This document shows positions 1 to 64,000 of a stretch of 64,000 nt of DNA, piece by piece. The DNA lies in assembly GCF_003704095.1 (NCBI RefSeq), contig NW_020843934.1:124001-188000 (forward strand), in the 5' to 3' direction. How positions within the stretch are numbered: position 1 is the first letter of the stretch; every line of letters begins with the position of its first letter. This DNA comes from Pocillopora damicornis (lineage: Eukaryota). Made by a program: the position numbers and the translations under genes. The notes beneath the pieces are model-generated. The model was not told where the DNA came from, made no database searches, and saw only the letters and a list, made by a program, of their open reading frames with translations.

Positions 1-3000
1 TTGTCCAAAATTCGATCCGTCGTATCTCCTACTCGTTAGGTAATAAAACCAGTGTTTGACAAAGCATCTTTTTCATCGACGCGATCCAGGAAAATTGGGT
101 TTAGCGCGTACAAGCACAACTAGAGGCATGCATTCAGATAATTGCGTATTTCAATTGAGTGTCGTGAACACAAAGAAAAAGAAAAAAAAAGTAGCTACAA
201 TGACCAATCAGATCAAAGGAAATTTTTATGGGAGCCAATGAGAAATCAAAGCTAAGTTTTCTGGACCAATCACAAAGCGAAGAAAGCAAAACCAATTGCA
301 ATCGCACACTGCCTTCGGCGCTCAATTGAAAATTGCATTTTATTCTTTGTTTACCGAATACATGTTAAGAATGAGTTCATTTACGAACGCTTACTGTACG
401 TCGTTTAAAAGACGAATAAACGCTTTTGGTCATGTAAATTAGTCAATAAAAAAGATGTAGTAAAGTCCAACTGTATTGCATAGTCTGAATATATAAAATA
501 AATTCGGCGAGTATAAAACACATCGAGGAACGATATGAGCGTAGGGATATCGATTTTTATCTAGAAATGAAGCGTTTGAAAGTGAATTTAAATTTCCTCG
601 AGAGAGGAATTTGGCGAGAAGACGAGGACAGGCAAGTTTATAGGTTATTTTCAAATGTCTGCGGAATTCAGAAAATCTTCAGTTGAAAGACAGAGGATGG
701 GAATAGTCGTGTTTTTAAAGTCAGATGTTGACAAACTTTGACTCCCACATGTCGGGAATTCTGGCCAGCAGACAAAAACGTGTACGTAAGAAGTTTGGAT
801 TTCTTCATAATCCTATCAACAACACCACACTAATAATAAAAAAAACATAAGCTTAAAGTATTTCAGTGCCTAAACCCAAAAACCTTCAAGCCCTAAAAAT
901 TTCTTGAAATAGCAATGCTAATGTTCACTGATGGTGTGCCCCATCTGTTGAGCCTTGGAAGAAATCGTACTCATTCCGATAGTTTAGCGTTTTTCCAAAC
1001 CTCTGATTCACACCAAATCAGCTTCTTGAGCTTTTCGACAAAGAGAAAAGCTGTGCCAAAGTCAGAGGGCTTAGTGTTTACCCAAAATTTATCCGCTGTT
1101 TAGCAAAACCGAGTCATAATTCAATTTAAACTTATATTTACTACCAATCGTTTGCGTTAACAAGACTAGTTTACAATTAAATTATGCGGCAGACACTCCA
1201 TTCTAGACTAAACACAGTTGGGTGACACTATTTGCATGCTTCTGATGACACCCAATACCAAACTATTTGTTGTGTCTTTTAGAGTTTCCTTTTATAAAAT
1301 AAAGTAAACAAATTAAGTAAGCCGGAGGGCAATTCAAGATCACTGTTGGCCCAAAAATCGTGTTACCTTTCCAATGGAATCTCAAAACTTGACACCAACT
1401 TTGAAGATACGATTAGAGACGGTCATTTGGAGCCATCTTCAACGATACAGATGGACAAAAAGTCGAAAATTGAGGAATTGGGAGATATAAAAACATTTTT
1501 AGTTTCTTGTGATGAAATATTTCATCTTACAAGCTTAGAAGTACTGACCCACACTTTCGGAGCTTAACATGGAACGACTAGGAGCGTTCAAGGAAGTGAT
1601 TTGTCTTACAAGGAGCGTGGGAAAAAGAAAAAAATTGAGTTCCCAGGAAAGATGGAACCCCAAACCTTTGGGGTTCCATGATGCTCATGTGGCATGGAGG
1701 ATGGAATCCGAGGGTCTGGGGTCCGATTTCTCGTGAGCACTCGGGATTTTTCCTTTGTCATACGCTCGTTACGAGACAAATAACATCTTTCTTCATTCCA
1801 CTACCGAGATCAAAATGTTCCATTGTTCTTAACCCATTAACCTTCAAGAGTGACAAGCATCGTATTTTTCCAAACAATATCTCCACACATTGAGATCACG
1901 AGAAAAATGGAAATTATGCAAACTAAATAAGCCCTTGTTTTTTTAAACAAATTCTCCTCGTCAGCACGTTAAGAAATGTATAGAGAACAGTATGGAGAAT
2001 ATACATACTGATGTTATTGCATTAGGGGTTAATCTATTGCCTAGAAGTATTGCGGCTATTTCTGAATGTGATGCTATTGTCTTCCTCATGAAACACCCTC
2101 GTGAAGTTTTCCAGACACTGAACTAGTTCTTAGTTGTATTCCTGGATGGAGAGGGACTCATGGAAAGCTACCGTAAATCCATGAATAAGCGCCCCTCCTG
2201 TAGCCCAAAAAAGTGCGTCCTCTCTTCGAATGAGCGCCACCCTCCTTTCCCTTTTTATAGACAAATGATCACGTTCGTCAGTCTAGTTGAGCGTGTAATT
2301 GCAATATTGGAAATGCAAATGTATACAATACTTCTTTCAGTTTGCAAACACGCCGGTTTTGGAAAATAGTAGAGTCCCAACTGTGCCGCCGTATAATTAA
2401 GTAAGTATAACCAGATAATTCAAGATGATGTAAATTGCCACCATAAAGAGTTTCTGGAGAGTTTCAAGATGTTTTNNNNNNNNNNNNNNNNNNNNNNNNN
2501 NNNNNNNNNNNNNNNNNNNNNCCCCCCCCCCTTCTGAACTCAAATTCGAAATAAGCACCCTTAGCGCTAATTCAAGGATTTACGGTAAGACTTGTCCAGT
2601 AAATAAAAGGTAAAGAGTGCTATTAAAAATACAAGAAAACTTTGAAATCATAGTTTAAATGATAGACATGCAGCATCAATCACCAAACATGGTCAATAGT
2701 CAAGACAATTAACGAGGGTTGCAAAAAGCGTCAATCTCAGAGATAAATTCAAGTTTCTTAAAAACTTTGAGATTGTAGTTCACCTTCACCAAAATAAGCA
2801 GAATTGGGTCACTCAAGGTTGTCCTCAAGGTTGCTTAACAACTTACTTGCAGAGCTGACACTGTGTAAATGTTTGCATGGCGGCCGCCTAACTGTGTGTC
2901 AACACCTACCGGGACAGGAAATACGTGAAAAAAAAACACGTCTTTTCAGTCACCCAGTATCTTTACGGAATTCGAACGTGCAACTTCACCGATTTTTTTA

Positions 3001-3161
3001 GAACATGAGCAGCACTAATCATCCAGTTTGACAGTTTAAGTAATTTGATCGCATTACGTCACATGCAGACGTGATTTCACGATGTTCCTACGACTATATG
3101 AAGCAGTACCTCTCAGCTCCTCGAAGCAATTCTAAGGTCCAGTTTTCCACACCAGATCAGT

Positions 3162-5873
3162 ATGCACTCGACTATTCATCGCGTCATTTTATTCTTGTGC
3201 GCCGCTTTACTTTGTACAGCAGGCCCCATTGAAAAAGAAGACACTGCAGTCTTTCTGAGACATCCACAAGAACAGTTTTGCTCAGCTGATTTTGGTAAGT
3301 CAAGATGTTTCATAGAAAAAAAAGTTGTCGAATACATGTAAAAAAATAGTTCGTGGCTTGTAGACGAGGCCTTTTGTTTGGGCCGAGGAACTCATCAAAT
3401 ACCTTTCAGAATTTTCAAGTGAATCCGTTGGGCACCGTGCTCAAAGTCTCGAAATGGTAATAGTATGGCTATCTACCACAGACGAACTCCAAACCGCACG
3501 TTCCCGAGTTAAATTTATATACACACAGAGAAAAAGAATTGTTGAAATAAACAAGTATCTGTAAATGATTTGATAGCGAAACAACGCACAAAGGGTTCTC
3601 CGTCTTAACGAAGTAACGTTGCGATCTTTCAAGGCCAACTTTATTTTTACAACAGGGAAATTTGCCTATAAACAAAATGAAGCTTTGATATAACACTGTT
3701 TTAGGCTATAAAAATACAAAACAGATAAGACCAAATCTGTTAAGGATGGCAAAGATTACAAGGATTGTAAATGATGACTTTGAAAAGATGCACAATTCTT
3801 TTAAATTTCTTTCTTGATGAATCCTAGTTTGCCCGAGCAATGGGAGTTCGTCAGAAGGGTCAATTTAGTTCACACAATAATTGAGCATGATCTCTCATGT
3901 AATCTAAAGCGGATACACGACGAATACGTGATTTTTGAAAAAAGTGTTAAGCGGAGCGTATATTTTCTCGGAAGTATCGCCCTTAAACGTTGCGTATTTT
4001 GTTAAGAAACAATATTTAAGATATGCATTTGGAAATTATTATTTACAATTGATGGAAGTAAAATTATTTGTACTCGTTGGAGGCCGGAAACAGTTTTTTA
4101 CGACTTTAATTTCTGTAATCTTTCGTGACTTGTGCATGGGGGGAAGGAACTTCACAGTACAATAGAAGGTTCGCCCAAAATGACGTCAAAACTAAACCCA
4201 GAACAAAAGCTATGAGCCAGACGTTGAGCGCAAATGTGGAGTAAGCATACATTTAGCAGCATATCTTAATCACAACTGTACAATTAGCATTTTTCTTTTA
4301 ACCCTTTAACTCCTAAGAGTGACTAACATCTAATTTCTCCTTTCAATATTTTGCTCTTGTATCAAACCGTTGAGAAACGTTGATCATTTAACGCTTGATG
4401 TCCCTTTCAGCAGGACTGACGTCTTTAAGAATTCTTTTTTTTGTTCGAATCTGTCGCCTGTGGAATAAACTACCCCTTAGTTTAAGGGAGTCAAATACCT
4501 TGTCGATCGTTCGTAAGAATTTGATGGCCTTTTATCATGATAAATTAAACGTAGATTTTTTTAGATTTTACACTGTACTTTACTAAATCATTAGTCCACT
4601 TATAATAATTTTATTGATTAGCCTTCATGTCGCATGTCTTTTATAACTGACTTGTTACACTAACGACTTTTTAGATAATTTTATTACTTAATTAATTCTG
4701 TAGATGTAATAATAAGTGGCCTATTTTTAAGGAGTCTTGTATTCTGTTTTAAGCCTACCTCAGATTTGTCATTTTACTTGTAAATCAGAAACTTGATTAA
4801 ATATCACCCCTGAATCACACAGTAAGGAAACAAAAACACAGGAAATGATCACCAACTAAACAGGCTCTTGAGTGTTACACAAATTTTCTCTGTCAGCACC
4901 TTAGGAAATGTATAGAGAACAGTACTGAGGATATGCATGCTATTGTTAGGATGTAAAGGATGTTCGGAAACTTCACGGTTTATCAGTAAAGTTGCGCATA
5001 GATTTTAAGATTCTTCTTATCACATCTAAAATACTTCAAAGCTTAGTTCCAAACTATCGTGAGAATTTAATTTCTATCTTGCCTGTTTCACATTATCAAT
5101 TTCGTCGCAATAATAATGGCACATTGCTTGAATCTCCACGATTCATAACGGAAAAGACTATGGGGGACCGATCATTTACAGTATTGGGAAGTTCTCTCGG
5201 GTAATCCCCAAGGAAGTTTCCGTTGGGTGCGATCAGAGAGTTCTGCAGTAGACAAACGAAGGAAAACGCACAAAGTTTCTATGAGAACAATATGAAGTGT
5301 CAATGAGAACTGAAAGACATTCTTTGCTTTGCAGCGGTCCGAGCCGAGGTCTTGCCGAAGAACCAGTCAAGAGAAGAGAACCACAAACAAAGTATATTCG
5401 AACACGATCTTAAAATTTATCAAATTTACAAAGGACAGGAGAAATTCCCGGACATCACCATCAACATCACTGCAGATAATGGTTCTTTCGTAAAAGCCTA
5501 CAGTGTTCACGTTGGGTTTCGAAGCAGCACTGAGTATTTCCTCGCTGGAAGTATCAAGAAAGGGGAAATTCTGCTGAATCAGCGTAGCTGGATTCAACCG
5601 TGGAAAGAAGTTACTAGCGAACAGCGTGAGGGAATTGAGAGATTTTACGGTCGAAACTGCGAATGCCATATTACACCGGCTTGCTTTGGAGCAATTGACT
5701 GCGTTCAGCCCTTGAAAGGATGCCAGGTCTCCCACGATTATCACACAATGCAACAATTCTACCAGGGCTGCGAATGGCGTTACTCTTACTGTATGAAAAA
5801 CAGGGAGGCAACCGCATGCTCATGGCAAGAAACCGCTGAGTATAGAAACTGCAGAGACAAAGTTTTACCTTGA
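3162..5873 (+). CDS. TIMP: TIMP-like secreted protein A (NTR/TIMP fold), 2 exons, lacks the N-terminal C-X-C; about 223 aa
   Basis: Exon 1 at 3162-3294 reads MHSTIHRVILFLCAALLCTAGPIEKEDTAVFLRHPQEQFCSADF, then G|gtaagt. Exon 2 at 5335-5873 follows a gcag acceptor and reads AVRAEV...IYKG...WIQPW...FYGRNCEC...SYC...ACSW...C. The phase-1 join is in frame. HPQxxFC, VRA, YKG and the C-terminal Cys pattern are TIMP hallmarks. Confidence 0.9.
4350..4799 (+). mobile_element. LINE (CR1/L2-like) 3' fragment inserted into a TTAA MITE, with an AATAT target-site duplication
   Basis: Encodes FFVRICRLWNKLPLSLRESNTL, typical of the LINE ORF2 C-terminus. The MITE halves at 4298-4349 and 4800-4958 rejoin seamlessly, with aatat on both sides. 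Confidence 0.65.
4960..5200 (+). mobile_element. LINE (CR1/L2-like) ORF2 C-terminal remnant
   Basis: RIDFKILLIT.K...L.P.Y...L...P......GDRSF motif. Confidence 0.7.
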
Positions 5874-7224
5874 AACTGACAGCAAATTAAAGATTAAAAA
5901 AAGGTAATTGAGGAACCATCAAAGGTTTCTCGTTGAAAAAGTATAAATATTATCTAACATATGGCCGTCTTGAATCAATATGACTTTTTTTCCACCTACA
6001 AAGAATGTTAATCATATGCAGCTTTGCTGATGTTAGCTGTGAGCAAATAATAAATGAAAATGCTGATATTAATAGTAAACACACCAGTAGCTTTCTCGCT
6101 CAACACACGAAATGCCTGACAACTGAATAAATTCAAAATTCTACGCAGAAAGTGCGGATTTCATTTAAAAAAAAAAAGCGGGGACAGGAGTTGATTTTTC
6201 TCTACCGTGTGTGGTAACCTGGTAAACTCTTCCAGAATTCTCCCCAGATGCCTAAAAACATTTTGACCTTGGTTTATTTACGATTACGCTCGTATTACTC
6301 AAAGGCCGCCCCGAGAATTTTCCAGCATTTCCATCAACATTATGATCAAGTTTTCTAGAAACCCAAAACAGTTTCGAACAGTTATGCACCCGGTTTTGTT
6401 TTCATTGCAGTCTGGAGTAAATTACGCTGTTTGTTTAGAGTTATATCCGTCTAGACTTTTAATAGTTCATGGTTCAATATTGCGGTCTCACATTTGGAAG
6501 ATAAGATTTTAATGAGTTCTTCCTACATCATGATGCACGGTCGATGGTCTGGCAAAAGGCATGAAAATTTTCATTTTAATCGATCATAAATTCGTTCCGT
6601 TATTAAAAATCGGAATTTGAGACCGTTCATTGGTAGTGTCGACAAGAATTGATCCTCGTTATCGGATTTCTCACGCAATATGGCAGATATTCTAATTTTA
6701 AGCTATAAATCCCTTTATTGAAGGATCAGTTTTCAAAAGAATATATATCAAGGATTGAAAAGCCGGAAAATCGTCTTAAAACCATCTATTTTGAAATAGT
6801 ATTGGAATTGCTATTTTTATTGCTACTTTACCGAGATCTGGTCAAGAGTTTGTTGACATTTGGGTGACTGTCGTCAGCAAAGAAGCATTGAAATCAGCAC
6901 AATTGAATTCACATGTTGTACTAAGGCTATTTTCTCCTTTAATGGTATTGACAAAAATTCGCACTCATTTTATTCTTTCCTACATTAAAATTGAAATAAA
7001 TGGACTAATGGGCGTTTTTCTCCCAGTCATCGACGCGGCACACGGCTTTGCGGCGTGGCGCCAAGTACAACATGCTCCAATTTCAGCCAAAAAAATTATG
7101 GCTTCATGCTGGTTCAACTTGCTATATAAGTGGCAAGACAATTTTCAGACGCAGTAATTGGTCATTCAGGCCTCGGAGTGTCAGCAGGAGTTTGCGTTCC
7201 TCGATTGAGAAATTAGAAAGAGAC

Positions 7225-7339
7225 ATGTCTCATCTCTTTTATATCGTTTTGCTACTTGGTGCAGTGAACACAGTTGATGCGTTACCATGTTCTTGCCCCG
7301 AGAGACATCCACAAGAGGTTTTTTGTAGTGCACATTTTG
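7225..7339 (+). CDS. TIMP: TIMP B exon 1 (signal peptide + LPCSCPERHPQEVFCSAHF); probable partner is the exon 2 assembled at 18027-18565 on the minus strand
   Basis: ATG at 7225 opens MSHLFYIVLLLGAVNTVDALPCSCPERHPQEVFCSAHF, followed by G|gtaagt (phase 1). A TATATAA box lies at about 7123. The downstream intron sequence links, through its duplicated copies (10513-11950 and 9992-10390, matching 18837-19045), to the 18565 acceptor. Confidence 0.85.
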
Positions 7340-7790
7340 GTAAGTAAAGCCCTTATTCTTGAAATGTTTTGAGAACTCGGACATTTTACGAGAGTGATGA
7401 TTGTTCCTCCTAACTAGTTGAGACTAATAGGATTTAAGGTTTTGATCATCTTGATTGTTCTATGGTTTTCTGGACTCTTCGTGGTCTCTACCTTGGTTTT
7501 CATTCGGTTTTATTGACTTGCTTTTCTTCCTCCTGGGTTAACTGTTTCTCCTCTTTTTGAATTTATCTTGGTAACGGTTTTCAGTTTTGTCCAGTTGTTT
7601 TTAGTCTTCGTCGAGTCTTTCTATTCAGATGAAAATTTCTATGAGAAACTCTTATGTCCCACGTATAAACTTGATTATCTTGAAAAGTCAATGGTCGAGT
7701 TTTGTTAAAACTGCAGTGCTGCGGAGCCCTTTTTTTGCGCCGATTCCCAAGCCTTTCTTCCTCACGGGAGTCCAGACAGCTAAAGTCAAC

Positions 7791-10700
7791 CTATTTTCGG
7801 GGGCGACTTCTTCGAGCGGTTGACTCATCAAATTCAAAGTAACGAAAAAAAAGGTACTATTATTGGAAATCTTGAGAATCTTTTGGTAAACCTGTCTCGA
7901 CTTTAAAAAACGTTTTGTTTTGTTTTTTTATTTTTTTTGCATAGAGAACTGGTAAGACCGTTAGTTCGAAACAAAAATCCTTGGAAAAACGATTTCAAAC
8001 TTCTTTTATGTACCGCGACCACAAAACTTAAAAAGCCAAGAGCAGTCCTGTAGTTACCCAACTGATTCTTAAAAACCAGGAGCCTTAACATACGAACTGC
8101 TTTAGTTTCGAAGTACAACAAAAAAAAACCCCGACAAGGGTTTACGTCATGTCTGGGTTTAAGGGTAAAAACGACATTTTCAAAGACTTATTTCGCAGGC
8201 CATATCTGTTTTATTTTGTAACTAGTGTATACGACCATCTGTACTTCTTGCAGCTACATGCACACTTGAAAGAATCCAATAACTTCAGTTTTTAAAAGAA
8301 ATGATGAAACCTCTAAAGTTATTTTTCAGTTTACGTTATGAAGGTAATAACCTGGGGTGTGTTAGAGCAAATTTTAATCAGTAAGTCTTTACAAGTCGAA
8401 AGCACTCGTCATCGATGAAGCTCTTACTTGGCAGAATGACTGCCTTATTTGAACTTTTTCCAAGACTTTTCTTGAGCTTATTAAAGCACGCCCTTTAAAT
8501 CAATGATATTGTATCCAACAGCGAAATCGGAACTTTTTCTAGGATTTCAATCTTCAAAAGGGACTAATATTTTTTGTTAACCCCAAGCTCGCCACAAAAC
8601 AAGCCTTCTGCATGTTTTCGACGGAATACCCAATTTCACCTCAAGCTGCATTCGCTTTCAACGTGCAAACTGGTGAATTTTAACAGGAAGGTATTACCAA
8701 AACACTAAAAATCAAATGAATAATCACATTGAAACAACAAAAAAACTGTCAAAGATTCGTAAAAACTCTATTACAAACGGGGAATGAGGGCGAATTTTAA
8801 ATAAATGAGGTCATTGGCCACAACAGCCACCTTCTTTAAGCTTCAGGTTTGGAAACCAAATCAAATCCTTTCCTGTTCACACTTACTTGAGAAAATATTT
8901 GCAGGGCTTTTCCAAACAAAGTTAATTTATCGTTTACTATCACATTATTTTTGGCCGGAAAGAGCATTTGTTTAATTAGTGAGGTTAGGTCACATGTTAT
9001 CCTTAGCAATTCTCTTAATTTCCTCCGTATTAATGTACTCTTAAAAATTCCTGAAGGCATAAATCAACAGAAATTCCACCCAGACAACAAAAGTTGATTT
9101 AAGAGCATTGGAGCAAAGTTTTTAATATTGGAATGTCGAAAGTATTCCGGATTAAATCGGAAAAAATAAATGTCTATGCTCCGTTATTCGAAAAGGAAAC
9201 TCGNNNNNNNNNNNNNNNNNNNNNNNNNNNNNNNNNNNNNNNNNNNNNNNNNNNNNNNNNNNNNNNNNNNNNNNNNNNNNNNNNNNNNNNNNNNNNNNNN
9301 NNNAAGAGCATGCGGTTTTCTCAGCATTTTGAATGCAGTAGGAATGACCCCATTCGCAGCTGTTGTGATCGATTCCAGAAGGCTTACCACACCCCTTTAG
9401 CTTCGGCTTCTTGTCACAAAACACAGTGTAACACGGCGAGATCTGACAGGCGCAGTTTCCTCGGTAAAACCGCCNNNNNNNNNNNNNNNNNNNNNNNNNN
9501 NNNNNNNNNNNNNNNNNNNNNNNNNNNNNNNNNNNNNNNNNNNNNNNNNNNNNNNNNNNNNNNNNNNNNNNNNNNNNNNNNNNNNNNNNNNNNNNNNNNN
9601 NNNNNNNNNNNNNNNNNNNNNNNNNNNNNNNNNNNNNNNNNNNNNNNNNNNNNNNNNNNNNNNNNNNNNNNNNNNNNNNNNNNNNNNNNNNNNNNNNNNN
9701 NNNNNNNNNNNNNNNNNNNNNNNNNNNNNNNNNNNNNNNNNNNNNNNNNNNNNNNNNNNNNNNNNNNNNNNNNNNNNNNNNNNNNNNNNNNNNNNNNNNN
9801 NNNNNNNNNNNNNNNNNNNNNNNNNNNNNNNNNNNNNNNNNNNNNNNNNNNNNNNNNNNNNNNNNNNNNNNNNNNNNNNNNNNNNNNNNNNNNNNNNNNN
9901 NNNNNNNNNNNNNNNNNNNNNNNNNNNNNNNNNNNNNNNNNNNNNNNNNNNNNNNNNNNNNNNNNNNNNNNNNNNNNNNNNNNNNNNNNNNCCTTCGCGG
10001 CCACCCTTTGGATTGTCACGCAAGGTTTCCTACATAAGAAGCGTTACTTCCCAAGAAAGCGTTGAGCAACATCGCCAGGGATGACTGAGATTTATTGAGT
10101 TCCAGGTTTAAAATAAGACGTATTCAAGCACTTGTTGAGCAACATTGTACATTAACTGGAACAAAAGAAACTGTTTACCTATGAAAAGGGTTCAAATCCC
10201 ACAGACACCGACTTGGCCACCGTGATGAGCGGAAGGGCGGGTGGGCATTAGTCAAACGGCGCGCGCGGTTGTCCAATAAACGCTGACCCCACCATTTTAT
10301 TTTCGCACACTCGCTTTTCCGACTAAGAGTCTTACGCAGTGTACTTCAAACGAAAGAAAGTAACCACAGCTGCCAATCAGAACAAGGTAAAAATGTTACG
10401 AAGAGCCAATCAGAACTCACAGTTAAAACAAGCAAACTGCAGCAGCCCAAAGCGCGGGAAAACGTGAATGACCAATCGCAGTGTTGTAGTGTCGCGTTTG
10501 ATGGGGAGGCACCGAGTTTCCTTTTCGAATAACGCCGGGAGCATAGACACATATTTTTTCCGATTTATTCCGGAATACTTTCGACATTCCATTTTTAAAA
10601 ACTTTGCTCCAATGCTTAAATCAACTTTTGTTGTCTGGGTGAAATTTCTGTTGATTGATACCTTCAGGAATTTTTAAGATTACATTAATACGGAGGAAAT

Positions 10701-11950
10701 TAAGAGAATTGCTAAGGATAACATGTGACCTAACCTCACTAATTAAACAAATGCTCTTTCCGGCCAAAAATTGAATTGGAGTCCCATCGTGATAATAAGC
10801 GATAAATTAACTTTGTTTGGAAAAGCCCTGCAAATATTTTTTTAAGTAAGTGTGAACAGGAAAGGATTTGATTTGGTTTCCAAACCTGAAGCTTAAAGAA
10901 AGTGGCTTTTGTGGCCAATGACCTCATTTATTAAAAATTCGCCCTGAGTCCTCGTTTGTACGAACGTTTTTAAGAATCTTTGACAGTTTCTTGTTGTTTC
11001 AATGTGGTAAATTCATTTGATTTTTTGTGTTTTGGGGATGGATACCTTCCTGTTAAAATTCACCAGTTTGCACGTTGAAAGCGACTGCAGCTTGGGGTGA
11101 AATTGGGTATACCGTCGAAAATATGCAGAAGGCTTGTTTTGTCGCGAGCTTGGGGTTAACAGAAATATTAGTCCCCTTTTGAAGATTGAAATCCTTAAAA
11201 AAAGTTCCGATTTCGCTGTTGGATACAATATCATTGATTTAAAGGGCGTTCTTTAATAAGCTCAAGAGAGGTCTTGGAATAAGTTCAAATAAGGCAGTCA
11301 TTCTGCCAAGTAAGAGCTTCATCGATGACGAGTGCTTTCGACTTGTAAAGACTTATTGATTAAAATTTGCTCTAACACACTCCAGGTTATTATCTTCATA
11401 ACTGAACGTAAAATGAAAAATAACTTTAGAGGTTTCATCATTTCTTTTAAAAACTGAAGTTATTGGATTGTTTCAAGTGTGCATGTAGCTGCAAGAAGTA
11501 CAGATGGTCATATACACTAGTTACAAAATAAAACAGATATGGCGTGCGAAATAAGTCTTTGAAAATGTCGTTTTTACCCTTAAACACAGACATGACGTAA
11601 ACCCTTGTCGTGTTTTTTTTTGTTGTACTTCGAAACTAAAGCAGTTCGTATGTTGAGGCACCTGGTTTTTAAGAATCAGTTGGGTAATTACAGGATTGCT
11701 CTTGGGTTTTTAAGTTTTGTGGTCGCGGTACATAAAAGAAGTTTGATATCGTTTTACCAAGGATTTTTGTTTCGAACTAGCAGTCTTACCAGTTCTCTGT
11801 GCAAAAAACAAAACAAAACAAAACAAAACGTTTTTTAAAGTCGAGACAGGTTTACCAAAAGATTCTCAAGATTTCCAATAATAGTATATTTTTTTTTTCG
11901 TTACTTTGAATTTGATGAGTCAATCGTTCGAAGAAGTCGCCCCGAAAATA
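7791..11950. repeat. About 1.4-kb near-identical inverted segment pair (7791-9203 vs 10513-11950)
   Basis: For example gggcgacttcttcgagcggttgactcatc (7801) is the reverse complement of the sequence ending at about 11943. The match is continuous with scattered SNPs and indels. Confidence 0.9.
9304..9474 (-). other. Small contig between two gaps, duplicating part of the TIMP exon 2 at 18077-18247
   Basis: The sequence appears identical to 18077-18247 and is flanked by N runs on both sides. Confidence 0.8.
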
Positions 11951-12826
11951 ACTCATCTTTAAATAGAGATGGATAATGTATGGATATTATCAGGAGATAA
12001 TTTTACAATATTTTAAAAGACTTAGGACTAATTCAATTATTTAAAATCAGAAAAACCTTTGAGCATGAATTTGCGATGTATCATTCACGCGTCGAACTAA
12101 CTTCTACATTGCACATATAAAATGGCAACTGTCATCGAGTATTGATGAAACATGTTAAAAATAAACCTAAATTGGTCTCATAGTTAACAAATACTACGTT
12201 CGTTAATTCTAGTTGGTTGTTCTTCTGAGAAAATTCGCTTTTTTGTCATGAAAACTGGAAGGGAAACATGATTGTTAATTTTGTCTTTCCCTATTGTCGT
12301 CGAAACTGCTTGTAAACAAGTATTCATTGTGTTTTTAAATCTTTGACTTTGAAAGCATATCTTCTCTCATTTTTATGGGTGATCAGTGCTCAAATTTTTC
12401 TCTAAAATTATATATATATGTCTATTGTTAGAAAATAAAAAAATTATCAACACCTAGTTTTTAGGAACAATTAAAAGAGAAAAATACTGTTTTATGTTAG
12501 AAATACAGCCTGCGGATCAAACGATCTAATTACAAAGGTAGTAATCTTCGCGGAAGACTCGAAATCATTAACCCTTTAACTCCCAGAAGTGATAAACAAG
12601 ATATTTCTCTTGATAATATCCACACATTATCCAGCAAACAAGTGATGAGAACACTAAGACTTATTAGGTTGAAGTTGTTAAGATGATCTAGCACCAAAAT
12701 CTCATAACTAATTTCCAAGCAGCTGGAAGGGAGAAGTAACAATCAGATCTTGGGAGATAAAGGTCAGGGCAAATTTTTATGTTCTATGTTTCGTTGCACG
12801 TGCTCTCTATTTAAAGATGAGCTATT
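11947..12826. mobile_element. Putative non-autonomous DNA transposon (about 880 bp) with 23-bp terminal inverted repeats
   Basis: aataactcatctttaaatagaga (11947-11969) matches tctctatttaaagatgagctatt (12804-12826) as reverse complement at 22/23 positions. A TTAA-type MITE sits inside at about 12568-12762. Confidence 0.6.
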
Positions 12827-12872
12827 AGTCTCGAGGTCGTTATCTTTTTTCGCACAATTTTGAGTAGTCTAA

Positions 12873-15619
12873 CTAGGGCCGGGGGTTAGCCATGCACTCC
12901 TTGTACTTTGGTGTTTCGTACCAGGAGCACGCGGTCCCTTTGGAGTTTTTCACACAATAGGAGTGGTCCCACTCACAAGGGTTCCTGTAAGGAGACAGAT
13001 AGTTTGAAGCACATCCTTTGAGCTTTCCGCAGTCTCTGCCGTGACACGGTGCAAGCTGACAATCACAGTTTTGCCCATAGAAGCGCTTGATACCAACACG
13101 TACAGCCTGGCGCTTGAGGACTTGGGACCAATCTTGTACAAAATTGCATAAGCTCACCCAAAGTTTACCGTTGGCAAACCACCCGAAGATGACGTACCTT
13201 TTGCCGTTCTGAATCCCGATAAGACCACACCTCGTGGCACTACTTTTGAAAGTGTAGACCTTGGCAAAAAGACTTCCCTGGTTGGACCCATAAGACCGAA
13301 CTCCCTCGGTTTTGTTTAGTGCTGTCGCTCCCTTGTAAGTCTTCAGGATTCGCATACCGATTATTTTTTTGTGCCCCTCTACTTCTTGGGACAAAATCTT
13401 CGCACGTATCACTGAAAACGAAACAAGAATTAGGTTCATCTTATCTTCTTTTCACCGAATGAACACAATTACTTCCAGTCAAAATAGAAATAATGATTAT
13501 TAGGATATTAGAAGTATTTTATATAAAACAGTTTCAGTAAACTATCTTTAAGGACAATTCTAAACACGAAAAACAAATTCATCCAAAGATATGTTTAATA
13601 AGAAAAGTCTTCATCTGTAATGGTTAGCGACTAACATTCCGCTGTATCATAAGGGGGCTGGGTGAAACTGGGTCAGTATATGAGAATGCAACATGTTCAG
13701 GAGTCTTTCGATCTGCCTTGGCAAACTAGTAATAAGAATTCGGAAACTTGAGAGAAAAAAAATCAAATCACGAAATTCTTTAAACGAAAATGTGCACCAG
13801 CCAAAAAGGAGAATCGCTTATGAGATCTTGGTAGTGCAAATGTCTCTGTTCGTATCAGTGTGTTGTTAGGAGCTTGAATAGGTGAACATGACCAGAAACC
13901 AGGATTAATAATGTAGTTCAGAAGAACGTGCCTTGCGGCAAATGGAAATGATTCCTTTAGCTCTTGTTCTACTAACTGGATATTTAAAAGTTGAACTATA
14001 AGGATCAGTGTTTCTCGTGATTTGACCTTGACATGAGAAATTTAGGTCTCGCAAAAAATTCCACCTCAACCTTCGCAATGACCAACACAAAGAGTCTAAC
14101 CTCTAAAACTATTTCCGTTCTCAGTGGAGGCTATCGCAGCTAAACTTGAAGTACCTTTACAGAAGTTGCCAGCACTGGAGGAAGCCTCACAAAACGCTAG
14201 ATTAGAAACGTTATTTTGTCCCAAGAACAAACCAATAGTTCAAATTATGCGGGTAATATCAGCGTTTAAATCGAAGCGAAAAATGGTGACTGCGTGAAAC
14301 AGAGCAAAACGAAGAATCGGAGCTATTTCTAAGGCGGGAACATAGCACGCACGTTTTTACAGCCATATCTGACCACACTATCGGTGCTTTTGTAAAAACA
14401 TAAAAGTTCCCTCTGCGCAGCACGCGAGCTACGTACCCGGTGAAGATAATGATTGATAAAGTGGAGATCAAAGCAACCCGCAAAGCCAGCTAAAACAACA
14501 CCAATATTCGGTTCATATTTCAATAGGAAATTGAGTGATTTTTCCTTGTTTGGTTTTCTCCTTTCCTGCGGAGTAATTCAAGTTCTTCACAAGATTCTTT
14601 CTCTCGGTCTCTGAACCGATCAATTACAATGATGCTTGTACGGACTGCTGTGTGAGCGCTCCGATCTGAGCTTCAATTTACTCAAGGATGCTACTCTTTC
14701 TAAAATGCGAGTACTTATTCGTGATATTGTGACATCAACGGAAGGATTATGTGCTTTGTTCATAAGTGGATAATTATTTTGAACAATCTACAAAGCCCAA
14801 AAAGCAAACAGAAAGGACGTTAGAGGTTGTTTGTGCAAACAAATGGGCTGTTTGTTTTATCTTGAGATGAAAGCACACATCTTCGACAGGAAGTGTCGAT
14901 GATACATAGAAGAAATGTTGAAACGCCAATTAACAATTGGTTCATGTTTTAGCGTGCGCTATCGAGTTATGGAGCACGTGGGAAGTTTGGAGAGCACGAA
15001 AGAAGCGTGAGACTTGCCCGAGGCAATAGCCGAGGGCAACTCTAGCTTCTTGAGTAACGGTTTTCAGTTTCATCCAGTTGTTTTTAGTTTTAATCGAGTC
15101 TTCCTATTCCGATGAAAATTTCTATGAGAAACTCTTATGTCCCACGTATAAACTTGATTATCTTGAAAAGTCAATGGTCGAGTTTTGCTAATTTATAGCG
15201 TTTTTTCGCAGTATATATACCGGTGAAGAATGCAAAAGAAATACAACTGTTTCATGCCAACTCGAAAGTCGAAAAGTTGACCCGCTAAATGAACTCGGTG
15301 GACGATTAGATTCTGCATAAAACTCTGCCCAAATAAAACATACTCTTCAAGGACGCCCTTAAAACAGTTCTTTTACTACTAGGAAGTCAATATTTTGTTT
15401 GAGAAGTGCACCATGTGTGCGCGAGCAAGAAAAAGCGAGGGCGCCGTGAGTTTTACCATGGAATTTCAAACACCTTTGTCTTACAGTCTAGTGAATGATT
15501 CGCAACTTACCAAATCCCGCATTACAGAAGGCTTCCTGGGGATGTTGCGGCCTACAAGTACAGGCCTGGCTTAAAGCCACGAGACCTAGGAACAAAGCAG
15601 CATGAACGATAAAGGACAT
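12873..15619 (-). CDS. TIMP: TIMP C, canonical two-exon TIMP (mature N-terminus CTCRPQHPQEAFC); about 215 aa, 14 mature Cys
   Basis: Exon 1 at 15619-15511 reads MSFIVHAALFLGLVALSQA|CTCRPQHPQEAFCNAGF, then G|gtaag. Exon 2 at 13411-12873 follows ttttcag and reads VIRAKIL...TYKG...TRCG...SLCNFVQDW...NCDC...ACSW...KEC. A TATATAA box lies at about 15724-15730 (minus strand). Confidence 0.92.
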
Positions 15620-16156
15620 TCTCTCCTTGTGTCGTTGTTGTACACTTCAACTCTCTACTTTGCCTCGCTTGTTGAGGATTAAAAAGAGTGATTCGTGTAT
15701 CTGATAGCTGGCTCAGTTTCTGCTTATATACTGACATCATCAGCGCGTGTCAAAGGTGATATCCCGCAGAGCCAGGTGCAGCGGACGAAAGCTCCGTGCC
15801 ATGCGTCACTGAAACGTGTAAGCAAGCAGAAATATGTGTTACGAAACCGTATTTCCTCTGAAAGTGTGAACTCGGAGGATTCTGGGAAGGGGATCACACG
15901 GTTTTCGGGGGGGGAGGGGGGGCGGCGGTGGGAGGAGGTAAGTCGTCGCCAACAGAATACAAAGAGGGTGCTATAGAAATTGACTGAAAATCTTCCGAGC
16001 CCCCCCCCCCCTACACAGGTGATAAATAATGACCTGTCTACCGGTCCCTTAGTAAGACTTTTCTTTTGGCCTTCGGTAAGAACGGTAAGAAGTCTGGAGG
16101 AAAAGTTGGAAGAGAGTTACACCGAAGTAAAGAAGAGAAGAAAATTGTTATGAAAG

Positions 16157-16709
16157 GACAGTGAGCATACAGTTTGACTGTTTGGATCAGAGCGACAGAA
16201 GAATATTAGGAACAGTGATAAAAATGGTGAGAAGTCTTGTGGGAAAGGGACAGTGAGCATACAGTTTGACTGTTTGGATCAGAGTGACAGAAGAATATTA
16301 GGAACAGGGATAAAAATGGTGAGAAGTCTAGTGGGAAAGAGACAGTGAGCATACAGTTTGACTGTTTGGATCAGAGCGACGGAAGAATATTAGGAACAGT
16401 GATAAAAATAGTAAGAAGTCTAGTGGGAAAGGGACAGTGAGCATACAGTTTGACTGTTTGGATCAGAGCGACGGAAGAATATTAGGAACAGGGATAAAAA
16501 TGGTGAGAAGTCTAGTGGGAAAGGGACAGTGAGCATACAGTTTGACTGTTTGGATCAGAGTGACGGAAGAATATTAGGAACAGGGATAAAAATAGTAAGA
16601 AGTCTAGTGGAAAAGGGACAGTGAGCATACAGTTTGACTGTTTGGATCAGAGCGACAGAAGAATATTAGGAACAGGGATAAAAATGGTAAGAAGTCTAGT
16701 GGGAAAGGG
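16157..16709 (+). repeat. Minisatellite, 6 copies of a 92-bp unit
   Basis: gtgagcatacagtttgactgtttggatcagag recurs at 16161, 16253, 16345, 16437, 16529 and 16621. Confidence 0.95.
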
Positions 16710-16804
16710 AAATAGTTGGAGCAGAGTTACACGGAAGTTAAAGAGAAGAGGAACATTTTTTAGACCAGAGGAGGATGGAAGTAGAAGTAGAACAAATTCA
16801 GTAG

Positions 16805-17330
16805 GAACAGTGGAAGATTGGAATAGTAAAATACTGGAATAGTGGAAGATTGGAATAGTAAAATATTGGAAAAGTGGAAGATTGGAATNNNNNNNNNNNN
16901 NNNNNNNNNNNNNNNNNNNNNNNNNNNNNNNNNNNNNNNNNNNNNNNNNNNNNNNNNNNNNNNNNNNNNNNNNNNNNNNNNNNNNNNNNNNNNNNNNNNN
17001 NNNNNNNNNNNNNNNNNNNNNNNNNNNNNNNNNNNNNNNNNNNNNNNNNNNNNNNNNNNNNNNNNNNNNNNNNNNNNNNNNNNNNNNNNNNAGTGGAAGA
17101 TTGGAATAGTGCAAGATTGGAATAGTTAAATATTGGAATAGTGGATGATTGGAATAGTAAAATATTGGAATAGTGGAAGATTGGAATAGCAAAATATTGG
17201 AATAGTGGAAGATGGGAATAGTGGAAGATTGGAATAGTAAAAGATTGGAATAGTGGAAGATTGGAATAGTAGAACACTGGAATAGTGGAAGATTGGAATA
17301 GTAGAACACTGGAATAGTGGAACAGTGAAA
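16805..17330 (+). repeat. Purine-rich satellite built from 8-bp units (TGGAATAG / TGGAAGAT / TAAAATAT), spanning a gap; shorter inverted copy at about 20065-20190
   Basis: The 8-bp units are directly visible. Confidence 0.9.
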
Positions 17331-18026
17331 CAAAGGAACAGAGGAACATGAGAATAGGGCAAGAGAAGAACAGAGGAACATGATAAGGTATAAAAAGAGC
17401 TCGGACGAAATGAACAGAGGATTAAAAGTATACAAGGACAATAGAAAACGAGGAACGGTTAAACTGAGAGGAAAAATAGGAACAAATATACAAAGGAACA
17501 GAGGAATACACGGACAAAAGAACGGATGGAAAGAGAAACGTAGAAACATAAAGACAGAAGGAGGACCAGAGGATAAACCCTCACCTCTTCATAGTATCAG
17601 TAAGAGACGAAGTGGCTTAATGCTCATTGCACTGGACTCCGGGTCGAGAGGTTTCGGGTCGAGAGGTCCCGGGTCGAGAGGTCCTGGTTCGAGACCTGGC
17701 AGGTCAACGTGTAGGCTCCAGTAAAGACCTTACCTGGACCTCTCTTCATAGTATCAGTTCCTGCCTTGGCCGTGGTTTTCACGTTGGCAGTTATTGGTTT
17801 GGAAAACATTTTTGGGAGAACTTTTTCAATCAGATTTCCTTTAAAAATGTTTGGTTTAATCTTGGCAAAAATTTGCCATTCATGATACAAAGATCGAGAA
17901 AAACTTCATTAGGTTAATGAAAATATCTATCAGCCATACTCGGCATTTTGTGCGTTATTTTTTTTTCTAAAAGTCTAAAACTAACGTTGTAGTTTTTTTG
18001 CAAATAGTATGTTCTTTGTTCAGTTC

Positions 18027-18565
18027 CTATGGTTTCACTTTGGTGATGCAGCTCTTGTAGTGACTGGTTTTACGCCAAGAGCATGCGGTTTTCTCAGCAT
18101 TTTGAATGCAGTAGGAATGACCCCATTCGCAGCTGTTGTGATCGATTCCAGAAGGCTTACCACACCCCTTTAGCTTCGGCTTCTTGTCACAAAACACAGT
18201 GTAACACGGCGAGATCTGACAGGCGCAGTTTCCTCGGTAAAACCGCCGTACCCCAAGACGCTGGCGCACAGTGATTTGAGGCCATTCTTGGTTCCAGTGA
18301 CACTGATTGAGCTCTAGCTTTCTTTTCCTGACCTGGCCTGAGATGAGGTACACTTTGTTGTTATTCAGTTTGACCCCGCACAGGCTATCAAGAGTAAAGG
18401 TGTAAGCTTTGGCAAAAAGGCTTCGCTGTCTCGAGCCGTAAACATTGACGCTGTCCATCTCATGGAGTCGGTGTTCTCCTTTATATGTTTTCAGGATGCG
18501 GAGGTCGAAGATACGAGTAAAATTGTCGAGGTATTCCTCTTGAAACAAAACCTTTGCTCGGATAA
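18027..18565 (-). CDS. TIMP: TIMP exon 2 (type B/D); no exon 1 is assembled on the same strand
   Basis: After a tctag acceptor it reads (V)IRAKVLFQ...TYKG...DSLCGV...NQCHW...NCAC...SYC...ACSW...KSC. Phase 1 is compatible with exon 1 at 7225-7339. Confidence 0.88.
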
Positions 18566-19146
18566 CTAGACATGGGAAGGAAAAATACAGATAGTAACAA
18601 TGTTTTCTAGTACACCGTAACTAGGAAACTATTTTTTTCATTGTAGCGCCATCTTTCTGTATATGAACCACACATAGCCCACAATTCCTCCACTCGCTTG
18701 GATGAAGGGCTTACGCTCGAAATGCTCGAATCCCAATACAAGTGATAAAATCAAATGATCTTGTAATAACCCCCGCAGACACAGCACCACAGTTTCTTTT
18801 TCTCTCTAGAAACAGTCAGTCTCCTTCGCGCTTTCGCCTTCGCAGCCACTCTTTGGATTGTCAGGCAAGGTTTACTACATAAGAAGCGTAGGGCGGGTGG
18901 GCATTAGACAAACGGCACGCGCGGTTGTCCCACAAACGCTGACCCCACCATTTTATTTTCGCACACTCGCTTTTTCGACCAAGAGTCTTACACAGTGTAC
19001 TTCAAACGAAAGAAAGTAACCACAGCTGCCAATCAGAACAAGGTAANNNNNNNNNNNNNNNNNNNNNNNNNNNNNNNNNNNNNNNNNNNNNNNNNNNNNN
19101 NNNNNNNNNNNNNNNNNNNNNNNNNNNNNNNNNNNNNNNNNNNNNN

Positions 19147-19249
19147 CGAATGGGGTCATTCCTACTGCATTCAAAATGCTGAGAAAACCGCATGCTCTTG
19201 ACGTAAAACCAGTCACTACAAGACCTGCATCACCAAAGTGAAACCATAG
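19147..19249 (+). pseudogene. TIMP: 3' end of a second copy of the B/D TIMP exon 2 with a premature stop (TGG to TGA)
   Basis: Reads EWGHSYCIQNAEKTACS*RKTSHYKTCITKVKP* with TGA at 19199-19201, where the 18027-18565 copy encodes Trp. The 5' part is hidden in the gap at 19046-19146. Confidence 0.7.
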
Positions 19250-20623
19250 GAACTGAACAAAGAACATGCAAAAAAAGACTAAAACGAAAGAGAGGGAGAG
19301 AGAGAAAAGAGTAAAACACTTTAATATTAGCCAATTCACTTCGTTAGTTTTAGACTTTTAGAAAAAAAAACACACACAGAATGCCGAGTATGGCTGATAG
19401 ATATTTTCATTAACCTAATGACGTTTTTCTCGATCTTTGTATCATGAATGGCAAATTTTTGCCAAGATTAAACCAAACGTTTTTAAAAGGAAATTTGATT
19501 GAAAAAGTCGTCCCAGAAGTGTTTTCTAAACCAATAACTGCCAACGTGAAAACCACGGCCAAGTCAGGAACTGATACTATGAAGAGAGGTAAGGTCCTTT
19601 TCGCCCACCCACCTCCCCTCGGCATTTCATCAGGCTTCCCTGAGAATTCAAGGTAGAGAGGTACTGTGAGATGAGAGTGTTTTGCCCAAGAACATAACGC
19701 TATGCCAGGTCTCGAACCAGGACCTCTCGACCCAGGACCTCTCGACCAGGAGTCCAGTGCAATGAGCATTAAGCCACTTCGTCTCTTACTGATACTATAA
19801 AGAGGTGAGGGTTTATCCTCTGGTCCTCCTTCTGTCTTTATGTTTCTACGTTTCTCTTTCCATCCGTTCTTTTGTCCGTGTATTCCTCTGTTCCTTTGTA
19901 TATTTGTTCCTATTTTTCCTCTCAGTTTAACCGTTCCTCGTTTTCTATTGTCCTTGTATACTTTTAATCCTCTGTTCATTTCGTCCGAGCTCTTTTTATA
20001 CCTTATCATGTTCCTCTGTTCTTCTCTTGCCCTATTCTCGTGTTCCTCTGTTCCTTTGTTTCACTGTTCCACTATTCCAGTGTTCTACTATTCCAATCTT
20101 CCACTATTCCAATATTTTACTATTCCAATCTTCCACTATTCCAATCTTCCACTATTCCAATATTTTACTATTCCAATCTTCCACTGTTCCTACTGAATTT
20201 GTTCTACTTCTAATTCCATACTCCTCTGGTCTAAAAAAATCCTCCGAGTCCCCTCAAGCGTTAAAAAAATGGCCCCTGACGTTTCATCACAAAACATGCA
20301 CGGCAGATGACATGACAGGAATGTGCCAGTTAACTTCATGTTTTATAAAGGAAGTGAGAAATAGGACGCTTATTTCACACTTTAAGAGGAAATACGGTTT
20401 CGTAACACATATTTCTGCTGCTTACGCGTTTCAGCGACGCATGGCACGGAGCTTTCGTCAGCTGCACCCGGCTCTGCGGGATATCACATTTGACACGCGC
20501 TGATGATGTCAGTATATAAGCTGCAACTGAACCAGCTATCAGATACAGCAATCACTCTTTTTAATCCTCAACAAGCGAGGCAAAGTAGAGAGTTGAAGTG
20601 TACAACAACGACACAAGGAGAGA

Positions 20624-20732
20624 ATGTCCTTTATCGTTCACGCTGCTTTGTTCCTGGGTTTCGTGGCTTTAAGCCAGGCCTGCAGTTGTATGCCGCAACA
20701 TCCCCAGGAAGCCTTCTGCAATGCGGGATTTG
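20624..20732 (+). CDS. TIMP: TIMP C' exon 1 (second copy or allele; mature N-terminus CSCMPQHPQEAFC); exon 2 not assembled, probably lost at the gap 21642-21741
   Basis: MSFIVHAALFLGFVALSQA|CSCMPQHPQEAFCNAGF, then G|gtaag. It differs from 15619-15511 at 7 of 109 nt. A TATATAA box lies at about 20513. Confidence 0.85.
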
Positions 20733-23217
20733 GTAAGTTGCGAATCATTCACTAGACTGTAAAACTAAGGTGTTTGAAATTCCATGGTAAAATGTAACTC
20801 ACGGCGCCCTCGCTTTTTCTTGCTCGCGCATACATGGTGCACTTCTCAAACAAAACATTGACTTCCTGGTAGTAAAAGAACTGTTTTAAGGGTGTCCTTG
20901 AAGAGCATATTTTATTTGAGCAGAGTTTTATGCAGAATCTAATCGTCCGCCGAGTTCATTTAGCGGGTCAACTTTTCGACTTGAGTTGGCATGAAACAGT
21001 TGTATTTATTTTGCATTCTTCACTGATATAAATACTAGGAAAAAACGTTATGAATTTTCAGAATGCTCATAGAATCTAAGTGAAGAATCAACAAGCTCCA
21101 CAGTTTCATGATTTAAGCCTAATTTTAACACCAGAGTACAAGCGTTATTTAGGCCTGTTTGTGATAGACTGTGCACCTACTGAATTACAGCAGTTCTGAA
21201 AATTGTGTAACCTGCAGTCGAACTCAGTAGTTTCAGTTAGGCGATGCATTCAAAGCCACCCAAAAAGCTAACCCATCAGCAGCCTTCATCACTTCAAACG
21301 CGCGAAGCATTCGATACTTAAAAGAGGAAATTGGCGTTTCAACATTTCTTCTATGTATCATCGACACTTCCTGTCGAAGATGTGTGCTTTCATCTCAAGA
21401 TAAAACAAACAGCCCATTTATTTGCACAAACAACCACTAATGTCCCTTCTGTTTGCTTTTTTTGTTATGATATGCGGTCGCTTTGTAGATTGTTCCAAAT
21501 ATTTATCCACTTATGAACAAAGCACATAATCCTCTCGTTGATATCACGGATACGCACTCGCGTTTTTAAACGTGTAGCATCCTTGAGTAAATTGAAGCTC
21601 AGATCGGAGCGCACGCTCAGCAGTCCGTACATGCATCATTGNNNNNNNNNNNNNNNNNNNNNNNNNNNNNNNNNNNNNNNNNNNNNNNNNNNNNNNNNNN
21701 NNNNNNNNNNNNNNNNNNNNNNNNNNNNNNNNNNNNNNNNNGGTTTTTCTGATTTTAAATAATTGAATTAGTCCTAAGTCTTTCAAAATATTGTAGCGTT
21801 GAGTCTAAGTTACATTTTGAAAAAGTAAGAATAAAATTAGTTCAAGACAAGCTGTGACACATGTTGATTACGATATCTTATTTTAAAAGAGTAATTCTGT
21901 TCCGACTGTTGAAAATTTACTGTCATTCACAAATTTTTTTGCAGCTTTTATGTGAATGTCAATTGACTCAAGGTCGTTAAGCCAAACCACAGTGATCACA
22001 ATGACCAATCAGAACAAAGGAAATATCACAAGGAACCAATGAGAATTCACAGAAGAAACACGCAAACTGCCTTAAGCGCGGGAAAACAAAAGGGGCAAAG
22101 TCGCACTTGGTTTTATCTTTGTATCTAATTGGTCGAGAGGGTGGCGCGAGTTTTCAAGACCAATAAAAGATCGTCTCGAAGCGAAATCAATACATTTCCG
22201 GAATACTCTCGAAACTATGTTGAATACTGTTCTATATATACTCTGACACGGAGGATCACATAATACGACCGGCACATAATTCTGATTACCTCGTTCCCGA
22301 GCCATCGAGAGCTCAAACATGAAAGAAGCACATTGCCTGAGGCGCGAGAACACGCGAGTTACAAGTCGCGATTAGATTTAGTTTTTCATCTAAATGGCTG
22401 AGAGCTTAGCGCCAGTTTTCTGGACCAATCACTGGACGCAATAAAGCAAAACAAATACAATGACTCTTCAGTTAATGAGACAATGCTCCCAGCGACGTTA
22501 TGCTTATAGGAGCTGGAGAAGAAACATAAATATGTAGCAAAGCGCGAGCCAGGAAATTAGGAATTATCATTTGTTTGTTATAGTCTGTACCATTTGTGAT
22601 AATTTAAGGTTATGTGTGAAGTTACGCGTTACAGTATTTTTAAGGCAAAATTGACTGAGACGACGATTCGTAAATGTGTTTGCCTTTGGTAATTTCCTAC
22701 CCATCCACGTTCCTTATTTATAAGATTAGTCGGTACTTCTAAGTAAGACTAAAGCTATAACCTGAGCTTAGCTCCTTAACTGGGCACAAAATAGAAAGAA
22801 CTGAAGCGATTAACACTGAGTTGAATGCCCTATATGAACTGTAATAGCTAAATCGAATCTTTTATTAACGCGCACTTCTGACCCAGACAAAATAAACCAC
22901 GGTGATGGTCCGATATTTTGGTTGAACAGAGGCAAGTTGTCTCAAAGTCCCTTAAATACTAACGCGATATTTTTAAATATGCCCGAAATAAAGAAGCCAT
23001 GGTCCAGTTTATGAAATTCTCAAATAATCAGTTTAGAACTGTTAGATTGCAAAAACAACAATAAAGAAAAAAGCAAAGAGATTCGCCGCCAAACGACGCA
23101 TTCACACGCAGGGTGGCAAGATTACTAGCTTGCTACCCACTCGGCGTCTTCTTGTAACGATTACGTTAGTCGTTTATTGTGGGATTTTAAAGCAACTTTG
23201 TTTGTTCACTCCCCTAC

Positions 23218-23428
23218 TTAACCTTTTGACCCTGAGAGTGACTAGTATGTAATTTCTCCTTACAATACTAACCATGAATTACACATTAAGGTAACGAGAG
23301 TAAAGGAAATGATCACCAACTCAAGAAGCTCTTGATTGTTATACAAAATCTTCTCGTCAAAACCTTTGGAAATTTATAGAGAACAGTATGGAGAATATGC
23401 ACACTGATATCAGGGTGTAAAGGGTTAA
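23218..23428 (+). mobile_element. About 210-bp TTAA-flanked MITE (piggyBac-like ends); many related copies in the window
   Basis: ttaa|ccttttgacc...gtaaaggg|ttaa. Related copies lie at about 1828-2032, 4298-4958 (split), 12568-12762, 34420-34625, 41690-41805, 45866-46052, 46483-46691, 53008-53198, 60820-61030 and 62310-62492. Confidence 0.75.
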
Positions 23429-24915
23429 TTCTTAGCTCAAGCTTGGCTCCAAATCTATTATTTCTATTTTCAATTTCAATTTCTTTAAAACACTTTTGAC
23501 ATTACGGATCATGCAACGCATGTCAGTTAGGAACCTTGTGTATGGCTTACTGTGGTAAAGAGTTCATCTCAGGCGGTAGAGCACCCGACTGCGAAACTAC
23601 ATGGAAGATGTAATTTTCGACCTTTCAATGGAGTTTTAAATCGATATTTTGGTGTAATATAGGAAATTTGTCCCCATTTAGTTTCAATTAACGATGCAAT
23701 ATTTTTAACTATGACCACCTGTATCGAAACTATGATAGGCACGACAGCAAATCTTCAAGGGTTTCTTTGTTCTTTGCTAGATGAAGTTGCTAAAACTCTC
23801 TCTTTCTTATACATTTCACCAAAATTGCTAAAAAGGAGGAACTTTTATACGATTTTTAATTCTGTAAATGTTGGCGTCATCACAAGGGGAAACATGCAAT
23901 CTGTTGGAAGGCCGGTGTAAATTTGAAGTGACGAGAGAACCCATCACACCAATTATTAAAACTGGACTGACTTCTCTTGAACGGAAAGATTCATTAGTTT
24001 GCGGCCTTCAGAACCACTTCTATCTGCAGAGAGGAGGAAGTTAGATACATTTCAATCATTACCGGGGCACTATTTGTGTGGTATTTTGTCGGCATTTTGA
24101 ACCACTTAATTAAAACTGCTGGCGTGTTGCAGAATGATGCCTGTTGCAAGTCACTGATAGAAGTTATTGATAACCTCTTTTTTCCTTATTTAGCTTTTAA
24201 CAGGTAGTTCACGTTCCCACATGCATTTACATCGTTAAAGTTTGAATTTGATTTTCAAGTGAAGCAACTTGACGTTAGCAATGTGAATTTTCAGTGGTAA
24301 AAAGGCGTGGTAACCGACACGGAGAACTGAAATAACTGAAAATGTTCAATTCTGTATATGTCTTTACAGTCCACAAAAATGCAAGGTACAGCTACATTAT
24401 GACACACACCTAAAACGAAATATGGATCCTCAACCACTTCCAAGAAAGAAACTGCCTGGTAATATATACTAAATCGTAGTAAATTAAGCAATTTTAAAGT
24501 TGCCAACTCTCATAACAAATGACTGCAATCATTGTGTAGTTAATCACAGTTCCATTCAAGTCACTGAGCTCATGAGAACAACTTAGAACTTTCCTTGTTT
24601 GGTTTGTTTTTTCGTTTATTTCACTTTCAGTCCCTGACATACGTCATCGTCTGCCGGCGAACTCGGCATAATTAGAGGCAAATATTTCATGTTAGACTTC
24701 ACTTAAAAGATAGACTAATGAGATTAATCTTTTGGCCGGATTCATTAAAATAATCCAATAAATTTTATTGGAAAAATTGAAAACTTTTCATTGGTAGATT
24801 ACCAAGATTCCTTTCTAGAGTATACAAGACAGATCTTTTGGTCAGGACATCAGAAACAGGTTGAGGTACGACGGTGACAACTGTGCTGTGTTCTGAAGTA
24901 AAAACAGGGCTTCCA

Positions 24916-27662
24916 ATGGCAGTGCTTCTCTTCCTTTTTACGATCTTCCTTTGTGTAGTGACCATAAATGAGGCATGCTGGTGCACTCAAGCTCACCCGC
25001 AGTCAAGATTTTGCAGCGCAGATTTTGGTGAGTACAGGTGATATCCTTTTATTAGCTACCCACATTACGTTCAGTAATCATTTTAAACCCGTCATCTACA
25101 TTCACAATTATTTTCATGCGCATTTTCATCTTTTCACATTTAAAAGATATACCAGTGCTCCCAACAGTTCAATCAAATCTTGACAGTATGATTTATATAC
25201 ATGTACTTTTTGACATTTTTAAATTTACTGAATTTCATTAGTCATGCCCTGGGTTGTTTGTTTTACTAATGTGGACGGCAGAGACTTTTAATATACAAGC
25301 GCAATCAACCCAATACGAGCTTTGCTCTCATTGGTGCGAGGTGTAGAAATGGAAAAAAAACCTACTCCTATACTGTTGGATAATTGAAATATTCGGACAA
25401 AACAACTGAATCTTCGACTGAGTGAAATTACCTTTGTCTAGAAATGATAACAGTACAACATTTTAAAAGATTATCCGTTTTACTCCTTCTTTCAATTGAA
25501 TCTTTTATCTCTTTATGAAAGTTCTTTTTTCTCCTAACTGGAGGCACGGAGGGAAATGAGATCTTGTAACTTGGCAAATATACAAATATTTTGTCCACAG
25601 AATTCATAAAAAAAAAACACATTGACGACACTAACAACAGGTTATTTTCCAAGATTGGAGAAAACTTAATACTGTTTTGTTATTCTAGAACAGGATTGTC
25701 GCATCTTGATCTTCACCTCGCTAATACCGTTTGTAAGATAATTCGTCCAGTTCTGTCGCTGTCGCAACGGAAAGGTTAAGAGGAACGATGTGATAACAGA
25801 ACAGAGGTTGAGGCGTTTTGCCAAAGACCTTATTTAAGTGACAATGAGCCACAGAGCTCGAAACATGATTCACGACAGAGCGGCAATTCAAATCGTCGGT
25901 TGCCCCCTTAAATGTATTTGCGTAAGCCCAATGCAAAGATCCGCTGAATTACCAATAAGCTCGTAAGAATTCCCGTCATCACCACGATTTTAAAATGGCC
26001 GGAAGGTTCGGAAATACAAATCTGTGATCACAACAAAATTTACAGGAGCAAATTCATTTCTATGGCCCTATTGAGGTTTTCAAAAATATAAACACAAACA
26101 ACAGCAATAACAACAATGACGAGCCGGAGGTAAGTATGGTGTGATATCTGAGGTTACGGCGATGTGCCAGAGGCCTTATCAAAATGGCAACGAGCCACAG
26201 AAATCGGAAATTTTGTTGAAGAGAGAGCAGAAATTCCTAGTGGTCGGGATGCCCCCTTAAAAATAATTGCATAAGCCTGTGATCACTACAATGAAAAAGA
26301 AGCTTATGAGAAACTACATAATCACTCAATCTCTAAAATGGCTCATCGTTACTTCACAATTAAAAAAACAAAACAAAACAAAACAGAGGAAATACAGGAT
26401 TGGGGTTGTTTTAAAAAAAAAATGAAAAAGATACTTGATGTAGCCAATAGCACCTGGGTGAGCCGTGAAATGCCACTTATGTTAAGATTTTAGATTTGTA
26501 TACCCCGGCCGCCGGATAATTAACAACTGTGAGACGAGAATCAACCCCAATCCATACGCTCTCTCGCACTCAAAAATTCGCGGACTCTTTCTCGTTGTGC
26601 GCATTTTCGCTGCTCTTCAAGGTTCCTTAACTTTCGACCTTTACGCATCGAAGCTGTAACTTGTAAACTGCTGACGATTCATTCGTGACGGAATTCAGAA
26701 AAATTATCTCTCTCACATTCTGCGGCTCATTGCCAGCCATTAAAAAATGATCCTTGACCAAAATAGACACTGCGTTGAGTGAGATGTTAATTGAGTGTTC
26801 GGTGTTTTATGCCCATGAGGAGAAGGTAGTCAAGGACACAGATCTTTTAATCGGATATGGCAAACATTGCATCACGAAATTCGGCTCAGTAGTGGTTTAA
26901 TAATTCTTTCCTTCCTTCAGTGTGGGGGATGTTACGAAATAAGCTAAATTCAACGTTTTTTTATAATTCTTGATTCTTCTTTGCTTGCTTGGTTAGCTCA
27001 AGTGCGCTAAATAGACTCCCACAAACACGAGATGCTTTGTTAATGATTGTCTAAGGAAGGTTACGCCCACCCTGTTAACGTAAAACATTTCTGACTTTAC
27101 AGCCATTCGCGCTAAGGTTTTGAACGAGTCTTGGGACAACAGCAGCAGAATTTATACCCTCAAGGTCTTCAAAGCCTTCAAGGGGGGCAAGAAAATTGAA
27201 CGCGTTGCCGAGATGCAAAGTGATACGGGAAAACGCAGGAAAAACGTTGTCCAAGTCACAACAGAGCTCGACTCAGCCGCTTGTGGCGTACGCCTTCAGA
27301 TTTCTAAAATCTACATTCTGCTCGGCTACGTAGAGAACCAACACCGAAGACCATACAAAGGAAAGAAAAAGTTGACGATAGAATCGTGCCAGTGGCACTC
27401 GTTATGGAACGACACCACTGCTCAACAACGTCGCGGGCTCAAGAGGATTTATGGAAAATACTGCCTGTGTAATATTGACAAGTACTGCTTCAAAGAAAGA
27501 CCAGAGCTCTGCAAAGATTTGATTCAAGGATGCCACTTACAAGGAAGTGATGATCGCATGAAGAATTGCAGAGCAAAGCATTCTTACTGCGTGAAAGGCC
27601 GCAAAAAATGTAGATGGATCGCGCCTCAAAAGGCCGATTTAAAAAAATGCATGAGTGCTTGA
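24916..27662 (+). CDS. TIMP: TIMP E, two exons, mature N-terminus CWCTQAHPQSRFC, very basic; about 223 aa
   Basis: Exon 1 at 24916-25027 reads MAVLLFLFTIFLCVVTINEA|CWCTQAHPQSRFCSADF, then G|gtgag. Exon 2 at 27103-27662 follows ttacag and reads AIRAKVL...AFKG...SAACGV...ESCQW...YCLC...SYC...CRW...KKC. Confidence 0.92.
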
Positions 27663-28087
27663 AAATTTCATTTCAAAAAAAAAAAAGTGGTCATCATTTA
27701 GTTCTTTAAGTTGTAAACACACAGAGAGCGACGAATAGATCATGTATTGGATCTAAATTAGAACTAAGCTTTTGTAAATAGTCTATAAGTCAGGCTTATT
27801 GTTACGGTTATTAACCAAATAGGAACAGACTCGACAAGAAATTGTTGCTTTACAGTATTAAGACAAACCCCTTCTAGGAGGGGATTTCAATCGCTGCAAT
27901 AAAACTGTACTCAGTTTGAAAGTTTATGCTATTGTTTTAACTTATTAAAATAACGAAGAACTTTTGATGCACAACTACCAAACCACTCCATGTCGCCAAG
28001 ATAAATTTCTTGTAAAACATTTACATAACATTTGATACTAAAAACTACTTTATCCCACCATGAACAAATTTAAGAAGTATCACTCAC

Positions 28088-31000
28088 CATTTCCTTGTAG
28101 TTTGGATAATACGCTTGCTCGACTAATGGGAATTCATCCTTTCCCAGTCTCTTCTGAAGCTGAATTAGTTGAGCGAACTGGTGACGAGAGTAGAGAAAAA
28201 AAAGACTTAATGATGAGGAAAGACTTTTAAATGAATAGCTGCAAGCATTTGTTTAGCTTAATTGTAGGCATTTAAAAAGAAAACAAAAAAACAAATCTTT
28301 ACGTGTGTTTGTTACAGGAAAACCCGAGGTTACCTAAACTACTTATCAGAAAAAAGTCTTACTAACTAAGAGGGTAAAGCGATCGTTCAAAATCAACCCC
28401 AAAGCGCACAATCCTGCTCCCTTTTTTTACATTAAATTGAACATTGAAAATAAATCTATAATGTTAACTTACCACCCATGGTTTCTCCGCGAAGTTGTAA
28501 ATCGATGTGAGCGAGTTCACGCTGGGAACGTTGCCAAACTGTAATCCAAGGAGAATGTTGCGATAGTCTTCTTTGGGTCCAACACCTCGCACACTTTGTC
28601 GAACGAGAACGAAGTCGGGGCGAAATGACCTGGAAGCAAATTGGTGAAAATCAAGTTCCTAAACCTGGTCCGGTCTCTTATTTTCAACGGATGAAACATA
28701 ACTTTACCCGCCTCGATTATCATTTGCTATCTGCGGGTCAAAGTAATATCTTGTAAATATTTAAGAAAATGAAAATAAAAGAGTGAAAAGTGTGAAGTGA
28801 AACAGACGGAGCATGACTGATCCAATCAGGTGCTAAACTAAAACCAACTGCGACTACGTGATAATCACTCAGGTTTTCCCGGGCTTCGTTCATTGTTTTT
28901 ACCTTGTGTTTTTATTGGTTATCGTGAACTTAGCTTCGGTTGCCATTGTAATTACTTTATCTGAGGTCAGTTTTACAAGCCTCAATCGAAATAGACTCTA
29001 GACTACGAGTGGTTACCTGACGACAACAGTGCCTTCGCGGTACACTTGGATATCCACCATTGTGCCACTGTCAGAGTAAGAAGCCAGATTCAGGTCTGCG
29101 AATTGCGCCTGTAAATACAAAAACAAAGAGTATTAAAGAATTTCATTCTCAGTAGACCCTTGCTTATTTTTATTCTTTCATCTCGGTGTTTCTTCAATCT
29201 TAAATTATAAACCTAAAATTACAAATTCTAGCTAAAAATGTTAACCTCTAAACGCTACAGAACTTTGTCTTATCACAAAAAATAGCACCGCTTATTTTTG
29301 AATCGTCGAAGAGTTTATTCAGCCAGCTTTTTTTTCAGGCCAAATATCGTCGAAATTTTATTTGCAACAAAATTGATAAACAGGAGCAAAAAGATTGCAG
29401 GGGAATTTGACCGTAAAAGATTTAGGCGGGAAAAGTGACTCATGCAGTTCCCCTGCTGACGCGGGGCTAATTGAGAAGGCGCGAGTTCACAGCTCGAAAC
29501 CAAATATGGAAATGTATCCTTCCTCATGATTGGCTGATATCTATTCTAAATAAAATCCTCTTTTTCAGTGCCATATTCCCGTTTGCATTTTCTCTTCAAA
29601 TCGAAATATTCTGTTTATTCGGTCTCTTTTATCGCAGAGAATTTTCACTTGTTTGACTACTCGCGTAATAAATAAATAAATAAACAAATGAAATGAAACA
29701 AAATGAAAGATTTAGAAAACCACAGACCATTAGTTTCTCTGAATGAATCACAATTTTTTCAGAGATGACGATATATCAGTAAAATTTAGACATGCAAATT
29801 GGTGCGAAAAGCTCGACTTATTAATTTTTCACGAGAAGAAATTTCCTTTTAACCTCGCAATGGTTTTCCGATCAAATCAAATCACACCCTAATTCAAGGC
29901 AAGATAACTTTTTTTAAAAAAGATGTAAGTAAAGGTTAAGCAAAAAAGATCTTGTTGCGAGAACATTTAACATCGTAGATAAGAATGCAAAAAGAGCGGG
30001 AACAACATGCTAATTTCTATCATCTCCTCACGAACGATTGTCAAAAGTAATCACATTAAAAGCTCCAAGACAACCAGCGTAATGTTTTCTAATTCCTTCC
30101 TATGACTCAGTGTTGCAAATGACCTCTTCGTTGATTATTTTGGTTCAAAAATAAACGAAAACCACAACCGCTATGCGAGTGGCGATGTCAGTTCGATTTG
30201 CCAAACCCTGACACGAAAATATTGTCAATTAACAATCCGTTGGGTTCAAAACAATCGCTGCGAATTTAAACCTCAAGAACGCCTAATATATTGAGATGGA
30301 AAAGGCATCGAGGGCGCCGACATTAAATATAAAACGTAAACACGACAGTTTCGCTGTGTCTGGAGAAATTTAGGTTCTCCGCGTGTGGTCGCTCGCGTAT
30401 CATTTGAGTACTTTATAACTTCAATGTCGAAAAGGTAATATGGATTTTATCAAACCTGTTCAACTCGAACGTCATAAACTCCTCCATGTAGTTGTCGACC
30501 CTTAAATATCTTTGCCCTATAAAACGACAACAAAACTATTAGTGTAGGCAAAAAACCAATACAGAACACAGAGTAAATAAATTCTTACAGTGCATTTCAT
30601 TTTTTCTGCGTGATATAAATTAGTGGGTTCTTTATATTGTTCCAGTCGTGCATTACATTATCCTGTTGTTTCTTGGAAAACTTTTCACACCCGGAATGCT
30701 ACATTTTTTCTGATAATAATTCTAGGTTATCTTTATCAAATTCTGTACACAATCATGAAGCTGAGTCGTACACAACCTTGGATTTGCAGTGTTAAATAAA
30801 ATGTCTCCTTGTTCGAAATACTCAGACAGTGAGAACCATTGAACAGCATAGAAATCCGTTTTGGGGTGATTTAAATTGAGATCAACTAAAAATTTTAATC
30901 TTTGATCTTCGATTTCTAATTCTGTTCATAACGAAACACAGATTATACAGCGATTAATTTCAAGGAATCTTAAAACAGCTATACATAATACTGAGTTGTC

Positions 31001-31227
31001 GCTTACCAATCAGTGTCGGGAGAATCGATAACAAGAAGAATTTTCATCTTTTTCGCGGCAGGCGAGCCCCTCGGTGGCAAAGGCGAAACTTCTTCTTTTG
31101 AATCATGCTTCGGACTCGAAGGCGAATTAAAATTTGTCGTCCGCTCTTGGCTATCCGTACGAGAAGGGCGTAGGTTGCTCAAATTCACCCCGCCTGATAT
31201 CTTCAACTTCTGCAAAAACTCCATCAT
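28088..31227 (-). CDS. SYN: Synapsin, coding exons 1-5 (partial; intron 5 runs beyond the window start)
   Basis: E1 31227-31007 ends KILLVIDSPDTDW. E2 30516-30456 is AKIFKGRQLHGGVYDVRVEQ. E3 29108-29017 is AQFADLNLASYSDSGTMVDIQVYREGTVVVR. E4 28629-28473 is SFRPDFVLVRQ...NSLTSIYNFAEKPWV. E5 28177-28088 is FAQLIQLQKRLGKDEFPLVEQAYYPNYKEM. All introns are GT-AG with consistent phases. The peptides match the synapsin C domain and, from recall, the vertebrate exon boundaries. Confidence 0.95.
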
Positions 31228-33627
31228 TCACGCAGTCACCACACTTGAGCTTTGTTTAGAATCCTTGAAGACTTGTAATGTAGAAGATTACTCAAAGAAT
31301 TTCTCAAAACACCCGCTTCGAGCAGAGAAATTAGTTTCTATTCTTCCTTCACCGCTCAATCTGTTATTTCCGTTGGGTTCGATTCTTCAAATCGATAATT
31401 TTTCTTCCTGTCGAACACGGAACGGACCTTTCAAAATTCCGACAAACGGCCAACTTGTAGTTCGGTGTATTACCCTAGCAATTGCCTGGGCAAAACCCAG
31501 GAATACAAGCGTGTTGTGTATTTTTAAAATATTCAGACAACTCTCGACCGGTGCACCTGTTCCACGAAATCATTGAAGGACAATTCTATTGTTTGCCAAC
31601 CAATTGACGACGGTGACCAATTTATTGCGTATTCTAATGCAAAAGCAACAAACGAATCCTTTAGGGCTTCCACTGGAAGGAAAACTCAGCATGAACAAGC
31701 TTTTGTGGCAGATTTTAGTAAGTTTTTTAATTGGGTTTAATGTATTGGTGCTATTTGGAAACCTTTTTCACGAACTATTCGCAGAAAAAAATATTTAATT
31801 TTGCAACTGTCAAGCAAGAAAACAAACAGTACCCTACATGGAAATGAAACTTCAACCAACTAATTAATTTATTGACTAGGTACACTTTTATTTTGTCGCC
31901 ACGATATAGCACACACTGAAATTTTATTGCAGTTAATTGTCAATTTCTGTATGTCGCAGGGAAGTGAACTCTTTGGACTTCAGATTTTCGCGGAAATCTA
32001 ATGTCTTATAAAGAATGCGATTATCTAATTTCTAAAAACTCGTACGAAAATTAACTTTTAGCTTGAGGAAAAAAAAAAAGGACCACCTCTGAAACATGAA
32101 CTTTAGAACCCCCTAAAATCTCGACTTTTAGAGACAGAAAAGTAAAGTTTATGCTATCCGAATGAGGCCTCCTTGCCACAAAGTCTGCACAAATAAAATG
32201 TTGTTCATCAAATGTTTATTTTTCGTAGAATTATATTCAACATCACGCGATGTGTACATGAGTGCAGAAGGCCAATGAAGACAAGTTTTGATGTTCGAAC
32301 AACGAAGAATTATATGCAATTTTCGTTTTAAGCAATGTTATAAAGACATTGCAGCTTGCAAATGTTCGTCGAACAAAGGTCTCTAAATTGACGGCTCCAG
32401 CTGCAAATAATTTCTTACTTGCCAAGGTAACCAAAAAAATTGCCTGTAGCAAATGAAGCCCGATTGGTGCGTTGCTGAAAACATTAGTTGAGCGTTAAGA
32501 ATGAAAAAAAAAAAAACTCAAAAAGCATCACGAAGACAAGTAAATTTTTCCGCTTAACAAATCTTCATTGAACGATCTGACTATTCATGTCCCTGGAAGA
32601 CCCTGAATATTGTCGACAACCTAAGGAAAACAAACTGCACTGTTAGGATTGCATTAATGAAAAAAATAGAACTAAGAAAAGAGAGGAAAAACAAAACATT
32701 GAATATCTCACCTTTTTTAAATTAAAAAAAAAAAATTCAATTTTTATGAGGACCCTCGTGAAAACCACTTTCTGGTGATTAGAGGCCTCCTCCTAAAATA
32801 TTATTTATTTTATTATTATCTATCTCTGAGTTGTTATTGAATTATTTTTTTTCTTCCTCCTCTGAAATCAGGCTCAGATTACACGGCCATTTCTTTTTGT
32901 TCTCTTTGTTCCCTGATACAAGTTCCCATTTTCTCCTTCTTTCCTCCCTTTCCTCATTTCTACTTCATTCCCATATTTTGGCTTATTTCGCTTCTCTTCT
33001 TAAGAACAGTACTCAACCCCAGTAAGAACGTCCAACTGAAAAAGGAAACTTTACATTTTTCCAGAGAAAATAAAGAGAAAGAGAAAGAGAAAAGAAATCT
33101 TGTAAAGGAACTAGGTCGATAAAATTGGATGAATTCTTACACAGCTGAAACAAATATTTGAAAAAAACCTCGCTTCAGCCCGCTGTGGTTGTTTTCAGTT
33201 GCGTTACTGACCTAAGAGTCACGCCAGAAGCTGTCACGCCAGTAGACTGCCATTAACGATCAGCGGTTTTCTCGCCTCCAAACTTGCCAGTAATGAATCA
33301 TTTAACATTTAAATGAATCCAAAAAAACATTGTAGAGAAACGATGTCTAGAATTAATTCTTAAAAGACAAAATTAAACATAGTTCACCCAGCGATTCACA
33401 CAAGTCGGGCAGAGCGCGCCGACTTGCATCGAGAAACGCGTGAAATACATAGCTGAATAGCTCAAGAACCTCTACAATTTGGTTACAGTCCTTCAAAAAC
33501 ATTAATCTCTTAAAAATCCAGAAATATTTTTAAAGCTAACCTTTAAGGCAGCTCTGATGTAAAAATTTTTCCGCTCAGTCCTGAAATGTGAAGATACTGA
33601 AAATTTGCCGCCGCGTTTGACTAATAC

Positions 33628-33641
33628 GTGACGTCACTTCC
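33628..33641. promoter_or_regulatory. Palindromic CRE (GTGACGTCAC) overlapping an ETS-like ACTTCC, in the divergent synapsin/RRM-gene intergenic region
   Basis: gtgacgtcacttcc lies about 550 bp upstream of the RRM gene ATG in a CpG-containing patch. Function is inferred only. Confidence 0.4.
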
Positions 33642-34182
33642 TAGAGTGACATGTGGTGTAGAGATCACTTTGTGTAATAGCGGCACTAAGGTCATTTAAA
33701 TATACTACACGTGAAAGGGATTTTCATTCACCAGTTTCAAAGCTCCTCAAACAACAGGTGCATTAAAGTAGCTGAATTATTGGTAGGACGTTGATATTGA
33801 TAATTAAATCTTGTTAAACCAGCGGTTCGCAATGAGGTCTAACAAGTTTGCAAGACCGTTCGCCATGTGACGCGATCATCAACTACACTTTCAAGGCATT
33901 CCATTACAAAGAGAAGTGCTGTCTTGAAAAACTGTTTTGACATTTAAAAATAACCCTAATTAACCACTATAAAAAGAACAAAACGGGTGGTGGATAGAAC
34001 TATACAACTAAAGAAATGTCAATTTAAGCAGCCCGACATCGAATCTCGTTGAGATATTTATTTTATTAAATATTTTCCCAATGGTTGTAGCTTGAATCGC
34101 CTTGATCATTCGCTTTTCTTCTCAAGTTTAGATTATGCATCGTCGACACTGAAAATCATTTTACGAAGTTACTGCAGCTAAA

Positions 34183-37100
34183 ATGCCAACTCTTGACGAC
34201 ATAATTGAGGGCGCTACTAATAAAAGCAAACGGCAACTGCAAGAAGCTTTACTGGGGCTATTGAAAGGGAATCCAGACATTTTAGATTTGGTAACGAAAT
34301 CAAAGTCAAAGACGCTGCAAGACAAAAATGAAATTGTAAGTTTATTTTTATGATTGTACATAATGATAAGAAACACCAAAAGCTTAAGCTTCAGGAAAGC
34401 TTTGCCTTGGAACTTTTACAAGGGTATACTCCTAATAGCATCAGTATGTATATTCTCTATAATGGTCTTCATACATTTCCTATGATACCGACAAGGAGAA
34501 TATGATTAACAATCAAGAAGTTTCTGTGTGGGTGGTCATTTCCTGTATTCTCATAACCTTGATGTTTGATTCAGCTTTTATATTATAAAGAGAAATTAGA
34601 TGCTGGTCACTCTATGGGGTGAGTTGGCTAACCCCCATTGAACCTGCTATATATGTATATATGTAACTTCTCAAATGGAATTTCAGTGCATTATTTAGCA
34701 GTTGTGAGATGAGAATAACTATACTTATCAGCTTAAGGTGATTTCTTCATGAAAGACCAAATTCTCTTAATTTTATTGAACAAAAATGTATAAAAGCTAG
34801 ATGAGAGAACTTCTAATCAGATCAGGGGAATCAGAGTTAACTCTTTGATTTTTATTAGTTATTGTAATGTTATTCTCTAGTTGTTTCGTAAAAAAAGCTG
34901 TCGCTATTCATCATGGTGAATAACAATAAAAGCTAAGTTTTTCATTTGTCTCACAATGTAGTCACGTGTGATGTAGATTGTAACGTTTCAACTGCACACC
35001 ACTCGTCTTCTTCAGGCAATGAGGTTGACTGGTCATGCGTGATCTTATAAAGCATGATGCTCTGCTGTGATTAGTTGTTTTTTTTTTCAACAGCTCTGAT
35101 TGGTGCATTTCCATCCTTGCTGTTTCACACAGTGATTTGCTCCCTTGGTGGTCTGCTGTCGCACAACTCTCCTGTTGTTGTGTTTTTTGATTGTGGGCAT
35201 CCACACTTCTGGAATTTCTATTCCACTATCCTTGTTGATGTTGTTAGGGTGAAGTCTTATATGAATTGCCTCTTTGAACCTGCGCATGTAGTAATTAGGG
35301 TCATGATCAATAAACTTTACTTCTACTTCCAGAGTGGCTTGTGTCTGGTGTTGTGGGCATCACACATGACTACATTGTGAGACAAATGAAAAACTTAGCT
35401 TTTATTCTCTTGTTGTTGTCAGTCAATTCTGCAGACAAGAACCCTTCTCAGGACTACTCTCGCTTGGACAATCAGGCTACATGATCATGTTTTATTTGAA
35501 GTAAAAAAAAGGTCACCTCTGATTTGTATTCTATTCACAAAATCTGTAGACTGCAAGATGTGCAAATGAGCAAGATGCACAATTACAGAGAAGCTCATCA
35601 CTGTCCCACCCGGAACTTGAAAACTCTCCAAGACCCAGATATCAGTGGCAGTTGTCTGACAGTGGTGAGGATGATCAATTTTTTTAATAAATATGTTGAT
35701 GATCAGTGAGCACAAAAGCTTGTGCTTGAGCCTAGAGGCCTGTTTAGGCAGCGCTTTTTCTGGTTTCCTTAGCATGAAGTAACTTGGTGTATTACTACTC
35801 CCACCAGATGGAATGCCAATCCAGCACATTGTTACAACCCCCCTCCCCTCCCTAGCATTTCACCAGGCTTCCCTGACAAGGATGAGTAAAGGTAGGGTCC
35901 TGCTCACATTTCACATGCATCAAAAAGGAGACATAATGCATCATGAAAAATCGAATGAATAACTTTAAGGTTCAGGACTCATGAAAAGCAAAACATTCAC
36001 AGCTCACAGGTTTTAATTTTGTATTTTCACTGGTCACAAAAATTTTTAACACCCAATCCAGTGTCATGCAATAATCCTTCTACCCCCTTCTGAAAAGTCA
36101 CCAGTACCAGTTTATACTCCTGGGTAAAGAGAGGCACCATGAAAATCAATTTTTTTTAGCCCAAGAACACAACTCGGTGACCTGGCCAGGCCTTGAACTT
36201 GGACTCTCAACATGGAGTCCAGCACACTAACTTTTAGCCACCCATGATTAACTGACATGGACTGATTAAATCTGTTGTGACTGCATGCTTTGTTCTGAGT
36301 CAGGGAAAGGCTAGAAAACTCAGCAAATTTCCAAGAATTAGATTTTCATCTTGCAATCCCAAAATTTGAGCTTTTGAAATGAATAAAACATGTTCATTTC
36401 TAAAACACTATGAAAAATGTTCAGCCAAGATTATCTATTATTATAATAATTTTTGTTTAAAGTGATCAACTAAAGGAAAAAATATCATTGTTTTTCAAAC
36501 CATTTGAAGGTACATGTAAATGTAATGTGTAACTGTAATCTGCACTGAAGGGGTACAAAGAAGGGTCAGGTAGTGATTTTAATTAGAGTTTAATATACCA
36601 AAAAATCTCAGAAACTACCATGGCATTATTGTGGTCATTTTTGATCCATCCTTATGCCTAGAAAGGTTTTGAAAATTACATTTACTTTCTGCTGTTGCAA
36701 TTTCCATTTTTTTTTTACATTCATTCATTTAGATGATGGCATAGACTCTACATGGACTGCCACTACAAAGCACATGTCACCTCGTGAACTTAGCAAATGG
36801 CGCAAAGAGCTTTATTCTATTTACACAGGATATCTACCCTGTGACATTACAAAGGTAAAGGGTTAAAATTTATTGTTTTAAACATCAACATTTAACAGTC
36901 TTAGGATTGGTGTTATAAGTGCCAAATAGTACCTTGGAAAATTACAGGCCTCAGAAAGTTTTGACTGATCGCAATATCATTACAGCCTTAAGTTATAATT
37001 AATCTTGAAGTCTAGCATTTTTTTTAAAGTCTGTTTGTTTGGCATGTTTTGTTATAGATTTGGGTCTGTAGCAAGGGTAGCCAAGGGTAACATTGAGTTA

Positions 37101-40100
37101 TGGTTGTGAACAATATTAGTCTGTGTATCATGTCCTGTCAGGTTGGGCACACAATCCTATGAGGTTCCTGCATCTTGGGAGTCTCAGATTTGACCAATTA
37201 CCACCCCCACACCCTACAGGTGGTACTTAAACATTTCCTTTCTTCCATAGAAAGAGCTAGTACAGCTGTTTGGTGAAGTTGGAAATGTACAAGATGTTCA
37301 TTTACAGCCATCAAGAGGAGGAAATTACACTTATGGGTGTGTATGCTTCTTTGATAGACAATCGCTTCTTGTCTTTGGTTTGATTGAAGTATTCTTAATC
37401 TCTCTCCAACTGATTAGTTCTGAGAAATCACCATGCACTGACAACATCACCCAAAATTGATCAAATCTCAGTGCAGGGAATACCAGGCTCATCCATCCTG
37501 GATCACCCCCTTCCAACCCCCTTTGAAAAAGAAATAAAAACCAAACAAAACCTGGCTATCATTGCCTCTGTCTGAATAGCATTACTAACAAAAATTCCAC
37601 TTTTCCTTTACATAGAAGTACTGCTTCTCACATTCCTTTGTATTCACTATGCCATTGAAACAAAGGAGACAAAAATTAAGTTATTCTTGATTTTGCTGCG
37701 GGTTTATGTTTCAGTTTTTCAGTTTCTTTGACTCCATGAAATTAAATTCTCTCAATAAATACATGATAAATTGTCGCTGCTTTTATTTAAGAAAAAACTC
37801 ATTTAACACACAGGATTAAAACAAACAAGGACTTCAGAAAAGCCAGGAAAAGACTTACTTCCCTAAACTTCTCCGAATTTCTTTGATTAAAAACAAACTA
37901 ACAGAAAATAAAGTTCTTGGAAGGTGGAAACACCAATGTTCACCAAGGGCAACCTTTTTTTACCTCCAGTTACCCACGGAGGGTCATACAGATTACAAAA
38001 ATGATATTTATAACTATCATAACTGTTCAATTCAAGTGTGAAAAACATTTCCTATCTAGAAAAATGATGTCTCACAATGCTGGAAATCATGTCTCACAGG
38101 GTTTAGAATTTCATATGTTTCTTTGAGAGCTTGCCCCCAAAAAAACCCCAGAGGGACATGTTGCTTTGAGACAAACCATGTTTGCTATGCAAGCATAATT
38201 CAATTCAGCTGCCTAATAAGTTCATTCATGTACTGTATCACATTTTCCAATGACAATCTTGGCTCTGGATATTTGTACCTCAATGGTTGCACCCTTTGTA
38301 GTTTCTTTTGCTGGTAATAAAAAGTCAACACAACTAAAGTATGTTTCCTAATACTATGCAATACTTGAATTAATTGAATAATGACAAGTAATTCAAAGTG
38401 GGTTTATACAAATTGCTTTACCACACTGTTGTGGTGTAAGGTATACTCCAAATGGAACATTTTCAAAATGGTAACAGATAGGTCTGTCTAACACACCTTG
38501 CCATCTTAAAATTAAAATAAATGTAAACATTTGTATTATGTCAAAATCTTTTGAACATAAACATAAATTGAATTGATTTTAATCTGAAATTGATTTTTAT
38601 CTGAAATTGAATCAGTATTATGCCGATACCAAGTAAAGCCTGAGTGTTGCTGGGGTATGATTCTAGTACAAATAAGAGATATTTAGATTCTAGGATAAGT
38701 TAACTTGGATTACATGAATTAACATAAAGTTGTTGGTGAGATACTCATTAAATAGATATCTTACAAATTGATGAGCAACACAGGTTTATACTGGCTCACT
38801 TATTTCCTGTAAGAAAATCTCAAACTCATAGTTGCACTTGTCCTAAAGTACTGTTCCAATCTGAAGCTGAAATGGTGTTGTTTGGAAACCAAGAAAATAA
38901 TGCTAGATACACTACTGAAAGTGAAAGACAGTAATATTCTCACAAAATACTGGCTGCATGAAAAGAAAAATGCATTGGTAAAACATAAAGATCCACATCC
39001 ACTCTAATAATTGTTTCAAATCCAATCAAGGCCAGTCCAGTGTGAACAAAGCCTAAAAATTTATGCCGTAAGGACAATTTTAGAAGACAAATTGTACATA
39101 AACTCTGATATGTTGAATGTTGACAATAACTGTCTCTTAAAAATATTGTAACTCTCTGTATTGTCTCTCTACAAGCCTTCTGTATAGCTACTCTACCCCA
39201 CTCCTCGCTAATTAGCTAAACGGTATCAGATGTTAAATTTGCGATTTTTAGTAAATAAAGAAATTATTTGGAAGAGAAATGTTACCAAATTCATTCTAAT
39301 ACAAAGAACTCTTATTTAATGCGCCTTTGGCCATCCGCTTTGGTCGTCTTAGAAATTCGTCGATTGCTCGAACACAGTGCTTCCAAGTATTCACCTTTTC
39401 ATCAGATGCGATTGCATACACATCAAACACCGTTTCCTTTACGAAACGAAGGCGTTCGGGATCAACTGCCTCCTTCCCTCTCGTGCCTGTACAATTCCTG
39501 TTTTCTAACTCATTATTTTCGAAAATATGTCTCAGCAACTGGACTGCAAAGTTGCCGATTGAGCAACTTTTGCATTTGATCTGGGTAAGCTCATCCGTAG
39601 AGATGTATTGTTGCGGAAACGAAGGAGGGCGCACAGGAGGTGCGACGTCTTGTTCGTTGTCCGAGCCGGGTGAAGAAGCTCCACTGGAAGGAAGCGGTTT
39701 TACAGGGTTGGCAACCATCGATGGTGTGCTTGAATTTAACGGCGCTTGAGGCCGTGTCGGGGTGTTAATGGGGGTTGTGTTTTCCACGCGCGGGGAGGGT
39801 GAAACGGAAGGTGGCGGTGCTCCACTTGGGAGTTGTGTGGCGGATGAAACTGGTGGCTGCTCAACTCGCGAGTTGTCACTGCTGCCCAGATTGGCTGGTA
39901 GAGGGGCTACCGTTACTGTGTTGGGAATGGTGTTTTGGATTGGAAGGGAGCTCTGAAGCGCTGGAAAGAATGCAAACAACTGCTCCATGCCTCGCATTAT
40001 TTTGTTCTGGTTGTGAAGAATAGTTGCTTGGTTCACCATTATGGCGCGTTGGTTTTCCAAGATGGCGGAAAAACGATCTTGATTTAGTGATTCATTTGGT

Positions 40101-43100
40101 TCCATGGCCATATTTTGGACTCTGTCACTTGTTAGAACTGGTCAGTAAATTAATTCTGTTGTGGTAGATGGACGTTGCGGGTATTCACACCGGTTGGAAG
40201 CGTTTATGATGTTGTGTTTTGACAACTGCGAGTAAAATGGCGTCCACGAAAGTGAATCGCGAGTAAACCCGCGTGATTCGATGCTGAGCTACCACGCGTC
40301 TCACGTGGTAACGCGCAAACGAGGGCGGAACTCAACGTCACGCAATCAGACAGCAAAGGAAAGTGGATAACTACGAATCTTTCGGCAGTGAAGATGCCGT
40401 TTTAAAAATCCTTTTTAATTAAAATTTTTTTATGTTTACTCCATTTTTTGCCGAAAACTGTTACTTAACCAAATTAGAAAACAAGAGAAAACATTTTAAA
40501 AACATTGTTTAGAAGGAAAAAATAGTCAGTGGTGCCTGGTGACAAAAATTTCAACATTCTCCATCTTTTTTCATCCCTCATAAATTTTTCTGCCTCTATA
40601 ATGCAACCATGACTTAAAAAAGATTATCTGAATTATCATTTCATTCCAGAGTCATTTAAAAATTAAATTTATTAAAGTTACTGGTGAACCTTATACTCTC
40701 AAATTCCTTTATTGCCAGCCATGCAATGCTTCATCAACTTTGCAGGTATAGAAGAATTAGCTTAACAAAAACAAAATTGGTGGTAAGCTAGCCAAAACAG
40801 CTAAGCTAATCACTGTGATCCTATTATAAAAGTAATCACTCTAATCCTAGTTTTATAACTGTAAGCTATGCTTTGTTTCTCCACAGCTTCATTAGATATT
40901 GTACACTTGATGAGTGCCGTGATGCAATTGAAATGCTCCATGGCCGTCTCCTTGGCAACAGCACCATAACAGTAGAGTACGCATCTGAGACTAAAGGAAG
41001 AATGTCATGTGATGATCCAGATGATGTACCTCATGGCAGTAAGTGATCTTTTAAATTTTTCATCCCATGCAGGAGATTCACTTGAAATTTAGAAAATCTC
41101 TCATGCAGTTGTATAAAGGAGCTACTTTGTGCCCAATTTTTGGGTTGTTTTTATGGAACAGACAAAATAAATGGGAAATTGGAGGACAGGAACTGCAAAA
41201 TGCAAGATTGGAAAAAGAAATAAAATGGGAAGAATAAATGACATAGGAATGTTCAAAATTGGTTACACAAAAAGGTCTCATGCAGTTGTATTAAAGGAGC
41301 TATGTTGTACCCAATTTTTTTAAGTTGTATTTTTGGAATAGACTTAATTACTGGAGGATTGGAGGAGAAGAACTGCGAAATGTTTGTGTGGAAAAAGAAA
41401 TAAAATGGGAAGAATGCACAAAATAGGAATAATCAAAATTGTTACACAAAAAAGAGAAAGTGAAGAAAAATTTAAAATGACCATCAAACGAAAACCATCA
41501 GAAGATAAGTTCGGTAAGAAGGGGAAATAAATACATATATATGTATATATACACCCATTTTCAAACTGTTGCAATTTTAAAAAANNNNNNNNNNNNNNNN
41601 NNNNNNNNNNNNNNNNNNNNNNNNNNNNNNNNNNNNNNNNNNNNNNNNNNNNNNNNNNNNNNNNNNNNNNNNNNNNNNNNNNNNAATCAAGGGCTTCTTA
41701 AATCACTGATTATTTCCTTTATTCTTCTGACCTTTGCATTTGATTCAAAGTTGATAATGTAGGGAGAAATGAGAAGCCAGTCACTCTTTGGGGTTAAAGG
41801 GTTAAGGGTACATATTGATAAAAAACTTAAAATGGAATTGTCATATAAAGAGTGTTTGTAAAAGGATTGCCTCTGCCTTAGCTGCAATTAAAAGAATGAG
41901 CTATTTTGTTCCTTTTTAAAAATGTTCTGAATGATTCGTCTAACGCATAGTCTAACTAGATTTTGATTATTGCAGCGTTGTTTGAGGCAACTGCGGTTTT
42001 GGCCTATGTGAACAAAAACAGAAGCTTCAAAACCGCGCAGCCCGTATTATATTGTATGCAAGCAATTAGGACGATATTGACGAGCTGTTCCAGGCACTCA
42101 GCGGGCGAAAACTTAGTCATCAAAGACTGGTAGCCACCTCTGTTATGATGCTCAAAACTTTATATGGATTGACCTCTGAATATCTACAATCTTCATTAAT
42201 ATCCCGAAATGATATTACTTCACACCGACTGACGATGCTGAGAATAAATTATTGGCTGTTCCACAACTCCGCACCAACTATTTGAAGAAAACCTTTTCCT
42301 GCAGAGGTGCCATGTTCTGGAACAGCCTTTCACATGAACTTCGAGCAACAGTTCCTTTATGCGAATTTAAAATTGAAGTGCATCATTATAGCTTTGAATG
42401 AGACATGGCATCCCAGAAATGCAGCTTTAGTGATATAATAGGTTTTATTCTTGTAATACTGTATTAATATATTGTAATATATTAACTGGGGGATTTCATC
42501 GTCTATTAATTAAATTATCTATCTATTTATCTGTGCTTGTTTTCTCTTAATTCAGCGGCGGTGAACATCATATGTCCAACCAACAGTCAGTCGCAACACA
42601 CTTTACCGAGGAGGGTTTACAAAGCCATAGGATTTACGAGCACAACGTGACTAACGGGACGAATACAGAATGTTTACAAAGCATGGAGTTGACAAATCAT
42701 CAGGAAGTTTTTCAACACACGGATAGCCAACTTATCTCAGGAAGACCTTGTGAAGCTGACGCACTGCATTCAAGAAACTCTACACTTACGCTCTCTCCAC
42801 TCAAACGCTATGATTCAGTAGGCAGCCCTGGTATGAGAGTCTCTCAGGGAAGGTACTTATCCCCAAGCAGCTCTGATGAAACATCATCTCCAGGGAGGTA
42901 CACTTCCCCGATAGGCCAAGATTTTACTCCTTCTCCGACAATCTATACATCTCCAAGCTGCCCAGATGTGACTTCTTCGCCAAGACGAGGTGATACCTCA
43001 CTCAGTGAAGTAGAAACCAGCGGCTCTTTCAGTTTCGGCTCACTGTCGCTAGAGAAACCCCTCAGGCAAGATTGTAATAACTGCCATGAAGAGATCACAA

Positions 43101-46100
43101 GCAATGTATTAAATTCGAGCCACGCGGGAAGCACACCATCTCCTTGCCCCTCGTGTGCGTCTTCTTTGAATGGCATGGAACTCTGCTCTTTTGAATCTGA
43201 TAGGCATTACAACGAACTAGGGCCAGAGACTTCAGGAGAGTCGCCAGTGTCTTTTAAAGTACCCCATCAGGATCAAACGGGTGCTGCTGTGTCTACCATA
43301 AATGGAGAAGTAGTTCAAGATTTTAAGGGTGTATCACCACGACATGATCAAATAAAGGTTCATGATACCTATGTTCAGATAGGAAAAGAATCAGATTCAG
43401 TGCCGACAAAAACGCCTCCTGTTCAATGTCTTCCACGAGAACATCCTTTTGAAGTTGAGAAGAACACTTACCCGGCTTCTTTGAAACCACTGTCCCCTAA
43501 TAATGCAACGGTTCCTCTTTCATCCGTTCCTGCTTTACTTCCGGCTGAACTTGTGTCTCCCGCGGGCTCGAGCATAGTGGGACCGCATGTATCACCGCCA
43601 ATCGATCCTGGTAGTGGATCGGATCCTCCTACAGGCGCTACTGCTTCATGCACACCAGAGCCTGTTTCTTCTTCAAACTCAAGCACGGTAAGACCCCTCA
43701 TGAAACAACAATTATTCTCCAACCCTTCCCATGGGCCTCATGGGCCCCATGGGCCACCCCAGCGTATTCAACCAATGCCGGTAAGCATGGCTTCCAGATT
43801 CCAACACCCTGACTTTCCGAGGCACCAGTCGGGTAATTTGATGTTTCCAGGATGGAATGCTGATGCTTTTCTTCAACAGCAGCTTCTGGCGTCGAGGCTG
43901 CCGTTTGGACCACCATTTTACGCAGGAATGCGTGTAATTCAACCAAATAGTCCAGTATCGTTGCCCTTACAGGAGCTCCGAACTTCTCTGGGGCGATCCA
44001 ACAGGGGTGCAGCAGGGAGGGGACGATCATTTGCACCAAGATTTCCCAATGCAAATCTTGGAAATATTAGAACTCGTGGCGAAATTGAGAATAGTGAGTT
44101 ACCTTCAACGACGATCTTGCAGGAAACCTCTTCCGTGAGGACCACTTCAGACACACCTGAAGATTATACTCCCACTTTATTTCAGAATCAGAAAACCAAA
44201 CTAGAATCAGCAAACATCGACCCTTTGCCGCTTTTCAAGAGCACACCGTATTGTAGCCGTAACAAAATTGACGAGGAAACATCTTTGACTCAAAGTCCAG
44301 GAAGCAGTAATTCTCCTCCGGACGGAAGCTGCTTTGATGGTTTGGCAAAAGAGTCGGGAGAAGGGACTGAGTTTCGACGCTTTACACACGTCCGTCAGGA
44401 GGCTGACGATCAAGAAAGATTCAATGCTGAGGATGTGAAGCGAGTTACATCTTCAAGCGGCACCTTAGAAAGTTTGGAAAACGAGATGCAAAACTCTGAT
44501 GTGAAGAGCTTATCTCCAAGTAAAATGACACAGAGTGAACTGCGTCTCAAAGACCAAAAGGTGAGTTTTTGAGAGATGTTTTCATTTGTCAGTGTGTTAA
44601 CAAACTGAAAGCGAGGGACAAATAGGTCGTTGGCTGGGAAGTGACGATTACACCTAACCATTTTCGCCTCTGAGAGTAGTATACTTATTCTCGACATCGT
44701 TTTTATCCGTTTCTTTTGGTGCTGATTTGGAGATTTTGTTTGAAAATGGAGAGCTTTTCTAGTCGGTTGTAATCTCCTCTGGTTGGGTTGAAGGCTTTAG
44801 TTACTTGAAGTCTTACAGGTAAACTTTAAACTTCCCACTTTAAATTTTCGCGTAAGAAATAAAAGTACTCTTCTTTTTTGGAAATTTTTCTTTCTCGACA
44901 AAACACAACTGAGTATTCTTAAATCATAGTTGGAATAATGTCCGTGACAAAATTCACCTGCTTATAAGTTGAGGTATTAAAAGAGTGTTACAGGAGTCTT
45001 ATTTGTTTGTGTTGTGTGTCAGCGTTTCTAATCTTTGTAGCCTTCACCTTATCCAAAAGTTTTCTTTGTTTTAGAATGAGTTGAAAAGGATCGTCCGTGA
45101 GAATGAAATAATGCGTCGGAACATAGACTGGACGAAATCCAGAGGAATGGCGGGTAACAGGTATCCCAAAAAAAAAATTGGAAAGATTGTCAATCTGTTT
45201 TCTCTTGTTGTTCGCTGTGGTCTCATCGTTAAACCGAAAATTCGCAACACACTGGAGCTCGAATCCTCACTAGGAAGTTAGAGCATTTTTGTTTAGCGCT
45301 CTGGACGAATCTCTGTTCATTGGATTTTTGGTCGTTGTTGTTTTTTAATTAGAGAAATTTTCAATTGAGTTTCGAAAGCAACCCGAATTGCATCGGTTTT
45401 GCTTTACTTCGCTCTGTGATTGGTCTAGAAAACGCACGCCACTCTCAACCAATCAGATACAAAACTCAAACTAATCACGACATGATCACCGGCATGTCAG
45501 TGCCGACAAAAACGCCTCCTATTCAATATCCTCCACGCGACCATCCTCTTGAAGTTAAGAAGAACAATTACCCAGCTTCTTTAAAACCTCTGTCCCCTAA
45601 TAGTGCAACGGTTCCTCCTTCATTGGCCCCTGCTTCTCTCCGGAATGAACTTTTGTCTCCCTTAGACCCAAGCAAAACAGCGCTTAACGTCTTAACACTG
45701 CAACTTTATGAATGCAATTTTTGTGTGAACTTTTAGGGAAGGAGAAAGTCAGCTCAAAGAAGAAATTAGTGTTAAAGAGCTCTTTTTACAAAAGGAAAAG
45801 GAAATATTTGTTTTAAGGTACAATATTACAAGAATAACATCTGTTTATTTTATACTTGAGTCTTCTTAACCCTTTACACCCTAACATCAGTTGGCACAGT
45901 CTCCATACTGCTCACCTTACATTTCCTAAGATGCTGCCAAAGAGGATTTGTTTTACAATCCATAGCTTCGTTAGTTGGTGATTATTTTCTTTATTCTCGT
46001 GATCTTTATGCGTGATTTGTTAGGAGAAATTAGATGCTAGTCACTCTTAGGGCTATTGATAGAGTTGACTTTACCTTGTGACGGGTCTTTTCTCTGTTTT

Positions 46101-47004
46101 ACTTGTTACTGCTTCACAGAAATCAAGAGCAAGAACTTTTGTTTGAAAGAGAAAAGTTAGAAGCTGCCTTTGATCAACAACTAAAGAAACAGGTTGGTAG
46201 AACGAAGTTATTGGTCGGTTATTTACACGAGGTCTAACCCGAACCACGGTTTTACACAATCAATGGGCCTCAGAGGCTTAAAAGGGTTTGATTTTATTGA
46301 TTTGATGTCCTTCCACTGTTAGCTTTATGCCCTCTTGACGCTGTTCACAAAAATTAAATGTTCAGATAAAAGTTTCAGCTAAATTGATGGTTGTTTTGTC
46401 TACACGGCTACACTTTGTTCAAAAACTCAGACCATGTAGTCTCAGACATCTAAATTTGCTGAAAATGATGTGTGTGGTCTTTTAACCTTTTAAATCCTAA
46501 CATCAGTATTCACGTTCTCAATTCTTTCCTCTTTACATTTACTTTGGTTCTGACTATGAGAATTCGTTTAACAATCAAAGCCCCCTCGGTTGGTGATCAT
46601 TTCCTTTATTTTCGTGATCTTAATCAATGATTCAGCAATATTACAGTACGAAGAAGTAAGGTGCTGATCACCCTCAGGGTGTAACGAGTTAATGAACTGT
46701 ACCAATTTGCTAAGGTGAACAACCGGAAGTCTTCTGATCCTAGTGTTTGCTTCCGTCTCCTTGGAGAGATTTTTTAGAGTTATATAGATTGTCACGCAAC
46801 ACCGCTGTATCTTCAACCCATGTGAGTCACGAAACTTTTCAGCGTGGCGGTTTAAGACAGGCGAGATACTACATAATTATACATTATTATTATTATTTTT
46901 TTCTGTTTCAGCTCGAGACAGAACAAAAGATTGGTAAAACAGAGAACAAGATTCATCTAGCAAAATTGGAGAATGAGCTCCTAAGACTGTACCAGGATCT
47001 CTAA
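34183..47004 (+). CDS. Single-RRM RNA-binding protein with a long Ser/Pro-rich disordered region and a C-terminal coiled-coil-like tail (multi-exon)
   Basis: Phase-consistent exons are 34183-34335, 35550-35664, 36733-36854 (RNP2-like IYTGYL), 37251-37336 and 40887-41038 (RNP1 TYG|FIRY...AIEMLHGRLLGNSTITVEYA). Further exons are 42556-44560 (large), 45075-45160, 45737-45817, a probable exon at about 46767-46821, and 46912-47004 (stop). The 41038 to 42556 junction is off by one phase (gap at 41585-41684 or an alternative donor). The true start may lie further upstream. Confidence 0.75.
34925..35485 (-). mobile_element. Penelope-like element remnant (C-terminal part of the GIY-YIG region) with an inverted partial repeat
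   Basis: RRFKEAIHIRLHPNNINKDSGIEIPEVWMPTIK is typical of the end of a PLE endonuclease. A 49-bp inverted repeat spans 34925-34973 / 35358-35406, and a hammerhead-like motif lies at 34982-35017 (minus). Confidence 0.75.
39296..40111 (-). CDS. Intronless BEN-domain protein (N-terminal coiled coil, Pro/Ser linker, C-terminal BEN), nested antisense in an intron of the RRM gene; 271 aa
   Basis: The C-terminus SIGNFAVQLLRHIFENNELENRNCTGTRGKEAVDPERLRFVKETVF...WKHCVRAIDEFLRRPKR matches the BEN pattern (FA..LL..lF...EL....c.G....LDp.rl..i...). A CpG-rich promoter-like patch lies at 40200-40350. Confidence 0.85.
   Translation of the reverse strand: MAMEPNESLNQDRFSAILENQRAIMVNQATILHNQNKIMRGMEQLFAFFPALQSSLPIQNTIPNTVTVAPLPANLGSSDNSRVEQPPVSSATQLPSGAPPPSVSPSPRVENTTPINTPTRPQAPLNSSTPSMVANPVKPLPSSGASSPGSDNEQDVAPPVRPPSFPQQYISTDELTQIKCKSCSIGNFAVQLLRHIFENNELENRNCTGTRGKEAVDPERLRFVKETVFDVYAIASDEKVNTWKHCVRAIDEFLRRPKRMAKGALNKSSLY
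41099..41455 (+). repeat. Two tandem copies of an approximately 178-bp unit in an RRM-gene intron
   Basis: ctcatgcagttgta..aaggagcta...aaatgggaagaat...ttacacaaaaa occurs at about 41099 and 41277. Confidence 0.8.
41960..42520 (+). mobile_element. Degenerate LINE (CR1/L2-like) 3' end
   Basis: Encodes KLQNRAARII and VPQLRTNYLKKTFSCRGAMFWNSL, ending in a (tatc)n-like tail near 42515-42532. Confidence 0.7.
45497..45660 (+). repeat. Intronic duplicate of part of the large RRM-gene exon (43397-43560)
   Basis: SVPTKTPPIQYPPRDHPLEVKKNNYPASLKPLSPNSATVP compared with SVPTKTPPVQCLPREHPFEVEKNTYPASLKPLSPNNATVP. Confidence 0.85.
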
Positions 47005-49732
47005 GGAAACACTGTTATCTATTAGCGATGTATTTGCTGCCTTATGCACTATGGCACGTTGATTGCATCATCTTACACTGTTCGAAATGTTTCGAAAATG
47101 TCAAGCATAGAAGGGATGAGGATAAAGCAAAATATCAATTAGGAGATTATTAGTTGATCCAAAACCAAATTCTCCAACATAACATCATAAGAATTGAATG
47201 TCAGACAGTAAAGAGAATTACTAATGAGATATTGGGAGTTAAAGGGTTGATTTTCATTTGCTTGTTGGTATTGTGTTTTTTTTCGTTTTTGTTGACTTGA
47301 TAAAATATGCGGCACCTATGCATGTAATTTATTCGTTTGAGTCTTCTTTCAATACTCTGTATTTCTCTTTATTTTGATTGGCTGAACAACGATGAAACCA
47401 TGACAAGATGACATCATATGTGTTGGAAACTGTTTCCCGCGTTTCATTTTCGAAGCGCTATGTGACTTACGACATTGTTGAATCATCTTGAAATCTGAGG
47501 CCTACATTTTTCAAGCTGGTCAATGGCAATTTATCTAAATTTCTTCACTCTAAAACAGCCATGATCACTTTCAAATCACTCTTGCGTTTTCGTTGCGAGT
47601 TAATCCCGAGAATATATTTATGTAGTTGACGATTAAAAACGTTTTTCGTAGAACACGTTCGAAAATTGCACATTCACAGGGAATCAAGAAAGTTAGAACG
47701 TTGAAAAGTATTTTTATAAATCTATTTTGGAGACCCATTGTTGTGGGACGTTAAGCTTGGCCATATATGAATTTGTTTATCGTTGTTGAAGTTAGAAAAA
47801 TGTACGTTCTTTTGGAACTCGAGAAGGTTAAGAAAAACTCTTATGAAGAGTATTTTTGGCAGAATAAATCTATTTTTGTGGGAGAGTGTTTTTTTTATTT
47901 CAATATAGTCATGAAAACCAATGGGTTAGTGCAGTAGTTTCTCTCCATTAATCTTTCAGTCTTTACTACTCTTACGGTAGAGAAAATAATTGACCTTTAT
48001 GGATAGCTTTTCCTATAGTTCCTCATATTCAAGACAAAAGACCCCTTAGCCGGAACGTGCCAATCCTTTCCTGAGTCATTCTCCTGTGGCTGTTCAGATG
48101 ACGAGAACGCCTTGACTCAGCAAACCTGGCTCTGTATCAAGTTCCAGCACGTGCTCCTCTTGCAAGTAACACTGGCTGGAGCGTCCACAGCGCTTGTCAG
48201 TGCTTGCCAGTTTCTGATGTTATCATAAGCAGTAACGCTGAGGGTTCACGTCAGTAATGGATACGATATGGATATGCTGTATCTTTAATTTCTAGTGGTC
48301 GATCTCGGCTTGACTCAGAGATCAAAAGTAATGATCCATAAATACCACGTTTTTTTAAACCTTTGATCTCTCAAGTCCGAGAGAGATAAAAGTTAATTTT
48401 GTTTTATCAACTGATGTAAATTGGCCGACATAAATTAAATAGTTTACAACTCGGCTAAGAAAAAGTTTGTCTTCTTTGTCCTCCCGGGTTGATTACCGCC
48501 TCGTTACCGGGGCTCTCTCCCTCCCTGCTCCCGGCCCCGGCCCCCGCCCCTGCCCAAAAAATAATGTAAGATCATTCGAACCCCTGGGATCGCCTTCCTG
48601 TGATGTAATCAGAGGAAGAAGAGGGGAAAAGGAATTTCCTAAGATTATAAATCAAGGGCTTTGGCGTTTCTCAAGTCGCAGATTTTTCCAATCTCAATCT
48701 CTTAATATCATCTATCTTTAATCGTGTTGACATCGTTCATTCAGTTCGGGTCAGTGTTCTTATCAGAGCGATGTGATTACGTAACATCCATACGAAATGT
48801 AAAAGTCTCGTAAACAATCGCTTTGATCGTCTTTGCAGAACAAATTTGATTGTAGCTTTTAGAAAGTTATATATACTTCTTTTAAAAGAGAAAGTTAAAA
48901 TCATTTTGTGATCAATGAAGCTTTTTGACGCGTAACCTTATCCTATCACTGGGGCTCCGTTTCCGCTGCACGTCTGATAGAATTTGATACGATGGTGAAG
49001 AGAATGACACCTTTGACTCGACAAGGGAATGATGGGCAGATTGATTTGTCATCCTTACGCAATGATCTTCATCTGCTGAATAACTATCTCCTCGCACGTG
49101 CACGAGGCGCGTTTTCAGGGAGCAGAAGAGGGGCGAAAGGTTAAGTTTGAGAGGGAAATGGCTTTCAAAAAGAACAAATGGCTAAAACCCGTTCGAAATA
49201 ATTAACTTATACTTTCTATATTGGTCCTCTCTAAAACTGTATAATTTCTACAGAGTTAATGAAAAAAACAAAAAACGAAAATTGCAGAGTCACGCAGGAT
49301 GGTGGGCAATTCAATCCAAATCCATGTATCCGCAGGAAATTCTTCATAGCATATAAAAATCAATCAAAACGAGAAGTACAGAGGAGGAATAAAAATATAT
49401 TTTTTCCTCTATCTCCTTATTTTTACAAGCAATACTGTCGAGGCGTGTTACAAATAGTCAATTGCAAAACAAACATTATTGCTCAACGGCAAGAAAACTT
49501 TCTCAACAGGTGATCTACTGAAAAGCGCATCGCTACATTTTCACGCAGAACCTTTTGACCGATGTTTTTTTTTTGTTATTGTTTTTGTTGGTATTTGGGC
49601 ACGTGAAGCCAATTGGCGCAGAACGACAGAAGGTGACAGAAACACTTGAAAGAAGGTCGTACGCTGTCTGAGCAGTGCATTAGCAGATATCACTCATAGT
49701 TGAAAGCATAACAACATAAGATACAGACTGAA

Positions 49733-52700
49733 ATGGGCGTTCCTCGATTATTTACCTGCTTACAAAAGCCAGAAAATGCTTCGAAGCTCAAGGATCGCAC
49801 TCCGCTGCGCCAAAGAATCTCATACTCCACGGGCCATATCTTCAACGACTTGTGCTCCGCTGTTTGGTTCACTTACTTCATCGTATACTTCAACAAAGTT
49901 GTCGGACTTTCCACCACGGACACTGGACTTCTCTTCCTCATCGCTCAAGGCGCCGATGCTATTCTTACGCCGTTTATGGGCATCGGCTGCGATCGAATCG
50001 TCATTAAACGCTTCGCGCCTTACGGTAAGAGAAAGACTTGGCATTTGTTTGGCACGATTTTCGTGGCAGTCGCGTGGCCGTTCATCTTCAGTCCTTGCTT
50101 TGCATGCGCAGAAGATAGCCCCAAATGGCTCCCACTTCTTTATTACTCGGTTACAGTGGTAATTTTCCACGTCGGTTGGGCAGGAGTGCAAATCGCGCAT
50201 CTTTCACTCATTCCAGAGATCGCCAGACGACCCGGTGAAATTGTTGAGTTGAACGCTGTCAGGTAAAAGTGATATTAAGCAGGTCTTAACAGGCTGACCG
50301 TTGACCGTGATTTCAATAGAATTATCGGAAAAGGTTCTTTTTTCTCGATATTACATCTGTACTTTTTTGGGAGAAAAGTAAATCAATCTCAAAAGTTCAT
50401 CTCCAAAATAAAATCAAAGAAATCAAAATAAAGATTTTTTTGCCTCTGTCTTTTTTAGTTTTCGCACGAGAGAAATTTTTTTAGCTGCAGCTGTGATTTC
50501 AAAGATGTTTTTGGACTTCACTGCCCCTGTTTCGTAAATTAAATTTGAAAATCCAGCATGGTCCAGATTGTAAAGTTTTTAAGTGAAATTTTAATTGAAC
50601 ATTTATAGCCTCCCCCTATTAGCGCTTTCTGTTTATAAACAAACAATCTTCCAAGCCTTTGCTTTCAGACTAAACAGGTTAGCAAAAGTTAAGATTAAAA
50701 CAAACAATGAAGGCCAATGTTAACATGGATAATTTCAATTTTGTCAGCCTCGAACAAAATTATTCAAAAGCAATACAGCTCATGCTAATTGTTGTTTGTT
50801 CCTTTAAGCGGGTTGATAATCTCAGAAAGTCTTTTTTTTATCATCAAAGTATTCACATGTAAATTTGTGCATTAACGTCTGCTTTCAGATCTGGTTTAAC
50901 TTTTGTATGCGGCATCTTCATCTACGTGGTAACATGGATCCTGCTAGGACAAGCGAGCGAAGAAGGCATCAGCCCTAACTTAGCCAAAGAATTCACGGTA
51001 CCATGAAATTTTGTCACTTACTTTTCTTCAAAAGAAATTCCAACGATATTTTTTGTACTAAAACACTCCAGAATCTTACCTTCAGCGCAAATTTCCAACT
51101 AAGCAGAGCTTGAGAACGCGCATACGCCATAAAAAGCATCTTTCCTGTCCGAGTGTTTGTTCCAACCTTTTCCGCTGTAGCAATATCCTGTTTTTTGCTC
51201 CTAATTTTTTTACTGTTATTTTTCATGTTTTCTTTTAATATTTCTCAACAGTTCTCCCTGTTAGTGATATGTTTAAAAGATTTTTAGAAAATTTTAAGAA
51301 AATACACTGATGGAAATATTCGACAGAGCTGACGAAGTCATAAACGTTTTATTATATTTACAGCGTTTCTATTTGATTTCAGCATCTCAGCTTAATTGTT
51401 GTAGCGATTGGATTTCTGTTTTCTATCGTGTTTCACTGGGGAACAATAGAACCAGCTACTTCAACAACTGGCGAAAGGAAGGAACTCACAGAAGGTTAGC
51501 AGTTGTATAAAAATTGTACTTTCAAGTTATTTCTTTGAGAAGGGGGAGGGGGCTTTCGCTTCCTCTGATAGAGAAACATTTTTTGCACATTTTCTTTTCT
51601 CTCAGTTCAGTTTCGTTTTCATTGATTGAAATCCTCAGCGATCCAGCAAGCAGTTCCATGAAATTCAGTGGATTAGAAGAATTTCGTTCTGGTCGAACTA
51701 TAGTCTTATGTCAGCCAGAACTTCTAGCTTTGAAGGAGCTAATTGTCAGTTGGGTCCTTAATCTGAAATCTTAAGCAAAATTTGTTCAAATTTCAATCTG
51801 CTTTATTCTTCCCTTTCCTTTGTCCTCTTTGCTCCCTTTTGGTTTCCTATTTCCATTCTTCCGTTTTATTATTTTATCAACTCAATATTTTCTGACGACA
51901 AACGTTAATATCACACGCCCCACAAAAACAAGCTTTTATGTAATTGTGTATTCTCTGTTCTAACTTAGAACCGCTGGACGAACATTCATCTGATCAAAGC
52001 CTCTGTGTGGAGATTGTGGAGAGAGACGCCCCTTCACACAAACCCAAAACATGGCGGCAGTGGTTCAAAGATCCTCAATTTTACGCGGTGAGATGGAGCT
52101 TCCACTACCTTTCCACAATTGGCCGATGGAACCCACGCTTGCACAAATTCAGCCAATAGCAAGCCAGACATTAAAATCAGTCGAAACTTGGTTGCACGCC
52201 TTTTCCCGCTCTCCCGCACATGGCGGAAAACGTGAATGAATCCATCGAGTTCTCGAAAGTTCTTTTACCTCTTGTTTACTTGAACAACGACTCGCCCTTG
52301 CGCATCAATGAATTTCAAAAGTCAAGGTCTTTTGTGAAATGTGTCAGTTTTAATGATGTAGGCTGTATTTGCCCATGCACTGACCAACTGATGTGTTTTT
52401 CTTTCAGATGGGCGTCGTTTACACCTGCAGTCGTATCACAGTGAATGTTTCCCAATCCTATTTTCCGTTCTACTTGACGGAGACGCTTCACTTTCAGAAA
52501 GTATGTTTAAATGAACATCTTTCGTAATTCCACGGTTCAGCTGAAAGGGTATAGTCAAAAAAGATTAAGCAGAATTTGTTTCCTCTTATACTCAGCACAA
52601 AGTTCCATTAGCTTTTGCTTACCCCAGGCCAACTGTAAAAACGTTACTCGATTACAGCTCTCAATGTTTTCCACAAAACAAATAGAAACAGCATGGAAGC

Positions 52701-53260
52701 ATTTCTCGGTCGACAATAAACTTTTAGACAAATATCTTTCCCACAAAAGCCGACGACGGACTTCAGAAACTTTAAACTTGAAGTCTGAAGTCTCTTCATT
52801 AACGGGCTTTTATACTTCAACATGTCCTCGTTTCTTTCATAATTTTCTCTTTCATTTTTAACTATATTACGTCTTTCTCTCAATTTCGTTTTGCAGGAGG
52901 CCATCGCATATTTTCCTCTGGTAATCCTGGTTACTGGTGCCATTTCAAGTGTTCTTGTAAAGAGAATCAGCAAAAGCCTGGGTACCAAGGTGAAAACTTA
53001 ACCATTTACACTCTAAAATCAGTATGTATGTTCTTCACATTGTTCTCCATACATTTCCTTTGGTGCTGAAAAGGAGAATTTGTTTAACAATCAAGAACTC
53101 GGAATTCGGTGATCATTTCCTTCAACTAGTGTTTAATTCAAAAGTGTTAAGTTGTAAGGAGAAATTAGATGCCAGTCCCTCTCAGGGCTATAAGGTTAAA
53201 TCAAAGTCTGTCCCAAGTTTATTAAACAGCCACACCAAGTTCAATTGTTTTTAACTCCAC

Positions 53261-53292
<32 letters not shown>

Positions 53293-55350
53293 CTAGCAAC
53301 TCTTTACGGTGGCTAATTTACACGATCAATTCAGTACTTTTCCACCGACGTAGAACCACAGGTTCATAGCACCTTGTTTTCAACTCCATTTGACTTGAAT
53401 TGTTCCTGTTTTATCTTGCTGTTTCAAATCAACCGATTCTGAGAGAGAAATCCAACCTTGACTCACAGTGATCAGTGCATAGGAGGGCATATTCTTTCTT
53501 TCATTTTCAACCAAATGTGTAGCGCAATTTCCGGGAGTGGAAAGGGACAGTAATGATGAAAAATCCTCAATGATACAAAAAAAAAGCCATCGTCATAGGA
53601 AAAATATCACTTCAGTTTATTGACTGAGGAATTCATTTTCCTTCTGTTTCTTTGCCTTTTTTCAGTGGACCTTCTGTTTAGCCTGCGCAATCGTTCTTGG
53701 CGCATGTGCTTGGTTTTATCTTCAGACAATCTCGGGCCGAGAGGGGGTGTACGCGGCGGCGTTCATTTTGGGCTGCGGAAATTCTGTCATGCTTGTGACT
53801 GTGCTGTCTATGACCGCTGACATGATTGGAATCGATAAGGTAAGAGAAAAGGAATCTCCAACGTGCTTCAATGTCGTCTTGCACGACTTACATAGTACGC
53901 AGAGAGAAAACAGAGGAAGAGGCTTTGGAGAAGAATCTCTTTTGGACAAGATAGTAGATTAAGTAACAGGTTTTTGTCTGAACCAGTTTTTGTCCCTTTT
54001 CCTCCAGGCCTCTGGAGGCTTTGTTTACTCAGTAATGGGTTTCTTGGACAAAGGATTCGTGGGTGCGGTGGTGCTTGTGATTCAGACATTTTATCCTGAC
54101 AGTCCTGATGGGTATGTACATTTAATATCTAGCGGCGATCAGGTCCTGATTTTTAGCGATGCGGTAAAAGCGTTTCTTCGCTTTTTTGAAGCCTCGAATT
54201 AGGCGAGAGATTTAGCGGGGGTTGGCAAAATGATGGGACCATATACCCCTCGCAGACCTGTCACCAGTTTGCGTTGCTCGAGGCCGCAAACTTTCTTACG
54301 AGCGGGAAAAATTTAGTGCCGCAGTGCTATAACAGAAAGGGTATGCTCGCGGGCGAATTTTGATATTCTACCAGTTTTACTAACTACGTAATTTAACTCA
54401 TAACTTGTCAGCGAGAACTTTCTACCTTTGACAATTATTCACCACATTGGACTTGAGTGGTACTTGCTATTCTCTTCTGAACTAGCCAATCAGTGCGCGC
54501 GAAATACACTATTCACTTGTGTAGTACATTTCTTTTTCAGGGTGATATGTGAACAATGTGGCAGTTATGTGCGCCTTGTATTTACCTTGACGCCGGGAAT
54601 ATCAGCTGTTATTTCCTTGGTAATCGTTGGTCTTTGTTTCAAGTCAAAACTTGTCTTGTCCTGTCGGCCAAGAAGTAAGTTACGACCCGTTATACTTGAA
54701 CAGTGGGCTTTTATCTTCTCTTAAATGCAACGATGATTAATTCTCACATATGAGACGCTATGAGCTTAATGATATTGTTAATTAGTCAAATTATATATAT
54801 AATTACACCCTATCTGATCAATATATTGATCAGATGGGATATTAATTAAGTAGCATAATGGTTACGTTTGGAAAGATATGGTTTTTTTTCTAATTTTTTT
54901 TTTCACGACCCACAAGCAGCTGAGTTTCAATCCCCAAAGAGTCATTATTTAGCACCTTGGGAAAGGGGCGGAGGGGGGATGGGTTGGGGATTTAGGTTGT
55001 TCCACAATAAAATTCACCCGATCCCCCGAAATGCTCTGTTATATTCTTATGCTTCCCCCCCCCTGTTAATGGCAGTTAATTTGCCATCAATTTTCCTAAG
55101 TCATCTCCTTTATACTCTATTGGTCCTCCGTGCCCCCTGAAAACAAAGTGACCCCCCCATCCTCCACGACCTCGCCCCCCAGAAATAAATAATTACTAAT
55201 TCCTTAAATAAGGTTTTCCTCATTTTCTTACTTGAAGTACGTTAACTTTTCACAGTTGAAAAAGCAGATCAGAGCACGCAAACAATACCCGTGGAATGTC
55301 TTGCAGACCTTTACGCAAAGATCGCTGAACTTCCTAGTTCTAACGTTTGA
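49733..55350 (+). CDS. MFSD12: MFSD12-like major facilitator transporter, paralog 1 (complete, 10 coding exons)
   Basis: Exons 49733-50262, 50889-50997, 51383-51494, 51969-52087, 52408-52500, 52897-52989, 53666-53839, 54008-54111, 54541-54674 and 55256-55350, all GT-AG and in phase. Motifs GHIFNDLC..WFTY, YGKRKTWHLFG, FSPC, QIAHLSLIPE, WFKDPQFY and GGFVYSVMGFLDK are typical of MFSD12. Confidence 0.92.
53262..53292 (+). ncRNA. Degenerate minimal hammerhead ribozyme motif of the Penelope-associated type
   Basis: CTGACGA-AGGGC-TAAC-GCTC-AAAAC-GTCAG. The GAAA core reads AAAA here, so it is probably inactive. A related decayed copy lies at about 18698-18725. Confidence 0.45.
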
Positions 55351-58300
55351 ATGGGAAGTGGTCGATGGGAGGCGCAACAATGCTGCACTGCCGTAGGGTT
55401 GGCTAAAAAAATAACGATGCAGTGAAAATGATGGTTTGAAGGTCCTAATCTCAAATTTGTTGATGATGTTATGCAATCAATTGCAAGAAGCTGAAATGAA
55501 GATACAGACAAAGATCAAGATTGAGTTTTCGTATCTTAAGGGCCACGCTACAAAGAAAAAATTGGAGTTTTAAATTAACTTCCTTTTTAAAAAATGTTTG
55601 GTTATATAGACAAAGAAACGCTATTTAGATGATGCGAGATTTCATTTATTTATGTTGAACACGCAAGTAGTGGTATTTAGTGTAAACCTAAGATAAAGCT
55701 TTTCTATAAGTTATATTATTGTTTAAAGCTATCAAAAGTTGAGACCATCGCCTTCTTTTCACCAGATAATTTATATCACATTCCATTCACCACTGTAGCA
55801 GGCCAAGGGCTGAACTTAGGAGGCTGAGGAGGGAGTAAGATGCTGTTACTGAAGTTGTACGAGGGAGGGGGGGAAGTCTCACGCGCTCCATACCCTGCCA
55901 GTTTGCTTCCCTCGCGTTTGTTAGATGCCTAATAAGCAAACAAGCGAAAGGATGAAATTTTGGTTAAAATATTGACCCTAGAGTGACATTTTGAGAACCA
56001 TGTAGTCTGCATCATCCTTTGTTAAATTCCAATATAACCCTGCAATATGTCGCATTTGAGAGCGCATGATAGCTATAAAAGAAAATTTGGGGAGTCCACG
56101 AATCTCCTTCTGTTATACAGGGATCGAAAGTTGTCAGCACGTGCACCTTCCACGTGCGCACCTTGCATAACATCCGTCAAGACATTCATAACCATAATAA
56201 CATCAGGCAAACTCCTTAATAACATTAGTGAAAATATTTGGAATGTTACCTAAAAAAGCATGATGTATCCCAGAACTTTGTGACAGCTAAAAGCTTACGT
56301 GTTTTTCCGAAAAAAAAGGGGGGGCCTCACGCAAGCTTTCCATGAATTATTTCCGTTATCTCAGCTACACATATCCTAAAAACCTTTTGATTTTTCTTTA
56401 AAAATTTCGTTTGGAAGCATCCCTTATCACGGTCGGAAATGAGACCAACAGGTCCGCTGTGTACCGAAACTTCACTGTTTACTTTTTGAATTTGATCACT
56501 CTCACCCTCACGCGCTAGTCATAATACGATCCTATGGTTCTCAATGTCCAAATTATCTGTAATTTTATCCCAAAAATCAACCGAAATAATTATAATCTCG
56601 GACCTCACCTACACAAAGTGCCCCCAAAGCGGAATATTTATCTATTCTGTAGGTTCTCCTTGCGCATATAGATGTGACAAAATTATGATGAGTTTTATGG
56701 CTACCACTGACAGTGCTGAACAAGTTTTAGTTTATCAGCCCTAAACGTTCCCTGTGAATGAAAATATAGATACGTGTGTTGAATTAAAAATATGTTGTTA
56801 CTGCATAAATTTATTTTAAGTCTCCCGTCATCTATTATTTGTTTATCTGATGCAAAAATTATTTCGGTCTATCAATATTTCCATACTTCTTGTCTATAAA
56901 TGGTTCGATTTGTCCTTCTCTTACAGCTACTGCCCTCATTGTCACTACGTGGGTGAGAACAAGTCGTTTGCGAATGAATTGCGGCCTTGCCATGCGAAAA
57001 CAATGTCCTCGTGCTCATTACTGTCCACATCACAACGCCGTTGGAATTTTTAACGTCAATCACACGCCCTATCACAGCTTTACTGACAAACACAGCTCAG
57101 TCTGCCCTCTGCTGACAAACCGCAGTTGGTTTTTTTTAATGTTAATACCAGTATGTCTAGTTGAATGAAGTGTTTTCCGCAGGCTATTTTTTCTGTGAGT
57201 TGAAAAATGTAAAAACTGTAAAAATGATCACATGAAAGCACCGTGCATGACCCAAAGGTCGAATCGGCTTCATTTAAATGTAAGACTACTCATCCGGCCG
57301 ATTTGGCTCTCTAGGAAATCGGCATGAGTTTGCTCCTAATATTTCTTGCAACAGTGCCTGGTGACGAGGAAACTCCTCGATTTGAAAATTAAAATTAGAA
57401 ATTTAAAAAGACATTTTACTCTACTAGATCGGATCACGCCACCCTTCACTCGACCCGATTTTCCGTTCGATGTTATCTTTATGAAAATATTATTTATGTC
57501 AACAGAGCGAATCATACGAGCAAGTCTGTTTGTTGACCTTGTTCAGTTTGACCTTAAAAATGCTCGTGACAGTAAAACCGGAAAACCGGAAAACGCATTT
57601 GTGCTTTTCGGAAACTCGTTTCTAGAAATTGCGAAAATTCCGAAAGGATTTCAATAAGAAAAAAGGCCTTCCCTGTAGGAAATAAACATGTTGTGCATGC
57701 TGTTTTGCAATACACCCCTTAAATCATGTACAATGACGTTTACACTCTTCGTAGGACTAGGATTTGCAGGAACCGCAGAATATTATTTTTTCTACTGTAA
57801 AATAAAAATTTTCTTGTTCTGAAGAATCGCGATCACAAATCTATTTTTACGTTGTAAACACAGTAAATGAATAGAGAAGTCTATCATTATCTATTGTAGG
57901 GAGCTGATTGATCTTGATCTATCTGAGTAAATATCAAATATTCTTTGTTTTTCGCCAAGGCGACATAAACAACAAAAAAAGCCAGAGAGCTAAAAGCGGT
58001 AATTATTGCAAATTCTAAAATCGTGACGTCTAGATGTCTGCGGCAAAACAAATTCGAAGAACTTTCGAAGTAACCTGCCAGAAATGCGTAAAAGGGGTTT
58101 TCATATCACCAAAGTTAAACACACTAAATTAACCTGGTGTACTTGGCTGTGGATTTCATCGCTACCCTTGGATCCTCCACATGATTGGTTTCGATTTGAT
58201 GTCACTCTGACAACTGTCAAACTTTTGATGGAAGAACAATAGGCTTATGACGAAGGTTTCCAAATTTAACAAGTGAAATCGTAAGAGGCTTTCCTTGCTC

Positions 58301-58422
58301 GAAAATTAATGTCACATCGAGCAAAGCCGGCGTTGCAGTTGCTCCCTAGCAAGTTCAAAGGCGAAGATCGCGCGGGACCGGCTTTCATCTTCCTTTCAAG
58401 AGGATAGCGGGAGAAAACTAAA

Positions 58423-61400
58423 ATGGTGTGGATTTGCGGACGTAATAAACCGAGCCAAAAGCTGGTACACAAAGAAGAAAGAACTTCACTGAAACAAAAG
58501 ATCTGCTATGGAGTAGGGCATGTATTCAACGATCTTTGTATTCAAGCGTGGTTTACCTATCTTATAATCTTTTTCAACAAAATCGTGAAAATCTCCGCTA
58601 AGGGAACTGGTCTAATTTTTCTCGCTTCTCAAATTGCGGATGCGATTTCCACTCCGTTTATCGGTTATGGCTGCGACAAGAGTCTCTCGAAGAAAATCAC
58701 CAAGAAATACGGCAATAGAAAGATCTGGCATTTATTCGGTAGTGTTGGAATCGCGCTGATCTGGCCGTTTGTGTTCAGCCCGTGTTTAGCTTGTAACGAG
58801 GATAGCCCTGACTGGGTTCCGGTGGCATACTATGGAGCCTTCGCAGCTCTATTCAGTGTTTGTTGGCCTATGGTGGAGATAAGTCATTTGTCTCTAATGC
58901 CTCATGTTGCCAAACGGCCGAAAGATGCTGTAGAGTTGAGCGCTATAAGGTAAGTACATGTGAAATTCTAGGGGCAAAAGATTGCTCGCAAAAAGCAGCA
59001 GGATTACTAGGATTTTCATCGTAGGTGGTGTTACATGATGCGATATTGTTTGTCTGGCTTTTTTCCAAGCGTCATTGTCACTCGTGTTCGTTACACGAAA
59101 AAATATTTTTTTCATCAAGGCCTAGTCAAGGTTTTTTAAACAAACATTGTTGCTGGCATTTCACACGTTCTGGGGGAAATCTTAAAAAGCCCTAGAAAGA
59201 AATATGTACTAAGTAATTCCTTCTTTCATTTCACTGATTTTAACCGCGCGGTGGTTCAAAATTATATTTGTCGTTATTGCATCATCTATCGTTGGTGGGT
59301 TTTCCTTTTGCTTAGCCACCGAGCGGAAAAAGGAAACAATGGATTCAGTTGATCGAACGCAGATGTCTTGTGACTTCCGAATGATTTTAATTTGAAAAGA
59401 AATGAAAACTTGTTTTCAGGGGTACTAAATATGCCTTTTACAGCCTCTGAAATACGCGATCCATCGTTCTTCGCTTTCGATTTCCATGCGAAATATTTTG
59501 TACATGTTGTTCACATCTAAACGGAGTACTTTGAACTTGAAGCTAATATACATAATGCAACCTTCGGAACAGATAACAATTCTCAGCTCATTGGGCAGCT
59601 AAGGAAAATATAATTCCGCTTCTAACTGGGCAGTGATGCTGTTAGACTTTAATTTGCAAATTCAAATCCTCTAAAATTTATTTCAGCAATATAAATTCAC
59701 ATAGCATAAGTTCTTTCCGATCATGCACGAGGCTTTCAAGTTTGGTCATTAAAAATACATCGAAAGCGTGTTTCAAAGGTAAATATGTTTACCTGAGCCC
59801 TTCATTCATATTCAAAATTATTCAGTAAAGTTTTTTCGTTTTTAAAACACTTAGTTGTTTTGCTCAGTACAGCTTCCCAGGAAGCGTGTTACGTTTCCGC
59901 TCAATCAGGGAAAATTCATGACAGCAGATAATCTAAACGCGTTGAAATCGGAAGAACGACAGGATTATAAATGATGATCACCATTTTTTTTTTTTGCATC
60001 ATGTAACTAAGTGACCTTTGTCGGTCGTGAGAATAATATCGTGTTGTTCCAGATTAACACATGCACGCTTTCGAAAGTAGAGTGAAATCTAGGCCCTCCG
60101 GGGTAAAGAAGAACAAGCTAGTTCGGTTCAATTAAATTTGGCTGTAATTTCATGTGAGTTTCGGGAAAATGGCCTGAAAGTGCGCCGCGTCAGCCTTTGA
60201 ATCACCAATCCACCGAATTGGCATCTTTGCTTAGATCACTACGCACGAGAAGTAAATACTTGACACCAGAGGCAAAATTTGCCGTCGTCGATAAGCGCAT
60301 AATTAGAAAGAGCGTCCTAACATCTGTGTGCGTTCGATTATTTCTTCAAGGTTCATAGATAAGGGTCTCTTTCTCGTATGCGCCAATTTGTTCCTCGTGA
60401 ACGAAGTTTCAACAATAAGGTTGAATGAGGTTTTGTGCATGCTATTCAAAAGTTAGAAAGCCAAACTATTTTCATTTATTACTATAATTTTCTTAATTGA
60501 ATTGCAAAATGCTTAGGAATTAATGTGTTAATCCTTGTTCTTAAAAGATGAAAGGCCCTTTATTCCTCAGCTGCGCCAGTTTAATAATGATCAACCTTAA
60601 CATAATTCCCCCTTTTCCTAGTGAAACTGTGTTTTACGTCATGTTAGTCATCAAGTGAGATGATTATGTCACCCTCAATGCAGTTTCACTCAAACAATTT
60701 TTCGTAGAGGACTATCTGTGCTATTTGCCGTGACGTAGAGTGCCGAAATTACCTCCAAGTAACGCATGTAAATACCTCTCTGTGTTATCGACTCCAGAAT
60801 ATATGGGTCATGGTTTATATTTACCCTTTAACTCCCAGATCAAATTTGTAATTCTTCTTACCGTCAACCATACAATTCTTATAATATTAGTTCAGAGAAT
60901 CTAGAATCGCATCAACTTATTTCCCCCAAATTGATATTTTTCTTTATTCTCATCACTTATCTGGTTAATATTGTATTGATATTGTAAGGAGATATTCTGT
61001 CTTGGTCAGACGTGGGAGTTAAAAGGGTTAAGTCACCTGATTTACGATCGAAACAGAAATAGAAACTAAAAAAATTAAATTAATCGAATTAGGTAATCGC
61101 AACATATTTTAGACTTCGCATTTTGTATAAAAATATGAGCGCTTCTGAAACCTTAACCTTAAATGGGAATCATCTGTATCATCTTAAGACACAAGAATCT
61201 TTCTGTAATCTTAGTGATCTTAATGATCTTACATTGATACGATTTACCTCGAGATCCTCTCTTGGCAAACCCTTCATGGCGGAGGAGGAGGGGGGGGGTG
61301 GAATTCTTTGTATAACGCCATTTCCGGAAATATCATTTTCCAAGGTCTGACTTAACTTCGTTGAAACGTTTTCGTTTTTGATTCGTGTCATGCCTATGAA

Positions 61401-63842
61401 TTTCTTTAGTTATGAATAGGGAATTTCCATGAGAACTTTATCAATTGTCCCGTCTCTTTTGTGCATACGCATTCTCGACATTCACGGTATCTTTAGGGGT
61501 TTTAAATGGATTAAATTGCGGTTATTTTCCCTACGCGATGGGAAGAAGAACTGCGGAAACACCTCACGGAAACGTTTTGAACTCTAAGTTTAGAAGCATT
61601 TCAAAGGATTAGAGAAGTTAGTGCGATTCGTGATCAAGGCAGCATTATTCATCAGCGCCCCAGCACTTACTGCATGTGCTAAAGCGAGAAAATTCAAAGA
61701 AACAACCGAAAACATACGAAAATGCGGAATTTAATGTCGCTCGAAGGTGTTTGACTGCAATAAAATCACAAGAGAAAACCAAGTTAATTGAAAGTTGTAA
61801 AGAAATTTAGAACATTGGTTTTAACACACGGTATGATTTGGGAGGAAATCCGGAGTCTGTATACTCTCGGTGACAGGAACCTGACATCGGAGACACATGT
61901 ACGTGTCGGAGACGCATGTACGTGTCGGTAATATCAAGTTTTGTTCTGATCATGCACTCTTCATAGGTTGTTATTTTAAGAATATACTAGAATTCCTTTT
62001 CTTTAACTATTTAATAGCAGCAGGCTACCACCCTTACTGCAATCGTCAGGTGATATTTCCGGAAGGTATCAGTTTATTTGGTTAGTGATCCACGAGACAC
62101 TGAATTCTTCAAATTCAATTCAACACTGTTCTCTTTATTTGCTGATGCGTTTTAAGTTTTGTGTACTGTTGACCATAGGGGGATATTGTGCAAATACTTA
62201 ATTAAATGAAAAATGCATCAAATTTTTTTTTGTTCCCAACAGCTCAGTTGGAGATGAGAGTCTTTATAGTGTCTCTTTGGTATGGTCTCAATCGATCCCC
62301 ATGACATCTTTAACCCATTTAAAACCCACGAAACACCAAGACAATTTCTGCTTACAATATCAAGCAGTCAAATGATGGAAATGAAAAAAGGATTATTAGT
62401 TGATCCAATACCAAATTCTCCGAAGTTACATCATAACTATTATGTGGCAGACAGTAAGGAGAATAACTAATGAGATCTTGATAGTGAAAGGGTGAACTGT
62501 TCTTTTTCGAGACTCGACTTTCACTGGTCGCTTTGACAACAGTTCTTTTCGTCACATAATATCTTAACCCAAATAGCGAGCTCTTATAACTGTGAAGTTG
62601 CGGGTTGACCGCTAGGCTAGCGTTCTTTGTTTTGAATCCAGCTGGGTACAAAGGCAGCAACCAGACTTAAATTAAATTCTTACGAGAACGCTAATTGTTC
62701 TTGTAATTTTAAAGGTATTTCTTAGCTAAAAATGTTTTTTCCTTATGCCCAATTGAATAACAAAACAACATTTTATGCTTTTCGAGCATTGACCAACAAT
62801 AGATCAGGCCGTGGTTGTTTGAAGGTTGGATAAAGACATCCACCGGATAGATTTCCATCCGGTTGATAGCGCTGTACGTTTTGTATACTCTTATCCGCTG
62901 GGTACTGATTTATCCGTTGGATAGCTTTATTTGCCCTATGAACAACTGAGCCCAGGTGTTGAGTCTTCTTCGATATTAAAATATTCCACCACTTCATGAT
63001 CTAGTCAAGATTTACCAACCAAGGTTTTTGTGCTAAAAGAGACAGTCTTTTTTTGTTTTTGTTGTTGTCGTTGGCGTCCTTTTCAGTGCTATTTTTGATT
63101 TTGCTCATACTTGTAAAAGAGATAAACTGGCATAGCTGAGAAAAAAGTTATAAAGAGATGATCAACCTCACATTCTTGATAGGGGGAGTGGGGGGCGGCA
63201 AAATCCTGAGAAATTTTAGTTGGATTGTAGCGTCATGGCCTTATAAACCTGTTAAAGACAAAACACTTTTAAAAATTTTGACTCATTCAGCAGATTCTAA
63301 TTAAATATTAAGATTTTTTTTTGCTCATATAGAGTGTGCATCGCCAACACTAACAACTTCTTAAAGTCTCCTGTCAACACATACTCAAGTTATGAAGGAA
63401 GAGCCTTTGAAAGCAGTTGTGGTGAATAGAAAGAAGTTAACCCTTTTCCTATGTCCTTTTGTTCTTTCAGATCTGCACTCAAGCTAGGATGCGGCGTTTT
63501 TGTGTTTGTAGTAACTTGGATCCTTCTGGGCCAAAACAGTGAAGAAACTGTCAACGAATCTGCAAAGAAACAATTTACGGTAAGAACCTGAAATAAAATT
63601 CAATTTAATGAAATGTCCTATGTGGTTTTCACTTTCGACAAACAAACACTGGATAGGTCCGTGTTCCATGAACATTAAAAAAATTGTCTTGTTTCTTGGT
63701 TTGTTTGCTTGGTTTGGTTTGTTTTGTTTCTCCAACTCGCTTTTGTTTCATTTTCAGTATCAATCCATAATCGTCATGATAACTGGAAGCTTTTTCGCTT
63801 TTATTTTCCACTGGGGAGTAGAGGACGTCGATCATGGTACAG
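58423..63842 (+). CDS. MFSD12: MFSD12-like transporter, paralog 2 (exons 1-3; continues beyond the window)
   Basis: Exons 58423-58949 (GHVFNDLC..WFTY, YGNRKIWHLFG, FSPC, EISHLSLMP), 63471-63579 and 63758-63842. Intron positions and phases are the same as in paralog 1. Confidence 0.9.
62808..62952. mobile_element. Short MITE with PIF/Harbinger-like ends and a 3-bp TSD
   Basis: cag|gccgtggttgtt...aacaactgagcc|cag, with internal imperfect inverted ggata/tatcc repeats. Confidence 0.55.
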
Positions 63843-64000
63843 GTACCCCCAATTCTATTCACTTCAAGACTTTCAGAATCTGCACTTCCGGTTATCAGAT
63901 GTGAAAACTAGAATTTTGACCATTCGGATTTCTACGTTTCACGACTGCAGTCTATTTGTGTATGTATTGTGTTCTTCCAAATGAGGTAATTTATCTCCAA

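Follow-up and report, generated by a model that had tools for sequence, protein, structure and literature searches.

How many TIMP genes can be housed in a single synapsin intron, how are they oriented towards their host, and have they been gathered there recently or long ago? These questions are raised by a stretch of 64,000 nucleotides from the stony coral Pocillopora damicornis (the window, on scaffold C569), in which an earlier note, made from the sequence alone, had described an expanded TIMP array inside synapsin. In vertebrates (SYN1/TIMP1, SYN2/TIMP4 and SYN3/TIMP3) and in Drosophila (Syn/Timp), Pohar et al. are said to have described the two genes in 1999 as nested antisense. The coral locus shares this antisense nesting, but while the vertebrate and Drosophila host genes have one guest each, the coral synapsin has six. 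There is very probably an array of six genes (T0 to T5) and one dead exon copy, all antisense in the real genome, tandem-duplicated, old and under purifying selection, whose odd strands in the assembly stem from an inverted block and a collapsed join. The array is a real, largely expected extension of the published SYN-TIMP nesting; a description of a coral TIMP array in synapsin was not found in a literature search. Reef corals are thereby added to the range of the most ancient host-guest gene pair known from animals, and in stony corals the guest TIMP has turned into a conserved small gene cluster.

The synapsin host gene and its TIMP guests

The part of the host gene that matters here consists of the following elements.

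28473..31227, minus strand: synapsin coding exons 1-4 (31007-31227, 30456-30516, 29017-29108 and 28473-28629), from Pfam Synapsin PF02078 matches and splice sites read off the sequence
28088..28177, minus strand: synapsin coding exon 5, 30 aa (FAQLIQ...YPNYKEM), then the donor gtgagt; Synapsin_C positions 13-47
1..28087, minus strand: window part of synapsin intron 5, which extends to C569:113093
C569:113030-113092, 10.9 kb left of the window: synapsin exon 6 (PVVVKVGHA...), Pfam Synapsin_C positions 46-66

By this exon map, the YPNYKEM exon is the fifth coding exon of synapsin. It ends, as had been noted before, on the minus strand at YPNYKEM|gtgag, with 28088 as its last coding base. Exon 6 had not been found in the left 28 kb and is indeed absent from positions 1-28087 of the window; the leftward extension of the scaffold that had been suggested as a check recovered it, together with an extra TIMP gene, T0. 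The Synapsin_C matches lie at 28082-28186 of the window and next at C569:112272-112418, and exon 6 bridges profile positions 46-66. From the end of exon 5 and the position of exon 6, it follows that intron 5 of the single synapsin gene, which interrupts the part coding for the C-domain, has an assembled length of 38,995 nt, or about 39 kb, and that all TIMP exons of the locus lie in it, flanked by the KEM and PVVVK exons. The positions of exons 5 and 6 thus support the proposed nesting in the intron after the KEM exon. The guests are listed below.

C569:119332-119443, left of the window: T0 exon 1, mature start CSCL
C569:123019-123608, left of the window: T0 exon 2, Pfam TIMP E 6e-22
3162..3294, plus strand: T1 exon 1, a signal peptide and then GPIEKEDTAVFLRHPQEQFCSADF, without Cys-x-Cys; reads GPIEK
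5335..5873, plus strand: T1 exon 2, coding sequence including the stop, TIMP E 6e-21
7225..7339, plus strand: T2 exon 1, MSHLFY...VDALPCSCPERHPQEVFCSAHF; N-terminus LP-CSCP
18027..18565, minus strand (inverted in the assembly): T2 exon 2, TIMP E 2e-22
15511..15619, minus strand (only through the inverted block): T3 exon 1, mature start CTCRPQHPQ
12873..13411, minus strand (as assembled): T3 exon 2, TIMP E 7e-19
20624..20732, plus strand: T4 exon 1, mature start CSCMPQHPQ; exon 2 is missing from the assembly
24916..25027, plus strand: T5 exon 1, mature start CWCTQAHPQ; database protein P0103
27103..27662, plus strand: T5 exon 2, TIMP E 8e-16

Exons were searched singly, and full-length proteins were taken from database entries. 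All four long TIMP exons of the window (exon 2 of T1, T2, T3 and T5) match Pfam TIMP PF00965, with E values from 8e-16 to 2e-22 and a coverage from profile position 19 or 20 to 183, and the PDB sequence matches of the TIMPs are TIMP-1, -2 and -3; these two kinds of match settle their membership in the family. The TIMP introns are all in phase 1 with GT..AG ends, and two P. damicornis proteins at NCBI, XP_027060662.1 and XP_027060660.1, equal the T2 and T5 models. The paralogues share only 27-47% identity in exon 2. Vertebrate TIMP genes have five coding exons and 12 cysteines, against two and 14, respectively, in the coral genes; the residues around the first coding intron (...FCNxxF | VIRAK...) are presumably common to the coral TIMPs and human TIMP-1.

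The earlier note counted four TIMP types. The N-termini GPIEK, LP-CSCP, CTCR, CSCM and CWCT had been read correctly, but the number of genes is six. CTCR and CSCM, taken together as one type, come from different genes, T3 and T4, according to the loci of sister species, and the exon at 18027-18565, regarded as a separate minus-strand gene, is T2 exon 2 lying inside an inverted block. With six TIMPs in one intron, the view of this intron as a site of tandem expansion holds, and so does the proposition that the paralogues differ at the protease-contacting N-terminus, one of them (T1) being without Cys1.

Strand and order of the TIMP exons

In the order of the assembly, T0, T1, T2 exon 1, T4 exon 1 and T5 are antisense to synapsin. 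T3 and the exon 18027-18565 share the strand of synapsin instead, no partner is available for T2 exon 1, and the CSCM exon 1 faces away from any exon 2. None of the exons of T1, T2, T3 and T5 is interrupted by a gap. The relevant joins, gaps and exon remnants are these.

9304..19046, no strand: inverted scaffold block, bounded by 100-N joins at 9204-9303 and 19047-19146
9304..9474, minus strand: middle part of the dead T2 exon 2 copy (171-nt island), 100% identical to 18077-18247
9475-9991: gap hiding most of the dead T2 exon 2 copy
16889-17091: gap within an intergenic 16/32-bp tandem repeat
19147..19249, plus strand: C-terminal end of the dead T2 exon 2 copy, with a premature stop (Trp codon to stop); 53 bases identical to the flipped island
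21642-21741: gap (100-N join) hiding T4 exon 2, with about 2.6 kb missing judging by the spacing in P. meandrina

If the assembly were correct as it stands, two TIMPs would be on the synapsin strand, T2 exon 1 would be a stray remnant, and the CSCM exon 1 would represent an inverted duplicate. This is the order and orientation found in the window, but several observations make it extremely improbable. At the mRNA level, T2 exon 1 is continuous with the exon 18565-18027 in two proteins, P0048 and P0055, the latter derived from a transcript. The block sits between two 100-N scaffolding joins; the reverse complement of its terminal island has as its last 53 bases those with which the contig 19147-21641 begins, an exact overlap, and no overlap is shared by the neighbouring contig ends in the order as assembled. 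The flipped order is that of Stylophora (L026), P. verrucosa (L029) and P. meandrina (L038), exon for exon and in both Pocillopora with a spacing within about 0.1 kb, and in these three as well as in Oculina and Porites all TIMPs are antisense to synapsin. The connection of the two T2 exons thus rests on database proteins, on the 53-nt overlap and on synteny. T2 exon 2 and T3 become antisense only once the block 9304-19046 is flipped. The orientation of this block is therefore supported as an assembly error, and after its correction all TIMPs would be antisense to synapsin. The wrong-strand copies and orphan exons would then be due to the inverted block and to a collapsed join concealing T4 exon 2. 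Less probably, the block is a true inversion that is polymorphic in the colony sequenced.

The duplicated pieces could also be read in another way, with the island 9304-9474 and the contig 19147-21641 as leftovers of the second haplotype; the locus would then have five genes, with CTCR and CSCM as alleles. The identity of these pieces to 14627-18247 is 86-100%, and they stop at gaps, as would suit such leftovers. Nevertheless, the gapless loci of P. verrucosa and P. meandrina show, after T3, a dead T2 exon 2 copy (in both species a frameshifted counterpart) and then an exon 1 of the CSCM kind. The P. meandrina version of this exon 1 is 100% identical to that of the window and has its own intact exon 2, which is only 85% identical to T3 exon 2, and dS between the CTCR and CSCM exons 1 is about 0.2. 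With the same extra unit in two sister species, the pieces were rejected as haplotigs, and we consider five genes very improbable. Gene annotation, expression counts and comparisons of copy number at this locus would be led astray by the inverted block and the hidden exon of the P. damicornis reference.

Age of the array and selection on its members

In Nematostella vectensis, a TIMP is antisense in one synapsin intron at a metazoan-conserved position, and this cnidarian is reported to have a single nested TIMP (Candiani et al. 2010, PMC2825198). The claim that the nesting predates the cnidarian-bilaterian split, although supported, is hence not new. P. damicornis resembles Nematostella in being a cnidarian with an antisense TIMP in synapsin at the conserved position and independent TIMPs elsewhere in the genome. 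It differs in having six nested genes and a dead exon copy instead of one gene, while other stony corals have three or more. Ten TIMPs in Strongylocentrotus purpuratus and two in Ciona intestinalis are located in one synapsin intron (PMC2825198), and the coral array is likewise a tandem expansion within a single synapsin intron. Unlike these expansions, which are independent ones of deuterostomes, it is found across families of stony corals, and one member, itself conserved, is devoid of the inhibitory cysteines.

The array is not an innovation confined to the P. damicornis lineage. Orthologous antisense TIMP arrays are present in the synapsin genes of Stylophora, P. verrucosa, P. meandrina, Oculina and Porites; the position in the KEM-PVVVK intron holds in five other coral assemblies, and several antisense TIMPs in synapsin are also found on an ENA coral contig. 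Stylophora has orthologues of T0, T1, T2, T3 and T5. In the tree, the T0 clade and the T1 clade (99/99) each contain a Porites sequence, and the T2 clade one from Oculina. The best explanation of these relationships is that the core of the array was already present before the two main clades of stony corals diverged, the array having presumably grown by tandem duplication of an ancestral nested TIMP. N-terminal states are kept between genera as well: CWC is shared by T5 of Pocillopora and Stylophora, and the Cys-less T1 occurs in Porites too.

Between Pocillopora and Stylophora, dN/dS ranges from 0.075 to 0.46, at a dS of 0.23-0.42. These values indicate that the array is maintained by purifying selection and not by an arms race. 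A recent Pocillopora-specific burst, with positive selection on the protease-binding N-terminus in an arms race with microbial or host proteases, might be suspected, since the differences between the paralogues are most conspicuous at residues 2 and 4 and since the dN/dS of exon 1 (0.25-0.46, resting on 36-44 codons only) exceeds that of most exon 2 sequences. We hold such a burst to be improbable: exon 1 takes in the fast-evolving signal peptide, all dN/dS values are below 0.5, the N-terminal states are stable between genera, and the orthologues in Stylophora, Porites (T0, T1) and Oculina (T2) speak against a recent origin. To judge from sequence comparison, the conserved N-termini and the low dN/dS point to an old and stable division of labour, and not to ongoing rapid diversification.

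N-termini, expression and predicted function

Cys1-x-Cys3 and the partners equivalent to TIMP-1 Cys70 and Cys99 are present in T0, T2, T3 and T5, and T4, of which exon 1 alone was read, has a Cys-x-Cys start. Inspected by eye, T0, T3, T4 and T5 show A|C after the hydrophobic core, while T2 reads VDA-LP-CSC. From its Cys-Ser-Cys onwards, T2 aligns to residue 1 of human TIMP-1, -2 and -3, and with a cleavage site judged by eye it may carry two extra residues (LP) before Cys1. Going by vertebrate TIMP structures, T0, T3, T4 and T5 would be secreted inhibitors whose Cys1 chelates the zinc in the active site of metzincins, and the S1' pocket that they fit would be tuned by their differing positions 2 and 4 (S/L, T/R, S/M and W/T, respectively).

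Human TIMPs overlap widely in their targets. The Cys1-bearing coral paralogues could likewise be redundant broad inhibitors with the same protease specificity, kept for dosage or for different expression domains. This is rather unlikely, as position 2 varies from Ser/Thr to Trp, the Trp is retained in Stylophora T5, and the paralogues have diverged widely in exon 2.

T1 has no Cys-x-Cys, and both of its partner cysteines are Ser. Having lost Cys1, Cys3 and both partners, it would be unable to inhibit proteases canonically, and its probable role is that of a ligand, a decoy or a matrix protein. More specifically, and only tentatively, T1 could be a non-inhibitory TIMP-fold protein that predates the complex/robust split, lacks both wedge disulfides, is expressed and stands second in an order-conserved intron-5 cluster. 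It may serve as a ligand, as a decoy or as a matrix factor, perhaps while tissue or skeleton is remodelled, and the unbroken antisense nesting might reflect a regulation shared with synapsin and not inertia. With its zinc-chelating cysteine dropped and the gene still under selection, T1 is a natural entry to roles of the TIMP fold beyond protease inhibition.

In RNA contigs from four runs of three studies, the T1 intron 3295-5334 is spliced out (joint 3294|5335), and T1 contigs run on as 3' UTR to about 7000. Other RNA contigs end exactly at the predicted T2 donor, 7339, and one of them goes on for 714 nt outside the aligned stretch. Full-length T0, T2 and T5 proteins were called on contigs of 0.9-2.1 kb in Logan assemblies of sequencing runs, and these contigs are taken as transcripts because the two exons sit at least 2 kb apart in the genome.

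T1 is not the only TIMP of this kind in P. damicornis. A pair on contig C2494, intact members of the TIMP fold family, is like T1 without Cys1, Cys3 and both partner cysteines, but unlike T1 it lies outside synapsin. In the tree, it groups with another TIMP of C2494 and with T0, not with T1; a single clade of all Cys-less TIMPs is not rejected (p-AU 0.056).

Synapsin intron 5 and its TIMP genes

Six secreted genes of the TIMP family, conserved and expressed, lie antisense inside one synapsin intron. The synapsin exon ending in YPNYKEM (the KEM exon; minus strand, FAQLIQ...YPNYKEM followed by gtgagt, last coding base 28088) has four more coding exons upstream, in which Pfam recognises the Synapsin N-domain and the first part of Synapsin_C, and it is therefore coding exon 5. 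When the entire assembly (234.35 Mb, 4393 contigs) was scanned with Pfam in six frames, Synapsin_C proved confined to the scaffold that carries the window, C569 (window at C569:124001-188000). Exon 6 is LITPKFPVVVKVGHANGGYGK (63 nt, phase 0, profile positions 46-66), so that intron 5 spans C569:113093-152087, or 38,995 nt as assembled.

Synapsin features (minus strand; window positions unless C569 is named)
31007-31227, 30456-30516, 29017-29108, 28473-28629: coding exons upstream of the KEM exon (Pfam)
28082-28186: Synapsin_C match in the KEM exon, profile 13-47
C569:113030-113092: exon 6
C569:112272-112418, 111628-111756, 110959-111075: next Synapsin_C matches

The earlier note had placed the TIMP genes in this intron. 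That nesting stands, since exon 6 was looked for at 27.7-28.1 kb and is absent there. Its count of four TIMP types has to be raised to six genes: one lies left of the window, and the CTCR and CSCM starts belong to separate genes.

TIMP genes of intron 5, with predicted mature start
T0: exon 1 C569:119332-119443, exon 2 C569:123019-123608; CSCL; left of the window
T1: exon 1 3162-3294, exon 2 5335-5873; GPIEK, without Cys
T2: exon 1 7225-7339, exon 2 18565-18027; LP-CSCP
T3: exon 1 15619-15511, exon 2 13411-12873; CTCR
T4: exon 1 20624-20732, exon 2 absent from the assembly; CSCM
T5: exon 1 24916-25027, exon 2 27103-27662; CWCT

The exons were located by stop-to-stop open reading frames, motif scans and Pfam TIMP matching. 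The long exons match Pfam TIMP with E values of 8e-16 to 2e-22, and the short first exons encode a signal peptide and the motif ...HPQ..FC..F. All introns are in phase 1, with a donor G|GTAAGT or G|GTGAGT right behind the Phe codon and an acceptor CAG or TAG ahead of ..IRAK/VRAE. Exons were searched singly, and full-length protein sequences come from database entries only. The genes of the array carry NCBI annotation, and the P. damicornis proteins XP_027060662.1 (P0048) and XP_027060660.1 (P0103) equal the T2 and T5 models residue for residue. For T2, the start favoured by the 217-residue models and by the signal peptide is the ATG at 7225; in the P. meandrina annotation (P0049, 270 residues) the gene begins at an ATG farther upstream, corresponding to 7072.

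Four RNA runs, drawn from three studies, have contigs that show the T1 joint 3294|5335 with GT..AG ends and extend its exon 2 to about 7000. Proteins of 233, 217 and 223 residues, equal or nearly equal to T0, T2 and T5, are encoded on Logan contigs (assemblies of public sequencing runs) of 0.9-2.1 kb; these are too short to hold both exons and an intron of at least 2 kb and are taken for spliced transcripts. A short repeated element in the T1 intron (4300-4350 and 4800-4925; also at 1885-2012 and 23281-23408) stands out by very high RNA contig depth and by numerous joints that do not agree with each other. Probably this is a transposon-like, dispersed repeat with transcripts arising at many genomic sites.

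Upstream of synapsin lie a BEN-domain reading frame (39296-40111, minus), a reading frame of 666 residues with no Pfam match (42572-44572, plus) and two MFS_2 transporter exons, similar to each other and separated by 8.7 kb (49733-50266 and 58423-58953, both plus), which probably belong to tandem genes. In Stylophora pistillata, a "synapsin-2-like isoform X2" (XP_022786582.1) is one of only two proteins present in all four skeleton fractions of the skeletal proteome, the main text of which does not mention TIMP (PMC7115838). A synaptic vesicle protein would not be expected there.

An inverted scaffold block

The assembly as it stands puts T3 and the exon 18027-18565 on the same strand as synapsin, leaves T2 exon 1 without an exon 2, and turns the CSCM exon 1 away from any exon 2. 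Comparison of the sequence with itself gives three matches: the island 9304-9474 (171 nt) with 18077-18247 (100% identity), 7792-9203 with 10513-11950 in inverted orientation (93%), and the contig 19147-21641 with 14627-18129, likewise inverted (86-98%). The block 9304-19046, flanked by two 100-N joins, is inverted in the assembly, as four lines of evidence show. T2 exon 1 is joined exactly to exon 18565-18027 in P. damicornis P0048, in P. verrucosa P0047 and in P0055, the last from a 909-nt Logan contig taken for a transcript, and S. pistillata XP_022786637.1 (P0003) starts like T2 exon 1 and continues with 88% identity to this exon. RNA contigs end at the predicted T2 donor 7339, and one of 909 nt that reaches it has 714 more letters beyond the stretch compared. 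Read as its reverse complement, the island has at its end the first 53 bases of contig 19147-21641; the as-assembled neighbours do not overlap. After the flip the order becomes T2 exon 1, T2 exon 2, T3, a dead copy of T2 exon 2 and T4 exon 1, and it matches the gapless loci of P. verrucosa (L029) and P. meandrina (L038), with spacings within about 0.1 kb.

The dead copy has a premature stop in P. damicornis, where a Trp codon became a stop, and a frameshift in P. verrucosa and P. meandrina. T4 is a genuine gene: P. meandrina has its exon 1 with 100% identity, and there exon 2 is intact and 85% identical to that of T3. The P. meandrina spacing indicates that about 2.6 kb is hidden at the join 21642-21741, where T4 exon 2 is missing. 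The 203-N gap falls between genes, in a tandem repeat of 16/32 bp. Upstream of T3 exon 1 (16152-17322) there are six tandem copies of a 92-bp repeat and arrays of 16/32-bp units, and the 16-bp array recurs upstream of T4 exon 1 (20067-20190); the spurious long reading frames 17129-17458 and 19801-20500 are tandem repeats read as protein.

Age and distribution of the cluster

The antisense synapsin-TIMP nest is known from Nematostella and was concluded to be older than Bilateria, with ten TIMPs in the synapsin intron of sea urchin and two in Ciona (Candiani et al. 2010, PMC2825198). Cnidarian TIMPs have been surveyed from transcriptomes, with a call for more nesting data (Nicosia et al. 2016, PMC4860685), and our literature search found no description of a coral TIMP array. 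What is gained here is a conserved cluster, an old disarmed member (T1) and a correction of the assembly.

In Stylophora, P. verrucosa, P. meandrina, Oculina patagonica and Porites harrisoni, all TIMPs lie antisense within a synapsin gene call that spans the whole fetched stretch of the locus. The Stylophora locus (L026) holds T0, T1, T2 and T3, and its T5 protein (P0093) maps to the same 2.1-Mb contig, beyond the fetched stretch; Oculina has four such genes and Porites three, in 26 kb. On an ENA coral contig, five TIMPs adjoin a Synapsin_C exon on the opposite strand. In a maximum-likelihood tree of exon-2 proteins, the T0 clade includes a Porites sequence, the T2 clade includes one from Oculina, and T5 groups with sequences of the ENA contig; when one long branch is left out, a second Porites gene joins T1 (99/99 support). 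The T0 orthologues of Orbicella and Porites have 75-86% identity. Taken together, the loci and tree placements make the core of the cluster older than the split between the complex and robust coral clades.

Another contig of the assembly carries a second cluster of TIMPs, which is not in synapsin (C2494:1-57200; L031-L036). At least four of its genes are short and TIMP-like: their exon 2 matches only the N-domain part of the exon-2 profile (to about position 110) and has ...KKC as its end, and for three of them an adjacent exon 1 was found, in which an insertion separates Cys3 from the FC motif. The cluster further includes one canonical TIMP gene (31-33 kb) and two that are Cys-less (52-57 kb).

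N-terminal states and proposed mechanism

The roles of Cys1 and residue 2 are known from solved TIMP-MMP complexes. By analogy, the free Cys1 of T0, T3, T4 and T5 would chelate the catalytic zinc and the S1' pocket would receive residue 2, so that Ser, Thr and Trp at this residue predict different protease preferences. T2 could be a blocked or latent inhibitor, if Leu-Pro is kept before Cys1 at the putative cleavage site. On the same analogy, the canonical mechanism is not available to T1, which probably has some other binding partner. As a general rule, guest genes in sense orientation would disturb host transcription, and the strict antisense orientation of the TIMPs would fit this rule.

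Judged from the sequences, the N-terminal states of the paralogues are stable. CWC is common to T5 of Pocillopora and Stylophora, and the residue pair ahead of Cys-Ser-Cys in T2 is kept in Stylophora, as SQ. The Cys-less form of T1 is found in Stylophora, in Porites and in three more 50%-identity clusters (one metatranscriptomic), and in all of these the partners of Cys1 and Cys3 are missing too. Between Pocillopora and Stylophora (dS 0.23-0.42), dN/dS gives no sign of positive selection, although exon 1 supplies only tiny samples. The ratio is 0.075 for T0 exon 2, 0.14 for T2 exon 2, 0.23-0.25 for T1 exons 1 and 2, 0.34 for T3 exon 2, 0.43 for T2 exon 1 and 0.46 for T3 exon 1.

Follow-up and report, generated by a model that had tools for sequence, protein, structure and literature searches.

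TIMP A is a two-exon gene on the forward strand of a 64,000-nucleotide stretch of the Pocillopora damicornis genome (contig NW_020843934.1, positions 124,001 to 188,000; hereafter the window). Its coding parts lie at 3162-3294 and 5335-5873, and its product has 223 residues. Exon 1 encodes, in order, a signal peptide, an N-terminal segment without the Cys-X-Cys motif, and an HPQ..FC motif carrying C40. Exon 2 is an open frame that ends in a TGA stop and holds the remaining N-domain and the entire C-domain. The phase-1 intron between them (3295-5334) begins with GT at 3295-6 and ends with AG at 5333-4, and its position is identical in all paralogues. Pieces of high-copy repeats lie inside this intron, near 4290-4350 and 4800-4950.

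PolyA RNA contigs from three studies show that TIMP A is transcribed and spliced exactly as modelled, in agreement with an earlier note on this DNA that had read the splice sites and frame as intact and had proposed expression as a check. Spliced contigs X1, X2, and X5 cover the exon 1 coding part, and the junction from 3293/4 to 5334/5 occurs in three RNA runs. One contig (X2, record 8) covers 3112-3293 unbroken and then jumps to 5334, which gives the 5' UTR a minimum extent of 3112-3161. The 3' UTR (5874-6315) is covered by contigs X1 (to 6120), X6 (to 6152), and X2 (to 6315), extending to at least 6120 in two runs, to 6152 in a third (an unspliced contig), and to 6315 in one. An AATAAA lies within it, at 6126-6131.

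The idea that this gene model is wrong, and that the real first exon carries Cys-X-Cys, found no support and is rejected as next to impossible. A single RNA contig spans 3112, the ATG, and the splice donor, and none of the TIMP A RNA contigs, the longest of which starts at 3112, contains the upstream Cys-X-Cys exon that the earlier note had named as an alternative. A motif scan of the window, the intron, and the upstream flank returned only the modelled HPQ..FC exon for TIMP A, with no second such exon nearby. The same type of N-terminus is also encoded by independent orthologue transcripts, spliced and full-length, from Stylophora-type, Porites-type, and other corals.

TIMP A belongs to a cluster of TIMP genes, and it shares with its canonical coral neighbours the two-exon structure, the phase-1 intron after the FC..F motif, and a location inside a synapsin intron. 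The cluster has exons of synapsin on either side, encoded on the opposite strand: one lies at 28082-28186 on the reverse strand (Synapsin_C positions 13-47), and the adjoining exon lies upstream of the window. The whole TIMP cluster therefore sits in one synapsin intron, and the same nesting was called in P. meandrina. Such nesting is an ancestral genomic hallmark of TIMP genes (Candiani 2010, PMC2825198).

A missing inhibitory ridge on a retained TIMP scaffold

Canonical TIMPs use the Cys1-Cys70 disulfide to tie their N-terminal peptide (Cys1 to Pro5) to the C-D loop (Met66 to Cys70), and Cys1 binds the catalytic zinc through its free amino group and its carbonyl (PMC3679795). The canonical inhibitory feature, a Cys-X-Cys directly after the signal peptide, is absent from TIMP A. 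In its place stand T28-A29-V30 (3243-3251), located by two comparisons. An ungapped comparison sets T28 and V30 opposite the Cys-Ser-Cys of the neighbouring exon 1 at 7234-7341, and the phmmer register against human TIMP-1 chains equates TIMP A residue 33 with TIMP-1 residue 6, so that T28 corresponds to Cys1 and V30 to Cys3. The other exon 1s of the TIMP cluster keep the Cys-X-Cys. Under the -3/-1 rule, the signal peptide would comprise residues 1-20 with cleavage after Ala20, and a product cut there would carry about seven extra residues ahead of the old position 1, an N-terminal extension that canonical TIMPs lack.

The corresponding losses in exon 2 affect both partner cysteines. The C-D connector, from K98 to V104 (5493-5513), is 6-7 residues shorter than in canonical TIMPs, and the Cys70 equivalent is among the missing residues; a 21-residue stretch with SLCG in the paralogue at 18569-18030 is 15 residues long in TIMP A. 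At R128-S129 (5583-5588), R128 replaces the Cys99 equivalent, turning the NQC of the same paralogue into NQR; most orthologues have Gly at this position. S129 is invariant within the TIMP A clade and is not found in canonical relatives. With no cysteine at either partner position, the Cys1-Cys70 and Cys3-Cys99 disulfides are absent. The phmmer register (C40 as Cys13, R128 as Cys99) and a 31-sequence alignment thus bear out what the earlier note had described: Cys1, Cys3, and their partners missing, the SxCG loop deleted, at a cost of 6 residues, and LELNQC changed to ILLNQR. All four cysteine losses and the loop deletion are common to 25 of 25 aligned clade members, unlike the canonical relatives in the same alignment, all six of which keep both exon 2 partner cysteines. 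The ridge losses are therefore not due to chance.

The remainder of the protein is recognizably a TIMP. Exon 2 alone scores 74.6 bits (E 1.1e-20) on the Pfam TIMP profile (PF00965), whose curated cut-off is 23.1, and covers profile positions 22-183 of 183; the best phmmer matches are human TIMP-1 and TIMP-2. For the NTR profile (PF01759), exon 2 gave no match at an E threshold of 0.01, and the full-length P. meandrina orthologue has a faint precomputed match. TIMP A shares the Pfam family and two-domain fold of canonical TIMPs (human TIMP-1, -2, and -3; window genes at 18569-18030, 13412-12876, and 27090-27650). Database, family, fold, and structure steps used exon 2 or the natural full-length orthologue P0002, which is 97% identical over exon 2; the joined two-exon model served for translation, local tblastn, and codon alignments only.

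The mature protein has 10 cysteines, namely C40 and nine from C153 onward, as the earlier note had counted. Eight of them (C153, C155, C161, C174, C190, C197, C206, and C217) do not vary across the 31 aligned sequences, and no fewer than 88% of the clade rows and 80% of the canonical rows retain C167. The equivalents of Cys13 and Cys124 and all C-domain cysteines are present as residues, as in canonical TIMPs, with their disulfide pairing predicted. The three sequons read in the earlier note are likewise found. N54-Q-S (5361-5369) has an Asn kept in 92% of the clade and found at that column in one of six canonical relatives, and N88-I-T and N93-G-S (5463-5486) lie in a region where clade sequons recur without strict position. 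The product is a two-domain protein that is secreted and probably N-glycosylated. A stretch of the C-domain (5727-5768) also carries residues conserved in the clade alone: F186 and Y187 are invariant, V176 and G189 are each kept in 96%, and none of the six canonical relatives has them.

Structure prediction, which the earlier note had suggested, returned a confident TIMP/NTR barrel for the N-domain, with high pLDDT in the AlphaFold model. A Foldseek search ranked TIMP-1, TIMP-2, and N-TIMP-3 highest, the last with an rmsd of 1.9 A over 119 columns. Residues 1-32 have pLDDT below 50, and the prediction leaves the N-terminal segment unanchored. The C-domain is modelled at low confidence (pLDDT 44-65), so that any surface position of the clade-specific residues is tentative. 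Overall pLDDT was 61 with 17 sequences and 64 with 31, and the C-domain was weak both times.

Ancient duplication and purifying selection

The same four cysteines are missing from orthologues of P. meandrina, Stylophora pistillata, Oculina patagonica, four species of Porites, and many further corals. They form a clade with support of 100/99, which is sister to the canonical TIMPs of its own cluster (98/96). In a first tree the clade had support of 65/86, with two long rows attached (the window gene at 27090 and the C2287 gene); without these two and the partial P0016 it rose to 100/100, and it stood at 100/99 after more orthologues were added. The genomic position of TIMP A is conserved in P. 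meandrina and in a 51%-identical relative. Within the synapsin-intron cluster, TIMP A arose from a canonical TIMP by tandem duplication, at a time when the two main branches of stony corals (complex and robust) had not yet separated. C-terminal extensions in P0001, P0003, P0004, and P0005, which suggested a lost stop codon, are artefacts: the gene callers had begun inside the intron and translated TGA as Trp.

Since its origin, TIMP A has been maintained by purifying selection. Compared with a Stylophora-type transcript, it has a dN/dS of 0.26 (bootstrap interval 0.16-0.40), and compared with the 51%-identical orthologue, one of 0.21 (0.11-0.32); ratios against distant orthologues are rough, since dS there is saturated (at least 1.7). 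Both domains are constrained, with an N-domain omega of 0.23-0.33, and over exon 2 the value of 0.16 compares with 0.15 for a canonical neighbour in the same species pair. The earlier note had argued for selection rather than decay and had pointed to dN/dS against related species as a way to decide. Expression, a dN/dS of 0.2-0.3 between genera, clade-wide fixation, and the confident N-domain barrel all favour that view.

Signals within Pocillopora are weaker. Between two Pocillopora species, dN/dS is 0.5 (interval 0.16-1.8) for TIMP A and 0.06-0.14 for its canonical neighbours, and the dN of TIMP A (0.015) is near the intron divergence of about 0.016-0.027. Because of this omega and this dN, constraint on TIMP A may have relaxed recently within the genus. 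One Tara Pacific sample also contains an allele of P. meandrina type whose exon 2 lacks 2 bp, at the equivalent of window positions 5468-5469, from which it follows that loss of function may be tolerated, at least in heterozygotes. The frameshift allele and the omega of 0.5, with its wide interval, are what speaks for a decaying or neutrally drifting duplicate whose frame is open by chance. That reading is nonetheless highly improbable: all genera sampled at dS above 1 have an open frame, the between-genus omega intervals exclude 1, at least 8 of the 10 remaining cysteines are invariant, and TIMP A is transcribed and correctly spliced. At the level of the clade, dN/dS and conservation rule out a pseudogene.

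A probable binding role in place of inhibition

The best explanation, at a probability of about 0.7, is that TIMP A is a functional gene for a secreted, TIMP-descended protein whose ridge has been dismantled, which probably does not inhibit metalloproteinases and which is kept by selection. Judged from the known TIMP mechanism, a protein that has lost the ridge disulfides, the loop, and the free N-terminus is most likely unable to enter a metalloproteinase active site. In the proposed mechanism, the absence of both disulfides, the cut-back C-D loop, and the extended N-terminus, with the barrel and C-domain cysteines kept, would leave TIMP A without a working wedge. It would act instead by binding another molecule, and its function probably lies outside classical protease inhibition. 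Because the clade-specific residues V176, F186, Y187, and G189 lie in the C-domain, a mechanism through that domain is preferred, in which TIMP A would serve as a non-inhibitory ligand, adaptor, or decoy; this part is speculative. Human TIMP C-domains bind the hemopexin domains of pro-MMPs, which is comparable to the role proposed here.

TIMP A could instead still be a protease inhibitor with another mode or target, such as astacins, ADAMTS, or other metzincins, acting through another surface or through an N-terminus newly exposed by processing. Conservation extends to the barrel and to many of the residues that flank the ridge, and the strong constraint on the N-domain indicates that this domain still matters. 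N-terminally modified N-TIMP-3 variants are reported to remain active on ADAM17 and ADAMTS-4/-5 (PMC3003256). Those variants, however, retain Cys1 and both ridge disulfides, none of which TIMP A has, and its loop is gone as well; its N-terminal segment is also predicted to hang free. The NTR domain of PCPE-1, a non-inhibitory relative by fold, inhibits no MMP, BMP-1, or ADAMTS even when cut to start at an N-terminal Cys (PMC2871463). Continued inhibition in some other form is thus unlikely.

Less likely still is a structural or regulatory role in the skeletal organic matrix, one of the functions that the earlier note had considered. TIMP A is predicted to be secreted and has several sequons, and TIMP-annotated genes are reported as high in calicoblasts of a regenerating coral in a study that does not specify the paralogue (PMC12019164). 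Against this, TIMP A does not have an acidic or repetitive composition of the matrix type. The accessible text and supplements of the Peled 2020 skeletal proteome contain neither XP_022786627.1, the accession of the Stylophora orthologue, nor the terms 'TIMP' or 'metalloproteinase inhibitor', and a 2026 preprint on a cold-water coral skeletal proteome mentions no TIMP. A literature search by the accession numbers of the orthologues found no mention of them. The matrix role therefore gained no support.

Comparison with non-inhibitory proteins of the same fold favours the preferred reading of TIMP A as a ridge-less binding protein. PCPE-1 NTR, agrin NtA, meteorin NTR, and hookworm AceES-2 share its OB-type barrel in the fold search and act through binding, with no metalloproteinase block. 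These proteins are related only distantly or have a single domain, whereas TIMP A branched off recently from true two-domain TIMPs and keeps the TIMP C-domain. The 'Pseudo TIMPs' of a Pteria penguin study are also non-canonical metazoan TIMP relatives, defined by the absence of a conserved NTR domain (PMC10755359), whereas TIMP A retains the domain and has lost the ridge alone.

Cnidarian TIMPs without Cys-X-Cys are themselves known, as are non-inhibitory NTR-fold proteins. Nicosia et al. 2016 listed AmTIMPa, d, f, and g, AvTIMP, and Nematostella TIMPs without this motif, some of them without signal peptides or C-domains, and excluded them from analysis (PMC4860685). TIMP A resembles these entries as a cnidarian TIMP-domain protein lacking the zinc-coordinating motif. 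It differs from them in having a complete, RNA-supported model, in the demonstrated joint loss of partner cysteines and loop, and in having its orthology, age, and selection measured.

A closer parallel lies in the same genome. On contig C2494, a pair of intact two-exon TIMP genes has lost the same four cysteines. The pair shares about 26% identity with TIMP A and lies outside the synapsin intron. In the tree, it groups with a canonical TIMP of its own contig, apart from the TIMP A clade, and forcing the pair and TIMP A into one clade is worse by 11.4 log-likelihood units (p-AU 0.049). The ridge loss in the pair is thus probably independent of that in TIMP A. A broader proposal, tentative and rather doubtful at present, is that stony corals derived 'pseudo-inhibitors' from canonical TIMPs at least twice independently, the zinc-binding wedge being stripped as a unit (both disulfides, loop, and free N-terminus). 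Such proteins would compete with true TIMPs at non-catalytic sites, for example receptors on the cell surface or the hemopexin domains of pro-MMPs, and would thereby modulate the activation of metalloproteinases instead of blocking it. On this view, the copy in the synapsin intron would have been kept from a time before complex and robust corals diverged.

TIMPs are commonly taken to be protease inhibitors, and in Porites, Stylophora, and Oculina genome annotations name the orthologues 'metalloproteinase inhibitor 3-like' or '4-like'. A conserved and expressed copy without the entire ridge is a warning against such a name in expression studies of coral wound healing, calcification, or stress. 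In mammals, protease-independent functions of TIMPs are difficult to separate from inhibition; TIMP A offers a natural experiment on such functions of the TIMP fold. Finally, the second and probably independent loss found in this genome is a hint that the TIMP ridge behaves as a single evolutionary module.

A transcribed gene without the inhibitory cysteines

The evidence supports TIMP A as a member of a TIMP subfamily that is conserved, is expressed and has lost the inhibitory ridge. The gene lies on the plus strand in two exons, 3162-3294, ending at a GT donor, and 5335-5873, preceded by an AG acceptor (5333-5334) and closing with a TGA stop. The window, C569:124001-188000 in a 234-Mb, 4393-contig assembly, shares 97-98% DNA identity over its first 9.2 kb with Pocillopora meandrina, the nearest named relative. 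A phase-1 intron separates the exons, whose joined frame runs for 672 nt (223 residues), and exon 2 alone matches the Pfam TIMP family (E 1.1e-20). Either exon 2 or the natural full-length orthologue P0002 served as input for the database, family, fold and structure analyses, and the joined two-exon protein was kept for local comparisons only.

In an ungapped comparison, T28 and V30 of TIMP A lie opposite the Cys-Ser-Cys of a neighbouring exon 1. A phmmer alignment to solved human TIMP-1 chains (E 5.6e-12) equates residue 33 with TIMP-1 residue 6, a register that sets T28 at Cys1, V30 at Cys3, C40 at Cys13 and R128 at Cys99. The C-D connector is cysteine-free and six residues shorter than that of the paralogue at 18569-18030. 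The mature protein retains ten cysteines, an even count, and carries three sequons, at N54, N88 and N93. Every item of the earlier note's observation is correct, from the absence of Cys1, Cys3 and both exon-2 partners and the shortened loop to the ten remaining cysteines, the sequons, and the intact splice sites and frame.

Transcription was assessed from Logan contigs of polyA RNA-seq runs, compared with window 2900-6400; these are uninformative on expression level and true transcript ends. A single 1165-nt contig in run X2 joins 3112-3293 to 5334-6315, and an 869-nt contig in X1 joins 3212-3293 to 5334-6120 with zero mismatches. A contig from a third study (X5, whose RNA status is a guess) joins 3153-3293 to 5334-5875. 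The intron gives no RNA signal except two short high-copy repeat pieces. Because spliced contigs occur in all three runs and the intron is silent, TIMP A is transcribed and spliced as modelled, without an upstream exon. An alternative first exon with Cys-X-Cys was found neither in the RNA contigs nor by a motif scan for additional HPQ..FC exons near the gene.

The two intronic pieces (4290-4350 and 4800-4950) reach word depths of thousands in 4/4 RNA runs, with many and varied flanks, and belong, as fragments, to a high-copy family of transposable elements or MITEs that is transcribed elsewhere. In P. meandrina the intron is about 600 bp longer just 5' of exon 2 (window 5182-5185 versus L015:12024-12630). 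Four database ORFs of 210-286 residues (P0001, P0003, P0004 and P0005) are wrong models of TIMP A that begin within the intron; they overrun the TGA because the gene caller took it as Trp.

Orthologues, age and selection

Exon 2, followed by two distant matches, was used as query in word-based protein searches, which yielded about 30 clusters, each formed at 90% identity. Apart from the canonical P0021, every match is without a loop cysteine and a Cys99 equivalent, and those of full length lack Cys-X-Cys as well. Named orthologues occur in P. meandrina (an unnamed protein), Stylophora pistillata (XP_022786627.1, annotated 'metalloproteinase inhibitor 4-like'), Oculina patagonica, and Porites lobata, P. 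evermanni, P. harrisoni and P. lutea (annotated 'metalloproteinase inhibitor 3-like'). Several orthologues sit on contigs of about 1 kb that span the entire spliced reading frame and are transcripts; one of them, L012, has a splice junction that agrees with the TIMP A model. A coral metagenome contig carries an orthologue only 51% identical, in the same position between canonical TIMPs and with its own first exon lacking Cys-X-Cys. The literature searched contained no mention of the orthologue accessions.

In a tree from which one partial and two very long rows were removed, 21 disarmed sequences, lacking the four cysteines and the loop, form a clade (support 100/99). Its sister group consists of two types of canonical gene from the TIMP A cluster (98/96); a third branches off outside this grouping. 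The four cysteine losses map onto the stem of the clade. Porites, a 'complex' coral, falls in one subclade, and other subclades hold the 'robust' corals Pocillopora, Stylophora and Oculina. As both groups are represented, the phylogeny places the duplication and the four losses before the complex/robust split.

By Nei-Gojobori estimates with bootstrap intervals, dN/dS for the whole gene is 0.26 (0.16-0.40) against a Stylophora-type transcript and 0.21 (0.11-0.32) against the 51%-identical orthologue, below 1 in both cases, in line with the selection that the earlier note had proposed. The N-domain gives 0.33 and 0.23 in two comparisons, and the C-domain 0.18 and about 0.06. For exon 2 of one distant pair, TIMP A gives 0.16 and two canonical neighbours 0.15 and 0.05; distant-pair values are rough because synonymous divergence is saturated. 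Between P. damicornis-type and P. meandrina the whole-gene value is 0.5 (0.16-1.8), and since dN there is similar to intron divergence, TIMP A may have undergone recent relaxation within Pocillopora. One P. meandrina-type allele from a Tara Pacific metagenome sample carries a 2-bp deletion (CA within ATCAACATCACTG, equivalent to window 5468-5469) that frameshifts exon 2; it is present in two assemblies (L022:4188 and L023:578), taken to be of the same sample. The frame is open in all other sequences recovered, among them the ones inspected in four clusters of 23-61 members.

Predicted fold and possible function

The structure of P0002, predicted with a 31-sequence alignment, has a mean pLDDT of 64, with values of 85-90 in the strands of the barrel (about residues 34-148), below 50 for residues 1-32, and a weak C-domain. 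The best Foldseek matches are TIMP-1, TIMP-2 and N-TIMP-3 (E about 1e-8; N-TIMP-3 rmsd 1.9 A), followed by other NTR barrels: PCPE-1, complement C345C, agrin NtA, meteorin and AceES-2. The model thus indicates that the TIMP fold is kept, as the earlier note had supposed, and predicts that the former wedge segment is unanchored.

In canonical TIMPs, the contact ridge comprises the N-terminal peptide and the C-D loop, linked by Cys1-Cys70, and Cys1 binds the zinc through its amino and carbonyl groups (PMC3679795). In TIMP A the Cys1-Cys70 and Cys3-Cys99 disulfides and the loop are gone, and no cysteine would occupy residue 1, because about seven residues precede the old position 1 after the inferred signal cleavage. 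The loss of two disulfides, the loop and the residue-1 cysteine strongly suggests that canonical inhibition is lost. Non-inhibitory members of the fold have precedents in the PCPE-1 NTR domain, which inhibits no MMP, BMP-1 or ADAMTS and boosts BMP-1 with heparin (PMC2871463), and in hookworm AceES-2, which shows no MMP inhibition. The N54 sequon, Gly or Arg at 128 with Ser129, T158, and the C-domain residues V176, F186, Y187 and G189 are each conserved in 88-100% of the clade and rare or absent among canonical relatives. These clade-specific residues tentatively point to a binding function in which the C-domain would take part. A suggested role as a matrix protein found no support in the skeletal proteomes checked.

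Earlier literature anticipates the disarmed subfamily in part: Nicosia et al. 2016 noted that TIMP homologues in Acropora, Anemonia and Nematostella include several without Cys-X-Cys, and excluded these from their analysis (PMC4860685).

The synapsin-nested cluster and other divergent TIMPs

A single intron of about 39.7 kb in a minus-strand synapsin gene, interrupting the Synapsin_C profile between positions 47 and 66, contains the entire TIMP cluster of at least five genes in both orientations (window 1-28186; G000:C569:110959-153111). Such nesting has already been shown in Nematostella (PMC2825198), where a single TIMP is involved; the multi-gene cluster of Pocillopora instead resembles that of sea urchin. 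The other cluster genes share TIMP A's intron position, and their first exons carry Cys-X-Cys immediately 5' of HPQ..FC, their second exons the loop cysteine and the Cys99 equivalent.

Within 9204-21741, the segment 12120-19046 is inverted relative to P. meandrina. N gaps bound it (9204-9991 and 19047-19146), partial duplicates of lower identity occupy 10234-11950 and 19722-21641, and exon-2 fragments occur at 9472-9305 and at 19148-19246, where the fragment contains a stop. The arrangement looks like a mis-oriented contig with haplotype duplication in the scaffold; it may also be a real inversion.

Elsewhere in the genome, two adjacent TIMP genes (G000:C2494:52086-53269 and 56130-57112; L017, L005, L020, L007) are likewise without Cys-X-Cys and without either partner cysteine. 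Their identity to TIMP A is about 26%, and a canonical TIMP (L008) lies next to them. Because the pair clusters in trees with this canonical gene of its own contig, and a tree that forces it together with the TIMP A clade is marginally rejected (p-AU 0.049), the four-cysteine loss probably arose twice. A TIMP-like gene that is highly divergent and carries a long insert in its exon 2 (G000:C2287:141169-143824; L018, L006) lacks Cys-X-Cys and the loop cysteine and keeps a cysteine at the Cys99-equivalent place; it may represent an intermediate or differently rewired state.
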